NCBI GenBank assembly: GCA_918797485.1
Contig: CAKKNE010000001.1
Span: 5,270,001 to 5,334,000, forward strand
Direction: 5' to 3'
Length of the DNA stretch: 64,000 nt
DNA from: Pelagomonas calceolata
Lineage: Eukaryota
In this document: positions 1 to 64,000 of the stretch, one piece after another
Position numbering within the stretch: position 1 is the stretch's first letter
Layout of the letters: every line of letters starts with the position of its first letter
Made by a program: the position numbers and the translations under genes
Notes under the pieces: generated by a model
What the model was told of the DNA's origin: nothing
What the model saw: only the letters and a program-made list of their open reading frames with translations
Databases searched by the model: none

Positions 1-208
1 GGATTGAGTCGCCTGCTGCAAATGACTCGACGAGTTTCTGCGTCGCGCCGGCGGCGACGATCATGCCAGCGTCGCCCACGAACAGGCGCTTGTCGTCGCG
101 CATCATACGCCTTCGCGTTGCTGGCTCGCATCGATGGCGTGGCTGCTGGAAGCCGCAGACGAGCGCAATGGCACAGATAAAGCACCGTTGCAGCCTGAGA
201 GTAAGCAT
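1..208 (-). CDS. 5' part of a probable plastid-targeted protein, truncated by the window edge
   Basis: Hand translation from ATG at 208 is open to the edge: MLTLRLQRCFICAIALVCGFQQPRHRCEPATRRRMMRDDKRLFVGDAGMIVAAG... This looks like a signal peptide ending ..CG|F followed by an Arg-rich transit peptide. Not in the ORF track. Confidence 0.5.
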   Translation of the reverse strand, partial: MLTLRLQRCFICAIALVCGFQQPRHRCEPATRRRMMRDDKRLFVGDAGMIVAAGATQKLVESFAAGDSI

Positions 209-279
209 GGTGACTCTCTGGCTGTTCCGGGCCTATTATAAGGAGCCCTACGGCTAGCTTTCCGCTTTTGGCAGGATTA

Positions 280-303
280 GTTAGCGGTAGTAAGGCACTT
301 AGC
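280..303 (+). promoter_or_regulatory. Degenerate CTAG-element copy
   Basis: GTTAGCGGTAGTAAGGCACTTAGC in a divergent intergenic region. Confidence 0.5.
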
Positions 304-611
304 TTTCGTACAGCGGCCGCGGCCACGATTTGCTAGGGCTGCCCCACGCCCGCAGAAGGCAGACCAATCTCCATTTCTGCGTCGCCGAACCCTCCAGCGG
401 CTCACCGCGGACTCGTCGCGTCTCCCCTCGGGCTTCGAGCGTGGGCAGCCAACTCCCTCGCGGCTCGTCTCGCTCGGCGGCGTTCGAGCTGCGAGGAACA
501 AGCCTACGGCGCGTCGTAGCACCTGACGCCGTCGCAGCGGCGGACCGACAAGGCAGCCCCAGTCTCCAGCGCGCGCCACGCGAGTCGCGAGCCGCGCCCG
601 GAGCCAACAAT

Positions 612-947
612 ATGGCCGCCTGGGGCCAGCGCGCCTCGACGGCGAAGATGAAGGAGTGCATCGGCGAAGTCTTGAATGAGATGTTGAAAGACCATACCTA
701 CAAGCAGGACGAGGCGCCTGAATTAACAAAGCAGATCGCCGACCGAGTGAAGAACCGCCTCAAACTCCTGGAACTGCCGCGCTACAAGTACATGGTCCAG
801 GTCGTCGTCGGCGAGCAGCGGGGCGAGGGCGTCCGGATGGGCTGCCGCACGTTCTGGGATAGAGATACCGACGCGTACGCGTCGGAGACGTTCACCAACG
901 ACTCCATCTTCTGCGTCGCGACGGCTTATGCGGTCTACCTGAACTAA
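612..947 (+). CDS. Tctex-1 family dynein light chain (TCTEX1D2/Tctex2b-like)
   Basis: LPRYKYMVQVVVGEQRGEGVRMGCRTFWDRDTDAYASETFTNDSIFCVATAYAVY is the Tctex-1 signature. First in-frame ATG is at 612. Confidence 0.92.
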   Translation: MAAWGQRASTAKMKECIGEVLNEMLKDHTYKQDEAPELTKQIADRVKNRLKLLELPRYKYMVQVVVGEQRGEGVRMGCRTFWDRDTDAYASETFTNDSIFCVATAYAVYLN

Positions 948-983
948 GTTCTTACTTCTTATCTATTTCTCCTTTCCAGTCCG

Positions 984-2705
984 TCACTCCTCGCGCCCGT
1001 CTCGAGAGCTCGGCGAAGCACTTTTGTTCCACGCAATTGCGCGGTCCCACAGCACGGAAGAGCGCCACTGCTCCGCTTCTAATGCCGCGATGGACTTTGC
1101 TAGAGTACTTGCGTCCATGGCTAGCTCACAAAGGTCCCCAATGCCGCCGTGGTCCGACCGTCGCGTCGTCTTCGGGAGGAGCTCTGTCAACGCATCTTCC
1201 GAGGGCGGGCCGTCGTCGGGGATGGCGAAGCGTTCTCGCAGTGAGTTCCACTTTGACTGCACTTCCGTAAATTCTTTCGCACACGTCTCATAGGTCAGAT
1301 CTGGACCGTCAGATACGCGCGAGCAGCCCTTGCACATCAGATAAGTCAGTAAGGGATAGTGCCAGTCCACGTTTCTCGTCTTGATGTCTTCCGCATCTAG
1401 TAGATCAGGCGGTAATCCGAGCTTGTCGTGGGCCTGGTTCGTCACCCAGGAAGCGAGGTCCTTCGGTCGGGCTAATCTACTTCTCACACCGGAAGCATAC
1501 GATAGCAAGTCCCGATCCTTCAAGCGGTGGCGGTGCAAACGAGGCCCCATGCCCGCGATAGATAGCGGCAAAGTGTCCTCGGTCTCGACACCACATAAAG
1601 CGCGACACTCCAGGCAAGCCTCCATCTCCGCGAAGATAATCCGAGCCAGCTGCCGCCCGTCGACGAAGGCCGCGCGCCAGTCCTCGAAGGGCACGTAGGA
1701 CGGCAAGCAGTCGACGGCGCTCTTCGGCGCGCCACCCAAGCCCGCTCGTTTGGAGGCGGCGTTCGCCCACTGCATTAGTATTTTTTCAGGTAAGTTCTTT
1801 GACGGTTCACTACCAAGGGCCTCTATCTCATTAGGAGAGATGAAGGTCGGCGCGATGTAGCGCGGCGCGCCGGCAGGCTCACCATCTGCAGGATAAGAGC
1901 GACCCTTGAACAAGGCTCGTTCCCCAGACCCAAGCAAAGCGTCCATGTCCAGAGCCTGGACGCCCACCAACGCCAGCAACCCGTTCTCGGCCTTCTCGGC
2001 CCGAGCTCTGAAGGTAGCGTTTTTGGTCTTGATCTTTTGGCGCTCCTCGTCGGTGAGCTCTCGTTCTTTGGAAGCCTTAAGTTGTTTTTCGAGGTCTGCG
2101 ACCTTCGCGACGAGCTCCGTACACCTATCTTCCGCTCCTTGCTGCGCCTCTCTCGCTTCGGACAATTCCTTCTGGCGCGTCTCCTCCTCTAACTCTGCAC
2201 GCCTTTCTGCTCGCTGGATCCGAGCAACTCTACGCCACTCCCTCACTAGAAATCTTCTTCTACGCAACGTATACCTTGCAATGATCTGCTCGATGTGCTT
2301 CCTTTCCGCAGTGGCTTTGATTGTATGATTCTTCCACAGATGTAAGATAAACAACACGATCGTCCGAGAACCACCTGCCCTTTTAGTAGCTCGCGCCCAC
2401 AGCCACGCGGCGCCGCGGCATCGCGCTTCTCGATAATCGAGGAGAGCTTTCTCCGTGATCGCGGAGGCCGTGGCGAGCGACACTTCGGCGCGATGCGTCG
2501 CGTCGGCGAGGTCCACAGGAGGCCTTAACGCTTTGGTTGCCCGCCCTTCGACGGCGTCGGCCCTCGTCAATGTCGTGGGCTTCGTGAACTCGCGCGAGCC
2601 CCTCCGCCGGTCGGCGCCCCACTGCGCCGGTCCTCTATCAGTACCTATGAGGCCGCGCGTGGCCGTGGCCGCCCGTGCGGGCTGTTCGGTGAGCTGGGGC
2701 AGCAT
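984..2705 (-). CDS. Coiled-coil protein with a probable calponin-homology (CH)-like domain
   Basis: 573-aa ORF. An E/K/R coiled coil is followed by PEKILMQWAN...AFVDGRQLARII...LGLPPDLLDAEDI, which resembles CH-domain motifs. Confidence 0.6.
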   Translation of the reverse strand: MLPQLTEQPARAATATRGLIGTDRGPAQWGADRRRGSREFTKPTTLTRADAVEGRATKALRPPVDLADATHRAEVSLATASAITEKALLDYREARCRGAAWLWARATKRAGGSRTIVLFILHLWKNHTIKATAERKHIEQIIARYTLRRRRFLVREWRRVARIQRAERRAELEEETRQKELSEAREAQQGAEDRCTELVAKVADLEKQLKASKERELTDEERQKIKTKNATFRARAEKAENGLLALVGVQALDMDALLGSGERALFKGRSYPADGEPAGAPRYIAPTFISPNEIEALGSEPSKNLPEKILMQWANAASKRAGLGGAPKSAVDCLPSYVPFEDWRAAFVDGRQLARIIFAEMEACLECRALCGVETEDTLPLSIAGMGPRLHRHRLKDRDLLSYASGVRSRLARPKDLASWVTNQAHDKLGLPPDLLDAEDIKTRNVDWHYPLLTYLMCKGCSRVSDGPDLTYETCAKEFTEVQSKWNSLRERFAIPDDGPPSEDALTELLPKTTRRSDHGGIGDLCELAMDASTLAKSIAALEAEQWRSSVLWDRAIAWNKSASPSSRDGREE

Positions 2706-2903
2706 TTTTCCTGCGTTCGCGAGGCGTTTGAGGCAGCCCTTTCAGCGCCCGCCTGCTCGACGGCGTTTGCCCTTTTCAGCGCCTGCCTCTCCCTGGCACA
2801 GCGCTGAGAGGCGCGGAGCAAAGCCACTGGGATCGCGGCCCTGGAGCGTTCAAGGGGTGGCGGCGAGGCCTCGGAATGGTTGCGAGGAGTCCTGAAATCG
2901 CGA

Positions 2904-2925
2904 GCTAGCGGCCTAAGACACTAGC
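2904..2925 (+). promoter_or_regulatory. CTAG-element copy (2-bp deletion)
   Basis: GCTAGCGGCCTAAGACACTAGC between divergent genes. Confidence 0.75.
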
Positions 2926-3139
2926 AAAAGCAGCTCCTTGGGACAAAGCGGGGGCTTAAGCTCTCTAAGTAGAGGCATTAGTGCAACGTGTGCACGGGAG
3001 CAGCCTTGCGTTGAACCATATCAACGCGCCAGCTAAGAATTTTCCTGTGCAAAGGCCTAGCAGCCGAGCTAACCACTGCACCCACTGCCCACTGCCTGCA
3101 CGCCATCGCCGCGCAGCGCTACCAGCCGCAGTATTAAGC

Positions 3140-4465
3140 ATGGCCCCAGCAAGCGGCGACCTCAAAAAGCGCGCCACGAGCGGCCAACTCACCGACGCGG
3201 AAAGAGCGTCGGCCTGGCGCGTCTTCTTAGGAGCATCGACAGACATAAACTACAAGAAACTCAAAGACGACGCCTTACCGGACGCGGCGAGCATCAGTAG
3301 CGATAGCGACCCCCTCTCGGGCTTGCTCGACGATGCAAAGAATAATGATGGCTGGGCGCGGTTCCACGCGAATGTGGAAAACCGCGAGGAGATCCGCACG
3401 GACTTAGAAAGGTTAGTGGTCGACGGGTTTCCGGAGTCCCATTTCAAGGATCCACAGCGCCAGACGCTGATGCTGGACGTGTTGACGGTCTGGGCGGCCC
3501 GTAATTCATTAGGTTATCGCCAGGGCATGCACGAATTGTTAGCTGTTTTATGCGAAGTCTTGGAGCAGGAGAAACGCGAAGGCTTCAACAACTTTGCGCA
3601 GAGCGGAGCTGTTAGTGATGGGCCCTTCCATGAATCGGACGCGTATGTCTTATTTGACGCGCTGATGGCGCACCAAGCATCGTTGTTCGCCACGGACCTC
3701 GGGGCCGATGCTCCGGTGCTGAAATTGTGTAGGAGGTTCCAGACTGAAAGTTCGCAATTACTTTCGTTGGGCAATGGGTTTAACAGTGTCGAGCCGCAGC
3801 TCTATGGACTCAGGTGGTGCCGCCTCTTGTTCAGCCGCGAAATCGCGTGTCCCGCCCTGTTGCAGTTGTGGGACGGGCTCTTCGCGTTATGCCACGCGCA
3901 TCAAAAGGAGCTGAGTGTCGTGACGGAGAAGTGCTGCACCGCTCTAATTTGTGCGGCGGCGCCCAATTTGCGGGGCGGCGCTAAAGAACAGATCGCCCTC
4001 GAAATTTTAATGAGGTACAAGAACCACGTCGCGCCGGCGGTGCCGCGGCTCTTGGATATAAGTGAGCGGCTTGTTGATGGAAGGGGCCTGCCGCCCGTGC
4101 GGACCGCTCCGGCACCGCAGCGTCCCCAGGTGGTCCACACGCACGGCGCCGCGCCGGTCAAGCCGCCGCGCGCCCGCGTTCCCGCCGGCCCGCCGCCCGG
4201 CTCCTCGACGTCGACGACGTTCGTGAAGCCGACGCCCGCGCGGGCCCCACCGCCGGCGCCGCCGCCGCAACCGCAGACGATCGACCGCGCGGCGCTCCTC
4301 TCGTCGCCGAAGGCGCCGTCGCAACCGAGCGTTCTCCCGTCGTCGCGGCTGCTGCGGGCGGTCGCGGTCCTGCGGGGCAGCGCCGTGACGGAGGAGACCC
4401 GACGCCAGGCGGCGCTCGCGCAGATTGAAGACGTCGCCGCGGAGCTGCGGCGGCGGCGCTTGTGA
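3140..4465 (+). CDS. Rab-GAP TBC-domain protein (TBC1D5-like)
   Basis: IRTDLER (IxxDxxR), YRQGMHELLA (YxQG) and EPQLYGLRWCRLLFSRE motifs, plus a Pro-rich tail. ATG at 3140. Confidence 0.88.
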   Translation: MAPASGDLKKRATSGQLTDAERASAWRVFLGASTDINYKKLKDDALPDAASISSDSDPLSGLLDDAKNNDGWARFHANVENREEIRTDLERLVVDGFPESHFKDPQRQTLMLDVLTVWAARNSLGYRQGMHELLAVLCEVLEQEKREGFNNFAQSGAVSDGPFHESDAYVLFDALMAHQASLFATDLGADAPVLKLCRRFQTESSQLLSLGNGFNSVEPQLYGLRWCRLLFSREIACPALLQLWDGLFALCHAHQKELSVVTEKCCTALICAAAPNLRGGAKEQIALEILMRYKNHVAPAVPRLLDISERLVDGRGLPPVRTAPAPQRPQVVHTHGAAPVKPPRARVPAGPPPGSSTSTTFVKPTPARAPPPAPPPQPQTIDRAALLSSPKAPSQPSVLPSSRLLRAVAVLRGSAVTEETRRQAALAQIEDVAAELRRRRL

Positions 4466-4781
4466 GTAATTTCTTTGTGAGTCTACGTCTGATTCGGCCG
4501 CGTCGATGGCGTTCGCGCGCGCCCTGTGAGGCTCGCTTCGCCTCGGAGAGAGAGCAAAGCAACGCGACAAGAGACGGGACGCCCGGGACGCGGACGCTGG
4601 TCGTGTGCTACTGTCCAGTGCTCTCCCGAGGCAGCACTGCGTCGGCCCCTGCGCTCTCGCGCCTCGCCCGGCCTCTGGGGGGCAGCCACAGCGCTAGCGC
4701 CGCGCGGGCCGTGACCCACGCCGCCGCCGCGGCGCCGCGGCGCAGGGTAGCCCCAAACGCCGCCGCCGTCTCATCACAAAG

Positions 4782-6212
4782 ATGGTCTTCGTCCCCTTGG
4801 AAGGGAATTTAACCCCGGAAGAACAGCACGCCAAGATGCTGGAGCGCTTAAATGAAATGGAAAGTGGCCCGAAACAGCAGAAGCCCGGCGAAGGGCGCAA
4901 GACGAACAACGCGAAGGCGTTTTCGAACTCAAGGCATCCGGACAAGATCCACGCGAGGCATCTCCAGCGACGGCATCACTGCGAGCGCGTCATCCAGGCG
5001 CGCAAGGACGCCTTGGACCTCGCCAAGAAAATCGAGGACAAGTACCGGTCACCGATGAACCGCTACGGCTTCTTGCACGAGATGTGTTCGACGCAGGGTA
5101 TTGATGATCCACAAACTGTGAAAGAGTTAGCTCATGTCAACTTACGTTTACATGAGGAGACCAAAGACATAACAGATAGGTATAAAGCGGCCAATTTGGC
5201 CAAGGAAAGGATCAAAAATGCGGGAAAAAGCATCATCAAGAAGGCCCACGCGAAGGGCAACGCATTACTCGGAGTTATGGGCGCTGCCATGAAGAAGAAG
5301 GCTGAAGAAGGTGGGGAGTCGGTCTATGTCGACGATAAACCTACAGAACCGAAGGAGAAGGAGTGGAAGGACATGACAAGTCGAGAAAGGGCCATGAAGT
5401 TCTATAACCGGACACAGATGCTGGCGGGCAAAAATGACGCCTCTCCGGCCGTGAGAAAGATGAAGGAGAACCGCAAGAAGGATACTGAGACTGCGAAGGC
5501 CTCGATGAAGCGCTCGGGCGATGATGTTCGACTCGCTGGCTTGAAGAACAAGAAGCGACCGGACCTCAAGGAACGACAGGTGCTGGAAAGACTGGAAGCG
5601 AAGTACCTGGGTCTTGTGTTTGTCGCCGAGGTGAAGCGGAAGGAGAAGGAAAAGGCCGACAAGCTGCAGAAGATGCAGGAACGCGCGAAGGCGATAGAAG
5701 CTCAAGACAGGGAGAACCGGCTCGAGGCGAAACTCAAACGGCAGAAACGATTGAGAGATATGGCCGCCTATGCTGGGTGGGGGAGACAGCCTCATAGAAT
5801 GGAGGGAAGCAAGGCGCCTCGGTCCGTGTTGGCGTCGAAGGGACTGCAGATTCTCGCGGCACCGGCGATGCGGAAGCGGTCTATTAGACTACCGTCGTTC
5901 AAGCGAACGGCTTTTAAACCAGTCATGGAGCAGGTCGTCGAGGACGTCGAGGCGACGCCGAAGCGGAACGTCAGGGACTTTATGTCGAAAGCGCTCGTCA
6001 AGCGGGACACAACCGTGGTCAGTCCGGAGGAGGACGAGATGTCCGTGGTCACTTTGGATTCTGCTGCGGCTACTATTGGTTCGACAGCGCGCGGCAACCC
6101 GTTCTCGCCATCATCGAGGCGGCCGGCGTTGTCGCCGCTCGAGGCGCGTTCCTTGGAACTGGACGACATGCTCGAGCCTGAGGGCGCCGAGGAGTCGAAA
6201 GCAGAAGGCTAA
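4782..6212 (+). CDS. Hypothetical Lys/Glu-rich coiled-coil protein
   Basis: 476-aa ATG ORF with strong K/E/R bias; no motif recognised. Confidence 0.7.
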   Translation: MVFVPLEGNLTPEEQHAKMLERLNEMESGPKQQKPGEGRKTNNAKAFSNSRHPDKIHARHLQRRHHCERVIQARKDALDLAKKIEDKYRSPMNRYGFLHEMCSTQGIDDPQTVKELAHVNLRLHEETKDITDRYKAANLAKERIKNAGKSIIKKAHAKGNALLGVMGAAMKKKAEEGGESVYVDDKPTEPKEKEWKDMTSRERAMKFYNRTQMLAGKNDASPAVRKMKENRKKDTETAKASMKRSGDDVRLAGLKNKKRPDLKERQVLERLEAKYLGLVFVAEVKRKEKEKADKLQKMQERAKAIEAQDRENRLEAKLKRQKRLRDMAAYAGWGRQPHRMEGSKAPRSVLASKGLQILAAPAMRKRSIRLPSFKRTAFKPVMEQVVEDVEATPKRNVRDFMSKALVKRDTTVVSPEEDEMSVVTLDSAAATIGSTARGNPFSPSSRRPALSPLEARSLELDDMLEPEGAEESKAEG

Positions 6213-6370
6213 GTTTGTTGTGTTTATCCTTATCCGCCCGCCTCGACGCCATCGCCGCGACGGCGTGCCGGTGGAGCTCCGTCGCACAGGATCCCTAGTC
6301 GCCGGAATCGGGCCACCACGCCGTCCACCGCGGTGGATCGAGTCGCCGCCAATCGGATACACATATCACA

Positions 6371-7174
6371 CTAACACCACTGATTACGCAACCGAAGGTA
6401 CCCCGGCGGCCGGAGCTGGTCGGCCTGGCGCATGATCTGCTCGATCAATCCCTTCGCGGCCACGATCTCCCGGAAGCACTCCCGCAGAATGTCCCGATCT
6501 TTCGATTTGACGACGCAGACCATGAACACGACGTGTTCGATCCTCCATAAAAACGTCCGCGTCTCGTTCATGTCGTCGTCAAACGTCATGAGCCGCGCGG
6601 GGCCGTCCCGTCGATACTCGAGCATCAGGTCCGACGCCTGGAACATGTACTTCGACGAGGCTAACAGACTAATATAGTCCGGCTCGCACCGGCCGTCGTG
6701 GTGCAGGTAGGGCATCTGGTAGCCGTCCTCGCCCATGACCGCGGTATGTAATACACATGCTGCCGTGCCCAGATCATGTAGCACGGCCTGCACCGTGTTT
6801 TGCACGACGCCCGCAATCTTTTCGCCAAACCCTTTGAAATCTTTCAAATTTTGGGAGAGCTCTCGGCCGGGCCCGCCGTACTCTTCGACGAACGCCATCA
6901 AGATCTCTCCAGCTAAGAGGCGGCCGAACAAGGCTTTATCCGTTCGGTCATGCACTAAGGCGCACGTCACGCTGTCTTCGCGGCACATGGTCACCGCCAA
7001 GGACGACATCTCGATGTAGGACGGGCGCATCGCCGTCGTCTGAGTGGCGAACTCGGTCATCGCTGTGAGCAGCGAGCCGAGCAAGCGCGGTTGCGCGATC
7101 TTCTCCTTGCTGTACTCCTTCTCGAAGAGCACTAACCCGCTCGGTGCGAGGACGATGAGGTTGCGGATGGGCAT
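6371..7174 (-). CDS. Hypothetical protein with a longin-like N-terminal domain
   Basis: 267-aa ORF. The N-terminus IRNLIVLAPSGLVLFEKEY...LLGSLLTAMTEFA resembles longin/sedlin-type folds. Confidence 0.6.
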   Translation of the reverse strand: MPIRNLIVLAPSGLVLFEKEYSKEKIAQPRLLGSLLTAMTEFATQTTAMRPSYIEMSSLAVTMCREDSVTCALVHDRTDKALFGRLLAGEILMAFVEEYGGPGRELSQNLKDFKGFGEKIAGVVQNTVQAVLHDLGTAACVLHTAVMGEDGYQMPYLHHDGRCEPDYISLLASSKYMFQASDLMLEYRRDGPARLMTFDDDMNETRTFLWRIEHVVFMVCVVKSKDRDILRECFREIVAAKGLIEQIMRQADQLRPPGYLRLRNQWC

Positions 7175-7343
7175 CCTGTAAAACAGGGCCTCTCACTGTG
7201 AGTGCTTTTGGAGCGCTCTGCGTGCCTTAGAAATTCGTGCTACCGCCGCATCCGGTCGGTTTATGATTCATGCGTGTCTGGCAACCGCTGGAATGTTGTA
7301 AGACGGGCTACGCGCGGCGTTTTTGGCAAGTGCTGGTTAGAGA

Positions 7344-7367
7344 GCTAGCGGCCTGTAAGACACTAGC
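7344..7367 (+). promoter_or_regulatory. CTAG-element, consensus copy
   Basis: GCTAGCGGCCTGTAAGACACTAGC between divergent genes. Confidence 0.8.
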
Positions 7368-7701
7368 AAGCAACGAATGTTCTTCAAATTTCCCCCAGAC
7401 GTAGGAAATGGGGTGCTCTTGCAGGCGACGGGTGCGCGTCTGCCCTGGAGGACGCCTCGTTTTGCGGTCCGTTTTGCGGCAGGCAGCCGCAAATTAGATA
7501 GGCGCGACGCGCACCGACGTCCTCCGAACGCTGTGTGACCTGCACAAGTACTGTCGCAGCCGTCTTCATCGAGCGCGGGCGCAGCCAGCGCCACGGATAG
7601 ACGCATAGTGCAGTGCAGCAAAAAAGAGCACAGCCCCACAAAAATCTAAAACTCCGCCGCGCGCGACGCAGCGCTGCCAAAGAAGACATCAAACAAAAAC
7701 G

Positions 7702-8778
7702 ATGGCCGACGACGACCTCCTCGCGCCGCCGTCCCAGATGCCGCCGCCCGCGCCGGTGCTGCCCGTCCCGGTGGCGCCGCCGCTACAACATCAGTGGGGC
7801 GCCGTCGCGCCGCAGCTGGCGCCGTTGGGGGCACCGATTACGACGGACGAAGCCTTGCGACAGCTGGAAGGCGAAGAAGATCGAAGAGCGAGACCTCGAA
7901 AACCGAGTATTGGCGGGAAATGGACGCCCGAAGAAGATCAAAAATTACTCAAGATAGTGGAAGAGCACGGCCCGAAGAAGTGGAAGCGCATTTCCGAACT
8001 CTTAGGTACTGTCAGGACGGACATCCAGTGCTTGCATCGGTGGACCAAAGTGATAAAACCGGGCCTGAACAAGGGCCCCTGGCTCCAGCAGGAAGATGAT
8101 TTAGTACGGGCAGAAGTGCAGCGCATGAAGCGCGAGTCCGCCGAGGGCGTCGTGAAGTGGGCGCAGATCGCCGCGAGCCTCAACGGCGTCGCAGGCAATG
8201 GTAGTACGAGGCTCGGCAAGCAGTGTCGCGAGCGGTGGTTCAACCACTTGGATCCTACCTTGAAGAAGGGCGACTGGGAGGAATCGGAGAACGCTACGCT
8301 GCTGAAACTGCAGAGGCAACTAGGTAATAGGTGGTGCGAAATAGCGAAAGTACTTAAGGGGAGGTCAGAGAACGCCATAAAAAACAGGTGGAACTCGTCG
8401 GCGATGAAGCGCTACGTCGCCGCCGCCGCGGCGGCGTCGGGCCAGCCCATACCACCACCTGCTCCCGCGCGGAAGCGGAAGGCGCCCGCGCCACAACCGG
8501 TTGCGGTGCGGGCGCCGTCGCCGATACCGTCAGCTACTGTGGTGGATGGCGTCGACGGGTTGGTGGCGGTGTTGAGTGATGCGTCCGTCTTCCCGACGGT
8601 GTCTCTACAACTGGTCAAAACGCTCGTCGGGCCCATACATTTAAATGATGAGCAGAAGCGTCGGATTTTACAAGCCTGCGAGCGGCGGCTGAACGAGGAC
8701 GAGGCGCCTACCCGCAGTTCTGTGGTGCGGCAGCTCCGCGAGCTGCTCGCGCCGGCGGCCGCGGTCGCTGCTTCATAG
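7702..8778 (+). CDS. Three-repeat MYB (R1R2R3-type) transcription factor
   Basis: Three MYB repeats: GKWTPEED...[15 protein letters not shown]...[14 protein letters not shown] and KGDWEESE...[22 protein letters not shown]. Confidence 0.93.
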
Positions 8779-9199
8779 CTCTTGTGTAAGTTCCCTTTTT
8801 CTCAATTTTGCGCGTCGATGGCGTCGCCGTTGCCTCGTCGTCGATGCGCCAGGCGACGCGGGGCCTCGAGTTGTTTCACCCCCGGTCGCGGCCTCTCGCG
8901 CCGCGCGCGGTGGCGCTTTCCTAGGAGGCGGCTTGCTGTCTCGTCTTTGCGGAGTCATGGGTCGCACGGAGGACCCGTTGTGTCCGGTTTCGAGGCTTCC
9001 TGTCGTGCGACCCGCACCAGCTGAACTCAGCAAGCATCGCATCACAAAGATTGCTCGGCCGCATACGTCGACACTCGCAGCTCTCGTTACAAACAGACGC
9101 TGCGACAGGTGCACTCATCGGCTAGCGCTACCGTGTGCAAAATCTCGCTACCGCTGTTTTCCTGCAACGTGTTCAAAACGCTCTCCTAGCACAGCAAAG

Positions 9200-10252
9200 A
9201 TGCAGCGACTCATTCTAGCCCTAGCGCTGCAAGCCTGCGCTGCCTACGTCGCGCCGCAGAGCCGCGCACCGCGAGGAACCATTCTGAGGGACAGCCCCTT
9301 CGACGGCATCGGCGATTTGCTGGAACAGGTCGCCGCGCCGCCGGAGGACAGCTCCTTACCGTCCGGCAGTTTTGGTGCCGTCGTCACCGGCGGCGCGGCG
9401 GGCGTGGGCTACGCTTATGCGGACGAATTTTTACGAAGGGGCCACAAGGTCGTGATCTGCGACATCCGGGACCCGGCCGACGCCGTCAGAGCTCTAAAAG
9501 ACAAGTACGGCGCCGACGCGCCCATCTTCGGCGAGGTCTGCGACGTCTCCGACACGGCTTCTGTCAGAAAGCTCGCCGCATCTTCTAAAGAAAAACTGGG
9601 CACGGTCCACTACTGGATCAACAACGCCGCGTTAAATGGTGGCAGGAAACCTTTCCTCGAGGTTTCTGATGAAGCTATTGAAGCTGTGGTCAAGGTCAAC
9701 ATGTTCGGGGTCCTGATCTGCACGAAGGTGGCCATGGAGCTCATGCTGGACCAGAGCGGCGTGACGGGCCACGTTTTTAATACTGTGGGGAGTGGTGTCC
9801 GAGGAGGCGGCACGCCCGGTTATGTGACGTATGGGGCCGCGAAGCGGGGTCTGCCGCAGATGACCGATTCCCTGGTTGCGGAACTCGAGGGCAAGACCCA
9901 GGGCTACAACTGGCCGCCGTCGAGCCCGGGCCAGGTCAAGGTGCACACGCTGTCCCCGGGCATGGTCTTTACCGATCTATTACTGAAGGATAGCACGCCG
10001 GAGCTGCGGAAGTTCCCCTTTGGGGTGCTCGCGGCGACGCCGGAGGAGGTCGCCCAGGACTTGGTGCCCAAGATGCTCGCAACCACGGAGGCAGGCACGT
10101 TCGTCGAGTACCTCACGAAGCCGCGCACGCTGCTCAAGTTCTTCAACCGCTTCGTGCGCCAGCAGAAGAGCGATATTATCGATGATGATGGGAATGTCAT
10201 CCAAAAAAGTGGTGAAAAGTACAACGAGGACGGCGTCCGGGCGCTGTACTAG
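9200..10252 (+). CDS. Plastid-targeted short-chain dehydrogenase, chlorophyll(ide) b reductase NOL/NYC1-like
   Basis: Leader MQRLILALALQACAA|YVAP; TGGAAGVG, WINNAA, YGAAK and VHTLSPGMVFTDLL; the C-terminal PEEVA..LVP..YLT pattern is NOL-like. Confidence 0.8.
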   Translation: MQRLILALALQACAAYVAPQSRAPRGTILRDSPFDGIGDLLEQVAAPPEDSSLPSGSFGAVVTGGAAGVGYAYADEFLRRGHKVVICDIRDPADAVRALKDKYGADAPIFGEVCDVSDTASVRKLAASSKEKLGTVHYWINNAALNGGRKPFLEVSDEAIEAVVKVNMFGVLICTKVAMELMLDQSGVTGHVFNTVGSGVRGGGTPGYVTYGAAKRGLPQMTDSLVAELEGKTQGYNWPPSSPGQVKVHTLSPGMVFTDLLLKDSTPELRKFPFGVLAATPEEVAQDLVPKMLATTEAGTFVEYLTKPRTLLKFFNRFVRQQKSDIIDDDGNVIQKSGEKYNEDGVRALY

Positions 10253-10329
10253 GGGTTGGGTAAGAAGTTCTAAGACACAACGCGGCGACGGCGTCCGGTG
10301 AGTTGATATATCTTAAACATGGAGTACTA

Positions 10330-11202
10330 CTAGGGAGGCGCCGTCGTATCGCGTGTCGTGATGTGATGCGGCAGGTCGCGGTCATTCCGCCAGAACGACA
10401 GCACGCGCCAGAATATGAACTTGTCCAGCGTGAAGAGGCGAGCGAGCTCCGGTGGCGGGCGCGCGCGTTCCTTCTCGCACAAGCGACGGAGCACGACGAG
10501 AGATACTCGCGGCGCCCTCACGTAAAACTTCCAGCTGCCGGCGTCCACCACACTCCGAAGAAAGTGGTAGAACTCGATGTCGACATCGGATTCACGAGCA
10601 CGAGATTCATAGCCCTCCCAATTTGGGTTATTGGCGTTGTAATGTGCACGGGCCAAAGCGTCCGCACGCCACGTCTCGTCCGGAGCGACGTAATTGACAT
10701 CCGCGCCTTGACTCAAGAGGTACTTCGCGACGTTGTATTTCTTCATGGTGACAGAAAACATGAGAGGCGAGACTCCCGCGCATAAGCCACCGCCTCGGGG
10801 CTTGTTCACGTCCGCCCCGGCACTTACGAGCAGTTTCATGATCGGCAGCGCCCTCTGCTCAGGTGAACAGCCGTGCATCGCGTCGGAGAAGTGCCTATCC
10901 TCCACGAGCGCTCCGCGCGCCAGGAGGAGGCGGACCGACTCGACACGGCCATACGCCAGAGCGACTGATAGTATGCTTTTGGGTGTAGGTCCATACGACC
11001 CTAAAAGCGCGTTTGGATCTCCTCCCGCATCGAGCCAAGCGCGCACTTCAGGTAACGCATCACGTCTATTTAGGCTATCTAGTGCATCCTGTAGAGCTTG
11101 CAAGCCCCTCTCGTCGAGATCAGGGTGGCGGCGCCGGAGACTTTCCAGGCGTGACTCGCCGGACATAATGAATCTATTAAGCGCGCGTGTGTGCCTTGAC
11201 AT
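10330..11202 (-). CDS. Ankyrin-repeat protein
   Basis: Ankyrin motifs AYGRVESVRLLLARGA, KLLVSAGADVN and SPLMFS...AKYLLSQGADVN. Start is ATG 11202 or 11166. Confidence 0.85.
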   Translation of the reverse strand: MSRHTRALNRFIMSGESRLESLRRRHPDLDERGLQALQDALDSLNRRDALPEVRAWLDAGGDPNALLGSYGPTPKSILSVALAYGRVESVRLLLARGALVEDRHFSDAMHGCSPEQRALPIMKLLVSAGADVNKPRGGGLCAGVSPLMFSVTMKKYNVAKYLLSQGADVNYVAPDETWRADALARAHYNANNPNWEGYESRARESDVDIEFYHFLRSVVDAGSWKFYVRAPRVSLVVLRRLCEKERARPPPELARLFTLDKFIFWRVLSFWRNDRDLPHHITTRDTTAPP

Positions 11203-11383
11203 CCCCCGACGTCGGCAAACGCCCTGGGGGCTCACAGGCTAAAAATGGGGCTCGTAAAAACGGGTTTTACAGCGACGCCATCGACGCGCACCGCAAGCGA
11301 ACACGCCGTGAACGCGAAAACTCCGCGACCAAAAAAAAACGAGGAGACTACTCAACGACAGAAGTTACACAGCAGCACGATCG

Positions 11384-11953
11384 TCATCGCCGCTTGTGCT
11401 CGTGGTTCTCGCAGAAGTCGGGCAGCTCCGGATGCAGTAGCTGCGCCAGCTGGAACCGCGTCGTCTTCTTCGTGAATTCCAATTTCTTCGCGCGGCACGC
11501 GTCCTCGAGCACCGGTCGGTTCGCGTTACTCTTCAACCACTGGCAACACAACACGCGCGGCCCGCGCGGCGGGCGCTTCTTCGAGGGGGACGCCTTCCCC
11601 TTCTCATCGGGCTCCTCGATGAAGGCCGGGATCTTCGTTTCGACGCAGCGCGGCGTCCACGGCGCGTGGCGCATTAACAGAGTCCACTCCTCCGAGAGCG
11701 CGTACTGCAGGGCGTCCATCGTCTCGAAGCGGCTCCAGCCCTGCCTCAATCGGTTGTGGAACTGGGCTAAAAAAGCTCGCATCGGGCTTCCTGGTCTTGA
11801 ACGCGCACATAGTTCAAACACGTGCGCGAGCTGCTGCTCGCGGATGTCTTGCTGCTCCGAGGAAAGCTGCAGCTCCGGTGCGATGAGCGGCGGCGTGACC
11901 TCCTCCGTGCGCTGTTTTTTGGGCGGCGGCTCGGCTGCTGGGCAGGGCTCCAT
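11384..11953 (-). CDS. Hypothetical protein (NLS-like PPPKKQR)
   Basis: 189-aa ATG ORF, divergent from the next gene across a CTAG element. Confidence 0.6.
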   Translation of the reverse strand: MEPCPAAEPPPKKQRTEEVTPPLIAPELQLSSEQQDIREQQLAHVFELCARSRPGSPMRAFLAQFHNRLRQGWSRFETMDALQYALSEEWTLLMRHAPWTPRCVETKIPAFIEEPDEKGKASPSKKRPPRGPRVLCCQWLKSNANRPVLEDACRAKKLEFTKKTTRFQLAQLLHPELPDFCENHEHKRR

Positions 11954-12095
11954 TTGAACAACCTTGGCGCAGCCCAGCTGAACGCTCGATAAGGCTCAAG
12001 AGAAGCTCGGGAGGCGGATGATTCGCACTAATGCGACGCGCCGAAAGCGTAAAGCGCTCACAAGGCCAGCTCGCGTGTTTGCGCGCATATGCCAA

Positions 12096-12119
12096 GCTAG
12101 CGGCATGTAAGACACTAGG
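12096..12119 (+). promoter_or_regulatory. CTAG-element copy
   Basis: GCTAGCGGCATGTAAGACACTAGG between divergent genes. Confidence 0.8.
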
Positions 12120-12278
12120 AAGCCGGACAAAAATGGCCGTGGGCGGGCATTAACCGCGAAATACTAGGCGCATTTATTGTGGTGAAAGAGCTCCAGCGAT
12201 ACGCCAGCCGGCGCGGACCATTTGTGCTGCTGGCGGCGCGTGTCGAGGCCCCCACAGCCATCTCCCACATTTGAAGGC

Positions 12279-13154
12279 ATGTCCACGTCCCAACAACTCT
12301 TCGGGGAGGACTCGTCCGACGACGAGGACGTGGGCGCGTACTTCGCGCTCGACCGGGACGACGACGGCCCGCCGCGGTTCGGCCGGGCGTTCCTGGCGCA
12401 CCGCGCGCGAGCCGCGGGCCTGGCGCCGGACTACGAGGCCGACGACCCGGCACCTGCTAGATCGATCGCGTCCCTGGGCCGCCGTATCCTTGCCGCCGAG
12501 ACCCTAGAGGAAGCTCAAGTGCACGCGCGGGCGGCGGTGGCGGCCGCAGCGCCGCCGCGCGGCAGACGGAGGGACGCCGCCGCGCCGCGCGCGCGGCCCG
12601 AGCGGCGCGAGCGCTCGCGGTCGCCGGCTAAATTGCCTCGGGACCCCGCCGCGCCGGGCGGTAGACGGCCAGGCGCCTTCGAGCGACGCGAGTCGCCGGC
12701 GACGCTGCCGCCGCAGCGGGACCCGCCGCGCTGGCGCGCGGCCGTGACCGCGCCGGCGCCGGCGCCGGCGCGCGTCGCGACGATCCAAGCCAGGCCGGTC
12801 GTCGCGAAGGTGAAGCGGCGCACCAAGGGCTTCGACCTCGAGGGCGTCGCCGGGGCCAAGAAGCCCCGCGCGGTGCCGCCGCCCTATTCCGCCGTCGTGC
12901 CGCGGCCGCGGAGCCCGACGCCCGAGCCCGAGTCGCCGCCGACGCACCCCGTCCGGAAGCGACACAAGGGCGCCTCGGCCGCGGCCGTCGATCGCGCGCG
13001 AAAGCTGCGCGAAGAGCTCGACGAGGGCTCCCCGCGCCTGGCGGCGCCGACCTACGCGCCGGGCAACGGGACGCCGTTCCGCGCGCCGGCCGCGAACGGC
13101 CATGCGAACGGCGCGAACAACGGGTTCTCGGAGTCGGACCTGGCGCTACTGTGA
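12279..13154 (+). CDS. Hypothetical Pro/Arg/Ala-rich protein
   Basis: ATG at 12279 (MSTSQQLFGEDSSDDED...); low-complexity, disordered-looking sequence. Confidence 0.6.
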   Translation: MSTSQQLFGEDSSDDEDVGAYFALDRDDDGPPRFGRAFLAHRARAAGLAPDYEADDPAPARSIASLGRRILAAETLEEAQVHARAAVAAAAPPRGRRRDAAAPRARPERRERSRSPAKLPRDPAAPGGRRPGAFERRESPATLPPQRDPPRWRAAVTAPAPAPARVATIQARPVVAKVKRRTKGFDLEGVAGAKKPRAVPPPYSAVVPRPRSPTPEPESPPTHPVRKRHKGASAAAVDRARKLREELDEGSPRLAAPTYAPGNGTPFRAPAANGHANGANNGFSESDLALL

Positions 13155-13209
13155 GTAAGTTTGATTTGAGAGTGACCTGAATCATCATTTAGAACTAGAC
13201 CACTTCACA

Positions 13210-15951
13210 CTACTGAAAGAACTGCACCTTCTCCGCCCCCGACTCGCGGATCAAAATGACGCGCCGCAGGCCCTCGATCAGGCGATCCACGGAGACCATC
13301 CATTCTTGTGGAGGCTGCCCGCGTTTCCGGGGGGGAAGGCGGATCAGCACGAGTTCGCTCGACCCCGAATGCTCGTTCAACAGCTTCGTGAGCTTCGTCT
13401 TGGCCGTCGATTCCATGCGCCGCATGGGCGACGGCGGCGAGATCGGGGAGGGCGGCTCCGGGGGCAGTGGCGGAAACGCCTCGGCGAAAACTTCTTTTTC
13501 TTCAGCAGTTAACGAGGACCCGCGCGTCAGCCCCCGTGCGCGCGTCCGCATGGACTGCTGGCGCGTCGGTGTTGTCGGTGTTGCGAAAGACGCGTCCCTG
13601 GCAAATCGAGGGTCATCTTCCTCGCCCAGGCGCAACACCAGCACCTTCGCCAAAACACCACCCGCCTTGAGCATGGACTTGACGGCCTCCTCCAATTTAC
13701 CGTCGTCCTCTATCCCAGCGTCCGTTCGTGGCGATACAACGAAGAGTCTCAGCTCGCACTGCGTCCACTTGTCGTCCCTCAAGAGCAAAAACGGGATCAG
13801 TAACAACAGCCCCGCAGCGGGGAACAGGTCGAAGACCATCCACACATCAACTCTACCTCGTAGAGGCGGGTCCTTGGCGCCGGGGAAAACCCTGTCACCC
13901 GCGAACACGAGTAGAGTCTTCAGCATCGCCGTGGTGTCGTCCATGGTCCTCAGGAAACCTCGAGCGTCCCTCTTAGTATCCGTAGGCCAGCCCAGCGCCA
14001 CGGTGTTCGGCCGGAAATACCCCAGGCCCTTCGTTTGTAGGAGATATTTACGGCCTTCTTCGTGCGACGGCGACACGACGACGTCCGCGAAGCCCTGGAC
14101 GCCCCGATCTCGCAGCAAGGCCCGGAGCCGCCGCCGCGCCTTCCGCGCCTTCCGGAGCGACGGTTCCGCCACCTCGTCGATGACGACGCCATTCACCAGG
14201 GCCAAGCCCTTGCCCCGTCGTACGAGCTGCGCCAACGCGTCGAGCATGCCTCGCTGCCACATGTAATTCGCATCAGCATCGATGTCGCACAGGAACAGCA
14301 CGAAGGGCCGCCAGTACTTGAACTGCAGGTCGCCCTCCTCGAGCGCGAGCATCGCGTTCCGTGCCGTCTTGAAGCGGCTGCCGGAGCGCCAGTCCGACGG
14401 ACCCTGTCGATGCGCCGGCGACACGCACATCGTTTCAGTCTCCGAATCGGACGCGCCCGGACTCTCGGGCTCGCGCTCGAAGATCGGGAGCTCGGACTCG
14501 CCGTGGGCCGTCGTTGTACTCGCTCCCGGCTGCGTCTCGATGTACTTGTAGAGCAAGCCCGCGACAGCCAAAGCGCCCAACGCATTCAGCTCATGCGTAT
14601 AAAACATGACGAAGAAACATACACATGCACCAAGTAGAGACACCTGCCACTTGAACAGCCTATAAGTAGGTCGGAAGGACGGGTGTTTTTCATATCCGAG
14701 ATAGGCACATGCCATATTTATAATGGCGTAGCACGTCAGGTACCATAGCGTGATGAATGGTGCTACTGCATTTAAATCTCCGACCATGACGAGGCCCATG
14801 GACAACGAGGCGCAGAACAATATTGCTTTGCGCGGCGCGCCGTCTCCCGAAGGTGCGAAATGCCTCAGGATGGGCACGAGGTCGTCCTTGCCTAGCGCTG
14901 CTAGTACGCGAGGTGCCCCCGTCAAGCTTTGTAAGGCCGCACCCAGCGTCGAGAGGAAGACGCCCACTACAACGATTAACTCGTGTGGCCAAGCCAAGTC
15001 TTTGACCACAAACCGGGGCACACGCGGGAAGTCTTTGAGCGGGAATTCTATTAATGCATCTCTTCGCACGGAACCGCCCGCCACGAGGATGACTTGGATC
15101 GAGAAAACAATAGTGGTGACGACGACCGCGGCGATTGTTCCTGGTGGTATTGATGATTGGGGGTCCTCCAGATCCCCTGATAGGCTTGAGCCCGCTAAAA
15201 CGTCCGTAACGGCTGGGAAAAACAGCGCCAGGCACGCCTTGAAGGACCACTCGACGCCCGCCCTTTGATTGTATTCCGCATCCAAGTTGTTCCTTAAGAC
15301 TTGTCCGGAAATGCCGACGATGCCTTGCGATTGTTTTCCGTCACCGACTGTGTGCACGACAACCCCCACCCAGATCGCGGCCACGGCTAATACCACTGGA
15401 AATAAGAACATTACCGCGAATCGCACCACGTATTCGACGCCCACAAAAGCAATAACCGCCAGTCCTGTCAATATAATAGCACCCAACATCCGCATCGGCA
15501 AATCACCAAAAGTAGATGGGAAGGAGAGCTGCAGCACTTCCACGCATCCTAGCACGTTCATCGCGGCCCCAAAAGTTTTTGACAAGAAGAGCAACGCCCC
15601 AGTGACGCCGCCGAACTGCGCACCGAGCGAATTCTTGACGATGGCGTAGCAGCCTCCTGACTTAGGCCTACCATTGGTCGCCACCGCGGACATCGACATG
15701 GCTGTTAGTAGTGCCGTAGCGCACGACAACCAAACAATACCGAGTCCCTGAATAATGCCGGCCTGTCCCACGATGAACGGCACTCTGACAAACAAAATGA
15801 TGCCCATGATGTTTTGTATGGTGGGCACGAAGACGCCCTTCGTCGTACCGAACTTTTTGGCCGCGGACGCCGCGGCCTCCTGGCGCCGCGACTCGGCCTC
15901 GAAGACGATGCTGTCGACGTGGCTCTTGCGGACCCGCGGCGTCGCGAGCAT
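13210..15951 (-). CDS. Cation-chloride cotransporter (SLC12/CCC family)
   Basis: KFGTTKGVFVPTIQNIMGIILFVR, SMSAVATNG, LFFPAVT..AGS..SGDL.DPQSSIP.GT, LQSLTGAPRVLAA, PSFRPTY and GLGYFRPNTV. ATG at 15951. Confidence 0.95.
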   Translation of the reverse strand: MLATPRVRKSHVDSIVFEAESRRQEAAASAAKKFGTTKGVFVPTIQNIMGIILFVRVPFIVGQAGIIQGLGIVWLSCATALLTAMSMSAVATNGRPKSGGCYAIVKNSLGAQFGGVTGALLFLSKTFGAAMNVLGCVEVLQLSFPSTFGDLPMRMLGAIILTGLAVIAFVGVEYVVRFAVMFLFPVVLAVAAIWVGVVVHTVGDGKQSQGIVGISGQVLRNNLDAEYNQRAGVEWSFKACLALFFPAVTDVLAGSSLSGDLEDPQSSIPPGTIAAVVVTTIVFSIQVILVAGGSVRRDALIEFPLKDFPRVPRFVVKDLAWPHELIVVVGVFLSTLGAALQSLTGAPRVLAALGKDDLVPILRHFAPSGDGAPRKAILFCASLSMGLVMVGDLNAVAPFITLWYLTCYAIINMACAYLGYEKHPSFRPTYRLFKWQVSLLGACVCFFVMFYTHELNALGALAVAGLLYKYIETQPGASTTTAHGESELPIFEREPESPGASDSETETMCVSPAHRQGPSDWRSGSRFKTARNAMLALEEGDLQFKYWRPFVLFLCDIDADANYMWQRGMLDALAQLVRRGKGLALVNGVVIDEVAEPSLRKARKARRRLRALLRDRGVQGFADVVVSPSHEEGRKYLLQTKGLGYFRPNTVALGWPTDTKRDARGFLRTMDDTTAMLKTLLVFAGDRVFPGAKDPPLRGRVDVWMVFDLFPAAGLLLLIPFLLLRDDKWTQCELRLFVVSPRTDAGIEDDGKLEEAVKSMLKAGGVLAKVLVLRLGEEDDPRFARDASFATPTTPTRQQSMRTRARGLTRGSSLTAEEKEVFAEAFPPLPPEPPSPISPPSPMRRMESTAKTKLTKLLNEHSGSSELVLIRLPPRKRGQPPQEWMVSVDRLIEGLRRVILIRESGAEKVQFFQ

Positions 15952-16371
15952 CTTGGTTGCCAACGCTAGCACTTGTGCAGCTGCTGTATGTACAATGGGG
16001 CTGCCCTTACCGGTGCGGCAGCCCGCTTGCTCGTATGATCGCGTCGCCGGCGCGAAGGGCTGCACAACTGCGTAATCTACTACGCACGGCTAGCAAACAC
16101 TATTGATTGAATTCTGAACTCGTTGAAATCCTCTCAATTCGGGTCGCAACCTAGTATGTCTAAACGCTACATAATCGTAATTTGGACGCGTTTGGCCTAA
16201 GCTCACGCGTGCTGCGCTTTTACAGCGTAGTGCGTCGCCTGCGGGTCGCCTCCATCGCACCGCTGCTGACCACAATCAGCGAGCGGACCGCTGCATCGCT
16301 GTACACCAATAGCCAAAACCGCCTAGGTCCGCGCGTGTGAATCGCTGCGCGGCGCACAAAAAAGGCCAAAG

Positions 16372-19300
16372 ATGTGGAGCCCCGCCATCGACCGCCAGGC
16401 CAATCAAGAAGCGGAAGACTTCTTCGGCAGTTTTGGAGAGGCGCCGCCGCCGCCCATGCCGCGGTCACCGAACCAAACGCAGCCCCAATTCGACGACGTC
16501 CCGCTGTCCGCGGCCCCCGAGGAGGAGCATAGACCGTCAGTTGTGTCGGCGGCGGCGCTCGGCGAGGCCTCGCCGGAGGAGACGGCGCAGCAGCACGCTC
16601 CGCCCGAGGCGTCCACAACTTTTGGAGACAACCCCGAGGCGACGGCGCCGCGCCACGGCAGTCTGCTGGGAAGATTGTGGGGCCCGCCCTCGGGGAGCAC
16701 GGACCCCGAGATCAACGCGCCGCCGGCGGAGGAGCAGCCCTTCGCCGCGCCCCCGCAAGAATCAGGCGAGGATTTAGGCTGGGGCGTCGAGGATTTAGGC
16801 GACGATGAGGATGAGGGCGTCTGGAATGACGAGCCCGACACGCCGTCTCCACACCTAGAGACGCTCACAAACTATCTCATGAGGCACAATCCAGCAAAAG
16901 CAGGGAACGCGCCTAGATTGCTCAAAGAGTATTCAGGAAGAGAACAGGAGCTCTTCGCGAATATAGAAAGGAAGTACGGTGAACCGGTGATCACGACGCC
17001 GCCGTCGATGCCACCGCGGGTCATGAGCGCGACGATGTCGAACATGGAGAACGCCTCCCAGCAGCCGCGCGTCCCGGAGACGCCGCAACAACCTACAGAG
17101 ATGCGGCGCGCGCTGTCCACCATGGAGAACGCTGGAATGAGTCCGTCTCAGAGCTGGACGCCGGCGCCCGTGACGAATGCAGTAGAAGAGGCGGAGTCCG
17201 CCGAGAAGCTGTTCGGGGCGCAGCCGGAAGAGAAGGCCGTCGCGGAAATGTTCGACGCGATCGTGGAAGAGGAGGCCTTTTCGGGGCAGCCGCCGGGCCG
17301 CGTCGCCACCGGTGAGCTATTTGGAGGTGACGTGGCGCCTCTAGCGGCCGCTGATGCGTTTACTGCTGCTCGGGACGCGGAAGCGCATCGGGCGGCGTCG
17401 ATGGCCGGGATTCAGCCGCCTGCTGACGCCGCGGCGGCGTTCGGCGCGCCGCCTACCGACGCCGCTGGGGCGTTCGGAGCGCCACCACCCGAGGCCGCCG
17501 CGGCGTTCGCCCCGGCACCTGAGGACCAGCCCGTGGAGCTGCAGACGGAGTTCACCTTCGCGCCGGCGGCGGAGCAGCCCGGGGACACCGCCTTTGGCGC
17601 GCCGCCGCCCGACGCGGCCGCCGCGTTTGCGCCGGCGCCGGAGGAACAGTCCGCGGCGGCGGCGTTTGCCGCCCCTCAGGACGCGGCCGCGGCTGCGTTC
17701 GGCGCGCCGCCGCCTGACGCCTCCGCGGCGTTTGGCGCGCCACCTCCCGACGCCGCGGCTGCGTTCGGCGCGCCGCCGGAGGCAGCTGGTGCGTTTGACG
17801 CGCCTCCGGCCGACGCCGCGTTCCCGCCGGCGCCCGAAGAGCCGGCCGCGGCCGCGTTCGGGCCCCCGCCGACCGACGCCGCGGCCGCCTTCGGCGCCGC
17901 CCCGGAGGAGCAGGCGTTCGGCGCACCGCCGACCGACGCCGCGGCCGCGTTCGACGCGCCGCCGACCGCCGCCGCGGAGGCCTTCGGCGCGCCGGAGGAG
18001 CTGCCCGCGGAGCTCCAGACGGAATTCACCTTCGCGCCGGCCGAGGAGCAGCCGGCGGCGGCCGCGTTCGGCGCCCCGCCCGACGCCAGCGTGGCGTTCG
18101 GAGGGCCGCCGCCCGACGCCGCCGCGGCGTTCGCGCCGGCGCTGGAGGAGCCGGCGGCGGCGTCCATGTTCGGCGCGCCGCCGCCGGGCGACGCGACCGC
18201 GGCGTTTGGGGCGCCGCCCGAGCAGCAACCCGCGTTCGGCGCCCCGCCGCCCGATGCGGCCGCGGCTTTCGGCGCGGCGCCCGAAGAGCAACCTGCGGCC
18301 GCGGCGTTCGGCGCACCGCCTACCGATGCCGCTGCGCAATTCGCCTCCGCCCCCTTCGGAACGGAGACCCAGCCCGGGGCCTTTGGCGCACCACCACCTG
18401 ACGCATCCGCGGCGTTCGGCGCGCCGCCGGAGCAACCATCCGCGGCGGCGGCGTTCGACGCCCCTCAGGACGCGGCGGCCATGTTCGGCGCGCCACCGGA
18501 GCAGCAAGCGTCTAACGACGGGCCGGGCGTCAACGGCCACGTGCCGCCGCCCGAGGACTTCCCGCCGGCGGCCGCGGCCATGTTCGGTGGCGTGCCGTCG
18601 ACGTTTTACGAGTCGCCGCCGGCCGCCCCTGTTTTCGGGTCGCCCGCGTCCTTCGGCGCGGAGGCGTCGCCGGCAGCCGCCGAAGCCTTCGAGCCGCCGC
18701 CCGCGCCGCCGATGCCAGCACCACCCTCCCCATCAACGCCGCCCGCGTCGACGGCGCTGGAAGTCACCGTCGACGGTACTACGGCCACGGCGCGCTGCGG
18801 GGCCGTCGCGTGCACGTGCGTCGTCCAAGCGCCGTCATCATCAGCGACGGGCCTGCCGCTCTTGGACGCGCTCGTCGCGGTCCTCGCCAACGCCGCCGAC
18901 GCGACCCTCTCGCTAGAAACGACGATCGGCGGCCAGCGCCAGCAATTCAATGTAGACTATTCTACGGCATCGCGGCCGCACGACTCGGCGCTCTTCTCTT
19001 GTGCTGGGGCGGCAATCGGCGCCGCGTGCCGCGCGGCCTTCCGCGAGCTCGGCCAGGCCAAGGTCACGGTCGTGCGGGGCGGCGCCGTCGTGGCGGCAAC
19101 GCTCGAGGGGGGCGCGGGCGCGGTCGTCTGCGACGCGGCGCCCTACGGGCGCGCGCCCCGCGGCGGGCGGCTGCGGGTCGGCACGTATCGGACGTGCCTG
19201 ACGCCCCTCTTCTTCGAGGCCCTGGGCCTCCATTTAGGGAGGGGCCTGCGCCTCGCGTCGCAGCGCACGGGCGACGCGCGCGACTGCCTCGAGGCCGCCT

Positions 19301-19869
19301 TCGCGGCGTGCGGGCGCTTATTGAGGGTTGCGCGGCCGGGCGAGAGTATCAGTTGCGGCCCGCGCACGGGCGCGGCGGCGGCCTGCACCATCGACCTCGA
19401 CCAGGCCGACGAGACATCCGAGGTGGCGACGGGTGTGGCGGCCGTCGACGCGTTGCTGAAGACGCTCGCCGACGTCGCGGGCTGGCGCCTGCAGGTCCGC
19501 GCCGCCGACCGCGACGGCGACGGGCGCGCCCTATCAACGGACGTCGGGGCCGCCGTCGGCGCGGCCGTGGCGGCCGCCATGGGGACGGTCGCGGGCGACG
19601 GCGCGGGCGCGAGCGGCGCTGTCACGGCCTGCGTCGCCCGGAGTTCCGAGGGCTCGTTAACGTGGGACGTGCGCGTGGCTGACGAGTACGTCGACGAGTC
19701 CTTCGCGGCGGAGCACGTCGAGCGCCTCTTCGGCAGCTTCGCGCGGGCCGCGGGCCTGCGCCTGCACGTCGCGGCGCCGGGAGTCCTCCCGGCCGCGGAC
19801 ATGATGGAGGACGCGGCGCGGGCGGTCGGGTCGGCGCTGCGCGAAGCGCTCCAGCCTGTAAGCATTTAG
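16372..19869 (+). CDS. Large AF(G)APP-repeat protein with two C-terminal degenerate imidazoleglycerol-phosphate dehydratase (HisB/IGPD)-like domains
   Basis: 1165-aa ORF. About 30 Phe-centred Ala/Pro repeats, then TGLPLLDAL...VGTYRTCLTPLFFEAL...LEAAFAACGRLLR and TGVAAVDALL...DVGAAVGAA...HVERLFGSFARAAGLRLHV...AVGSALREAL. Confidence 0.75.
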   Translation: MWSPAIDRQANQEAEDFFGSFGEAPPPPMPRSPNQTQPQFDDVPLSAAPEEEHRPSVVSAAALGEASPEETAQQHAPPEASTTFGDNPEATAPRHGSLLGRLWGPPSGSTDPEINAPPAEEQPFAAPPQESGEDLGWGVEDLGDDEDEGVWNDEPDTPSPHLETLTNYLMRHNPAKAGNAPRLLKEYSGREQELFANIERKYGEPVITTPPSMPPRVMSATMSNMENASQQPRVPETPQQPTEMRRALSTMENAGMSPSQSWTPAPVTNAVEEAESAEKLFGAQPEEKAVAEMFDAIVEEEAFSGQPPGRVATGELFGGDVAPLAAADAFTAARDAEAHRAASMAGIQPPADAAAAFGAPPTDAAGAFGAPPPEAAAAFAPAPEDQPVELQTEFTFAPAAEQPGDTAFGAPPPDAAAAFAPAPEEQSAAAAFAAPQDAAAAAFGAPPPDASAAFGAPPPDAAAAFGAPPEAAGAFDAPPADAAFPPAPEEPAAAAFGPPPTDAAAAFGAAPEEQAFGAPPTDAAAAFDAPPTAAAEAFGAPEELPAELQTEFTFAPAEEQPAAAAFGAPPDASVAFGGPPPDAAAAFAPALEEPAAASMFGAPPPGDATAAFGAPPEQQPAFGAPPPDAAAAFGAAPEEQPAAAAFGAPPTDAAAQFASAPFGTETQPGAFGAPPPDASAAFGAPPEQPSAAAAFDAPQDAAAMFGAPPEQQASNDGPGVNGHVPPPEDFPPAAAAMFGGVPSTFYESPPAAPVFGSPASFGAEASPAAAEAFEPPPAPPMPAPPSPSTPPASTALEVTVDGTTATARCGAVACTCVVQAPSSSATGLPLLDALVAVLANAADATLSLETTIGGQRQQFNVDYSTASRPHDSALFSCAGAAIGAACRAAFRELGQAKVTVVRGGAVVAATLEGGAGAVVCDAAPYGRAPRGGRLRVGTYRTCLTPLFFEALGLHLGRGLRLASQRTGDARDCLEAAFAACGRLLRVARPGESISCGPRTGAAAACTIDLDQADETSEVATGVAAVDALLKTLADVAGWRLQVRAADRDGDGRALSTDVGAAVGAAVAAAMGTVAGDGAGASGAVTACVARSSEGSLTWDVRVADEYVDESFAAEHVERLFGSFARAAGLRLHVAAPGVLPAADMMEDAARAVGSALREALQPVSI
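17420..18505 (+). repeat. Coding minisatellite encoding DAAAAFGAPPP-type units, with an internal duplication (ELQTEFTFAPA at ~17536 and ~18010)
   Basis: Repeated gacgccgc..gcgttcggcgcgccgcc units are visible in the DNA. Confidence 0.85.
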
Positions 19870-20832
19870 TTATCTTACCCTGTCCAAGGTTGCCCGGCTC
19901 GCCTCGGGGAGCGCGTCCTCGAACGCGGCGAGGTCGTCGAGCCATCCACACGCCGTCGCGAGGTCCGCGGCCACGTCGTCGGCGTCCCCCTGCAGCCAGA
20001 CGTCCTCGCGCGCATGTGACGAGCAGTCGATGCCCACGCCGGAGGCGACGTCGTTCCGGTCACATATGATTCGCGGCGCGCTGTCCGGCGCGGCCAGAGC
20101 AATCAGATTCGCGGGCGAGACGACCAGCGACGTGCCGGCAACTAGTACGAGGTCCGCGGCCGGCAGGTCGTTCTCTAGCACTTCGAAGAACGACTGCGGC
20201 AGCGACGCGCCAAACAACACGGTAGTAGGCTTGAGGAGCGGTCGTTGACATGAATCACAGAGCATCTCCGACGATTCGGCCGGCGCGTCGGCGTCGACGC
20301 CGTAGATATCCTTGATCGAAGTTCGCACCCTCTGACAAAAATCGTCGAAGTCTATGGGCGCGCCGCAGCCCTCGCAGGCCGCGCGGCCGACGCTCCCGTG
20401 GCACGCACAGATCTTGGCGGGATCGATACTCGTCTGAAAATCCAGGCCGTCGATGTTCTGCGTCACGAGTCTGAGGAGCTTGCCCTTCGCGTCAATCACC
20501 TCCAGGAACCGGTGGAACAGCGTGGCCTTCCACTGTTGCCGCTGAGTGCCCAAAATAAAAGGGCGCCGGACTTCGTGGTACGGGAACTGGTTTTGCAGAA
20601 ACATGTCCTTCAGGACGACCGCCGTCGGGTCCCGTGCCATGGCCGCGCGCTCCTGCGGCGTCGCCGTGATCAATTCAGGTCGTAAAGTGTCGTACATTCC
20701 TCCTGGCGACCGAAAGTCCGGAATGCCAGCGGCGCAGCTCACGCCAGCGCCCGTCAATACGACGACTTTCTGGCATGCATCGCTCGCCAGGTACGCTGCG
20801 ACCCCTTTGACGTCGCGGGAGGCCAGCCGCAT
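19870..20832 (-). CDS. NAD-dependent deacetylase, sirtuin (SIRT2/Hst2-like class I)
   Basis: LTGAGVSCAAGIPDFRSPGG, TQNIDGLD, HGS, two CxxC pairs, LKPTTVLFG and GTSLVV. ATG at 20832; the upstream ORF extension runs into the promoter. Confidence 0.93.
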   Translation of the reverse strand: MRLASRDVKGVAAYLASDACQKVVVLTGAGVSCAAGIPDFRSPGGMYDTLRPELITATPQERAAMARDPTAVVLKDMFLQNQFPYHEVRRPFILGTQRQQWKATLFHRFLEVIDAKGKLLRLVTQNIDGLDFQTSIDPAKICACHGSVGRAACEGCGAPIDFDDFCQRVRTSIKDIYGVDADAPAESSEMLCDSCQRPLLKPTTVLFGASLPQSFFEVLENDLPAADLVLVAGTSLVVSPANLIALAAPDSAPRIICDRNDVASGVGIDCSSHAREDVWLQGDADDVAADLATACGWLDDLAAFEDALPEASRATLDRVR

Positions 20833-21069
20833 CGCGGCGACGCGTGCCGCACCAATGACGAGTAGTGCACGAATCGTGGTTCGCTCTGCCGCTGAGCAGC
20901 GCTCTGCAGCCTCTGCTACTGCTTGTATTTGCTTTGGAGTAGGAACGCGTGCAAAAGCGATTGGAGCCGAGCAGGCAGGGTTACGTATGCCACGAATAAT
21001 GAAGCTACGCGCGTGCGCGTGAGTTTGTGCCTCTTCTTTTTCAGCTTTTGCTTGAGAGCTGCCAGTGAT

Positions 21070-21093
21070 GCTAGTGTCTCTACAGACGCTAGC
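21070..21093 (-). promoter_or_regulatory. CTAG-element copy
   Basis: Reverse strand reads GCTAGCGTCTGTAGAGACACTAGC, between the divergent sirtuin and HECT genes. Confidence 0.75.
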
Positions 21094-21238
21094 GCGAGTG
21101 CTCTGCACTTTTTGCGGAGCCTGCGTACAGCTGTGCTTCCGCGCTAGTTGGGAGCATTTGTGACGCTGCGCAGCGAAACGCAGACCGTGCGACAACTGCC
21201 GAAGAGTGTGAGACGCGTGTGAGACGTCAAGACTACTC

Positions 21239-23922
21239 ATGGACCGGAGACCATACGGCGGTATGTCGAGCTCGCGTGACGATAGGCGCAAACGGCGGCG
21301 GTCGCGCTCGTCCTCACGCTCGCGCCGGCGGCGACGGTCGCGCTCGCGGCCGAGGAGTCGCGAGCGAGCACCGCCGCGCTCGCGGCCCGAGGACGCTACA
21401 GGGGGCTGGGGTGCTCCACCGCCAAGGACAGGCGGCTGGGGTCCACCGCAGCAGGCGCAAACGGGCTGGGGCGCTCAACCACCGGAACCGGCGCAAACGG
21501 GCTGGGGCGCGCCGGCCGCGCCGTCCCAAGGAGGCTGGGCCGTGTCGGCAGCGCCGGTGCCCGTAGCACCTGCGGCGGCGCCCAAGAATGCTGAGGACGT
21601 CCTGCGCGAGTTTGTAACCAAAGGCACGTGCTGCACCGAAGCAAACCCCAGGTGCCCAATTAGTAGACGGTGTGGTCAGAGTCATCATTTTCCAGAGGCG
21701 ACGAGAGAAGAGGACTGCAACGACAAGGGCTGGAAACTTAAATCCGTCAAGGCACTCTACTCCCACTGTCGGAGCCGAGGTGTTTTGTCGGGCGAGCACT
21801 ATCACAAAGTTCTCCTGTTCGTTCACGGCGTCGATTGCTAGTGGTGCCTTCGCTTTTGAGAGTCGCGTCGCTCGCATGGCTGAGGCGTTGCTCACGCAGG
21901 CGGGCGCTTGCGGAGCGCATCGCCCTTAAAACGCCTCTCCAGGCGGGAGGCTGGGACGTGCTGCCCAACGACATGGGGACGGAGCTTACAAGAGATTTCC
22001 CGGACCTGATGGAGGCGCGCTACCAAATGTTTGGGCGCGGCGGGCCCCGCGCGGCCCCTGCAATACCGCGACGAGCTGCGATCGCGGACGCGTCGGCGCT
22101 GGCCCGGGCACAGGCCGAACGCTCGCGTCAGCGCGAGGCGACGGCAAAGGCGGAGGAGCGAACGGAGAAAATTAGCAAGCAGCTCGCTGAGTCTAAGTTG
22201 GCGCTCTTCAACTCCCAGGAGGAGACCGACGCGGCGAACGAGCGCATCGCGGGCCTCGAGGACCAGCTCCGGCGCGAGCGACAACAGAGCGCGCAGAACG
22301 AGCATCTGGAGCGCGAGGCCGAGCTCAGACGACGCAGCGACGAAGCGCGCCGCCGCGAGGCCGAGGCCCGGGCCAGCATGGCGGACGCGAACAAGAGCGC
22401 CGCCGAGCGGGAGCGCGACCGGCTGCGCGCGGACCTCGAAGAGCTGAAAGCCAAGGAAGATGCCAGGGACGCGGATTTAGCGAGGACGCGGGCCAACGCC
22501 CAGGTCTTGCTCGGCGCGGACGAGGACGACGACGTTGCCACGCTCGGCGACCGCGTCCAGGCGTTCCGGTCGGCGATCGCGACGATGCGGACGGCGCTCG
22601 GCGAGAAGGACGCCCTGAGCATCTGGGATAAGATCTACCGAAAAGTCGAGGTCGGGCGGGACACGCTCGTCGAGAACGTGATGACGATGTTCGGGCCGGC
22701 CACTGCTACTCGGGAATGGACAGCAGATCAGATGTTTATGCGACCGATCCGCGTCGAGTTTGACCGCTGTGGGGCGGTGCAGCGGTCGGGCAAGTCCAGC
22801 GAAAAAGGGAAAGAGGCGGGCGTCGACGACGGCGGCCTGCGGAACGAAATGTACGAGAAGTTCTTCGAACAGCTGCTGCTGTTGCGCCCCGACCTCTTCG
22901 AAGCCTCCGAGAGCGCGGGTGAGCTCTGCGCGCGCGCGCTGCCGACGAAGGACGCGACGTGGACCGCGCTGCCGGACGCCGCGCGTATCGAGAAGGACTT
23001 CGAGACCGTCGGGCGCATCATGTGTCGAGCGGTCGTCGACGGGCGGCCGATCCCGAACGCGCTGGCGTCGACGATCGTGCTGCGGTTCTTCCAAGGCGTC
23101 GAGCCGGCCGCGCTCGACGCGAACGGCGCCATGGTGCGGGGCCCGCTCTCGAAGGCCGCGCTCCTCGAAGAACTACTCCTCATGGACGAGGACAATGCTT
23201 CGAGCATCGGCAAGTGGATTCTGAACGCCGAACAGTCCCTTAACGATGTGTTTACCACCGTCGGCGACGCGCTGTGCTACAACTCGACGGAGGACCGAGC
23301 TGCGGCTTCAGACGCGCAGATTCTGGCGATGCCCTGGAGCGACGAGCCGGCCTTCCGCATATTAGTGTTTGAGCGCCTCGTCCAGCGCCGGTTGATCGAG
23401 CCGCGCCGCAAGGCGCTGGAGGCGATGCGGCGGGGCTTCGCGACGGTGGAAATGGTCCCGCAGCTAACACGGACGCTCTTCCCGTCGTCGAAGGAACTCG
23501 TGCACCTCATATGCGGGGACGACAAGCTAGATGCGGAGAAGCTCTGGAGCCTCTTTACCTTCGACGAGGAGGCCTACAGCCAGACGTTTATCGATTACGA
23601 TCACCCCTCGGGCGAATTTGGATTATACACGGAGGACGATCCGACGATGCGCCATCTGAAAACCGTGCTCTCCGAGTTCTGCGACGCGGAGCGCCTCAAG
23701 TTCTTCAAGTTTGTGTCGGGCCTGGCGGCGATCCCGGCGACGCGGCCGGGCGAGGCGAAGCCGTTTCAGCTGCTCGTCGACGGCAAGGTTTTGGAGACCA
23801 ACCGCCTGCCGACGACGTCGACGTGCTACTACCAGCTCCACTGTCCGCCGTACACGACCAAGGACGTGCTCAAGGACAAGCTGCGCCTGGCCATCGAAGC
23901 CGAGGGCTTCGACCAGAAATGA
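21239..23922 (+). CDS. HECT-type E3 ubiquitin ligase with N-terminal RS domain, GWG repeats, Cys/His cluster and coiled coil (exons 21239-21816, 21900-23922)
   Basis: HECT motifs EAGVDDGGLRNE, ERLKFFKFVSG and RLPTTSTCYYQLHCPPY..KLRLAI. A GT-AG intron at 21817-21899 joins the two overlapping ORFs in frame (..HKVLL-RALAER..). Confidence 0.78.
21817..21899 (+). other. Predicted intron (83 bp, GT..AG), introner-family-like
   Basis: GTTCGTTCACGGCGTCG...CTCACGCAG. Removal fuses the RS/GWG ORF with the HECT ORF. Confidence 0.65.
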
Positions 23923-24041
23923 GACGGGCGTGCGCTAAGTATGTGTTGATATACGAAGATCGGGTTTTGTGGTACCGCTCCCCGGGGCGCGGCTTCCAGG
24001 GCTCCCGCGCAGGAAATCCGCGTGTCTGAAATCCCGCGTGT

Positions 24042-24070
24042 CTAGCTTTACTTAAAGTTAAGACACTAGG
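24042..24070 (+). promoter_or_regulatory. Degenerate CTAG-element copy
   Basis: CTAGCTTTACTTAAAGTTAAGACACTAGG upstream of the 24327 gene; the right half matches consensus. Confidence 0.55.
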
Positions 24071-24218
24071 GAATCCAAAGCAGCAGCGCCTGCCCGGCGC
24101 CGTGCCCGCCCGCAGGGCTGCCCAATCCGTTGTTACGGAGCACGCTGAAGCGACCGATGCCGCGCCGGACCCAAGCCGCCGCCCAAGTGCATCCATAACA
24201 CACCCAAGCATGTTGTCC

Positions 24219-24361
24219 AGCATCGACGACGACCAGCCCGCGACCGAAGTTTGACAAGCATTGACGACGACCAGCCCGCGACCGAAGCATGACAAGCATT
24301 GACGACGACCAGCCCGCGACCGAAGCATGACAAGCATTGACGACGACCAGCGCGAGACCGA
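24219..24361 (+). repeat. 38-bp tandem repeat (~3.7 copies) spanning the start codon of the downstream gene
   Basis: Unit agcattgacgacgaccagcccgcgaccgaagcatgaca starts at 24219, 24257, 24295 and 24333. Confidence 0.95.
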
Positions 24362-25982
24362 GAAGGCAAGAAGCAAACCGGACCGGGCCACGACGGAAGC
24401 GGCCCTGCGCAGCTGCGACCACACGACCGTCGATTACAGCCGCTTCGACGCCGTCGAGGTCCCCGAGGACGTGGTCATCGAGCGGCGGAGCTGGGGCCCG
24501 ACGCGGGACAAGCGCACGGCGCCCTTGCGAATCACGCTCAACGCCAAGCGCTTCACGCTCGCGGGGCCCTGGTTGAGAAGGAACGTCTGCGATTTAGGGA
24601 GGGCCTACCTCAAAGCCTCAAAAGCCTTCCGCGTCTTCCGACTCGACGGCGCGGCGCAGACCCGCGTCGAGCTCGGTTTACTGGCTGAGGTCGGCGAGTG
24701 TTTGAGGGATGGGGACGTCTTGAAGCTTGAGGTCCGCGGCGATGGTGCAGTTGATGTGATGGAGTTCCCCCTCGAGTTCTTCGACGGGTTTTCGAGCGGC
24801 GGCGTGCTGCGGGGGCCCACGACGGCCGTGGACGCCTACGTCGACGGCGGCCGCGTCGCGGCGCGGCCCGCCGAAGTCGGGCCGCACACGCTCGAGCTCG
24901 CGGACGGCGCGACGGCGGAACGCGTCGTCCGCGCGCCCGCGCCGCCGCCGCGGCCCTGGGCGGCCCTGCCGGCTTCCATTCGTCGGGCGACGGTCGAGTA
25001 TCTTAGAGCCGCGGGCGCCGCCTTCGCCGTCGAGCGCACGGACACGGCGTCGCTGCCGCTGCCGCCGCGTGCCGTCGCCGTCTCGGGCGAGCCGCCGGCC
25101 CCCGGCTGCGCGACGCTCTTCCGCTCCTGGCTTACATCAGAAGATCACGACGCAGCATCCCGTGGAGTTCCTCGGGTGCCCCAAGGTCAAGGCCAAGGTG
25201 CGCGCCGCGAACAAGGTCGTGATCACGCCGCGATCGCCGAGCGCGCCCGGACGCTCGTCGACGCGTGCCCGGCAGACGCCGTCGAAGTCGTCGACGCGGC
25301 GGCCGGCCCGGCGCGCAACCCGGCAACGCTGGGCCCCGACGGCCTGCTCTCGCGCCGCGCGACGCTCGCCGTCGCGGTGCACGGCGACGTCGCGTGCACC
25401 TTCCCGCGGCTCGGCGCCGGACGCGTCGTCGACGTCGACGACGTCGACGCCGAGGGTGCTGTCGCCACCAAGATCGGCGCGCGGTGCGTGCTGCGCCGCG
25501 GCGACGCCCTGCTGCGGTCGAACGTGGACGCGCACGGCCGCGTCGATCACCAGATGGATTGCGCCTACGACGGAAAAGTCCTCGAGGTCCACTTCTTCTC
25601 GCGGAGCGCCTACTTACGGACGACGGAGACCATCGCCGTCGTCGAGGACGCGACCGCGGACGACGTGCTCGACGAACTCGAACGGCGCGTGAACGACGCG
25701 GACTTCGTGCTGCCCGAGGCGCTGGTCCAGTGGCGCGCGCCAGCGACGCGCAAGGGCCTCGTTCCCGAACCGCTCGACGCGCTCCGGTGCGTCGCGGACT
25801 TGCTGCCCGCCGGGTGCGCGGGGTCCACGACGCTGCGGGAGCGGGCGTGCTGGCGCGGGAACGGCGCCCCGGCGGCGCGCGCGTACCAAGTTGACGTCGA
25901 CGCCGAGGTTCCTCCGAAGACTCGCCAGGAGGTCCGCGAGTGGGCGGAGAAGCGGCGCATCGATGTGCGCTTTCTAAGGTAA
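24327..25982 (+). CDS. Hypothetical protein with a degenerate prolyl-4-hydroxylase/2OG-Fe(II)-like segment
   Basis: 551-aa ORF. RRATLAVAV...TFPRLG...RRGDALLRSNVDAHGRVD resembles a P4H C-terminal half, but Fe-ligand residues are not evident. N-terminal DYSRFD motif. Confidence 0.55.
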   Translation: MTSIDDDQRETEKARSKPDRATTEAALRSCDHTTVDYSRFDAVEVPEDVVIERRSWGPTRDKRTAPLRITLNAKRFTLAGPWLRRNVCDLGRAYLKASKAFRVFRLDGAAQTRVELGLLAEVGECLRDGDVLKLEVRGDGAVDVMEFPLEFFDGFSSGGVLRGPTTAVDAYVDGGRVAARPAEVGPHTLELADGATAERVVRAPAPPPRPWAALPASIRRATVEYLRAAGAAFAVERTDTASLPLPPRAVAVSGEPPAPGCATLFRSWLTSEDHDAASRGVPRVPQGQGQGARREQGRDHAAIAERARTLVDACPADAVEVVDAAAGPARNPATLGPDGLLSRRATLAVAVHGDVACTFPRLGAGRVVDVDDVDAEGAVATKIGARCVLRRGDALLRSNVDAHGRVDHQMDCAYDGKVLEVHFFSRSAYLRTTETIAVVEDATADDVLDELERRVNDADFVLPEALVQWRAPATRKGLVPEPLDALRCVADLLPAGCAGSTTLRERACWRGNGAPAARAYQVDVDAEVPPKTRQEVREWAEKRRIDVRFLR

Positions 25983-25995
25983 ATGTGTAGTAATG

Positions 25996-26334
25996 TTAAT
26001 TCCCCCGTTTTTGGTGCTCGAACCGATCAAGATGGTCCACCATCTCAGCGAAGGAAGGTCGATGTTCGGGTTGGTGCGCGCTCGCGTGTCGTATCAATGT
26101 CAATAAAATGTCGCGTTCGGCGCCCGTCGCCTTCTCCGCGATGAATGGCAAAAGCCACGAGCGATTCGCCACGTCCCACACGTGTGTCTTCTCAGATATA
26201 AGTAAGGCCAAGCGCGCCTGAACACAATGGCCAGACGTAACGCTGAAGTATATATTTCTCAGGTTATCACAGGAGGGGGAGAGGTGGGCGCGCCGCTTCG
26301 TCGGCTCGCCAGGGGAAGAGGGAAGAGTCATCAC
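25996..26334 (-). pseudogene. Possible protein-kinase C-terminal fragment or small ORF
   Basis: Ends LLTLIRHASAHQPEHRPSFAEMVDHL, like kinase subdomain XI (P..RPSF.E+). No other kinase subdomains are present. Confidence 0.3.
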
Positions 26335-26337
26335 AGC

Positions 26338-28693
26338 TCAGCGCTTCACGGCCTTGCGCACGCGCGTGGAGCGGCGCACGCCCTCGGGCGCGGGCGCCGC
26401 CTCGATGGCGAGCACCTCCTTCTTGGCCTTCTTGGCTTTCTTCGCGGCCGGCTTCTTCGCGGCCGGCTTCTTGGCTGAGTTCGCCGCCTGCGCGGATCAG
26501 GCATCGAGACGACGCCGCGGCGATGGAGTGTCTCCTCGCAATCGAGGAGTCAAGTGAGGAGTCAACGAAAATCCCTGGGACGCCGCGACGCACGGGCTTC
26601 TTGCCCTTCTTGCCGCGCGCCGCGCGCTTCGGCGGCGGCGGCGCCTCCTCCATCTCCTCGTCGGCGGGCTCCTCCTCCTCTTCGGGCGGGGGCACCTCGG
26701 GCGTCGGCTCGGGCTCGGGCGTCGCCGGCCGCTTCGCTTTCGGCGTAGCTCTTTTCGTCTTCTTAGGCTTGGGCTTCGCCTCCTCCATCTCCTCGTCGAG
26801 GGGCGCCGGCGTCGGCCGCTCTCTAGCTTGCGCGTGGAAGGCGTCGACGGCCTCCTGCGTGAAGGACGACGGCAAGGGAACGGAGGGCGGGTTCGCCCGG
26901 CCGCCAAACCCGCGCGCCGTGTCGATCCACTGCTTTCTCGGGAGCGTCGCGTCCGTCCAGGTCTGGGGGCACCGAACATAAGATAAGGACCGCTCGTCAT
27001 AATAACCGTTGCAGAACCACTTGCCCAATTCATCTTCGACGGGCTTGGGCTTGCCCTTCCCACATAAATCACAAATGGCCGGCGCGCCGCGCGCCGCCCC
27101 ATCGATGACCTTCCGCTGCACGAAGGCCTTGTTGCCCGCTTTGGTTTGGCCGTTCATGGCAAGCACTTCCCCCAACTCGGGCACGCGCAACCTCCCGTAG
27201 GCCGCCCAGGCGACGACTTCCGCCGGCGAGCCGCCGGCTGCTTTCGCACACTGTTCTTCAATTTCATCATAATCGCCGTGCACGACGGCCGTGTTTCTGG
27301 GGCGAGGGGCACAAATAGCGTTCGTCTGGAGACTAGCGATGGAGGCCGGCGCGGGGAAGGCCAATTCTTGCGACCCGCCGGCGCCGGGCGCGTCCGGCAG
27401 AGCCGGCACGGAGGGAGCCTGGTCCATGCCCGAGGCCTCTCTCAATTCCTCCTCCGAGGCGAGTAAAGCCAGGCCGTTGCCCCTAAAACCAGACGAGAAC
27501 TCCGTGATCTGGACCGGCTGCGAGGCTGCTAAGACATCACCATTTTCGATGCCCGTCTTCAAGTCATGGATCGACATCAATGTAATCTTCGGGTTCGCGC
27601 GAGCTTTGCTGACTTTGGACATGCCCGGCTGCTTGCCCACTATTAATATGTTGGTCTTGCCGCTCACACTACCAGTAACGCGGCCGCCGAACGCTTGGAC
27701 CATAGCTTTCACACGGTCCTTGCCTAGATTTAATCCCGAACCGCCTCCCACTTCAGGAAAGATGCCCGTGGACACGCAGGTCAGGCCGGCCATGCAGCCC
27801 TCCACGCCACTAATACCAGGCTTCGGGATCACGAAGGCGCCGCCCGGGCGCTTGGGCGCGATCGGCCCGGCGCCGGGCGCGTCCGGCAGCGCCAAGGCTG
27901 TGGACGGCGCCGCCTCGACTTTCGGAGGGGGCGGCGGCGCATATTTAGCAGCAAAGGGGTCCACCGGCTTCGGCTTGCGCGTCTGCTTGCGGGCCCAGTG
28001 GGACTTGTCCATGCAGTAGGCCACGAACTCCGTCAAATCGGATTCGGACAGCTCCTCCATGCCGCACAGGAGCACGCGGTTCATGCGCCGCAACGCGTCC
28101 TCGACGCACTCCCTCCCTAAAGCAGGATCAGGTAAACCTTCCCAGATCTTCGCCGGGATGCGCCAGCAACCGAGGCGGACCCAGCGCGTATAGCTCCCGG
28201 CCTCGAGGTTGATCTGGCCGACGCGCAGCGCGCCCTTGGGGATTTTCTGCTCGCCGCAAGAGGCCTTGTGCTTCGCCGTGCACGTGCTTCTATCACTCTT
28301 GGCCGGCTCGACCCTATAAGTAGGGACATCTTCTTCCGCCGCTTCGGCGTAGTAGTCGTAGGACTGCGTGTCACCTCGAGCTTCCTTGGCCGCGAAGTAG
28401 TCCGCCGCATTCTGGAATACATCAGAGGTAGACGTCTGGTTGTTCTCCTCCGAACGGAAGGTGATGACGCGACCTCTGTCGTAAAACTCGCGGAGCACCT
28501 CGAAGGCCGACTGGACGTCTCTAAATTCTTGCGCGTCGCCGCCCTTGTCCGGGTGCGTCGCGAGTACCTTGCGGTGGTAGGCCCTTCTTATCACTTTAAA
28601 CTCCTCGGCCAGGTCGCCGCAGGACGCGAAGGCCGTCGCCGCGTCGACGGCGCAGGACTCGAGGCAGCGGGCGATGGTCTCGCCGCGGCCCAT
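26338..28693 (-). CDS. J-domain + PARP-type zinc finger + BRCT + PADR1-like protein (exons 28693-26594, 26487-26338)
   Basis: IRRAYHRKVLATHPDKGG (J domain); YRVEPAKSDRSTC..C..KIPKGALRVG (zf-PARP); FGGRVTGSVSGKTNILIVGKQPG.SKVSKA (BRCT); DGAARGA...CDLC...WFCNGYYDE...C (PADR1). Removing the intron gives a natural Lys-rich tail ending RRSTRVRKAVKR*. Confidence 0.82.
26488..26593 (-). other. Predicted intron (106 bp, GT..AG), introner-family-like
   Basis: Sense GTGCGTCGCGGCGTCCC...ACTCCATCGCCGCG...TCCGCGCAG. Splicing yields KKGKKP|AANSAKKPAAKK. Confidence 0.8.
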
Positions 28694-29338
28694 CGTTTAT
28701 TGGGTGTGACTCGGTGACCTGCGCTGGTTGTGTGAGGGCCGCGGGATCGCGTCGGCGGCGTGGGATCCGGGACCCGCGTTACTGCTCTCGCGCGTCTTGT
28801 GGTGGCCAGCGCTGGTTTGGATTCTCGGAGACGATGTGTGAGGCCGCGGGGGCCGCCGCGGCGTCGGTGGACCAGTGACCCCGCGTTTCTGCTCTCTAGA
28901 TTCCCCGCTGCGGCACCGCGCGCGGTTTTCTCGAGGTTCACAGCAACAGGGCTGTCAGGTTGGAGTCTCACGCGTGCTTGAGCTCAGTTTTAAGACGCAG
29001 CGGCGCGCAGTGCTGTCCACAGAGAGACTGATCTGCGCGCGAAGGAATTGCGATTTTTAGCGGACCCGACGAATTTATTTTTTTAGCGAAACCGACCCCT
29101 CCCGCCTCAGAGGACGCCTCGCGACGCCCATGGACGCGTCATAGCAGCACAGAGCAGCAGGTGCCAAAAGCCGCTGCGATTGGTGTCGCTGTGTGAGAAT
29201 ACATCGATTACGCGACGACGGGCAGCCGCGCGCACATATCGCTGCGCGAGCGCGCTCTTCCCCACGCCGCTGTCTCGCAACAGCACAATTTTTATCTCCC
29301 GGCGCCGCTGCGGCAGCAAGAAATAGGGCAGCAGCAAC

Positions 29339-31195
29339 ATGGGCGCCGGCGGCAGCGCCCCGAAGGAGGAGAATAACGATGGGCAGCCCCCGCTCGAACG
29401 GCAGGGCAGCTTCGATGAACAAGGAGACGACACGGAGCGGCGCATGCTCGCCGACCCGTCGACGCCGCGCAACCTGAGCCACCCCATCGAGTCCAAGGAC
29501 CACTTCGACGACGAGGCGCCATCACTCACAAGCACGCGCACCGTGAGCTTCCGCGACCCCGCGCACAGCGTCCGGGACAAGAAGTCGAGCTCGAGTTTAC
29601 TACGAGAGATGGAGAAGCGCGAGCAGGAGGAGTTAAGGGTGCAGACCGAGGCCATCCACGTGCTGGAGGCCGACGAGGGCACGGGCGAGCACGAGACGCA
29701 CGGGAAATGGCATGACCGTTTTCTCCCAAAAAATATGATGAAGCAGGTGAGCCAATGGGCGAACAAGCGGCGCAAGTGGGAGGCGGGCGAGACGTTCGGG
29801 GACGCGTCCTGGAACGCGCACACGGCGGCGTTGTGTACGTCGGCTACGTCCGTGGTCAATGTGGAGGAAACCATGAACGTCTTTGCTTACTTGGATAAAA
29901 ATCGAGACGGCCGCGTCGACGTCGAGGAGCTGCTGCAGGCCGGCGAGTCGCCGTATGTGCGACGGTTGCTCCGTTCTACTAGGAATTTTGTACTTGTATC
30001 TCTCATGAGGAGCATGGAGGATCCTGTAAAATTCAGAGAACTGTTTGCAGAATTAGATGAAGATGGGGATGGCCTCATTGAGGAGAACGAGTGGCGCCAT
30101 TTTATCCAAAAACTCGCCCATGAACGAATAAGATATCTCAAATGCAAAGGTCTGACGACGGGCCGGTGCTTCTGGGGCCGCGGCTACAAGCAGGACTACT
30201 ACTACCATTTGTGCAACAACCATCCTCTCCTCCAATTCTTTCTGCGGGACCCGGACTACCCGTGTACGACGTGCCAGCTGATCCTGAAGGAGTTTGTTGT
30301 CCTAAGTTACATGGTTTATGCGGTGGCGGAGTCCTTCGTGCTTACTAGGAGAGCTATAGGTGGCCGGCCGCGCTGCGACGCCGAGGGGGCGTACCTCAAG
30401 GAGCGGCTCATCGAGTATGGTATTACGGTCGGCGTCGTCACCGTGCCGTGTTTGATCCTGAATCAGATGATGTTCCACTTGTTCGTGTGCCCCTGCTACG
30501 TGTTTGAGAACCAGCGGGACCCGATGGAGGAGCGGTGGCACAAGGTCGTCAAGTGCGGCTTCTACTCTTCCCAAATCATCGCGGCGTACTTTATACTGGT
30601 GAACGCGGTGGCGGCCTGGACGGCCTTCGATCGGATGAATAAAGAATATTTGTGTTTCTGGGAGTTTTTTATTATGGGCCAGTTCAACAAGTACGCGTAC
30701 TTTCCTTTGATGACGCTCGGCCAGCAGTTCAATCCTTATGTTGATAACGTCAAAATTTGTAGATGGACCGCCATCGGTAAATATAATGTCGAGAAGCGGC
30801 AAGCGAGAGGCCACGCGCTGCGCAAGGCCAAGTCCATGAAGGAGCACATCGGGTTATTGCGCGACGAGGTGAAGGACAAGTCGTCGTCGGTGCACAAGGA
30901 ACCTTTTTTCGTAAAGATAGCCGAAGCGCCGGACGGCGCGGAGGACGCGCGCATGGTCGGCGACGAAGGCAACGAGCACCTGTGCATCCATCATTTGGAT
31001 GCGATCGTGGCCCACCACGAGATGGGCGACCAGCACCACGACGACGACGTCGAGCTGCCGCCGTCGATGTTCTCTGGAAGTGGAAGTGGTAACGCGAACG
31101 CTGCCGCCGCGACCGCTGTTGGGGGTGGGGTCGCTGCCGTCGTCGCCGCGGGGCTCGCTGGCGGTGCGCCGGTCGACGCGCTGTGTAGGGTATAA
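29339..31195 (+). CDS. N-myristoylated EF-hand multi-pass membrane protein
   Basis: MGAGGS start; EF-hand loops DKNRDGRVDVEEL and DEDGDGLIEENEW; about four hydrophobic segments downstream. Confidence 0.8.
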   Translation: MGAGGSAPKEENNDGQPPLERQGSFDEQGDDTERRMLADPSTPRNLSHPIESKDHFDDEAPSLTSTRTVSFRDPAHSVRDKKSSSSLLREMEKREQEELRVQTEAIHVLEADEGTGEHETHGKWHDRFLPKNMMKQVSQWANKRRKWEAGETFGDASWNAHTAALCTSATSVVNVEETMNVFAYLDKNRDGRVDVEELLQAGESPYVRRLLRSTRNFVLVSLMRSMEDPVKFRELFAELDEDGDGLIEENEWRHFIQKLAHERIRYLKCKGLTTGRCFWGRGYKQDYYYHLCNNHPLLQFFLRDPDYPCTTCQLILKEFVVLSYMVYAVAESFVLTRRAIGGRPRCDAEGAYLKERLIEYGITVGVVTVPCLILNQMMFHLFVCPCYVFENQRDPMEERWHKVVKCGFYSSQIIAAYFILVNAVAAWTAFDRMNKEYLCFWEFFIMGQFNKYAYFPLMTLGQQFNPYVDNVKICRWTAIGKYNVEKRQARGHALRKAKSMKEHIGLLRDEVKDKSSSVHKEPFFVKIAEAPDGAEDARMVGDEGNEHLCIHHLDAIVAHHEMGDQHHDDDVELPPSMFSGSGSGNANAAAATAVGGGVAAVVAAGLAGGAPVDALCRV

Positions 31196-31526
31196 GTTTG
31201 AGCGAGGGTAGTGTTTGGTCGCGGTTACTTGATAGATATGTAGGTGCTATATCCCTCCTAGTAGACCCTTACGGCTATAATTTAAGTAAGCCCAGGAGGA
31301 TGTCCATTATTTATTGCCATAATATTGGGCCTTCCCTAATTTTATTTAGTACTCTCGAGGTAGTACGATAGGTGTACAGTAAGGTACCGATAGCCAAAAC
31401 AGGTTTTAGAACCCGTCTCTCGTTTCGCTTCGTATCGGGCGGCGGCGTAGCTTAAATTGTCTCTCAAAACTCCCTCACTGACTGTGCGAATTGCGAGCGT
31501 CGCGCGTTGTCTTCAAAGCTGAGATC

Positions 31527-32837
31527 ATGAATACAAAATTTCTAATCTCTGCCCTCCTGCTCGCGCCATCCGCCGTCGCTATTACGCCCCGCCGGCGCAC
31601 TCGCGTCGATGTCCCGAAGGCGTCAAAAGTCAAAAAAGAGCCCGCGGCATCGACCAAAAAGCAGGTGGCGACCGAGGACGTCGGTTTCGCGCACCGTTAC
31701 TTCTCGACGGCAATAGACGACAGCCGGTTCTTCTTTCGCGCGCTCGCGGTCCGAGGCGGCGGCGAAGAAAAGCCCCTCGTGACCCCCGGTCAGGTGGCAG
31801 CCTATGGTGGCGCCGCCCTCCTCGCCGGGATGACGGTCTACCTTGTAGAAAAACTCCCGCGCTCGGGCGGCCGCGCGCCCGCGCAGATTGTAAGCTTTTT
31901 ATCCGCGTTTGGCGTGCCGGAAGCGGCGGCGGCGGTGCTGTTTCATTTGGGCTACGTAGCACACTGCTTTCTCGTTCTTGCCGTCATGCCTGAGGGATTA
32001 AAAAATGCCGTCTTCAGCCCCGCCGGCGTGGTCCTGTTGGGCACGGTGTTCCCATTGGTCGAAAGCATCAAGGCCGCCGCGAGCACGAGTACTGCGTCGG
32101 AGCACGCCTGGCTTCAGTATTGGATCCTGCACGGGTGCTTGAGCGTGATTTCGCAGGACGCCGGGCGATTCCTAGAACGGTTCGGCCCCGGTTTTGTAAA
32201 CCACTTCTACGAATTCCAGTTCTACTCTGTACTGTGGCTGATTCTTCCGATGACGGATGGCGCGGCCGTGGTGAATGATCAGGTGACCAAACGCTACATC
32301 ACACCGCTGATCGAGCCAACGGTCCGAGCCGCCGAGGGCTGGCTCGCGACTCTTGTTCTGGGCGCGGTCAATGCAGGACACATTTGGTTCTTTGCTGGCG
32401 TTTTCACAATGTTTCCTGCCGCACTGAAGCGCCTCGCCGTCGTTGGCGTCGGGACGGCGTATCCAGTGGCGGCCACGATGGTCGCCGCCTCTACGGGGGA
32501 TACTGTTGCCGAGGACAAGTGGCTGACGTACTGGTCGTGCTTCTCGATAGTGACTCTCGTGATGACCTTGGTCGAACGCACGGCCGGCGCGCCGCTGGGC
32601 CTCTACACCGCCTCGCTGGCGAGTACGCTCTATCTTATGCTTCCCATGTTTAATGGAGCGGACGTCATATTCCGCAACGTTCTCGTGCCGATCGCGGGGC
32701 AGCGCGAGGCGCTACTCCTCAAGGACGCCAAGACTTTGGCGAAGAACATGGTCAAGCAACTTCCGGCGTCGAGACACGGCGAGGCGGGGGAGGCGATCGC
32801 CGAGGCCTTCTTGGTCGAGGCGAAGATGCAAAAGTAG
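31527..32837 (+). CDS. Protein with two HVA22/TB2-DP1 (REEP)-like domains and a signal peptide
   Basis: GTVFPLVESIKA...WLQYW...LWLILP and GTAYPVAAT...WLTYW...YLMLPMFNGA; signal peptide MNTKFLISALLLAPSAVA; LAVRGG motif. Confidence 0.85.
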   Translation: MNTKFLISALLLAPSAVAITPRRRTRVDVPKASKVKKEPAASTKKQVATEDVGFAHRYFSTAIDDSRFFFRALAVRGGGEEKPLVTPGQVAAYGGAALLAGMTVYLVEKLPRSGGRAPAQIVSFLSAFGVPEAAAAVLFHLGYVAHCFLVLAVMPEGLKNAVFSPAGVVLLGTVFPLVESIKAAASTSTASEHAWLQYWILHGCLSVISQDAGRFLERFGPGFVNHFYEFQFYSVLWLILPMTDGAAVVNDQVTKRYITPLIEPTVRAAEGWLATLVLGAVNAGHIWFFAGVFTMFPAALKRLAVVGVGTAYPVAATMVAASTGDTVAEDKWLTYWSCFSIVTLVMTLVERTAGAPLGLYTASLASTLYLMLPMFNGADVIFRNVLVPIAGQREALLLKDAKTLAKNMVKQLPASRHGEAGEAIAEAFLVEAKMQK

Positions 32838-32865
32838 CCCGGGTAATAGCGACATCATAGATTAA

Positions 32866-35800
32866 CTATTTGGGGGAAGGGGACGCGTCGCTAGGTGAAT
32901 TGTCACGGGCCCGCCGGAAGCGCTCGTACGCCGGCGCCACGAGATTGTCCGGCGACGGCGGCCGGAAGAGGGCGCTCGGCGACCACGCGCCGCGCGCCGG
33001 CGGCGGCGGCGGTGGGCGCCGCCCGGGCGCGAGGATGGCGCTGCGCCGCCGCCGCGTGAACTGGAGCAAGCTCATGTCCGGCGAGAACGGCGCGCCGCCC
33101 GGGCCCGCCGGCGGCGGCTCCGCCTCGTCGTCGTCGTCGTCGGGCGGCGGCGCCTCGTCCTCGTCGTCGTCGCCGGGCGGCGGGGCTTCGTCGTCGTCGT
33201 CGTCGCCCGGCGGTGGCGCCTCGCCTCCGTCGGCGTCCGCCGGCCGCGCGGGGAGGGCCGGCGCGGGCGGCGCAAAACGGGCGTCCATCGCCGCGAGCTT
33301 CGCCAGCTCCGCGTCCTCGGAATCCAGGGGCTCGGCCTCCTGCGCGTTTTCCGGAGACGCCGGCGGGAAGAGGCGCGACGCGACGTCGGGGCCCGTCGCC
33401 GACGACGCCGCGTCGTCGTCGACGACGGGGCCGGCGGGCGTCGGCGGCCCCGGCGGCGGCGGGTGCGCGGGCGGCTGCATCTTCCTCGGCGGGGGCGCCG
33501 GCGGCGGTAAATCGGCCAAGCCCTTGGACGAGACAGTACCAGAATCGGAGTGCGTGTCCGACTTGCGCCACCTCTCGAGGACCCGCAAGAACTGCGACCG
33601 CGACACGACGTCGCCGTCAGACTCGATGGTCTCGAGGAAGAACTCGATCTCGTCCCCGGAAATACCCATGATCCCCAGCATGTCCAGTAAGTCGGGCCGC
33701 TCTTGGAGAGCTTGCGCCAGCCGGTCTCGCGTCGCAAAGCCCTCCTCACAATCCCCCTGGGCCAGCTTGAACAGTAGCGTCGAAGCTAAATCTTCATTCC
33801 AGGTCTCCGTGCTCTCCTCGTCGTCCACGTCGTTGAGCATCGCGTCCCACTCGTCGTCGCCGACCTCCGACGCGACCACGGAGGGTTCGAAGGCCGACCC
33901 TTCGGGCAGCGACGCGAGTTCCGACGCCTGGGCCGTCTGCTCCATGAGCTGGTGGAAGAAGACGTCCGAGTCCATGGCCTCCGAGGACTTGAAGGACCTG
34001 CTATCGTCCTCCGTGGGCGCCTCGACGTCATCAATCGGCACGGCCTTCGCCGGGTCCACGTCTTCACACGCGAAGTCGGGGTCCGCCTCGTCGCCCTCGA
34101 AGTGGCCCGCCTCGATGCCCTCCTTCTCCTCCTGCTCGAGCTGCTTCTGGCGGTGGTGCTGGAAGCCGGCGTAGCCGACCATGACCACGAAAATCACCGC
34201 AATGAGTGATCCGATCACGGCGTCCGTGCCGGCGGCGTCGGCCGATGCACCGCCCGACGCCTTCGAGGCCTGGTAGTCCGCCAATGACGTGGGCGGCGCC
34301 GATTGTACGGAGGCTTTTGTGGGGGATGGTGTCGGGCTGCGTGTGAGCGTCGGTTTCGGTGTCGGCGTCCACGTAAACACAAGAGCCTGGCCGGGGTCCG
34401 CTGCTAGGGCCTCGTCCAATATCTGATTGGTCTCGTCGACGAGGACGCCCGACTCGAGGTCGGCGTAGCTCAGGGAAGCTAAACTAGAATCAGTGCCCGC
34501 CGCGGCGGTCTCTAGAGCAGCTGTAAAAGAACCATCACCTAAGGAGTCTTGGAGCTGACCGACTAACCGCGACGAGATGTCGTCCTCGCTGCTCGGGTGG
34601 TACGTCGCCTCCAAGACGATCGTCACGACGTAGCCCGTCGCCTGGAGCCGCCGTCGCCCGGAAACGGGCTCGAAGGTGACCTGCTCGCAGTCCGTGCCCG
34701 CCGCGAGTTCCAACGACGCGAGGACGGCCTGGCAGAGCACGTCGCCGTCGGCCTCGGTCAGGTCGCCGTAGTCCACCACGAGCTGTAAAGCAAACAGGCC
34801 CTGCGTCGTCGCCGACGACGTCGGCGTCGCGGTCGTGGGCATGGGCGTGGGCCGGGGCGTCGGCGTCGCCGAGGGCGCCGGGGTCGTGGGCGTCGCGGTG
34901 GGATACGCGGTCGTGGGCGCGCGGCTCCCGGCCAGCGAGGGCGCGGCCGTGGAGGGCTGTGGGGTCGGCTGCGCCGTGGTCGGCGAAGGCGTCGTCGGCG
35001 CCAACGAGGCGGTCGGCGCCGCCGTCGTCGGGTAGGGCGACGACGAGGGCACGGGCGTGATCGTGGGCGCGTCCGACGAGTAGCGCGAGATGGCCGGCCC
35101 GCCGCCCAGGGGGCAGTTGAGGCCGTCGTTCGACGCCGCCTCGGCCGCGTCCGAGCGGCGCACGAGCGCCGCGACGGAGGACGAGCACTGGACGTGGTCC
35201 TCCCAGTCCTTGTCGGCGTTCCAGCAGTCGTCCGGCACGACGACCGGCAGGATGAGTTCGAAGAGTCCCGCGCCGTCGTTCGACGCGAAGAAGAGCCGCG
35301 TCTCGTAGTCGTTGCGGTACATGAACGAGGCCCCGAAGCTCGTCTCCGCGCGCGCCGTCCCGGCCATGGCCGTGGGCGCCGCCGTCGCCGTCGTCGCGTC
35401 CTCGAGGCGCCTCCGTAGAGGCGGCGCGCGCTGCAGCCGTCGGCGCCGCTCCGCGTCGATGTAGTCGCACCCGCCTTCCGGCCGAAGCGGCGCGCTCGCG
35501 TCCTCCAAGGAATGGTCGCAGCCGGCGTCGCACAGGCAGCAGCCCGTGCCGCCGTTGGGCGACGTCACGATGTAGTCGGGCGCGTACCACGTGCCGCCCC
35601 CGCTCCCGCAGGTCGCCTCGTCGACGTCGCACTCGGCGCCCTCCGCCACCCCCACCTGCCCGTAGTAGCACGTGCCGGCACCCTCCGTGAACGCGGTGTG
35701 CACCGGCGCGGGCGTCGCGGGCGCCGCGCCCGCGACGGGCGCGGGCGTCGGAGTGTTGACTGGCGCCGGCCCCGCGACGGGAGCGGGCGTCGCGGGCGCC

Positions 35801-38800
35801 GCTACGGGCGCGGGCGTCGGCGCGAGGGTCGACGAGCAGTTGAGGCTGCAGTTCAAGCCGAGGACCTCGGCGGCCTGATGCTCGTAAAGGCACTCGGTAT
35901 GCCTCTGGACCAAATCCCCGCACACGGCCGGCGCGCTCGCGCAGGACTCGACGAAGAACGGCGCGCCCTGGACGTCGGCGCACGTCTCTACGACGACGCC
36001 GTCGTCATCGGTGGGATCGTCGTCGGTGCCGACGTAAAAGTCGTCGTCTAGGACCGTCCCCGAGGCCTGGGCGTCGAACATGCAGGCGAGGACGGCGCTC
36101 TCCTCCTCGCCGCAGGCGTACGAGTACGAGTACTGCGCGTCCCCGGAAGCGCAGTTGTCCGGCGGCTGCATGCCCTGGCGCGCGACGAGCTCGCAGTCGT
36201 CGCAGGCTTCGAGGCACGTGCAATCATCTTGACAGTAGCACCCGTTGTCCGCGGGATAAAAAGTCACGGCCACGAGCGCCTCGCCGTGCGCGGCCGCGCA
36301 GGACGACCAGCAGTCGTCCGCCGACGCGAACGCAAAATTCTCCACGAACTCGTTGAGTGGGGACGAGCACGCCACGCCAATATTACCGTAGTTCGTCCCG
36401 CCGGCGACGCCCTCGATGAGGCCCGGGACGGCTCTTTCCGAGCCTGGTGGTACGACGTCCGACGGCACCACCGCATAGGCCTCGGGCTCGCCCGTCGGGC
36501 CGATGCGCACGACGAAGACCTCGTAGTTGCCCCCCATCCCTATGAGGTACTGCATGCCCGCCTGGCCATCTTCCACAATCTCGTCGCCGATTTCTAAGGC
36601 TGCGGACACGTCCAGAATCTGGCCCGCAAACAAAGAATTAGAGACCTTGAACTTGTAGTCGTCGTGGAACTTGGGGGTGTCCGTATTGATGTCCTCCACG
36701 TAATAAAATCGCTCGCCGCCGTACTTGCCGATACTTTTACCGTAGAAGTAGGTGTTCGAGAGGATCGCGCCGGAATTGGGCTTCTTCTCCTCCAGCGCCG
36801 TCTCGAAGCAAATACTAGTGTTGGAATCGAAGCGGCATAAGTGTCCATCAATAGCGGCCATCATCGTGTACACCGTCGGGAAGTCGTCGTCGTAAATCTC
36901 CTGAGCCCCAATATGCATGGCCGCCGCGTTCACGTGGCTCGGGTCGTTCGGCATGTCGTACAACTTGTTGTAGAGGCCCGTCGTCGTGTCGAGCTCCTCC
37001 AGACTGTAGGACGACGCGCCCTCCTCCTTGAGGATTTGTAAAGGCCAATTATGTTCGGCACAGTCCCAGGGCTGGACACTATCGTCCTCCCAGCGCGGGT
37101 ACATGAAGGATGTGGGCATGGGCGTCGGCTGGGGCGAGGGCTTGGGCGTGGGCTCGTAGGACGGTTGGGGGGTGGGCATGCGCGAGGGCTGCGACGAGGT
37201 CGGCGGGCGCGAGTGCGTCGGCTGGGGCGTGGGCCGGCCCATGCCGTCCTTGCAATTCAGGCCGTCGTTGCTCGACGTCGAGTCCGAGGGGCCCGCCCAG
37301 ACCACCACACTGGTGCCGGCGGGGGCGCTGGCGCACGCCGAGTGTTCTGATCTATCCGTGCCCTCGTTCCAGCAGCCGTCCAGCGCATCCACATCAATGG
37401 GTAAGACGACCTCGAACAGACCTTCGCCGGCGTTCGCCGTGAAGAAGACTCGCAAATTAACGGCGTTGATCTCGTAGGCGTAGGCGGCGCCGAAGCCCTC
37501 TTGCGTTTCCGTGACACCCGTGAAGTTCGCGCCGAAGGCCGCTTGCGCGAGGGACCAGTCGACGTAGGACGGGAGGTATGCATAAGCCTCCGGGAGGTGC
37601 GAGTCGCCGTTGATCCTTACGAGCACCAGCGAAAAGTCCTTCGCCAGTCCTAACAAGTACCTTCCATCACATGCAGTGGTCACACAGACGCCGCCCGCAT
37701 CCTCCTTGACGCCGGCAAAGTCCAGGATCTTGCCCGAGATCACGTCCTCGGAGAATTCGACCAAGACATCGTCGTAGAAGGTCGGCGCGTCGTGCTGCAG
37801 GCCGTCCACGGTATAGATGGCTCGGCCCGTGGATTTTCCGTCGCCCAACGACCGCGCATAGTAATACGTCGTATCGATAATAGCGCCGACGTTCGGCTTG
37901 CCGCCTAGTTGTAATTCCGTATCAAAGCATACCTTGTCCGAGGCGTCAAACCGACAGAGCTCGCCGCCCATGGACGCGAACGCGAACTGGCCGTCCTCGC
38001 CCGCGTCATACAACGCCGCCGCATTAATGTGCCCGTCGAACCACGTCAAATCGAAGACGTCGTTGTAGGCGCCCGACGCCTGGTCGAGCTCCTTGACGCT
38101 GTAGTAATCCGAGTCGCTGTACTTGAATATTTGAATCGGATAAGGGTGGTTTTCGCAATCAAACGCTTGTACTTTATTCCGGTTCGTCTCCCAGCAGATC
38201 CGATCGAGGCACGGCGCCTCCGTCGGCGAGTTCGTCGGCGCGGGTTGGAGGAAGCCCCCTTCGTAACAGTTCAATCCATCATTCTTGTCAGAGATCGACG
38301 AAGGCCCGACGTACATCAACTGCGCCGTCTCGCCGCACCGCTCGTGCTTCGCGAGCTTGTCCGACGCCTTGTTCCAGCAGCTCTTCGGGATCTTGATCTC
38401 GGCATCCGTTTCTAATTGAAACAGCCCTCTTCCACCATTCTCGCTGAAGAGCACCAACCACCGCGGGTCGTCCTCGCGCCACCTATAGCTGTAGGCGGCG
38501 CCGAACTTGACGTCCGTAAAGGCGCCCTGGACGTCCTTCACGTTCTTCAGGTTCCGTCGACTCGTCGTCGGCGGCGGCCCTCGCAGCACGTCCAGCGCGG
38601 CGTCGCGCGCGCGGCGCCGTATGACATTGGGTGTCGTACTTGGTCGCGTCGTCGACGGCGAGAAGAGGCGCCGCGCCCAGTCGAGCACGCCGAGCTTCCG
38701 TCTCCGCGAAACCTGGTCGCAGTCGAGGTCGCAGTCGAGCCCGGCCTCGAGCGCCCAGGCCTCGTACACGCACTCCGTAAAGGCGTCGTACTTGTCGCCG

Positions 38801-41800
38801 CAGGCGTCTTGCACGATCTGCGGCTGGGCCGCGCACTGCTCGGCGAAGCCCGCGTCCGCCTGGACGTCGACGCACGACGTCACGTCATCGGACAGGCTCA
38901 CGTCGTCGTCGGAGCCGGACGCGTTCCAGCGGTCGTCGTCGCCCATGAGCGTCGGATCTTGTAAGGCTTCCAGCATCGCGGCGTCGTCGTCGGGGTACAG
39001 GTCCAGCTGGCAGGCGAACGCGGTCAACGACTCGTTGAAGCAGTCCAAGCTAGGTACGGCGTACGAGTACTCGTACGAGTAGGTCTCTTCGTCCGGTGAA
39101 GCGGTCGGACTCGGCACGGGCACCGGCTCCGGCGTCGGCGCGAGCGCCCAGTCGACCTCCGTGTCCAGCACCGCGTAGGCGTCCGGCGCTCCTGATGCCG
39201 CGACGTGGATCACTATCAGAGAAGCGTCGTCCGCCAGACCGACCAGGTACTTGCCGTCCTTGTTGTAGTCGTCGTCGAAGACGTCGCGGCCGTCCTCGAC
39301 GATGGCCGTAAAATCATAAACGCCGCCGCCGTACAGGTCTTCCGAGATCTCCAATGCTGCATTTTCATGCGACTGAGTATAAAGATTGTGGATGTTCTCG
39401 ACCCAGTACAGACCCCTCGATGCGGCATCCCTGCCGAGGTTCAGGCCGTAGTAATAATCTAGACCTAATACAGCTCCAGCATTCGGCTTCAAGAGGTGCA
39501 GCGGTTGGTCGTCAAAGCACACTTTCCTTTTATTATCGAAGCGGCACAAGTATGAGATAGCATCGTCGTTATCCGGATCCTCCGTGAAGGCTCCTAACGC
39601 ATATTGGGTCCCGTCGAAGGGCCCCTCGTACATGCCCACGGCGTTCACGTGCCCGTCAAAGTAGTCCAGCTCGTGAATCAGCTCGAAATCGCCCGTCGAC
39701 GACCACTCCCGCAACGAATATATACTCGAGCCCTCCGCTTCCAAGACTTGGATCGGGTCCGTGTGCTTGTCGCAGTCGAACTCCTTGACGCTTTGGTCCG
39801 CCCAGCACACGTCGTCCCCACAATACTTTGTTGGGGATAGCGTCGGTTCATAAGTGGTCGGCACGTACGAGGGCGTGGCCGACGGCTGCGCCGTTGTGGG
39901 TGTGTAGGTCGTCGGGGCGTGGGACAGTGTAGGCGAGAGTGTGGGATTGGGCGAGGGCGCCGTGTTCATGACTTCGACCTCACTCACTGTCTCCGTCTCG
40001 ATCGCGGCCGCGCACGCTACCGGATCGGCTTGTGCAGAAGAAAACGCCGAGGACTGCAGTCTTCTACGATTCCCGGAACAGACGTCGGAAATATGCGTCT
40101 GTAACTTACCGTTCGTCGCCTGGTTCTTGCTTCGACTCACGAACGACGTCTTGTACTCGTCAGACTTGTTCTGCGCGTCGTTCACAGTAGCACCGTGCGC
40201 AACAACATAGTCGTCGAAGGAGTATCTGATGCGCACGAGCTTCTTCTCGGTCTCTTCTTCGGCCACGACGTCTTCCACGGCGTCGGCCGTGACGTTCGGC
40301 CAGACGCGCGATATCACCTCCTTGAATTGAGATACTGATGTCGCATCGTTGTTGAAGGCATCCGCATCTAATGATGAAGAGTTGAACTTCAGGGAGGACG
40401 TCATCGTGACCCTCAGAGTCGTGTCGAGGTTCATCGACGTCGTGTCGACCTCGGTCACATGGTGCGGGCGCCACTCGTGCTCGAACAACAATTGTTGTGT
40501 CAATGTGGAATTGGCCGTGTATTCGGCCGTCCAGGCGTGGTCCTCCAAGATATCATTCATCGTACCATCTTCACACTGCGTCACGAGGTTTGATTTGTAG
40601 CTAACTAACCACTCACGAGCCATGATGTTCGTGGCGGTCCTATTCCTTACACCTTCCTCCGTGATCCAGGTGTAGAAGGAGTAGTCGATGCGCGTCGCAC
40701 CTTTGTAGGACGACGCCTTCATTTTCGTCACAGCGCGCGTGCCGTTGATGACGACGTTATGTTTTGCAGCGGACTCTATGAGTACGGTCTGCAAAGCCTC
40801 CAGCCTAGGACCCGCCATGTTGATCTCCAGCGGCTCGGCGACGCCCTCCAATACAATAGACGCGTTCACGAGGATCGTCGTCTCGGTCGTGCCGTCAAAG
40901 GGAGTGGGCGGCACCGTCGGCGTGCCCGAGGGCGCGGCAGTCGGGGCACACGTGCCCGACCCTAACGCTGATATACCTTGCGCCGCCTGGTTCTCGGAGA
41001 AGCAGCGGCACGAGCCGTGCGAGAGCAGCGGGTTCAGCGCCACGCCACTAGGTACGCAGACGCCCGTGCAGTCGTCGTACAACACATCCAATTCGTAGCC
41101 CTCCGTACACGTGACGCAGTCGGCATACGTAGCGTTCGACTGCCACACGCCGTCGCACGTGTCGTAGTGGCCGCACGTCGCGCAGGGGCCGAAGGCGCAC
41201 TCCTCCGGCGTCCGCGTCGTGCCGTGGTCGGGGTGGCCCGCCGGCGGGCTGATGCAGTCCGCCGAGTACTTGATGGGCGTGCTCTCGACCGTGGCCGCGG
41301 ACCAGGGGCAGCTCGCGTAGACCTTGTACTGCATCGAGGTCGCGAAGTCCTCCTCGGAGAGGTGGCACTGCCACTTTGTGGGGACTTGCGTCGGCAGCGA
41401 GCTTGGCGAAGGTGATGGCGGGCGACTGTAGGTCGGTTCTGGTGAAGGGATGCCGGACGGCTGCGGAGACGGGATCGGCGTCGGCGCAGCGCTCGGCATC
41501 GGCGTCGAGGGCAGCGGCGACGGGATCGACGAGGGCACGGCCGACGGCTTTGACGTCGGCGCCGACGTTGGCGTGTACGAAGGCGAGAAGCTCGAGGACG
41601 GCGCCGGCGTCGGGATCTTGGTCGGCGCGCGCGAGGGCGCGGGCGTCGGGTAGAAGCTCGGCGCTGTGGGCGTCTTCGAGGGGGCGTACGTTGGCTCCGT
41701 GGCCATTGGCGTGGGCTCGTAGCTCGGTATAGCCGTCGACGGCAGCGGCGTTGGGAGATACGACGGTGCCGTCGACGGGGCCGCCGAGCCCGTCGGTGCA

Positions 41801-42702
41801 AACGATGGGCTATAGCTCGGCACATGCGTCGGCGGCTGCGAATACGAGGGCAGCGGCGACGGGACGTAGCTCGGCGCGTACGTGCTCGGCAGCTTCGTCG
41901 GCGTGCTCGACGACGGCGCGCCCGTGGTCGGGACGTAGCTCGGCGCCGCGGAGGGCTCCCGCGAGTACGTCGGGGCCGCCGTCGGTGTATATGACGGCGC
42001 TTCGGAGGGCGCCGCGCTCGGCCTCACCGTCGTTGGCTGGTACGACGGCGCCGCGCTCGGCACGGACGACGTCGGCTCGTAGGTCGGCGCGAACGTCTGC
42101 GTCGGTTCCGGCGAGATCGTCGGCTTGTGCGAGGGCGCGGGCGTCGGTTGGTCCGAGGGCCTTGCCGTCGTCGGCGCGTAGGACGGCAGCGGCGACGGGC
42201 GCCCGCTCGGGTTCGCCGTCGGCACGCCCGTGGGCCCCGGCGTCGTTGGCATATAGCTGGGGAGGTCCGTGGGGCTCGGCGTCACTGATGGAGCGGGGCT
42301 TGGCTGGTACGTCGGGTTGTAGCTCGGCGCCGCGCTTATGCTCGGCGGCGCCGTCCCCGTTTTCGAGTACGAGACGTCCCCCAAGGCTTTGCTGACGGCG
42401 TCGCGTTGTGCCGACGGCCGCGCCGCGTCGGCTGCATCCCGGCGGCTCGGCGCGCGCGCCGCGGCAGACGTTCCGGCCGCGGCCACCGCAGCGCTTTCAC
42501 CGTCGCTCGCGCGGGCGCGCGTCGCTGGCCTTCTTAACGCGTCGCCGCCGCGGGTACCGCCGGTTTCCCGGTGCCGCACCGTGCCATGGGCAGCCCCAAC
42601 TGACGCAGCGATCACCAGCGCGGCGCTGCAGACCGCAAGCCAGTACGGCCTCCGTCGTTCTGGTGCAAGGCCAGGAGGCCGCGCCTCCCGGCGCACCTCC
42701 AT
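32866..42702 (-). CDS. Giant (~3280 aa) mucin-like PT-repeat cell-surface protein with three repeated beta-rich domains and a C-terminal TM segment
   Basis: Uninterrupted ~9.8-kb ORF with PSxxPT tracts; three homologous domains (FDC..H..PIQ ... NDGLNC); RRRLQ/RRKL motifs; TM AVIGSLIAVIFVVMVGYAGF; acidic and Pro-rich tail. Start at 42702 is preferred because the upstream extension overlaps a promoter element. Confidence 0.88.
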   Translation of the reverse strand: MEVRREARPPGLAPERRRPYWLAVCSAALVIAASVGAAHGTVRHRETGGTRGGDALRRPATRARASDGESAAVAAAGTSAAARAPSRRDAADAARPSAQRDAVSKALGDVSYSKTGTAPPSISAAPSYNPTYQPSPAPSVTPSPTDLPSYMPTTPGPTGVPTANPSGRPSPLPSYAPTTARPSDQPTPAPSHKPTISPEPTQTFAPTYEPTSSVPSAAPSYQPTTVRPSAAPSEAPSYTPTAAPTYSREPSAAPSYVPTTGAPSSSTPTKLPSTYAPSYVPSPLPSYSQPPTHVPSYSPSFAPTGSAAPSTAPSYLPTPLPSTAIPSYEPTPMATEPTYAPSKTPTAPSFYPTPAPSRAPTKIPTPAPSSSFSPSYTPTSAPTSKPSAVPSSIPSPLPSTPMPSAAPTPIPSPQPSGIPSPEPTYSRPPSPSPSSLPTQVPTKWQCHLSEEDFATSMQYKVYASCPWSAATVESTPIKYSADCISPPAGHPDHGTTRTPEECAFGPCATCGHYDTCDGVWQSNATYADCVTCTEGYELDVLYDDCTGVCVPSGVALNPLLSHGSCRCFSENQAAQGISALGSGTCAPTAAPSGTPTVPPTPFDGTTETTILVNASIVLEGVAEPLEINMAGPRLEALQTVLIESAAKHNVVINGTRAVTKMKASSYKGATRIDYSFYTWITEEGVRNRTATNIMAREWLVSYKSNLVTQCEDGTMNDILEDHAWTAEYTANSTLTQQLLFEHEWRPHHVTEVDTTSMNLDTTLRVTMTSSLKFNSSSLDADAFNNDATSVSQFKEVISRVWPNVTADAVEDVVAEEETEKKLVRIRYSFDDYVVAHGATVNDAQNKSDEYKTSFVSRSKNQATNGKLQTHISDVCSGNRRRLQSSAFSSAQADPVACAAAIETETVSEVEVMNTAPSPNPTLSPTLSHAPTTYTPTTAQPSATPSYVPTTYEPTLSPTKYCGDDVCWADQSVKEFDCDKHTDPIQVLEAEGSSIYSLREWSSTGDFELIHELDYFDGHVNAVGMYEGPFDGTQYALGAFTEDPDNDDAISYLCRFDNKRKVCFDDQPLHLLKPNAGAVLGLDYYYGLNLGRDAASRGLYWVENIHNLYTQSHENAALEISEDLYGGGVYDFTAIVEDGRDVFDDDYNKDGKYLVGLADDASLIVIHVAASGAPDAYAVLDTEVDWALAPTPEPVPVPSPTASPDEETYSYEYSYAVPSLDCFNESLTAFACQLDLYPDDDAAMLEALQDPTLMGDDDRWNASGSDDDVSLSDDVTSCVDVQADAGFAEQCAAQPQIVQDACGDKYDAFTECVYEAWALEAGLDCDLDCDQVSRRRKLGVLDWARRLFSPSTTRPSTTPNVIRRRARDAALDVLRGPPPTTSRRNLKNVKDVQGAFTDVKFGAAYSYRWREDDPRWLVLFSENGGRGLFQLETDAEIKIPKSCWNKASDKLAKHERCGETAQLMYVGPSSISDKNDGLNCYEGGFLQPAPTNSPTEAPCLDRICWETNRNKVQAFDCENHPYPIQIFKYSDSDYYSVKELDQASGAYNDVFDLTWFDGHINAAALYDAGEDGQFAFASMGGELCRFDASDKVCFDTELQLGGKPNVGAIIDTTYYYARSLGDGKSTGRAIYTVDGLQHDAPTFYDDVLVEFSEDVISGKILDFAGVKEDAGGVCVTTACDGRYLLGLAKDFSLVLVRINGDSHLPEAYAYLPSYVDWSLAQAAFGANFTGVTETQEGFGAAYAYEINAVNLRVFFTANAGEGLFEVVLPIDVDALDGCWNEGTDRSEHSACASAPAGTSVVVWAGPSDSTSSNDGLNCKDGMGRPTPQPTHSRPPTSSQPSRMPTPQPSYEPTPKPSPQPTPMPTSFMYPRWEDDSVQPWDCAEHNWPLQILKEEGASSYSLEELDTTTGLYNKLYDMPNDPSHVNAAAMHIGAQEIYDDDFPTVYTMMAAIDGHLCRFDSNTSICFETALEEKKPNSGAILSNTYFYGKSIGKYGGERFYYVEDINTDTPKFHDDYKFKVSNSLFAGQILDVSAALEIGDEIVEDGQAGMQYLIGMGGNYEVFVVRIGPTGEPEAYAVVPSDVVPPGSERAVPGLIEGVAGGTNYGNIGVACSSPLNEFVENFAFASADDCWSSCAAAHGEALVAVTFYPADNGCYCQDDCTCLEACDDCELVARQGMQPPDNCASGDAQYSYSYACGEEESAVLACMFDAQASGTVLDDDFYVGTDDDPTDDDGVVVETCADVQGAPFFVESCASAPAVCGDLVQRHTECLYEHQAAEVLGLNCSLNCSSTLAPTPAPVAAPATPAPVAGPAPVNTPTPAPVAGAAPATPAPVHTAFTEGAGTCYYGQVGVAEGAECDVDEATCGSGGGTWYAPDYIVTSPNGGTGCCLCDAGCDHSLEDASAPLRPEGGCDYIDAERRRRLQRAPPLRRRLEDATTATAAPTAMAGTARAETSFGASFMYRNDYETRLFFASNDGAGLFELILPVVVPDDCWNADKDWEDHVQCSSSVAALVRRSDAAEAASNDGLNCPLGGGPAISRYSSDAPTITPVPSSSPYPTTAAPTASLAPTTPSPTTAQPTPQPSTAAPSLAGSRAPTTAYPTATPTTPAPSATPTPRPTPMPTTATPTSSATTQGLFALQLVVDYGDLTEADGDVLCQAVLASLELAAGTDCEQVTFEPVSGRRRLQATGYVVTIVLEATYHPSSEDDISSRLVGQLQDSLGDGSFTAALETAAAGTDSSLASLSYADLESGVLVDETNQILDEALAADPGQALVFTWTPTPKPTLTRSPTPSPTKASVQSAPPTSLADYQASKASGGASADAAGTDAVIGSLIAVIFVVMVGYAGFQHHRQKQLEQEEKEGIEAGHFEGDEADPDFACEDVDPAKAVPIDDVEAPTEDDSRSFKSSEAMDSDVFFHQLMEQTAQASELASLPEGSAFEPSVVASEVGDDEWDAMLNDVDDEESTETWNEDLASTLLFKLAQGDCEEGFATRDRLAQALQERPDLLDMLGIMGISGDEIEFFLETIESDGDVVSRSQFLRVLERWRKSDTHSDSGTVSSKGLADLPPPAPPPRKMQPPAHPPPPGPPTPAGPVVDDDAASSATGPDVASRLFPPASPENAQEAEPLDSEDAELAKLAAMDARFAPPAPALPARPADADGGEAPPPGDDDDDEAPPPGDDDEDEAPPPDDDDDEAEPPPAGPGGAPFSPDMSLLQFTRRRRSAILAPGRRPPPPPPARGAWSPSALFRPPSPDNLVAPAYERFRRARDNSPSDASPSPK

Positions 42703-42754
42703 CACGAGCTGCAAGCCGGCAGCCGCTGTACGGGCTGCTCCATCCAAAAATTGC

Positions 42755-42778
42755 GCTAGAGGGTTTATTCCTACTAGA
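42755..42778. promoter_or_regulatory. CTAG-N14-CTAG variant
   Basis: GCTAGAGGGTTTATTCCTACTAGA. Same spacing as the consensus but a different core; lies between divergent genes. Confidence 0.45.
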
Positions 42779-43006
42779 ACTGAGTAGATTGGATTCAATT
42801 TCATGTCCATCGGATCGCTGGACACTCTGCCGGTCGCCCCTAGAGGCCCTGGGCTGGCAGCGGTCACGCCGCCCGGGGGGCCTCCTGCAGGTCACGACCG
42901 TCCTGGCAAAAGCGCCGCGCTCTCGGACTCTGCGTGGAGCCTGCACGCGCAAACGCACGTAGCGACAGCCCACTGTGTCACTTGCCGCAGCCCGCCAGCG
43001 GACACC

Positions 43007-43723
43007 ATGCTGAAGCTCGTATTTTTTATTTTGACCACCGGGTCGCTTGCTTCCGCCCATGCTTGGAGCGCGCGCGACGCTATCTCAGCGGTATGCGTCG
43101 CGTGGGAGCGCCCATGGGTGCTTTGGGGCAGCCCCACCGCAGCGGAAGAGTCGAAGCCTCTTCTCGTGGAAAACGTCGTCGGGGCGGGTCGCGATCGCGG
43201 CGTGGAGAGGATGCTCTCCGGCGCGCCGGAAGAGTCGAAGTTTTTTTCTGAGGAAAACGTCCCCGAGGGTCGCGGTCGCGGCGTGGTGCAGATGCTCTCC
43301 GGCGCCGTCCTCTGGTTTCTTATTGGCGCCGTGCCCTCAATGCGGGCCGCCTCACACACTTATTTTTCATTTTTATACCGTGATCTTTACTTTCCGGACG
43401 GCGAGGAAGACGCGCAACCACTTACCGCGAGGCAGCTGAACGCCATTTTCGAGCAGGAAGTCGCCCCGCCCGATCCACTGCCCGATCCAGAGCCCAGCCC
43501 TGCCGCAGACTTCGTGGACCGTCTTCATGCTTGGAACCGGAGAACCATAGCGCGGCAGAAGATATGGATTGAATGGCTCCAGGAGGAGGTTGCCGTCTTG
43601 GGGATAGAGGAATACGACCCGGCGCCCATCCCGTACTGCAAGAGAAGCCCGTACTACGAGGGCCCGGGCTTCGAGGTCCCGCTCTCCGACCTCGACTCGG
43701 ACTCGGACTCGGACGCAGACTAA
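43007..43723 (+). CDS. Hypothetical secreted/membrane protein with an internal ~28-aa duplication
   Basis: Signal peptide MLKLVFFILTTGSLASA; EESK...ENV...GR.RGV..MLSGA occurs twice. Confidence 0.65.
   Translation: MLKLVFFILTTGSLASAHAWSARDAISAVCVAWERPWVLWGSPTAAEESKPLLVENVVGAGRDRGVERMLSGAPEESKFFSEENVPEGRGRGVVQMLSGAVLWFLIGAVPSMRAASHTYFSFLYRDLYFPDGEEDAQPLTARQLNAIFEQEVAPPDPLPDPEPSPAADFVDRLHAWNRRTIARQKIWIEWLQEEVAVLGIEEYDPAPIPYCKRSPYYEGPGFEVPLSDLDSDSDSDAD
43143..43306 (+). repeat. Imperfect ~84-bp coding tandem duplication
   Basis: cggaagagtcgaag...atgctctccggcgc starts at 43143 and again at 43227. Confidence 0.85.
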
Positions 43724-43728
43724 TAGTA

Positions 43729-45770
43729 TTACTCACTCTCACCCCCATCGCTCACGTAGTCGTCGTCCGGCTGCTTCCGCCCGTCGCCGTCGCCGTCCGT
43801 CAATAATAAAGGCCGCTCGACGGCGTCGCCGGTCAGCTCGTTCTCGATCTCGTGGAGGATCTCGGCGTGCGTCGTGCCCTTGGGCGTGTAGCCGTGCGCG
43901 GCACAGATCCCGAGAAGCTGGGCCGCGTCCAACGTCGCGTAGTTCGCCGGCAGCGAGTCGGCCGTGAGGCGCCGGCGCGCGGCCTTGCGCGGCGACCGAC
44001 CGTCCGTCAGGAGCCGCCTCCCGCCGGCGTCGCGCGACGCCGCGGCCCGCGCGATCAATTCGGTTCGATCCAGGCCGTCCGTGTCGCCTCCAATCATCTC
44101 CACCAGCGCCGCGTCGGGCAGCATCCAGAGCTTCGACGTCTGCGCGCCCGACGCCTCCCACACGGCGCGCGCCTGCGCCGTCGCCGCGGCGTCGTCCAAG
44201 TCCTCGCGCTGGCGCTTCTTAGCCTTCGCGTCGGCCTGAGCTTTCGCGTGCGCGTCGTGCGCGGCGGCGTCGGTGCACGCCTTCAGGTGTGTCCGCCGGT
44301 CGTCCATCGACGTTCCCACGCCGAAGAACGCGCCGCACCGCGGGCAGTCGTCCGACAGCCCGTTCAAAAAACAGCGCTCGCCGTCGAAAAGAGCACCACG
44401 CCTTTGGGCCGCGTCGGCTCGTCGCCGCTTCGCCAACCGCGACTTAGCCCTCCTTTCATGCGCAGCTCGGGCCTCGGCGACGGCGTTGGCCATGTTCCTG
44501 GCAGAAACGTGGTAGGACCGGAACCCAAATTCGTCGCCGCACTCGCCGCATTTTATTTTCCGGTGGAAATCAGCAGGAGAGTAGTCGAAGGGCGCCTCGC
44601 ACTTTCTACAGGAGTGCGTCGCCGAGACGCAGCCGAACTCACATAAACAGGTCGAGCACGTGTACTCCCGCAACCCCGTCATGAGCAGGTTGTACGCGTA
44701 AGGGGGCAGGCCCTCTTGGGCAGAAGCGCCCCAGGGCTCCTCGCAGCGCGGGCACTTTACAATCGTCCTAAGACATCCTTCGTTCGTGCGCTCGATGCCA
44801 GGCCCCTTGTCGGCTTCCTCGCTTTCTACGGGGAGGTCCGACCCCGTCACGCGATCCAGCGCCGTCACCAGGGCCTGGAACGCGCGCGTGGCGCCGTCGA
44901 AGCCCCGTAGCTTGTCGGGGTGCACGAGGCGGCACAGGCGCCTATAAGCCCCCCGCAGATCGTTCAGGGGCGACATCGCCGTCAGCCTGTGTGGAAATCA
45001 AATTTACGGCGCGTTCGTGAATCGTCGCGTCGACCTCCACGCCATCGACGCGACACCTGCTCGATGGCGTGGCGATGTTGGTTCCTCACCGATCGACATC
45101 GGTGCACCCGACGCACTGGTTGATTTCCACACAGGACCAACGTCTTGCCCGGCGCCCCCAAACTCAAAATCTCCTCCCACGCGTCCTCCGCGGCGAGCTC
45201 TAGCACGCGCGTGGCCGCTTTGATAGCGTCCTGCGACCCGTCGTCCTCGAGCGCCGGTTTTTGAGGTGCATCGGCCGCTAGTTTCTTGACGATACCTTCA
45301 AGCATTTCCTCGGGCGAGCCCATGCAGTTCACGCCGTGTCTTGCTGCCGCCTTCTTGAGAGCTGCTCCTCGGAACGAAAACGGGTCTGCTCCATCCGAAC
45401 AGCGAACATCCGCATGCCGATCCTTGAGTTTGAGGCGCCATATGAGTATACCCTTCTCGCCCGTCGCGGCGAGGCCTCGCTCTTTACTCTTGGCCTTGAG
45501 CTTGGTTACCGTGAGTGCTTCGTAGTCCTCTTCTTCACTCTTGGCCTTCTTCGCGGGAGGCTCGTCGTCCTGGAGCTCGGCGAGCTTTGCTTTATACTCG
45601 TCGTCGTCCAGGATGCCGTCGTTGCGCAGCGCCTCGAGGTCCGCCAACTCGTCGGCCCGCGTGCGCTCCTTCGCGGGTTGTAATTCCGCTAATTTTGTCT
45701 TGTACTCGTCCTCGTCGAGCACGCCGTCTGCATATAATGACTCGAGGTCCGCGAGTTCTTGGGCGCTCAT
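43729..45770 (-). CDS. SHOCT-like x2 + SAP + J-domain + Cys-rich zinc-finger protein (exons 45770-45142, 44986-43729)
   Basis: ELADLE.L..DG+LD.DEYK.KLAEL twice; YEALTVTKLKAKSKERGL..TGEKG.LI.RL (SAP); WEEILSLG...LRGAYRRLCRLVHPDK (J domain, completed only after splicing); several CxxC pairs. Confidence 0.8.
44986..45135. mobile_element. Introner element / MITE with perfect 16-bp terminal inverted repeats, forming intron 44987-45141 (-)
   Basis: CCTGTGTGGAAATCAA at 44986-45001 and TTGATTTCCACACAGG at 45120-45135. The TIR end supplies the acceptor CACAG. A GT donor at 45141 gives in-frame GKT-LTAMSP. Confidence 0.9.
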
Positions 45771-45943
45771 GTTTAGAAACCGCTCTCCGGATGCGTGGAT
45801 GTCTCTCCTCCGCAGCCGTTGCGGAGCGGGTCTTCACGCGCCTCGCCGGCGCGGGCTGTCAGATGGATCCACTGGCTGACAGCTGAGACACGGCGGGCTC
45901 CAGCGCGCCTGTCTGCGGCCGTAAAAGCGCCGAGCTTGTATTT

Positions 45944-45967
45944 GCTAGTGTCTTACAAGCCGCTAGC
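45944..45967 (-). promoter_or_regulatory. CTAG-element copy
   Basis: Reverse strand reads GCTAGCGGCTTGTAAGACACTAGC, between divergent genes. Confidence 0.8.
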
Positions 45968-46318
45968 AACCGCATGGTCCACTGGTACTGGCACTCGTTT
46001 TGCTAGTTGCCGACGTGTGTTCGCGGCCCCAGACAAGTGCAAAATGCAAATTGAGGTTGCCATTCTCATTTTTTTGAGCCACACTCTGATTGAGGTGTGC
46101 GTCCGTGCTTGACGCAGTGATCGTCTGAGACCGCTGCGAGCTTGCATTTGAAGCGTCGCAGTAATATCTCTCACCACGCAAAAGTTCATTGCAAACAAAC
46201 ACTCGCATCACACTGTGCAAGCAGTGGTCAGCAAGAAAGCGCAGAGCACCCACGCGCGGCGCGACCAAAACGCGGCCGGCGCAACAGTAACGCGCGGTAA
46301 GCAGTGCAGTCTTCAACC

Positions 46319-47490
46319 ATGGCAAAAATGCGCACCGTCCTGCTGCTGCTCGTCAGCGCGAACGCCCTCGAGCGCCCCAAGCCCAAGGCGACAATAAGAA
46401 CGACAAAAGCCGACGTCGAGGCCGTCGCCATCACAGAAGCGCTGCAGAACATCAAGCTGAAAGTCACGGGCGGCGCCACGACGGGACTCGCCCATAGATT
46501 GGAGGTCGGCGCGTTCTTCGGCGGCTGGTATGCGCTAAACATCTACTACAACATCATCAATAAAAAAGTGCTGAAGACCGTGGGACTGCCCTGGTTGGTT
46601 TCGTGGGCCCAACTCGTAATTGGAGCGTTGTACGCTATGGTAGGATGGACCATCGGCCGCCCAGAACCTTCATCGGTAAGCGCAGCGGTGAAAGACGCCT
46701 GGCCCGTCGCGGTCGCACATTGCGGCCAGCAGGTCACGACCGTCATCTCGCTGGGTGCCGGCGCGGTGTCCATGACGCACGTCGTCAAGGCCCTGGAACC
46801 GCTCTTCTCCGCTGCTGTGAATGCCGTTGTGCGAGGCGAAATCCTGCCGCTGCCGGTCTATGCCGCTTTAGTGCCAGTGGTCGGCGGCGTCGCCGTGGCC
46901 ATCGCCACCGATTTATCGTTCAATCCTTTATCATTTAGTGCGGCGATGACCTCGAACCTGTTCTCCGGTCTCAGGGCCGTGCTCTCGAAGGCTAATTTGG
47001 AACGAACGAAGCAGACGGCTCCGGAACTATTTGGAGCGGCGACGATCGGCGCCGCTTGTATATTAGCGCCGCTGGCCTTTGTGGTCGAGGGCTCGAAGCT
47101 TTCTGTGTTGGACGACCTCGATACGAACCGGGTCGCGCTGCAGGTCGCGCTGTCGGGCCTATTTCACTGTGCTTTTCGGTGTCCTGGGTCCTTCCTTCAA
47201 CGTGCGCTTATACGCCATCGACGCGGCTCGTCGCTCGCACCGCGGCGACGGCGCGGGGGTCGGACGCGACTCGTGTCCGCGCAGACCTCAACAACGAGGT
47301 CATGTACATGTGCTTGGCAAGAGTGAATCCCGTCACGCTAGCGGTCGGCAACACGGTCAAGCGCGTCGTGATCATCGCCGCGGCCATGGTCGTGCTCGGC
47401 GAGGCCATGGAGCCCGTGGCCATGGTTGGGACCACCGTCGCCATCGCGGGCGTGCTGCTCTACTCGATCCTGAAGCAGCGGCTCGCCTAG
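46319..47490 (+). CDS. Plastid triose-phosphate/phosphate translocator family (exons 46319-47168, 47285-47490)
   Basis: WYALNIYYNIINKKVL, GAVSMTHVVKALEPLFSA, spliced SGLFHYLNNEVMY and PVTLAVGNTVKRVVII; signal peptide present. Confidence 0.93.
47169..47284 (+). other. Predicted intron (116 bp, GT..AG), introner-family-like
   Basis: GTGCTTTTCGGTGTCC...ACGCCATCGACGCG...TCCGCGCAG. Splicing restores the conserved FHYLNNE. Confidence 0.9.
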
Positions 47491-47493
47491 GGT

Positions 47494-48307
47494 CTAAATA
47501 TTTATTACGGCACTCTCTCTCACCTGAACGACGACCAACCCCGACTCCTCCCACTTGTCCTGCGACGTCAAGGGAGATTCAAAAATCCGCATCGTCGAGT
47601 CGTGGTAGAGCACTCGCACCAAGCCGGGCCCGGCGATGGGCAACTCAAAACGCTTCCCGAAGACGGTCAGGCCGCCCGCGGTGATCTCGACGGGCAGGTC
47701 GCAGGGCGCGCGCAGGGGGCCCGCCGGCAGCGCGAACGTGCCCTCGGCGCCGAAGGTCACCTGCGAGGAAGCGGTCGCGTCGATGGCGTCCGCAACGAGC
47801 GATGCGTCGCGTCGATGGCGTATTGACGCTCGAGGAAAGGACGCCGCGTTAAACGAGGCCGCCGACGACTTCCCCATAATTCTCCACGCGCTTGTCCTTC
47901 GGAAAGTACGTCTGCCCGGCGCGGTTGCGCACGCCGAAGACCTTGAGCAGCTCCTGGTTCTTCTGCCACTTGGGCACCAGTCCGCGCGAGTGCAGTGCGA
48001 GCCACAGCCCACCTCCTAAGTCCGACGCATCGAACGGACCGCCCATTAATGCGAGCGCATCGATGAGCTGCGAGCACCGGTCGGCGTCGACTCGCGCGCC
48101 GTTCCAGCCGTCGGTCACGAGCCGCTGGAGCTCGTCGGCCGCCTCGGGCCGCGCCCGCGGCGCCGACAGGGGCGGGTTCGCGAAGGCCTCGGCGAAGCTC
48201 TCCAGAAAATTGGCAGGTCGCCGCGTGGGCTGTCGTTGTTGCGTGGCTCGCGTTTGGAGAGCGCTCGCGACAACTGCGCTAGCGCAGAGCAGCTGGCAGA
48301 GCTGCAT
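47494..48307 (-). CDS. Plastid PAP/fibrillin-like protein (exons 48307-47855, 47760-47494)
   Basis: Signal peptide and transit-like leader; LGGGLWLALHS, spliced GEVVGGL|VTFGAEGTF and C-terminal VLYHDSTMRIF. Confidence 0.72.
47761..47854 (-). other. Predicted intron (94 bp, GT..AG) with two copies of the core motif
   Basis: Sense GTTTAACGCGGCGTCC...ACGCCATCGACGCG x2...CCTCGCAG. Phase-0 in-frame join. Confidence 0.85.
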
Positions 48308-48444
48308 ATCTGTGCACTTTGCGGTTGCTGCAGGTTGGATGAGCTCGATCGCACGACGAGCGTTAGAACGCTAACTCCGAAGCGTCCTGGGCACCAATGG
48401 CTCACGTTCTGATGCGATTGATCAAAGCTCGAGCAAATCTCCGC

Positions 48445-48469
48445 GCTAGCGTCCTGTAAAGACACTAGC
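48445..48469 (+). promoter_or_regulatory. CTAG-element copy
   Basis: GCTAGCGTCCTGTAAAGACACTAGC, 138 bp upstream of the fibrillin-like gene. Confidence 0.75.
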
Positions 48470-48580
48470 AACAATCAGGACGCATAGTAGTATACCTTAG
48501 TTCCCCTTGGCTCGAGGCACCGAGCGGGAGGGGTAGGTGGACCCCGAGACGCGATAAAAGACGAAAAACGATACGCAAGA

Positions 48581-51148
48581 TCAATGGGGCGCGTACGCCA
48601 CGTCCCGCCGCAACCGCACCAACGGCGCGACCCACGCCGCGTGGACGAGCACCGCTCCAATGACCTTCAACCTCCCAACACAAAGCCACGCCCGGAGCCG
48701 TCGCTTCAGGTCCGCGCGCACGTGCGCTCGAAAGTCGCCTTCGACGGTCGGGTTCCCGTCGATATCGCACGACGCCTCGTAGGCGAAGACGGCGTCGGTT
48801 AACAGGCGCCAATTCAACCGACAGAGCCCGTCCACAATCCAAGAACGAGATAGTTGGAGGACGAGGAAAATAACGAAGGCGGCGCCCAACCTCAAGATCG
48901 TCGCGTGGAGCCACCACTCGGCGCTGCAGGCGCAGTGTTGTGAAGCTGTCCGCAACACTTGGACCGAGGGGCCGCCGCAGGTGATGTCGCACATTGGAAG
49001 AGAGCCGCAGTCGAAAGGATTTGAATCGAGCGCCCACGTCTCATGGAGACACGCCGTATCATTCAACGGTTCGTCGACGCACGCGTTGAGTAATGCGAAG
49101 CGCGAGGCCGCTTCAGATTGCGCATCCACCAGAACGCGGAGCTGTTCCGCCTCGTCGTTGCGAACGCGGGCGTCCGCCGTCGATAGCGATGCGCAGGCCT
49201 CCGCGCGCCGCGCGTCGTAGGCGTCGAGGAACCTAGATTGAGCTGCGCGCCCGTCGGACGACGCCGCATTATATGAGACGGCGTACAAATTGCGCGCCAC
49301 GACGGTGCCGTTGTTCAGCGTACCATGACCGCGGACGCACGTCTCCGCGTAGGCCGAGAAGAGCGGGGCGTAGGCTCTAGCTGCCCCCACAAAGATGGCG
49401 GCGCCCACGGCGCCCGCCACCATCAAGGAAGGGTAGGGCGACGCCACGACCCACCCGACGGCGGCGTAGAAGCCCTTGTCTGAGCGAACGGACCGGACGC
49501 GCGCTTTTGGTAAGCGCACGGCCGACTTATCCAGAAACCGCTTGATCGTCCTCAAAGAAGACGCGACGCGCCAGGCGTAGTCCAGCAGGATAATGAGGGA
49601 CGCGGACCTTGCTATCTGAGCGAACGTGGCGCTGACGTCGACGTCGGTCTCGAGCGCGGCCCAGCCCAGCAAGCGGTCGCGGGCCGTCTCCATGAAAGTA
49701 GTGGTGGTCGTGGCGGTCGTATTACGCACAGACGATGTCGTGAGGAGGTCGACGTCGTAGTCGACGACACGAAGGCTCGCGTTCGCGAAGGCTTCGGCTT
49801 TCTCCGCGTATGCATCCGAGGCATTTTTCAGAGTGGGGGCGTCGAGGTAGTCGGTTATGGAAGGAGGGTCGTAGCCCGCGAAGGCCCGTTGCAGATCTTC
49901 TCGCAATTCCAATGAAGTCCGTTTCATGACAACGGCAGCATCGGCGTACAGCAGCGACACGTTCGCCAAGACATCATCATAGAAAGCCGATAAGGACGCA
50001 GGATACAGCTCGTCTGCCGACGGGAACGACAGTAGAGTCAGCCCGTCGGGCCACGCGCCCGGGTAGGCGTAAAAGTCCTCCAGTCCGACGCCGACCATCG
50101 CCCCGGGCGGGTCTATTTCAATGAAGTTGTTCGATTCCGCTTCCATGGCCGCGTCGTAGAACGCCGCCATTGCGTCGAACGCGTCCTCGACCCGCTGCTG
50201 GTACGCGTCGGCTTCACTCGAGAAGGCCGCGACGACGTCCGAGGCCATGGCGACCTGCAATTGTACACGAGACGCGTAGTCCCCGAAAGCGTCGCGCGCG
50301 TCCGGTTGTATTTTGCATGAGACGTTCGCGTCTATGGACAAACACGCCCTTATATCACCAAGGGCCGTGGCGACGCCCGGCCACGTCGTATTGGAGGGCA
50401 GCTTGAATTGTGACGAGGCGGCCTCGACACTTGCATAGACGCCGCGGATGTAAGTGGCGTCGTAGCGCGCGCGGTCCTCGGCATATCTTGTTAAAGCGTT
50501 CATAGTCGATGCGCTCTCCTGCGTGTTAACATCAAACAGTAACTCGGATGGACACTGGATAATGACCGTGGCGAAGGCCGCCGCGTCCTCGCTTCGAGCC
50601 GCGTGCGCCTCGAGGACGTCCGCGCCCGTCAGCTTCGAAGCGTCCGCGCACGTCGCCGTCCAGGCACTCTTATCAAGAGACGCCTCGAAGCTGGTAGAGG
50701 GGGCTTTGAAGGATGCAATTTTATATGAAGCATAGCCCGTCAGCGCGTTCGCGTGCGCCGCGCACGTGTCATAAATCTGTCGATATGTCGACAGCGTCGC
50801 CTCGTTCCTCATCTGTTTATCTTGGAGCGTCTTCTCAACATCCACGAGGACCTCGTCGTAGTGGCGGTCGCAATTCAACGCTTGCGCGTCGACGCATTCG
50901 ACGTAAACGGCTTCGGCGTGCGTCGTCGCGTCTTTTAAGGTAGAGCAGGTATCCCTCACGAGTGACGCGGGCGGCACGACCACGAAGGCGCCCGCGACAC
51001 TGATTGCGACCCTCAAGCTCGTCGCCCACGTCAGCGCGACGGCCGCGAGGGAGACGCCGAGGCGCCACGCGAGCGGCGGCCCTCTCGGCGTTGGTGTCTT
51101 GCCCTTGTCTTGGACGACCACGGGCAGCGCGGCGGCCGTGGCGTCCAT
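48581..51148 (-). CDS. Hypothetical multi-pass membrane protein with a large helical Cys-containing ectodomain
   Basis: ~855 aa from ATG 51148, with 4-5 hydrophobic segments and a Cys-rich loop (CGSLPMCDITCGGP...HCACSAEW). Confidence 0.75.
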   Translation of the reverse strand: MDATAAALPVVVQDKGKTPTPRGPPLAWRLGVSLAAVALTWATSLRVAISVAGAFVVVPPASLVRDTCSTLKDATTHAEAVYVECVDAQALNCDRHYDEVLVDVEKTLQDKQMRNEATLSTYRQIYDTCAAHANALTGYASYKIASFKAPSTSFEASLDKSAWTATCADASKLTGADVLEAHAARSEDAAAFATVIIQCPSELLFDVNTQESASTMNALTRYAEDRARYDATYIRGVYASVEAASSQFKLPSNTTWPGVATALGDIRACLSIDANVSCKIQPDARDAFGDYASRVQLQVAMASDVVAAFSSEADAYQQRVEDAFDAMAAFYDAAMEAESNNFIEIDPPGAMVGVGLEDFYAYPGAWPDGLTLLSFPSADELYPASLSAFYDDVLANVSLLYADAAVVMKRTSLELREDLQRAFAGYDPPSITDYLDAPTLKNASDAYAEKAEAFANASLRVVDYDVDLLTTSSVRNTTATTTTTFMETARDRLLGWAALETDVDVSATFAQIARSASLIILLDYAWRVASSLRTIKRFLDKSAVRLPKARVRSVRSDKGFYAAVGWVVASPYPSLMVAGAVGAAIFVGAARAYAPLFSAYAETCVRGHGTLNNGTVVARNLYAVSYNAASSDGRAAQSRFLDAYDARRAEACASLSTADARVRNDEAEQLRVLVDAQSEAASRFALLNACVDEPLNDTACLHETWALDSNPFDCGSLPMCDITCGGPSVQVLRTASQHCACSAEWWLHATILRLGAAFVIFLVLQLSRSWIVDGLCRLNWRLLTDAVFAYEASCDIDGNPTVEGDFRAHVRADLKRRLRAWLCVGRLKVIGAVLVHAAWVAPLVRLRRDVAYAPH

Positions 51149-51773
51149 GGGTGCTTTGGCGGCGTCTGGCTGTGGGCTGTGCCTAGCTGCTTTGGGGATT
51201 GGGGGGCCCGTTTCGAGGCGTCGTTGGGAGGTGCCGCGGCGGCGGCGTCGCAATGATGTTTACGTGTGGTGGGGCAGCACGCGGCGTCTTTATCAAGGTG
51301 TTTGCGGACGCTTTTAGGAAGGCCCAGCAGCCCCATCATCACAAGGTCGGGCCGGGGCCGGCCGCACTGCTCCCCGGCAGGCCTGCGCATCGCTCCGCGC
51401 GGTGCGGGCTGCCCGCCGGAGCCCTCCGCGGTCTACGAGCTACTAGCCCCACTAGCATCTCAGCGCCGGCCTGCCCGCCGCGCCGGATAAAGCCCGCAAA
51501 GCAGTCACGGTCTACTGCGAGTAAGCATTCGGAGCGTACCGCAATACCCCACAGCCGGGTGGAACCGCTGCCGCGAATCTCAGCTCCGCTCGGCACGCAA
51601 AAGGCATTGTGTTGGCCTCACCGGGCGCACAGCTGCCGTCGGACGCGTCAAGGGGCTGCCCCTGACTGGTGTGCCACGTCGAACGCCGTCGCGCCGTACG
51701 CCATCGCGCCTACGCCGTCGCGCCTTGCGCCGTAGAATCGTAGGGAAAAGACCCGCCACGGCCGCGGAGCGCC

Positions 51774-52838
51774 ATGGGCCTCCTCTCGGCCTTCTTCCGG
51801 CGGGACCCGCTGCTGGCGCACTACAAGATCGGACGACGACTCGGCAAGGGCACCTTCGCGACCGTGAAGGAGGCCACGGAGAAGACGGGCGACAAGAAGA
51901 AGTGGGCCGTGAAGATTATTGATAAGAGGGTATTGGCCCCGGAGGACGAGCAGGCTCTGACCAAAGAAGTCGAGATCATGAAGCAACTGGCGGAGCTCCA
52001 ACACCCGAATATTGTTTTTTTGAAGGAGGTGTGTCAGTCGGAAGGTACCTTTTATATCGTGCAGGAGCTATGTGCGGGCGGCGAGTTGTTCGACCGCATC
52101 GTCGAAAAAGAAAAATACAGCGAAAAGGACGCGCGCATAGCCATGAAGCAGATCGTGAGTGCGGTGGACGCGTGCCATGATCTGCGCATCGTGCATAGAG
52201 ACCTCAAACCCGAGAACTTACTGTACCAGGCAAAGACGGGCGAAAACAAGGATGTCATCAAGCTGGCCGACTTTGGCCTCGCGAACATGCTGAAGGCCGA
52301 CGAAGCGCTGGCTACGGCCTGCGGGACGCCGGGTTACGTCGCGCCGGAAGTGATCGCGCAGGTCGGCTACGACAAGGAAGTGGATATCTGGAGTCTGGGG
52401 GTGATCATGTACATCTTACTATGTGGTTTTCCTCCTTTTTATTCGGAAAATAATCCGCAACTCTTCAGAATGATCCAGCGGTGCCAGTATACCTTTACGC
52501 GGCCGTACTGGGATCAGGTGTCGGATCAAGCGAAGGACCTCATTCGATCAATGCTCGTAGTAGATCCGAAGAAGCGAGCCACGTGTAAACAAATTCTCGA
52601 GGACCCCTGGATGACCGTCGACGAGCCCCAGAAGAAGCCCGAGTTGGAGGGCTTCCAGAAGAACATGCGGGTCTATAACGCGAAGCGCAAGTTCAAGGCC
52701 GGCGTCATGGCCTTAGCTGCGATATCGGCCATGCAGCGCGGCGCCGCGGCGACGAAGGCTGCCAATAAATTGAAGGAGCGCGTGTCCAAGGGCGACGTCG
52801 ACGAATCGGAGGCGCCGGCGCCAGCACCTGAGGGTTAA
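51774..52838 (+). CDS. Ca2+/calmodulin-dependent protein kinase (CAMK1-like)
   Basis: LGKGTFATV, GGELFDRIV, HRDLKPENLL, DFG, TACGTPGYVAPE and YILLCGFPPF; CaM-binding-like NAKRKFKAG. Confidence 0.95.
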   Translation: MGLLSAFFRRDPLLAHYKIGRRLGKGTFATVKEATEKTGDKKKWAVKIIDKRVLAPEDEQALTKEVEIMKQLAELQHPNIVFLKEVCQSEGTFYIVQELCAGGELFDRIVEKEKYSEKDARIAMKQIVSAVDACHDLRIVHRDLKPENLLYQAKTGENKDVIKLADFGLANMLKADEALATACGTPGYVAPEVIAQVGYDKEVDIWSLGVIMYILLCGFPPFYSENNPQLFRMIQRCQYTFTRPYWDQVSDQAKDLIRSMLVVDPKKRATCKQILEDPWMTVDEPQKKPELEGFQKNMRVYNAKRKFKAGVMALAAISAMQRGAAATKAANKLKERVSKGDVDESEAPAPAPEG

Positions 52839-52899
52839 AGTCAACTAATTAATTCATAACCTAAGGATAGCGCGAGCGGCACGAGGCGGGAGTTGTTGT

Positions 52900-55288
52900 T
52901 CATGGATCGCCGCAGCCGGCGCGTTTCCCGCCGAGCGCGCAGAAGAGGAAGTCCTGGTACAAGGCGACGACGTAGGCGCTCTGTTTGGCGTCGGCCGCGC
53001 CGCCGTGGCCGCCCTCGATGTTTTCATAATAATAAACGTCCGGCACGCCCAGCTCCTGGAGGCGCTTCACGAAGGACCGCGCGTGGTACGGGTGCACGCG
53101 GTCGTCCTTGGTGGAGGTCGTCATTAATAGTTTCGGGAAGGGCGCCTTTGCTTTATCGATGTTGTGGTACGCGGAGTTGTGTTTCAGGTAGCTCCAGTCG
53201 TCCGTGTCGGGGTCGCCGTACTCCGCGCGCCACGACGCGCCGGCCAGCAGGTGCGAGTAGCGCTTCATATCCAGCAAAGGCACGGCACAGACCACCGCGC
53301 CGACCAGTTCGGGTCGTTGCACATAGAAATTTCCCACCAGCAGCCCGCCGTTCGACCCGCCCCTAATACCCAAACTCTCATGCTGCGCGACGCCCGTTTT
53401 CACCAAGTCTTCGGCGACCGCTGCCAGGTCCTCGACGCAGACGTGGCGTTTCTCCTTTTTCGCGGCCTGGTGCCTGCGTCGGGCGCCGCGTCGATGGCGT
53501 CGCTCGCTCCGAAGGGTCGGACGCCGCAAATGACCACGTCGGGCCGAATTCCCCTCCGCCGCGAATGTTCGCGACCACATAAGTGGCCCCCCGCTCGAGC
53601 CAGCCCGCGCCGATCGTCGCGGCATAACCGGGCGTCTGCGAGATCTCGAAGCCACCATATGCATACAACAGACAAGGAGCATGCGCCGGCGCGCCCTTCG
53701 TCCGGATCACGAAGTAGGGGATCGTCGTGCCGTCCTTGCTCGTCGCCTTCGATTGAAAAGCCTCCATGCCGCTCGAGTCGAAGAAGGCCGGCAGGGCCTT
53801 GAGGAACTCGGCCCGCTCGAGACCGGCGGCGCCCTGCGTGGCGTCCCCCAGTTTCAGAGTGCTCGGCTCGAGGAAGGTAGACGTGCGCAGGAAGTAGTCG
53901 TTCGAGTCGTCGGCATCGACAGCCGAGCACGATATGCCGCGGATCGCGGGTGTTTTCTCGCTGCCTCTGTCTTCAAAGGTCTCCGCATCTAGAAAAATCA
54001 GGCGCGACTGGACGTTGTCCAAGACCTTGAGGATGAGCCGGTCCTTGGTCGTCGACACGGACGCTAGAGATGTTGTCGGCGTCGGCTCGAACAAGGCACG
54101 GCATTTTGCGCCTTTGAGCCCATTGTTGACGACGTCGTCATACTGCACGGCCAGGTACGAGCCCGCCGCGTACGTCCGGCCGCCGACGTCGATCGGGCTT
54201 CGCGGGTCGATCAATAACCAGCTACCGGTATGCGACACCGACGCGTCGTCGGGGAAGCCCAATTCATCCAACGCGCGCCACGTCTCATTACCATCGTAGC
54301 GCCGCAGCCACCTTTTGGAGGTATAGAACGACGTCGTGCGGTAGCGCCACTCGAACGCGTGGCCGCGGCTCCGCGACACGTAGGCGCCGACGCTGACGTC
54401 GCCATCTTCTCCTTCGAACACTATAGGTGCTTCGGCGGGATCCAAGCCGCGCTTCCACGCCCTCACGCGCCGCGGGTAGCCGCTCGACGTCATGTCGCCC
54501 TCCTGGCCGAGGTCCGCACCGAGAAAAATAGTATCTTTATCAACCCACGAGCAGCGGCTTTTGGAAGGGTCGTCGAGGCGGAACGCTTTGTCGTTGACGA
54601 AGCGCTTCGTCACTAAATCGAACTCGCGTCTTACAATAGCGTCGGAGCCGCCCGGCGAGAGCGAGATTAATGTTCGTGTCACGCTGCCTTTAATGGGTCT
54701 ATTCTGCTCGTCGTACTCGCGGCACGACGCCGAGCCCTTGTAGACCCACGACTCGCCTTCGTCCTTGCCGAGCTGGTCCACGTCCAACACCACCTCCCAG
54801 GCCGGCTCCTTCTTCCGGAATTCGTCCAACGACGCGACGCGCCGCAACAGACCGCGGGGGTTCTCGGCCGACGTCCAGAAGTTGTAGTAGTGCTCGCCGA
54901 TCTTCGAGACGCTCGGAATCTTCTCCTTCGACTCCAAGACGCTCAGGATCTTCTTGTAGGTCGGCGACGCCGTCGGGTCGCCGAGCGCGTCCTCGGTCTT
55001 TGCGTTTTCCTGCTTCGCGAAGGCGAGGGCCCGCTCGCCCTGGACTTCCTCGAGCCACGCGTGCTCGCCCTGCTTCGCCTCCCACTGGTCGATGACGTCG
55101 CAGGAGGCGACGCCGGTCGCCGTGGCTGCTACTACCACGGCCGCGGCCGCGGCGCGGCTGCTAGTGGTGGTGTGCTGCCGTCGTTGCGTGGACGTGAATG
55201 CGGGTTGCCGCGCGGCGCCGGCGCGGAGGGCGGTTGCACAATGTGTGCGCCCGAGCAGCGCCGCCGCGGCGATCCTGCGTGCTGCCAT
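52900..55288 (-). CDS. Prolyl oligopeptidase, family S9A (exons 55288-53535, 53473-52900)
   Basis: LYAYGGF, spliced NIRGGGEFGPTW-HQAA, GGSNGGLL (Ser), DDRVHP (Asp) and GGHG (His); N-terminal targeting-like leader. Confidence 0.95.
53474..53534 (-). other. Predicted intron (61 bp, GT..AG), minimal introner-family member
   Basis: Sense GTCATTTGCGGCGTCC...ACGCCATCGACGCG...CGACGCAG. Splicing restores TG|G (Trp) of the conserved WHQA. Confidence 0.92.
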
Positions 55289-55469
55289 TTAGCTGACGAG
55301 GCTTGTAATTTATGCGATTCGCTGCGGTATCAGGAGCGCGACGGTGCAAAGGGCTCCGAGCACCGCTTTGGATCTAATTCGTTATCTCTTTGTCCAAGAG
55401 CGCCGGCCAAACCCAGCGCAAAAAACGCGACTAGTGCCCTTACGCTATCGACGCGTTGCTCTATGGTCC

Positions 55470-56711
55470 TTAACTTTCGGCGTTCCGCGGCGCCCCCGCC
55501 TCGAAGACGATGCCCTGGTCCGGCGCGAACCGATCCAAGTACCCCTGGATCCAGGCGACCTTGGCGGTCGTCCCGTCGGCATGCGGCTCGATCGCGAACG
55601 CGGGCTTGCCGTTCTCCGGGTCCGCGAAGGCCGCGTCGAAGTTCGGTCCGACGGTGATGCCCTCGCCGCCGCCCGTCTCGGCCACGCACCGCGCCGACCG
55701 CTCCGTCGGCAGCGGGGCCTCTTCGCCGCGCACTAGAGCTGCCAGGCGTTTTCCGAGGGCCAAACCACCCTTGTACGCAAACTCGCCCGCTTTCGGGATG
55801 GGCACGCCGGCCGAGGGAATCAGCGCGGCGCACGCGTCGCCGACGCAGTAGACGCCGTCCTTCCCCGCGACGGCGTTCGTCCGCAGGTCGACCGGCACGG
55901 AACCCTTGGCCTTGGCCAGGTCCTTCACAAAGTCCGGCGCGCGGTGCGGGAACGTCGCCAGCACCAGGTCGGCGACGAGGTCCTCCTTACTGGTCGACAC
56001 GCACTTGCGGCCGTCCTGCTCATCAACCGAAACCACTTGCGTGTCCGGGAGGTACGTGATATTCTTCGAAGCCATCGCTTCGGTAAACGCTTTTTTAGCC
56101 TTGGGCCCGCCGAAGGGCCACGGCACCGGCGACGTGACCGTGATGGCGACGGCGTCGCGCACGCCCTTGCCCCGCCGTTTTGCTGCGTCGTCGATGAGGC
56201 AAGCCACCTCGAAGGGCAGCGGCGGGCACTTGTAGGGGCACTTTGTGATACTAATGACCACTCTTCGAGTCTTGCCGCCGGCTTCGACGGCGTCGAGGAA
56301 TTTCTCAATATCGTTCGCGAAGTCCTTCTTGGCCGTCAGGTCCACACAATGGTCCTCCAAGCCCGGGATGGGGCTCGGGTCCGACACCGCGCCGCACGCG
56401 AGGACGAGGTGGTCGTACGGTAACACTCCAAACTGCAGATTGACGTGCTTCGCCGCGTAGTCGACCGACTGGACCGTGCCCTTGCGCAGGAACTTCGCGG
56501 CGGACGTCTTGGAGAGCGGCACTTCCATTGGTTTCGCGCGGCCGTCGAGCCCAAACTGCCACGTCGCGCCTACACTCAGTGTGTCGCGCGCGTCGATGCA
56601 CGTGACGACGGTGTTGGGCGGCGTCTCCGCACCGAGCGCCTCGCAGACGCCCTGGCCGGCCCAGCCGGCGCCCACAACTATTATATTGTGTGTTTTGGGG
56701 ATGCTGGTCAT
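55470..56711 (-). CDS. FAD-dependent oxidoreductase, sulfide:quinone oxidoreductase (SQR)/FCSD-like
   Basis: IVVGAGWAG, YDHLVLACG, YKCPPLPFE, VYCVGD, IPKAGEFA and RCVAETGGG. Confidence 0.8.
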   Translation of the reverse strand: MTSIPKTHNIIVVGAGWAGQGVCEALGAETPPNTVVTCIDARDTLSVGATWQFGLDGRAKPMEVPLSKTSAAKFLRKGTVQSVDYAAKHVNLQFGVLPYDHLVLACGAVSDPSPIPGLEDHCVDLTAKKDFANDIEKFLDAVEAGGKTRRVVISITKCPYKCPPLPFEVACLIDDAAKRRGKGVRDAVAITVTSPVPWPFGGPKAKKAFTEAMASKNITYLPDTQVVSVDEQDGRKCVSTSKEDLVADLVLATFPHRAPDFVKDLAKAKGSVPVDLRTNAVAGKDGVYCVGDACAALIPSAGVPIPKAGEFAYKGGLALGKRLAALVRGEEAPLPTERSARCVAETGGGEGITVGPNFDAAFADPENGKPAFAIEPHADGTTAKVAWIQGYLDRFAPDQGIVFEAGAPRNAES

Positions 56712-56972
56712 TATTACTGCTTGCACGACGGTGTGCGGTGTGCGTTATGGATTCTGGCGGCCAACGCACTGGTTGCGCGAGAGATTTGCTACGGAGAGCT
56801 ACGGAGAGCTTGGAGAGCTGTGTGCTGGAGAAGAGCTTTTTAGAGTATACTGGACTACGATCGCTGCAGCGATGCTTAGTCGTGGTCCTTGTCGCCCGCT
56901 CGACAGCCTCTCAATGAGCAATGTCGCTGCGTGTGGCGAGCCTGGCGCTGCTGCAGCGCTCGGCCCAGGCTT

Positions 56973-56996
56973 GCTAGCGCCTTACAGGCCGCTAGG
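56973..56996 (-). promoter_or_regulatory. CTAG-element copy
   Basis: Reverse strand reads CCTAGCGGCCTGTAAGGCGCTAGC, upstream of the SQR-like gene. Confidence 0.72.
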
Positions 56997-57088
56997 TAAA
57001 AACGAAGCATGCGGCGTCGACGCGCGCCGTACCAGCATCAGGCGGTCGACGACTACGCCTAGAAAAAAAACGACACTCAAAGTTATAG

Positions 57089-57463
57089 CTAGCAGCCGCG
57101 CCCGAGCAGCTCGCACAGGTCCTCGCGCTGCTCGGCTTTGCTCTTCTTCTTCTCCTGCCGCTGCTTCTGTTGCTCCGCGGCCAAGCGCTGCGCCGCCGTC
57201 TGGCGCTCGCCGCCTCGAGATCCCGCGTTCTGCGCCGCGAGCTTGCGCGCGATGCGCGCCGCCTCGATCTCCTCCTGCGACGGTGGCGCCAGGTCCTCCA
57301 CGTCGGCGGCGAGCGCTGGCGCACTGACGAGGGCGAGCGCCGCGGGCAGTCGTTGCAGCAATGCGCGGCGTGGGGACGCCTCAAGCACAGCAGTGCGTGT
57401 CTGCCGCGGTGCAAGCGCGCTCGCGCAAGCGATAAGCGCTGCGGCGATGGCGGTTCTCATCAT
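57089..57463 (-). CDS. Small plastid (probably thylakoid-lumen) protein
   Basis: Signal MMRTAIAAALIACASA|LAP, twin-arginine-like RRALL...APALA, and C-terminal LCELLGRGC. Confidence 0.7.
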   Translation of the reverse strand: MMRTAIAAALIACASALAPRQTRTAVLEASPRRALLQRLPAALALVSAPALAADVEDLAPPSQEEIEAARIARKLAAQNAGSRGGERQTAAQRLAAEQQKQRQEKKKSKAEQREDLCELLGRGC

Positions 57464-58005
57464 TGTCGATGATATTTGCTGATAATTAGCTGCAGCAGCA
57501 ATGGCACACAGGCTGAGCTGGGCCGCTCGAGTCGATCGACAGCTCTGCCAAGCTCGGGTTTTGTAGGCATCCAAAAACAGCGCCGGACTGATTTACAGCC
57601 CTTGGAAGGCAGTGCTGGAGAGCTTTGACGGCGTTCTTCGACCCCTCCCTCTCTCCCCTCTAGACTTTTGCCAGACGCCGGTAGCAAAAAAGCAGCCGCT
57701 GCGCACGGCCTTCCGCCCCTTTTACCGGTGCGCCCGCAGCGTCTGGTGGCAAGTCGTCGACACTTTCTCGCCGGACGCCGCGCGCTGCGCGCCCTGGACG
57801 CGTGCGAGCGAGAAATTTGGCAAACAACGATATCGCAGTTCAGGGCCAAAGCGCGCCGCATCAGTCGCCGCGTCCGGCCCGCGCCGCTCCTACGCGGTCC
57901 CACAGCCCTCATTGCCCCACGGAAGCCCCGGCCAATCGTGCGCGCGCGCGCAGGCCCCAAAATTGTTGTACCGATCGCACCGCTCCTCTGTGACCCCCCA
58001 AAAAG

Positions 58006-59291
58006 ATGACGTCGATGCTCAGCAAGTTCACCGCCATCGGCGGCCTGTCCGGCAACGACGCGGCGCGCAACCAGAACGACATGCAGGGCCTCGCCGCGCT
58101 CTCGAGCTCGACGCCGCACCGACCGGCGCGGAAACCAACGTCGCACCCGCATCGCATCACGCTTCAATCCACGCACAGGCACCAGCTCGGCAAGACCAAG
58201 GCCATGACCTCGGCGAGCCGCTTCGGCTCGGCGCAGCGCGTGCCCGTCGCGGCGCGGAGCCCCGGCGGCAAGGAGGCCTTGAAGCCCCTCGACGAGGACT
58301 CCGAGATGCACGAGGCCGACGCGCCGCCTCCCTCGAACCGCGCGGGCCCGCACAACGCCTGCGACATGACGCTCGACGACTTCGAAGTGGGCCGCCCGCT
58401 CGGCAACGGCAAGTTCGGCCGCGTCTACCTCGCGCGCACGAAGCGCGACAAGTACATCGTCGCGCTGAAAGTCCTGCGCAAGTCGCAGCTCGAGAAGAAC
58501 GGCGTCGAGCACCAATTGAGACGCGAGATCGAGATCCAGACGCACCTCGTGCACAAGAACATCCTGCGCGCGTGCGCGGCGTCCCTTCCCTTCGACGTGC
58601 GCTGTGCGACGCGTCGCGGCGACGGAGTGAGGGAGTGTGCGACGCGTCGCGGCGACGCCGTGAGGGAGGACGCGACGACGCGGCCCACGCAGGCATGTAC
58701 GGCTACTTCTGGGACGAGAAGCGCATCTATCTGATCCTCGAGTACGCCCCCGGCGGCGAGCTCTACAAGCGCCTCACGGCGAAAGGAAGGTTCAGCGAAC
58801 AGGAGACGGCGCGCTACGTTCTCGAGATGGCTAGGGCTCTAGGCTACTGCCACCAGAAGCATGTTATTCATCGCGACATCAAGCCCGAGAACCTCCTCTT
58901 GGGATTGAACGGCGAGCTGAAGATCGCGGACTTCGGCTGGTCCGTGCACGCGCCGTCGCTGCGAAGGGAGACGTTCTGCGGCACGTTGGATTATCTGCCG
59001 CCGGAGATGGTCGAGGTGCGCGGCTACGACGAGAAGGTGGACTTGTGGTCGCTCGGCGTGCTGTGCTACGAGTTCTTGGTAGGGGAGCCGCCCTTCGACG
59101 CGCCGGGCAAGAAGGCGACGTTCAAGCGCATTTCTCGGGTCGACCTGAACTTCCCGGCCTACGTGTCCGCCGGCGCGCGCGATTTGATCACGAGATTGCT
59201 GGCCAAGGACCCGAAGACTCGTTTGAGCTTGTCGGAAGTGGAGCGGCACCCGTGGATCGTGCGCAAGACGAACCCGGACCCGGTCCCCTAG
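58006..59291 (+). CDS. Aurora kinase (exons 58006-58567, 58693-59291)
   Basis: [32 protein letters not shown], spliced [36 protein letters not shown] and D-box-like ARDLITRLL. Confidence 0.96.
58568..58692 (+). other. Predicted GC-AG intron (125 bp) with an internal 33-bp tandem duplication
   Basis: Only C|GCGCGT...CCCACGCAG|GC restores NILRMYGY. Repeat units start at 58603 and 58636. Confidence 0.88.
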
Positions 59292-59563
59292 TCGCTGTCC
59301 CTCCTCTCCCCGCCCGCTCTTTCAAGTAAGAGTTCTACGTATATTCTACCGCGCGTCGACGGCGTTTAGAGGCTCGCAAAATTCCCCGCGGGTTTTCGCG
59401 TTTTTGTCGATCGTTTAGTTGCGACTTTGCGGCCCTACGCTGCGTGCAGAAGTCCAAACCTGTGAGGCATAGTCACCGCAGACCGCTCCCAGCATCGCTG
59501 TGCATCGCTGCGTCTCAGGCTGCACGCTGCAGGCGTATTGCTGCAACAAGGCGACGTGCATCG

Positions 59564-60319
59564 ATGCCCCGCGCCGCATCGCTCGCGACACTGATGGCGG
59601 GAGTAGTCCTGGGCGACCTCTCGCAGCTCGCGCCGCCAGCAAAGGGCAAGACGCGGCTGTACCTGTGCCGCCACGGCCAGACCGACTGGAACGCCGCGAA
59701 GAAAATACAAGGGTCCGTGGATCGGGAGTTGAACGAGCTCGGCGAGCGGCAGGCGTTGTTGATAGGCGAAGCGCTGAAAAGTGTGGACATAACGCTCGTC
59801 GCCGCGAGTCCGTTGTCGAGGGCGTTCCGCACGGCGGACCTCGCGATGAATGTTGCGTGTCCTAGCGTGGAGGGCGTGCGCATCCATCCTGGTTTAAGGG
59901 AGATGAATTTCGGTGAATTGGAGGGCGCCGTGGCCGCCGAGTCATCGCTCTACGCGGAGGTGAATGCCGCGTGGGCGAGCGGCGACGTCGAGAGGAAGTG
60001 GCCCGCGGGCGAGAGCCCTAGAGATGTGGAGTTACGAGGACGGCAAGCTTTAGCAGGCTTGGGTTTGCTCGGCCAGAAAGATGGACCTCTCCATACGCAT
60101 GTGGCCGTCGTGTGCCACGGGCGGTTCAACAAGATCTTGTTGAGCTCGCTGCTAGGGAGGGGCATCGACAAGTGCGGCGAGATCCAGCAGGGCAACTGCT
60201 GCATTAATGTGGTGGACGTCGACGTCGCCGCGGCGGTCGATGCGGCACAACCGGCGACGGAGGTCGCCCTGGACTCGCGCGACCATCTGAACGGGGTCGA
60301 CGCGGACACGCCGTCATGA
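59564..60319 (+). CDS. Histidine phosphatase superfamily (phosphoglycerate mutase-like) protein
   Basis: LYLCRHGQTDWN, SPLSRA..TA, LREMNFGELEG, GES and VVCHG. Confidence 0.92.
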   Translation: MPRAASLATLMAGVVLGDLSQLAPPAKGKTRLYLCRHGQTDWNAAKKIQGSVDRELNELGERQALLIGEALKSVDITLVAASPLSRAFRTADLAMNVACPSVEGVRIHPGLREMNFGELEGAVAAESSLYAEVNAAWASGDVERKWPAGESPRDVELRGRQALAGLGLLGQKDGPLHTHVAVVCHGRFNKILLSSLLGRGIDKCGEIQQGNCCINVVDVDVAAAVDAAQPATEVALDSRDHLNGVDADTPS

Positions 60320-60403
60320 CCCCTTACGCGCTCGCCTTCGCCCGATCGTAGTATTCTCGTACCGTGACTAGCACGCCATCGTCGCTTACAAGAAAGATAA
60401 ACG

Positions 60404-60955
60404 TTAGTCGAGCTTCTCCGCCTGCCAGAGCCCGTCCCCCAGGAAGTGGAGGTTCTCGACGCAGTGGCCCTTGTTCACCTCGCGCACGGCGTCGCGCCCC
60501 ATGAGCACCTGGCCCACGGCCATGGCGTGCTTCTTGCCGTGGGCTCCAATAACAACTGGAGAGCCTTTGGGCAAGTCGTGGTCGAGCGCCCCGTCCTCCG
60601 ACGTAAACCCGGGGCACATGATGTTCGCGCCGCCCAGGACGAAGCGGATCGCGCCGGCGTCGGTCTGCCACGTGCTCGTGGCGAAGCACGACTTCCTCCT
60701 GTGAACTAACCGCAACGTCGGGTACCACGGGCCGTCGCGCTGCTGGAAGAACAGCGGTTCCTGGGCGGCGCACAAAATATTCACGTGGTTCTGGCACTTG
60801 GCCATGGAGATGTCTTTCTTCGGGAGGATCTCATCAATAACATCTTCGATCAAGGGGTACTGCTCGACCAACGCCGCGCGGATGCCGCGCACCACGCTAG
60901 ACTTGACTTGCGACCGGCTGGAGACGGCCTCGGCGGGGTCGAACTTCTTGAACAT
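60404..60955 (-). CDS. MCTS1: MCT-1/Tma20 translation re-initiation factor (pre-PUA + PUA)
   Basis: MFKKF...VKSSVVRGI, PTLRLVH, DAGAIRFVLGGANIMCPG and NLHFLGDGLW. Confidence 0.93.
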   Translation of the reverse strand: MFKKFDPAEAVSSRSQVKSSVVRGIRAALVEQYPLIEDVIDEILPKKDISMAKCQNHVNILCAAQEPLFFQQRDGPWYPTLRLVHRRKSCFATSTWQTDAGAIRFVLGGANIMCPGFTSEDGALDHDLPKGSPVVIGAHGKKHAMAVGQVLMGRDAVREVNKGHCVENLHFLGDGLWQAEKLD

Positions 60956-61166
60956 TTTTGTCTTATTTGTCGCGGCGGCGGCGTTGCTGTTGGCTGCTGC
61001 GGCGGCGGCGTGCAGTGAGGTGTGCGCTGCTGTGTTGACTGCTCCGGCGGGACGACGCGGCGCGCGAGGTTCGCTGGAGGTCTGGATTGGTTCAAGAAGC
61101 ACCGATGCTGGCGTACAGGCGGCAGCGCTGCACAGAGCATGCAAAAAAGGCGAGCAGGGCATCCGC

Positions 61167-61190
61167 GCTAGCGGTCTGTAACACACTAGC
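61167..61190 (+). promoter_or_regulatory. CTAG-element copy
   Basis: GCTAGCGGTCTGTAACACACTAGC between the divergent MCTS1 and WW genes. Confidence 0.8.
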
Positions 61191-61418
61191 AAACACGGTT
61201 TTTTTGCTTCACAACTTACACCAGCTTTATACATGTGGAGGCAGCCCAAGCGGCCGCGAATGGACGCGCAGGGGCAAGCTATGCGACGCATTGATCGTAT
61301 AGCGCGATGAGCGGGCCGGGCTGCGGCTAAGGGCTGCCGGCCCAAACAGACTGCCCAACCGGCACGCCATCGACGCGCCGCGGCTGGGGCGCCGCACTGC
61401 TGCCCAAGACAGTGAAAC

Positions 61419-62396
61419 ATGGCCTGGACGCGCGAGTTCGACACGACCTACCAGACCCACTACTGGTACGACGCGGCGACGGGCGCGTCGAGCTGGACGG
61501 AGCCGCCGGGCTGGAGCGAGCCGAGCGTCGAAGCCGAGAACCCGGAGACGGACCGACTCACAAATAAGGACGACGAGCTCGAGCTGGTGGACCTGGGGCC
61601 GCGGCGGCGCGAGCGGTCGCAGGACGACTCGGACGATGAGTCCGACGAGGACGTGGAGATGCTGCCCTCATCAAGGGCGGACGCCGCCGCGCGCCAGGTC
61701 TACGCGGAGACGGCGCCGACCATGCGCCAGTGGCGGTGCTGCTTCTACTTCCACGCGAATTTTTGTGAGCAATACTGCGCGGCGGCCGAAGCTTTAATAA
61801 GGGCGCCGTGCTATGTGGTTGCTGGTATTATAGTGATCTGCTGCCGGCCGACGCTGGGCTATCGATATATAAGAGAGGGGCTGCTGTTCGCGGCGCTGGG
61901 CGTCACATTACTACTACCGTGCGCGGTCGCGTGTGGTGTTTATGGAGACCATAGCGTCGACAAGGACACGTGGCTGATGAAGCCGGTCTGCACTTTATTA
62001 GGCTGCGTCGACGCGCGGCGCTTATTCTGCATCACGTGCGGCCAGGGGTCCCTCGCGAAGAACGCGACGTTCGGCGCCTCAGAAAAATCGCAGGACTCCT
62101 GGCCCGGCCGCGTCGTGCACCCGCCTCTCAAATACTGGCGGAAGGGCGCGCGGGCGTGTAGTAGGGCCGAGAAAATGGCAATCGCGGCCTTCTGGGTCGC
62201 GTACCACTACGCGGTCCAGGCCGGGCACGCTCTATTGCATTATGGTAGAGAGGGCCTCGGCTGGGCGCGCGACTACTTCCGAGATGATGGAGGGCGCTGG
62301 CGGCGGGTCCCCTCCAACGCCTTCCCGGCGGCGTTCTCGCCCGAGCGCCCGCCGCGCCACGACCCCGGCCTCGAGGGCGTCGTCGAACTTGTGTAA
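61419..62396 (+). CDS. WW-domain membrane protein
   Basis: N-terminal WTREFD..YQTHYWYDAATGASSWTEP (WW domain), an acidic linker and Cys-rich hydrophobic segments. Confidence 0.78.
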   Translation: MAWTREFDTTYQTHYWYDAATGASSWTEPPGWSEPSVEAENPETDRLTNKDDELELVDLGPRRRERSQDDSDDESDEDVEMLPSSRADAAARQVYAETAPTMRQWRCCFYFHANFCEQYCAAAEALIRAPCYVVAGIIVICCRPTLGYRYIREGLLFAALGVTLLLPCAVACGVYGDHSVDKDTWLMKPVCTLLGCVDARRLFCITCGQGSLAKNATFGASEKSQDSWPGRVVHPPLKYWRKGARACSRAEKMAIAAFWVAYHYAVQAGHALLHYGREGLGWARDYFRDDGGRWRRVPSNAFPAAFSPERPPRHDPGLEGVVELV

Positions 62397-62646
62397 GTAT
62401 CTTAACTTTTTTTGTCCTTCTCCCCTGGTCCCGGTGAGCGTGTGAGCCAAATGTCCAACCGCGCCGGGAGCGTGCGCGTGAGTCTGAAGTGTGTTCAGGC
62501 CGGTGCCCGACTTTGTCTCGGCACCGCGACGGCAGCCCAAGCGCGCTATGCGTGGACCGGCGGAACGACTCAAAACAACCCGCGTGAAAAACCTGTGTGC
62601 CGCTCGCGCGTGCCCTACAAGCTCGTACGGCCGAGTTTTTATGTTT

Positions 62647-62670
62647 GCTAGTGTGTTACTGGCTGCTAGC
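62647..62670 (-). promoter_or_regulatory. CTAG-element copy
   Basis: Reverse strand reads GCTAGCAGCCAGTAACACACTAGC, upstream of the CDF gene. Confidence 0.72.
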
Positions 62671-62967
62671 TCGATTATTTTTTCAGCTGCCGCGTGCCTG
62701 GAGGATAACGCGGCTACCACTAACCCATCGCTGGGACGACGGCCAATAAGCACTCGCCGCAGCCAACAGGTGGTCCGGCAGAGTGAGCCTGACAACAAGC
62801 AGGCAGTGAGCCAACAAGCAGGCCGCTGACTGCTGCGCCGCCGCGCACACAACTGCGCGCGCAAGCTGCCGCCCGCGCCCCGCGCAATCCACCGCGCCCC
62901 CCGGCGCAAATCAGCGTTCAACATTGAGTCGACGGCCGCCGACCGCGCGCGGCCGCTGCTCGGCGCG

Positions 62968-63750
62968 ATGGCCGACCCACCACCGCCACAACCGGACCCG
63001 TCCCTGAAGCTGACCAAGCGCGAGGAGTACACGTTGGGGTTCACGACCATCGCCTTCATGGCCTTTTCGGTGATTGAGATGATCTACGCGTTTTCCAGTA
63101 ATTCGATGGCCTTGTTGGGCGACGCCGTCGCGATGATGGTCGACGCCTGCACCTACATGTTCAACGGCTGTGCCATAAGAAGAGCACGGCAGCAGGGCAA
63201 GGAGGACAAGTGGGCCGTGCTAGGACCGGTCATTTCGACGTCCGTACTCATAGGGGCTATGATCTACATTTTCTACGACGCCGTCTCCACACTAGCCTCG
63301 GGGGCGTCGGGCGACGGCGTGAACCTGGTCGTGGTCCTGGCCTTCGGCCTCGCGAACCTCGTGATTGACATCGCGTCCGGCGTGCTCTTCTGCGCCTACC
63401 CGGACGCCTACAAGGCGGTCCTCGTCTTCGCCGAGCCCGAGTCCTTGGAAGCCGACGGCGGCATGAACATCCGGTCCGCACTCACGCACGTCGTCGCCGA
63501 TACTTATAGAACGATCGCTGTGCTTGTAACGGCGAGCGCCGCGATGGCCGACGACGCCATCTCCTCGACGGCCGCGGACGCCTGGGGCGCCATCGCCGTC
63601 GAGATCCCGGTCCTGGTCATGGCCTTCGGCCTCGGGCGGGCGGCGTGGAACCGGTACGTCGCGCGGCGGTCCGGCCCGCCGGCGCCGGCGCCGCGGCCGT
63701 CGCAGCCGCCGCCTGCGACCCCGGAGGCGCGGGACAGCGGGCTCGTCTAA
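62968..63750 (+). CDS. Cation diffusion facilitator (CDF/SLC30-like) metal transporter
   Basis: SNSMALLGDAVAMMVD and MNIRSALTHVVADTYR motifs; about six TM segments. Confidence 0.88.
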   Translation: MADPPPPQPDPSLKLTKREEYTLGFTTIAFMAFSVIEMIYAFSSNSMALLGDAVAMMVDACTYMFNGCAIRRARQQGKEDKWAVLGPVISTSVLIGAMIYIFYDAVSTLASGASGDGVNLVVVLAFGLANLVIDIASGVLFCAYPDAYKAVLVFAEPESLEADGGMNIRSALTHVVADTYRTIAVLVTASAAMADDAISSTAADAWGAIAVEIPVLVMAFGLGRAAWNRYVARRSGPPAPAPRPSQPPPATPEARDSGLV

Positions 63751-64000
63751 GTTTTCTTAGGAATCGTCGGGAGCTCCCCTCGCATCTGCCCGCGCGGGGT
63801 GCAACTCGCGCTGCTGCTCCGGACTTGTGCTGCTCTCTTATTGCTCCGTACGCTTAAGAATTGCCGATCTCTCCGCGCGTCGCGGCCTCCAGCTGGCTGC
63901 ATGTTGCCCTCCCTCAGCTGCAGTCCTTTTGCGAGGCTGTACATACGCGTCTGCTGCAGCTCAGACGATCGCCAGGCCTTGTGTGGCTCTTTAGACAGCC

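Follow-up and report, generated by a model that had tools for sequence, protein, structure and literature searches.

Orientation-tolerant sites occur at many TATA-less or bidirectional promoters, as exemplified by yeast Reb1, Abf1 and Rap1, vertebrate ZNF143, Drosophila DRE/Motif 1 and fission-yeast Homol D. Human NRF1, NFY and Sp1 sites have a preferred position upstream of the start and aid start selection, the more so where an Initiator is missing; they are short, are spread over −120 to −40 and show helical periodicity (PMC11269187). The m1m2 motif pairs of Caenorhabditis derive from the MITEs CERP2 and CELE2, and the THAP protein HIM-17 binds them; the majority of copies sit in recognisable MITEs away from promoters, and the pairs serve germline genes (10.1101/2022.01.21.477252). 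The introner elements of Pelagomonas calceolata and Aureococcus are described as introns of about 210 bp with terminal repeats and splice sites (10.1101/2021.10.25.465678).

The element considered here is a motif of 24 bases with CTAG at each end (CTAG-N14-CTAG), found in intergenic DNA of P. calceolata within a stretch of 64,000 nucleotides (contig CAKKNE010000001.1, positions 5,270,001 to 5,334,000), which we call the window. On balance we favor the interpretation that it is a conserved non-coding site at the center of promoters, where a lineage-specific factor probably binds and would anchor initiation outside each CTAG. The literature searched contains no published description of the element and nothing on how pelagophytes specify transcription starts.

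The window holds eight CTAG-N14-CTAG pairs where 0.30 are expected and where 100 shuffles give at most two. Six of the nine listed strong copies match the consensus with three or fewer mismatches, as does nothing in 100 shuffles, and all nine are non-coding and within three edits of it. The original prediction of a conserved 24-bp CTAG-bounded element across the window is thus borne out. Its spacer, described as mostly fixed at 14 bp, has that length at most copies but is shorter at 2904 (12 nt) and longer at 48445 (15 nt); among the 21 unascertained copies, 7 depart from 14 nt, with lengths of 12, 13 or 15 nt (overall range 12–15 nt). Element length is typically 22–24 bp, with an invariant 4-bp CTAG as each end. 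Most of the weak copies proposed earlier, the one at 31258 among them, are indistinguishable from chance, but that at 16151 has a pile of read 5′ ends 24–25 nt away. The motif is absent from the 20 largest families of a general repeat finder. Extrapolation from 9 copies per 34 genes in the window to 16,667 genes gives a genome total of roughly 4,400 copies.

Table 1. Copies of the CTAG-bounded element and adjoining features, in window coordinates
Feature	Position	Strand	Context
Strong copy	2904..2925	+	12-nt spacer; divergent spacer; sole listed 5′ pile 2771-2772 (− gene), 132 nt away
Exact consensus copy	7344..7367	+	Divergent spacer, − gene / Myb gene
Strong copy	12096..12119	+	Divergent spacer
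Strong copy, 3 edits	21070..21093	−	Divergent spacer, Sir2 / HECT genes
Strong copy	45944..45967	−	Divergent spacer; − gene with 5′ pile 45919, 25 nt
Strong copy, 15-nt spacer	48445..48469	+	Tandem promoter, opposed to gene downstream; 5′ pile 48418, 27 nt
Strong copy	56973..56996	−	Tandem promoter, small − gene (57089-57351) / − oxidoreductase gene
Strong copy	61167..61190	+	Centered between divergent 5′ piles 61139 (28 nt) and 61222 (32 nt)
Strong copy	62647..62670	−	Tandem promoter, opposed to gene downstream; 5′ pile 62699, 29 nt
Degenerate copy, one CTAG intact	16151..16171	−	Divergent spacer; 5′ pile of + gene 16195-16196, 24-25 nt, predicted in advance
Variant copy	24042..24069	+	Right half intact, 20-nt spacer, tandem promoter
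GC-rich dispersed repeat, family A	23962..24022	+	Adjoins left end of element at this copy and five unrelated loci
Weak match to dispersed repeat family B	48522..48551	+	Family B lies right of element in L081, L092, L108
CTAG pair, 5-nt spacer, possible short variant	51443..51456	+	Divergent spacer; 5′ pile 51486, 30 nt; post hoc find
Possible degenerate copy	280..303	+	6 edits, a level also reached by shuffled consensuses; probable divergent spacer
CTAG-N14-CTAG, unrelated spacer sequence	42755..42778	+	Divergent spacer; membership uncertain

Placement relative to genes is strongly patterned. None of 117 ascertained and none of 21 unascertained copies (p 6e-8 for the latter) lies in a called CDS, in agreement with the earlier statement that the element is never found there. 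On our gene map of the window, strong copies occupy 6 of 12 divergent spacers, 3 of 10 tandem spacers and 0 of 11 convergent ones. Location between divergent pairs therefore stands; the absence from convergent spacers noted earlier is seen but is only weakly informative, because these spacers sum to 783 bp, against 9,146 bp for those with which they are compared. Among called neighbors, 70 of 96 face outward, split evenly between left and right (35:35), and the median distance from copy to start codon is about 200 bp, as anticipated for an element that sits upstream of genes in either orientation. The symmetry is imperfect, since one orientation is mildly favored at tandem promoters (11:2 in loci, 13:4 with the window added). 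The genes beside element copies are functionally mixed.

The RNA evidence comes from stranded poly(A) RNA-seq of one sample, which was not cap-selected; piles are listed for 6 of the 15 genes that face away from a strong copy. In five of these six measurable genes the 5′ read pile lies 25, 27, 28, 29 or 32 nt outside the element edge, and in the sixth it lies at 132 nt. The probability that five of six would fall by chance inside one 8-nt span is about 3e-5, for a span defined from these same data. The spacing of 25–32 nt holds in both element orientations, and at the 61167 copy, where divergent starts are 83 nt apart, the midpoint of the piles (61180.5) nearly coincides with that of the element (61178.5). 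A prediction of pile position made in advance was checked at two of ten sites: it succeeded at 16195-16196, beside a degenerate copy, and failed at 2772, the pile 132 nt away. Six further piles called as ends sit inside genes. Starts at 59425 and at 9049-9067 have no element, and the gene at the latter has the highest expression within 2001-22000; transcription can thus proceed without the element. A CTCAGC half-site seen 30 nt ahead of two starts that lack the element was considered and rejected, as its positions form no peak in the upstream regions of 83 called genes.

The piles probably represent start sites, though true starts may sit a few bases further upstream. The element would then lie about 40 bases from the RNA 5′ ends to its left and right, and the CTAG nearer each gene would fall at or just upstream of the usual position of a TATA box. 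In the ten start contexts, the interval from −35 to −20 is free of TATA boxes. The directionality of a TATA-type element is not seen either: three of the five correctly spaced genes run against the element, outward genes are evenly split, and the element is flipped at an ortholog. A putative protein may read the two CTAGs together with the right-hand core; it would hold the transcription machinery in place immediately beyond each CTAG. Since an outer CTAG lies near the TATA-box position on each side, one site could serve one gene in a tandem arrangement or two in a divergent one. The earlier reading of a general, lineage-specific promoter element is thereby retained and sharpened by pile distance, gene symmetry, CTAG constraint and retention at an ortholog. 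The suggestion of a dimeric factor is weakened in its rigid form, for which a spacer that varies from 12 to 15 nt is ill-suited.

T-tracts occupy the outward strand on both flanks of the element, and TTT is enriched 18–27 nt outward on pooled flanks (79 vs 28). These tracts, like the central position and the orientation independence, would fit equally well with a barrier site of the kind bound by general regulatory factors in yeast, which would keep nucleosomes off about 80 bp. Starts would then coincide with the borders of this gap only through nucleosome geometry in a compact genome, and the polymerase would not be directly anchored. The start at 132 nt and the good expression of genes that have no element are also compatible with a barrier. 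The 8-nt spread of five starts, however, is tighter than nucleosome edges alone usually give, to judge from general knowledge, and we regard a pure barrier as rather unlikely.

The element itself bears marks of constraint. Edits fall at 0 of 168 CTAG positions and at 47 of 294 spacer positions; restricted to the 12 copies found independently of the original prediction, the figures are 0 of 96 and 31 of 168. No copy was found with a near-intact spacer and exactly one damaged CTAG. This pattern, read from the sequences, points to selection rather than to transposon decay, because neutral decay should strike the CTAGs equally. A diverged lineage keeps the element at an orthologous promoter, where the rest of the intergenic spacer barely aligns. 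There, in L022, the counterpart of the 48445 copy has the opposite orientation. Frequent inversion of the 14-mer alone, which this flip first suggested, is weakened by a CAAGC tail that lies to the right in 37 copies and to the left in 4 (2.4 expected); the flip may reflect turnover, or an inversion that takes in the tail. All seven aligned allelic or orthologous pairs carry the element on both sides, six of them having been chosen for carrying it. One other DNA run showed no differences in the pieces listed and is too close to the window to reveal polymorphism.

It might be argued that a mobile element, inserting at CTAG (the target duplication) in open promoter DNA, left the motif behind as a relic or footprint with no function of its own. 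Near-identical copies do occur at more than 100 unrelated loci in marine metagenomes, where 112 of 113 have distinct flanks. Two repeat families adjoin particular ends: family A lies against the left end at six loci, family B against the right end at four. A quasi-palindromic module of 6 bp, in either orientation, follows the right CTAG in 11 copies and is found on the left in 1, and it is held by one of two alleles that are 99% identical. The constraint on the CTAGs nevertheless speaks against such a relic, as do the lack of outer target-site duplications (5–8 bp in 0 of 113 copies, 4 bp in at most 2 of 113), a 14-mer spacer without terminal repeats, and flanks of which 230 of 240 are unique. 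No empty site was seen, although only the pair of L022 and the window is free of ascertainment. A relic without function thus seems improbable, and the micro-transposon of the original prediction finds no support in an active or neutral form. A MITE or other non-autonomous DNA transposon was rejected because the inverted ends span only 5 bp rather than about 10 bp or more and outer duplications are missing. Also set aside were a hairpin or cruciform (DNA fold z −0.5 to +0.4 for five of six strands, −2.0 for one), a non-coding RNA (no Rfam matches in the window or in the 39 of 122 loci searched) and an introner element, as the site is intergenic and the listed rows show no splice joint at any copy.

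Copying in some form is nonetheless hinted at by shared flanking repeats. Longer homology, always on a fixed side, is common to 10 of 240 flanks, so that about 8% of copies share longer repeats. A single ancestral unit uniting families A and B was rejected, since their overlap is only short, and family B was not taken to indicate inversion in L074 and L084, where its matches lie at least 120 bp from any copy. Tandem and inverted copies at L094, L098 and L099, together with the CTAG-bounded modules and the ortholog flip, suggest frequent rearrangement, as might be expected of a replication origin or a recombination or break site within promoter DNA, the distance to starts being a by-product. 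Such a site is very improbable: one copy per 7 kb would be a close spacing for origins, as generally understood, a break hotspot would erode invariant ends rather than preserve them, and the 25–32 nt spacing would be left unexplained. The viral contigs searched have no matches to the motif. Prokaryote genomes yield one match in 596 billion bases, the sole match of its genome; it was rejected as a bacterial copy because the stretch resembles algal DNA joined to bacterial, and is treated as contamination.

If the element acts as a promoter-centered anchoring site, it bears on how starts are fixed without a TATA box, and on why promoters are bidirectional, in a lineage distant from animals, fungi and plants that ranks among the most abundant open-ocean eukaryotes. 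A more speculative extension, to which we give little credence at present, is that at about one quarter of Pelagomonas genes the TATA box has been replaced by a symmetric 24-bp core promoter, each CTAG fixing the start on its own side, which spread as a mobile unit and is read by a domesticated lineage-specific protein. In practical terms, a single long site shared by what are estimated to be several thousand promoters offers a bait for the factor, allows starts and bidirectional promoters to be annotated from sequence, and could provide a compact two-way promoter for transgene work.

Like the sites of Reb1, Abf1, Rap1, ZNF143, DRE/Motif 1 and Homol D, the Pelagomonas element is orientation-tolerant and lies at unrelated promoters; it differs from them in sequence and lineage, and is known here from sequence and RNA-seq. 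It shares with introners of the same organism the character of a genome-wide, lineage-specific repeated sequence but, compared with those introns (10.1101/2021.10.25.465678), is intergenic and lies outside transcripts where measured; alignment with an introner-like intron at 44986-45140 showed nothing in common. A preferred distance to starts is found also for NRF1, NFY and Sp1 sites (PMC11269187), and the likeness drawn here is one of position. The Pelagomonas element has 22–24 bp, its two 4-bp ends do not vary, and the few measured cases give a single tight distance. It departs from the m1m2 pairs in how few of its flanks share longer homology (10 of 240), in that MITE ends were not found, and in the mixed functions of its genes. 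The two are alike in being long, lineage-specific, two-part motifs at many promoters, and copying has been proposed for m1m2 (10.1101/2022.01.21.477252). With its long invariant ends and shared flanks, the Pelagomonas element is a candidate example of a promoter architecture that copying has spread.

The element is real and seemingly undescribed, a symmetric promoter-centre element. The nine strong copies claimed in the original prediction are real: all lie within 3 edits of the consensus in an edit-distance scan of the window, six sites match it at ≤3 mismatches where 100 shuffles gave none, and eight CTAG-N14-CTAG pairs are observed against 0.30 expected. The degenerate copies fared unevenly. 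The copy at 24042 has an intact right half with a 20-nt spacer, but at 42755 the CTAG pair alone resembles the element, and the copy at 280, 6 edits from the consensus, is at the level that shuffled consensuses attain. The sites at 16151 and 31258 have one CTAG each; the latter, a doubtful copy, lies in a tandem intergenic spacer (31196-31526) that is unusually AT-rich for a window of 63% GC. An additional degenerate copy, absent from the predicted list, occurs in a tandem promoter at 55431-55450 (-) with its right CTAG intact.

A gene map of the window was built by combining ORFs, Pfam, RNA reads and a codon model. By this map, a strong copy is present in 6 of 12 divergent and 3 of 10 tandem intergenic spacers and in none of the 11 convergent ones, whose lengths total just 783 bp. 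A small signal-peptide-like ORF at 57089-57351 (-) makes the promoter of the 56973 copy tandem rather than divergent. None of 117 elements in the fetched loci (7 loci removed as alleles or overlaps) lies inside a called CDS. All 21 copies of a bias-free set, not selected via the search pattern (≤5 edits; from 113 loci and the window), are likewise non-coding, where called CDS makes up 55% of bases; no copy of either set is inside called CDS, as predicted. In the loci, elements with genes called on both sides are divergent in 12 cases, tandem in 13 and convergent in 1. Called neighbours point away from the element in 70 of 96 cases, 35 to the left and 35 to the right, at a median distance of ~200 bp; for 47 of the 117 elements no gene is called on either side out to 1 kb, mostly since 41 loci have only 300-bp flanks. 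It is very improbable that such sites are origins or break sites.

Stranded poly(A) reads, all of one sample, cover 44001-64000 (two raw runs) and 2001-22000 (four raw runs). Clusters of read 5' ends (5' piles) approximate starts, being derived from poly(A) reads and not cap data; among those listed, at least 10 are located upstream of start codons and at least 6 within genes. Six genes have both a strong copy and a listed pile, at edge-to-pile distances of 25, 27, 28, 29, 32 and 132 nt. Five therefore fall in one 8-nt span (probability ~3e-5 under uniform placement, the span being chosen from the same data). At 61167 the element is at the centre of two divergent piles 83 nt apart, and three of the five genes at the 25-32 nt distances are opposed to the element's orientation. 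Ten pile positions were predicted before the second read mapping (2001-22000); two were readable, of which 16195-16196 was confirmed and 2772 failed. At 51443, a pile lies 30 nt from a CTAG pair with a 5-nt spacer, and the element is absent at the starts at 59425 and 9049-9067. Pooled flanks carry T-tracts on the outward strand on both sides; the element may be a nucleosome barrier, with starts merely a by-product, although this seems unlikely.

Location, symmetry, distances and constraint are observed properties of the element. It is fairly probable that a lineage-specific factor binds the site and anchors initiation ~40 bp from its centre on either side. The putative factor would read the right-hand core together with the two CTAGs; a single site would serve one tandem gene or a divergent pair.

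Edits in the bias-free copies affect 0 of 168 CTAG positions versus 47 of 294 in the spacer (p 2e-10), and, among the 12 copies that do not come from the original prediction, 0 of 96 versus 31 of 168. Where the spacer has ≤2 mismatches, both CTAGs are present at 124 of 125 places and absent at the other, in a set that is mostly ascertained. The spacer, predicted to be mostly fixed at 14 bp, has that length in 14 of the 21 bias-free copies, but 12, 13 or 15 nt in the remainder; the copy at 2904 has 12 nt and that at 48445 has 15. In a locus orthologous to window 47645-51151 (L022), coding parts are 85-95% identical and intergenic DNA is barely alignable; the element is at the same place in reversed orientation. 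Six further allelic pairs, fetched for carrying the element, all keep it. The current pattern of change looks like selection, and an insertion relic without function is improbable.

No duplication was found outside the element in the loci flanks, and for 5 of 6 strands its folding does not exceed that of shuffles. MITE tests, as far as feasible, were negative, and the element's identity as an introner was rejected. In contrast, 10 of 240 flanks share longer homology that exceeds the maximum reached in shuffles. Of two dispersed repeats, family A abuts the element's left end at six loci, one of them window 23962-24022, and family B abuts its right end at four. In 11 cases the right CTAG, and in 1 the left, is followed by a 6-bp module in either orientation; two alleles that are 99% identical differ in this module. 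A CAAGC tail goes with the right side (37 versus 4 left). Because of the flank homology, the module and the right-tied tail, some copies seem to have moved together with their flanks. No TATA box was found in the start contexts; as the boldest reading, a two-way core promoter that took the place of TATA and was spread by a mobile unit is conceivable, if doubtful. The gene that follows the 24042 variant carries a 38-bp tandem repeat (24214-24361) at its start.

A metagenome scan gave at least 121 loci, with ~2,900 stored stretches estimated, and full flanks were distinct in 112 of 113. Viral contigs gave no matches and prokaryote genomes one, within an apparent chimera: in this contig (L122) of a bacterial MAG, probably a chimeric assembly, DNA that looks bacterial passes into DNA of algal appearance that bears a perfect copy. 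Of ten proteins from motif-bearing loci, three belong to clusters that carry the name Pelagomonas calceolata, three to clusters without a species name among the members examined, and four are absent from the protein collection. Named relatives of a window kinase are found in Aureococcus (63%) and Chrysophaeum (57%). Double copies, back-to-back, inverted and tandem, occur at L094:300-345, L098:295-362 and L099:298-355, one pair having a common CTAG.

The intron at 44986-45140 matches the published description of P. calceolata introner elements, and it and the window GC content agree with the accessible part of the genome paper. Together with the protein clusters and the kinase relatives, this makes P. 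calceolata or a close relative the probable host. The ACGCCATCGACGCG-type motif belongs to the introner body and is possibly also a separate signal. The 16372-19863 frame is possibly a fusion, or two genes in frame.

Other features of the window
Feature	Position	Strand	Remarks
Spliced intron, 155 nt, terminal inverted repeats	44986-45140	-	very high copy in reads; about ten fetched loci match
Frequent ACGCCATCGACGCG-type motif	~4499, 6244, 8812, 11274, 45039, 47213, 47781, 53489, 61365		often inverted pairs, directly past stop codons, in introns, in 5' regions
Open frame, 3,341 codons, Pro/Thr/Ser repeat-rich	32866-42891	-	no Pfam match
~1,160-aa protein, long Ala/Pro 11-residue repeat region	16372-19863	+	C-terminal imidazoleglycerol-phosphate dehydratase-like domain (Pfam E 4e-13); falling read depth in GC-rich middle
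Ankyrin-repeat gene	10330-11166	-	promoter without element; zero reads in bin 10672-11338 in 4/4 RNA runs
Protein kinase gene, two GC-AG introns	58115-58179, 58567-58693		RNA joints
Protein kinase gene, 5' intron	57726-57953		RNA joint

Comparable sites include those of yeast GRF, ZNF143, DRE and Homol D. Among listed papers on Pelagomonas promoters and intergenic DNA and on pelagophyte start sites, no title or abstract describes such an element, and a search for the motif itself gave no papers; subscription papers could list it. Titles and abstracts of work on Aureococcus nucleosomes and promoters or stramenopile bidirectional promoters likewise describe none. The word 'motif' is absent from the accessible main text of the P. 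calceolata genome preprint, whose supplementary repeat catalogue could list the sequence. As far as the accessible parts of the sources go, the element works like position-dependent promoter sites (PMC11269187) and, like the MITE-derived m1m2/HIM-17 promoters (10.1101/2022.01.21.477252), is long and lineage-specific.

What the first reader, a model, noticed from the sequence alone, without database searches (positions are those of the whole stretch)
21817..58692. All seven introns share one structured sequence grammar, suggesting a second, TIR-less introner family
Seen in sequence: introns at 21817-21899, 26488-26593, 47169-47284, 47761-47854, 53474-53534 and 58568-58692 start GY, then 6-7 nt, then CGG(C/T)GTC(C). 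They end in (C/T/A)CGCAG, and most carry ACGCCATCGACGCG or a variant, which also occurs in the TIR element at 45039. The 5' box can pair with an internal or 3' GGACGC(C/G); for example Aurora GCGTCCCTTCCCT pairs with AGGGAGGACGC. They are GC-rich, with no clear polypyrimidine tract or canonical branch point. The host genes are unrelated. Inference: these are decayed or minimal introners (down to 61 bp), or introns defined by a hairpin or protein-binding motif instead of the usual 3' signals.
Basis: partly seen in the sequence, partly recalled or inferred. Interest (0 to 1): 0.8.

Follow-up and report, generated by a model that had tools for sequence, protein, structure and literature searches.

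The report
Worn transposon introns sharing fixed signals
The short introns of this marine alga are real and share a sequence box at a fixed distance from their start; they are likely worn-down copies of the alga's known intron-making transposon rather than a separate family, which would mean that far more of its introns are transposon-born than reported.

Summary
The window is Pelagomonas calceolata. RNA joints confirm 4 of the 6 listed introns, plus an unlisted one at 58116-58178. The box CGGYGTC at +9/+10 is real: 11 of 23 predicted introns not chosen by motif carry it within one mismatch (chance 2-6%). The 14-mer is not intron-specific: 4 of 9 window copies lie outside introns, and it is oriented toward coding DNA on either strand. 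Hairpin definition is unsupported. Four window intron sites are empty in a sister species and in Aureococcus-type homologs, and one varies among close relatives. A graded series links the known TIR introner (8-bp duplication, GY donor) to the box introns: 58116-58178 keeps 11/15 of the left TIR and 6/8 of the duplication; other loci join the box to an intact right half. Best reading (0.6): eroded TIR introners whose left end is retained and remodelled. A few TIR-less copies in unrelated genes are near-identical, so later copying is possible. The scan held no notes on this genome, but reported worn introners elsewhere.

The parts
21817..21899 (+). 83-nt GT-AG intron in a HECT-domain gene; box CGGCGTCG at 21826 (+10)
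   Evidence: Pfam; contig break at 21900; ORF 726 to 875 aa; no read joint among the rows shown
26488..26593 (-). 106-nt GT-AG intron in a DnaJ/zf-PARP/BRCT gene; box at 26585-26578 (+9)
   Evidence: 80 and 41 spliced reads; Pfam
44987..45141 (-). TIR introner: 148-nt element (44987-45134) with 15-bp TIRs, preceded by a 7-nt GT leader; holds the 14-mer at 45039
   Evidence: thousands of reads from other copies pile on it; splicing inferred from ORF 422 to 649 aa
47169..47284 (+). 116-nt GT-AG intron in a triose-phosphate transporter gene; box CGGTGTCC at 47177; 14-mer at 47212; site varies among close relatives
47761..47854 (-). 94-nt GT-AG intron in an unnamed gene; box at 47846-47839; two 14-mers; a shorter one-motif allele exists
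53474..53534 (-). 61-nt GT-AG intron in a prolyl oligopeptidase (S9) gene; box at 53526-53519; 14-mer at 53500-53487
   Evidence: 20 and 16 spliced reads; absent in relatives
58116..58178 (+).
   Evidence: 2 and 1 reads plus two contig sets
58568..58692 (+). 125-nt GC-AG intron 2 of Aurora kinase; box at 58577 (+10); internal tandem duplication
   Evidence: 15 and 21 spliced reads; absent in relatives
4499..4512 (-). 14-mer outside an intron, about 35 nt after a plus-strand ORF
8811..8824 (-). 14-mer outside an intron, about 34 nt after a plus-strand ORF
11275..11288 (+). 14-mer outside an intron, about 97 nt from the end of a minus-strand ORF
61364..61377 (+). 14-mer outside an intron, about 43 nt before a plus-strand ORF

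Best explanation
These are genuine spliceosome-type introns that are likely eroded descendants of the TIR introner already known in Pelagomonas calceolata, with the box at +9/+10 likely being the remodelled outer end of the element's left TIR. SHOWN: young elements in this lineage sit behind an 8-nt target duplication that supplies a GY donor, start their TIR at +9, and supply the AG with their right TIR. Short copies exist with a decayed left TIR and an intact duplication, and hybrids exist with the box in front of an intact right half. INFERRED steps: (1) insertion creates an intron; (2) deletions shrink it to about 55-125 nt and the intronic copy of the duplication drifts away; (3) the left TIR CTGTGTGG drifts to CGGCGTCC through forms such as CAGTGCAT, CGGCGCGG, CTGTGTCC and CGGTGTCC, and the right TIR to YYCCRCGCAG; (4) C-x-G-Y-G-T-C is kept by selection, probably as an aid to recognising weak, gene-derived donors, with the partner unknown; (5) the 14-mer is a host non-coding DNA motif that the element also carries, and introns gain, lose and duplicate it; (6) some TIR-less forms may have been copied between genes afterwards.
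For: Architecture: 5 of 6 complete TIR elements have 5-7 of 8 duplicated bases at a GY donor; the window's own copy has 3. Box introns place the box at the same start: GT lies 9 nt upstream in 36 and 8 nt upstream in 15 of 86 distinct sites, against 2-10 at other distances. The exon after box introns begins GY in 33 of 50 (9.4 expected from coding DNA), while only 8 of 50 upstream exons end in AG. Intermediates: four 59-80-nt elements have duplications of 6-8/8, left TIR 7-11/15 and right TIR 13-14/15. Window intron 58116 matches the TIR 11/15 at +9, a level reached by only 4 of 63,985 plus-strand window 15-mers. Two L059 introns join the box to a right half that aligns with the window's element. 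3' ends of 50 box introns match the right TIR at 3.7 of 10 unsearched positions, against 2.3 for other CGCAG sites. Recent gain: the S9, TPT and both Aurora sites are uninterrupted on 13-197 kb contigs of a sister lineage and on 12-33 kb contigs of Aureococcus-type homologs. Eight genomic read-through records lack the TPT intron and 38 have it. Two box introns of L101 are absent in DNA of L038/L063. Retention: two sites shared by diverged lineages keep a box-like sequence with dissimilar interiors (L011/L076; L063/L108).
Against: No duplication signal remains at leader positions 3-8 in 50 box introns (p 0.68; p 0.71-0.91 in five variants). 17 of 50 sites lack GY after the acceptor, including the window's variable TPT site (0/8) and the L059 hybrids (2/8). 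The box starts at +10 in 32 of 50, while an 8-bp duplication predicts +9. In aggregate the spacers are not more element-like than a shuffled element (645 vs 629+-17; 684 vs 684+-14). The 3' match could be a generic acceptor consensus. The two L059 hybrids lie in one repeat gene, are not independent, and could be recombinants. Absence in relatives is read from predicted proteins and contig lengths, not from aligned DNA, for the four window sites. The 50-intron set was fetched with the motifs, so it cannot measure their frequency. No ancient intron could be examined.
Confidence: 0.6

Rival explanations
1. The box is an older host splicing signal (an extended 5' splice site) that introns of any origin must acquire. 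The TIR element became an introner because its end happens to resemble that signal at +9.
For: The box is in nearly all non-TIR introns sampled (11 of 23 within one mismatch, 19 of 23 within two; chance 2-6% and 17-30%) and is kept across lineages. Its place matches the extended U6/5' splice-site helix, where SNU23 contacts intron nt +9/+10 and PRP38 nt +13 (PMC10943123, passages).
Against: All four window sites tested are recent, and intermediates with the element exist. Pairing of the box with the conserved U6 segment (14 of 20 non-pelagophyte U6 copies) is only -3.7 kcal/mol, matched by 26% of its letter permutations.
Confidence: 0.2
2. One reading: an independent TIR-less, duplication-less introner family that carries both splice sites and copies itself whole.
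For: Introns in unrelated genes are alike end to end: L110 (FAD oxidoreductase) and L097/L079 (trehalose phosphatase) share 34 of 41 aligned positions outside the searched motifs, and related copies sit in PspA/IM30, glycosyltransferase and ubiquitin-hydrolase genes, several with a shared leader. The window TPT intron shares 16 nt near its 3' end with L110. There is no duplication signal. Mantel r 0.09, p 0.003 between 5' and 3' parts.
Against: Only a handful of 1,225 pairs are alike, and the rank correlation is 0.02. Intermediates tie box introns to the TIR element. Gene conversion between introns could give the same pairs.
Confidence: 0.15
3. The introns are defined by a hairpin between the box and an internal or 3' complement instead of the usual 3' signals.
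For: The Aurora intron 2 fold pairs the box with GGACGC. In 20 of 50 introns the box pairs mainly with one half of the 14-mer.
Against: Mean folding z is -0.6, 4 of 50 fall below -2, GGACGC is in 0 of 50, and in 28 of 50 the box pairs elsewhere. Donor GYGCG, acceptor YYCCRCGCAG|G and YTCAC sites are ordinary. The 14-mer lies on either strand.
Confidence: 0.05

Closest known systems
P. calceolata putative introner elements (Guerin et al. 2022, PMC9481584; passages and supplementary note 3 read)
   Same: Same species; GT and GC donors, AG acceptor, conserved TIRs. The window's element at 44987 and 203-nt elements in related loci (211-nt introns) fit the reported 210-bp peak.
   Different: That study counts 956 elements (of roughly 7,500 introns, computed from 16,667 genes x 0.45) by 90% overlap with a repeat. 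The short box introns would mostly fail that cut. No box or 14-mer appears in the text read; Figure S3 is a picture and Data 3 was not reached.
Aureococcus anophagefferens introners (Huff, Zilberman and Roy 2016; not held; known here through passages of 10.1101/2020.10.14.339549, PMC9860276 and PMC7789003)
   Same: One splice site carried by the element and the other recruited from the duplication; 8-nt duplication, either orientation.
   Different: Those are described as always showing TIRs and direct repeats. The box introns have lost both and share a fixed-position remnant.
Pelagomonas and Pelagococcus MAG introner families in Gozashti et al. 2022 (PMC9860276, supplementary table 6 rows)
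   Same: Includes Pelagomonas families of 80 and 85 nt with TIR and TSD uncalled, and Pelagococcus families scored TIR 'N'.
   Different: Their sequences were not seen, so overlap with the box introns is untested. They are counted as separate families, not as a decay series.
Fungal introner-like elements that decay into regular introns (Collemare et al. 2015, PMC4457414, passages)
   Same: [quoted passage not shown]
   Different: Fungal elements have no TIR or duplication. Here a TIR element leaves a conserved, position-fixed scar.

Membership tests
Pelagophyte TIR introner (intact member) | Terminal inverted repeats at both ends | tested here: not met
   Six listed introns match the TIR at 5-8/15 (left) and 7-9/15 (right); intron 58116 at 11/15 and 9/15
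Pelagophyte TIR introner (intact member) | 8-bp target duplication supplying a GY donor | tested here: not met
   No signal at positions 3-8 in 50 introns; only the exon-side GY excess remains (33 of 50); met for 58116 (6/8)
Pelagophyte TIR introner (intact member) | Element starts at +9 and carries the AG acceptor | tested here: met
   Box starts at +9 to +11; 3' ends align in register with the right TIR
Pelagophyte TIR introner (descendant) | Sequence homology to the element outside the searched motifs | tested here: inconclusive
   Clear for L059 hybrids, L014, L017 and 58116; not significant in aggregate against a shuffled element
Introner of any kind (Gozashti et al. 2022) | Recent gain, absent from orthologs | tested here: met
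   4 of 4 window sites tested are empty in relatives; 21817, 26488 and 47761 untested; DNA-level absences
Introner of any kind (Gozashti et al. 2022) | End-to-end similarity among introns at unrelated sites | tested here: inconclusive
   Met by a few pairs, not by most
hAT-type transposon (8-bp duplication; label recalled, from no call) | A cognate transposase with matching ends | not testable with these tools
   No whole genome is held
U2-type spliceosomal intron | GY donor with +5 G, YAG acceptor, precise removal from mRNA | tested here: met
   Read joints; +5 G in 37 of 50
U2-type spliceosomal intron | Branch point used | not testable with these tools
   YTCAC clusters 18-23 nt from the acceptor in a minority; no lariat data
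Hairpin-defined non-canonical introns | Stable conserved stem in place of splice signals | tested here: not met

The most novel reading that the evidence does not exclude
Most introns on the chromosome arms of P. calceolata are born from one transposon lineage. The worn left end of that transposon has been taken over as a new, position-fixed splicing signal that props up weak gene-derived donors, and TIR-less introns carrying it now copy themselves between genes. This would be a complete path, still segregating among relatives, from DNA transposon to ordinary intron with its own splice grammar.
Probability: 0.3. Interest if true: 0.8.

Novelty: new variant of a known kind. Interest (0 to 1): 0.55.

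Why it matters
Whether ordinary introns descend from introners, and how an insertion matures into an intron, is usually untestable because the traces vanish. Here the stages coexist: intact element, shortened element, half-worn hybrid and motif-only intron, with filled and empty alleles among close relatives of an abundant, cultured alga. If the reading holds, the published introner share (956 elements) is a large underestimate, and the box gives a direct mutagenesis target. The polar 14-mer is a separate lead to a DNA-level boundary factor in pelagophyte chromatin.

Tried and rejected
No whole genome was available, so genome-wide frequencies could not be measured. A viral-contig scan gave 4 hits that read as chance matches in coding DNA. 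A pelagophyte U6 was sought: none in viral contigs, and 20 hits in genome contigs, none with pelagophyte GC or motif content. Pairing of the box with the common U6 segment was no better than chance, so U6 is kept only as a lead. Target duplication was tested on both sides, ungapped, gapped and by subsets, and all tests were negative. Hairpin definition was rejected. I first read the box as the element's subterminal CGGCG exposed by loss of the TIR (alignment). I prefer the TIR-end reading because 58116 matches the TIR itself and several introns keep the subterminal GGCGCCTTC behind the box; both routes may occur. My gene model is noisy (37 window calls, most of them false), so only filtered calls were used. 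Of 33 unselected calls, 5 window, 3 TIR-type and 2 overlapping calls were dropped, leaving 23, of which several are probably false. Of 120 metagenome loci, 50 failed the frame filter and 70 collapsed to 50 sites. L029 and L076 looked like an unrelated pair but are homologous genes with similar introns at different positions. Rfam found nothing in the window. Literature: no paper holds the 14-mer; the searches listed no paper whose title or abstract start points to the box. Huff et al. 2016 is not held, and bioRxiv supplements are closed.
Full report
Organism and data. The window is 63.5% GC. Its triose-phosphate transporter exon is 100% identical to Pelagomonas calceolata CAH0366482.1, and its Aurora kinase falls in the cluster with P. 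calceolata UniRef100_A0A6S8TB55. No whole genome was held. Breadth therefore came from RNA reads, one metagenome pattern scan (120 loci) and protein clusters whose read-through products reveal introns.

The introns are real. Reads skip 53474-53534 (20 and 16 reads), 58568-58692 (15 and 21), 47169-47284 (2 and 0, plus two contig sets) and an unlisted 63-nt GC-AG intron at 58116-58178 (2 and 1, plus two contig sets), and 26488-26593 (80 and 41). 21817-21899 rests on a contig break at 21900 and ORF extension. 47761-47854 rests on a box-blind gene model and continuous homologs. The TIR element is a 155-nt minus-strand intron at 44987-45141 by ORF joining, and it lacks the box.

The box is tied to the donor. 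The scan pattern did not include the donor, yet GT lay 9 nt upstream of the box in 36 and 8 nt upstream in 15 of 86 distinct sites, against 2-10 at other distances. Of 59 loci with confident coding frames on both sides, 40 had a single GY at 8-10 nt, and all 40 were frame-consistent (not deduplicated). After filtering (70 of 120 loci kept, 50 distinct sites), donors were 38 GT and 12 GC, with consensus GYGCG, and acceptors read YYCCRCGCAG|G. This set was chosen by motif, so I also took predicted introns from the flanks. Of 23, 11 carry the box within one mismatch and 19 within two, against 2-6% and 17-30% for random GY sites treated the same way. Introns defined by homology gaps show box-like sequences too.

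The 14-mer is a different thing. It has nine exact copies in the window (0.00 expected): four in three introns, one in the TIR element and four outside. The outside copies have little element-like flank. Its density is 0.08 per kb in coding DNA, 0.41 in other non-coding DNA and 1.0 in predicted introns. It is polar. In non-coding gaps over 150 nt, 15 of 16 copies point their CGCG end at the nearer coding DNA whatever the gene's strand (p 0.0005; 24 of 35 over all gaps, p 0.04), and 6 of 6 introns with both orientations have the reverse copy first (labels come from a noisy gene model). That fits a DNA-level element, not an RNA splice signal (inference).

Structure does not define them. Window z-scores run from -1.6 to +1.4. 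Among 50 related introns the mean is -0.6, 4 fall below -2, and none has GGACGC after the box.

They are recent. Read-through products from ENA and JGI records (P0129, P0133, P0136, P0160, P0290, P0339) show that those gene calls ignore introns. An uninterrupted protein on a long contig therefore implies an empty site (inference). S9 is uninterrupted at 87% identity on contigs of 197, 37 and 14 kb, and at 67% on contigs of 12-21 kb. Both Aurora sites are empty in a sister protein on a 63-kb contig and in an Aureococcus-cluster protein on a 26-kb contig. TPT is uninterrupted on the 197- and 37-kb contigs and on 21-33-kb Aureococcus-cluster contigs. Among records covering the TPT junction, 38 read into the intron and 8 lack it but read into a TIR element about 20 codons downstream, so they are genomic; 57 are continuous and mostly cannot be told from transcripts. 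Alleles share the 5' part and differ widely inside, often by extra motif copies in either orientation. At DNA level, two box introns of L101 are absent from L038/L063 (87% identical), and two of L011/L076 are absent from L029.

Link to the TIR introner. Five of the six complete elements found have 5-7 of 8 bases duplicated at a GY donor, with the TIR at +9 (+10 in one); the window's copy has 3. Four short elements (59-80 nt) keep duplications of 6-8/8 and right TIRs of 13-14/15, while their left TIRs have fallen to 7-11/15. Window intron 58116 has CGGCGCGGAAACCAA at +9, 11/15 to the TIR, and a 6/8 duplication. Two L059 introns put CGGCGTCT in front of a right half that aligns with the window's element through the 14-mer to the TIR. 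The box shares four of eight positions with the TIR end, and variants bridge them. The 3' ends of box introns match the right TIR at 3.7 of 10 unsearched positions, against 2.3 elsewhere, and beat shuffles in an anchored alignment (313 vs 215+-18, 28 introns). The next exon starts GY in 33 of 50 (9.4 expected), while only 8 of 50 upstream exons end in AG. That asymmetry is what donor recruitment from a duplication would leave.

Results against. No duplication signal survives at positions 3-8. 17 of 50 sites lack GY, among them the variable TPT site. The box starts at +10 in 32 of 50. Aggregate spacers are not more element-like than a shuffled element. The hybrids lie in one repeat gene. A few introns in unrelated genes are alike end to end without TIRs, for example L110 and L097 at 34 of 41 positions outside the searched bases. 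Why the box is retained is not shown. It lies where the extended U6 helix forms (PMC10943123, passages), but pairing to the common U6 segment is no better than chance, and no pelagophyte U6 was found.

Comparison with what is known. TIR introners are reported for this species (956 elements; PMC9481584, passages and supplementary note 3). Donor recruitment from an 8-nt duplication is reported for Aureococcus-like classes (10.1101/2020.10.14.339549, passages). TIR-less families and short Pelagomonas families with uncalled TIRs are tabulated (PMC9860276, section 7 and table rows). Decay into regular introns is reported in fungi (PMC4457414, passages). About 14% GC-AG introns in P. calceolata have been put down to GC content (10.1101/2024.10.30.620910, passages); recruitment of GC donors from target sites is an alternative (inference). 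I found no account of the box, the 14-mer or the decay series in the passages and listings seen. Figure S3 and Data 3 of PMC9481584, Huff et al. 2016 and the Gozashti sequences were not seen and could bear on this.

Verdict. The introns and the positional box are real. They are best read as worn descendants of a known TIR introner (0.6), not as intact members of it, with a retained left-end remnant of unknown partner. Novelty: new variant of a known kind. Interest 0.55.

Noticed in passing
window 58116-58178 (+): Unlisted in-frame 63-nt GC-AG intron in Aurora kinase; the best intermediate between the TIR element and the box introns.
   Followed up: yes
window 4499, 8811, 11275, 61364 and variants at 3100, 6246, 59353; flanks of related loci: The 14-mer ACGCCRTCGMCGC points its CGCG end at the nearer coding DNA regardless of gene strand (15 of 16 in large gaps); candidate site of a chromatin boundary or nucleosome-positioning factor.
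   Followed up: partly
L059, L021, L024, L087, L106: A long repeat gene with EF-hand-like repeats (read by eye) carries many introns at repeat-equivalent sites, graded from TIR element to box intron, with empty repeats beside filled ones.
   Followed up: partly
L039, L029:620-683, L030, L059: Short elements with asymmetric ends (CAG at the left, CAG at the right) and near-perfect 8-bp duplications. A CAG start is typical of hAT ends (recalled); one end change would create the acceptor.
   Followed up: partly
window 52860-55290 (-): Prolyl oligopeptidase whose hit list beyond algae is largely bacterial, now carrying a recently gained intron.
   Followed up: no
TPT homologs P0343, P0345, P0352, P0457, P0355: Different TIR-element insertions about 20 codons downstream of the 47169 site in other lineages; one record has both the box intron and an element.
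   Followed up: partly
window 32866-42891 (-): A 3,341-aa open frame with Ser/Thr/Pro-rich repeats.
   Followed up: no
window 24214-24361: Tandem 38-nt repeat, about three to four copies.
   Followed up: no
window 61164-61195 and 62642-62673: 32-nt inverted pair built on CTAGC/ACACTAG words that recur in promoter-like intergenic DNA.
   Followed up: no
L125-L144: Eukaryotic U6 snRNA-like genes inside 20 stretches of bacterial genome assemblies, probably contaminating contigs.
   Followed up: no
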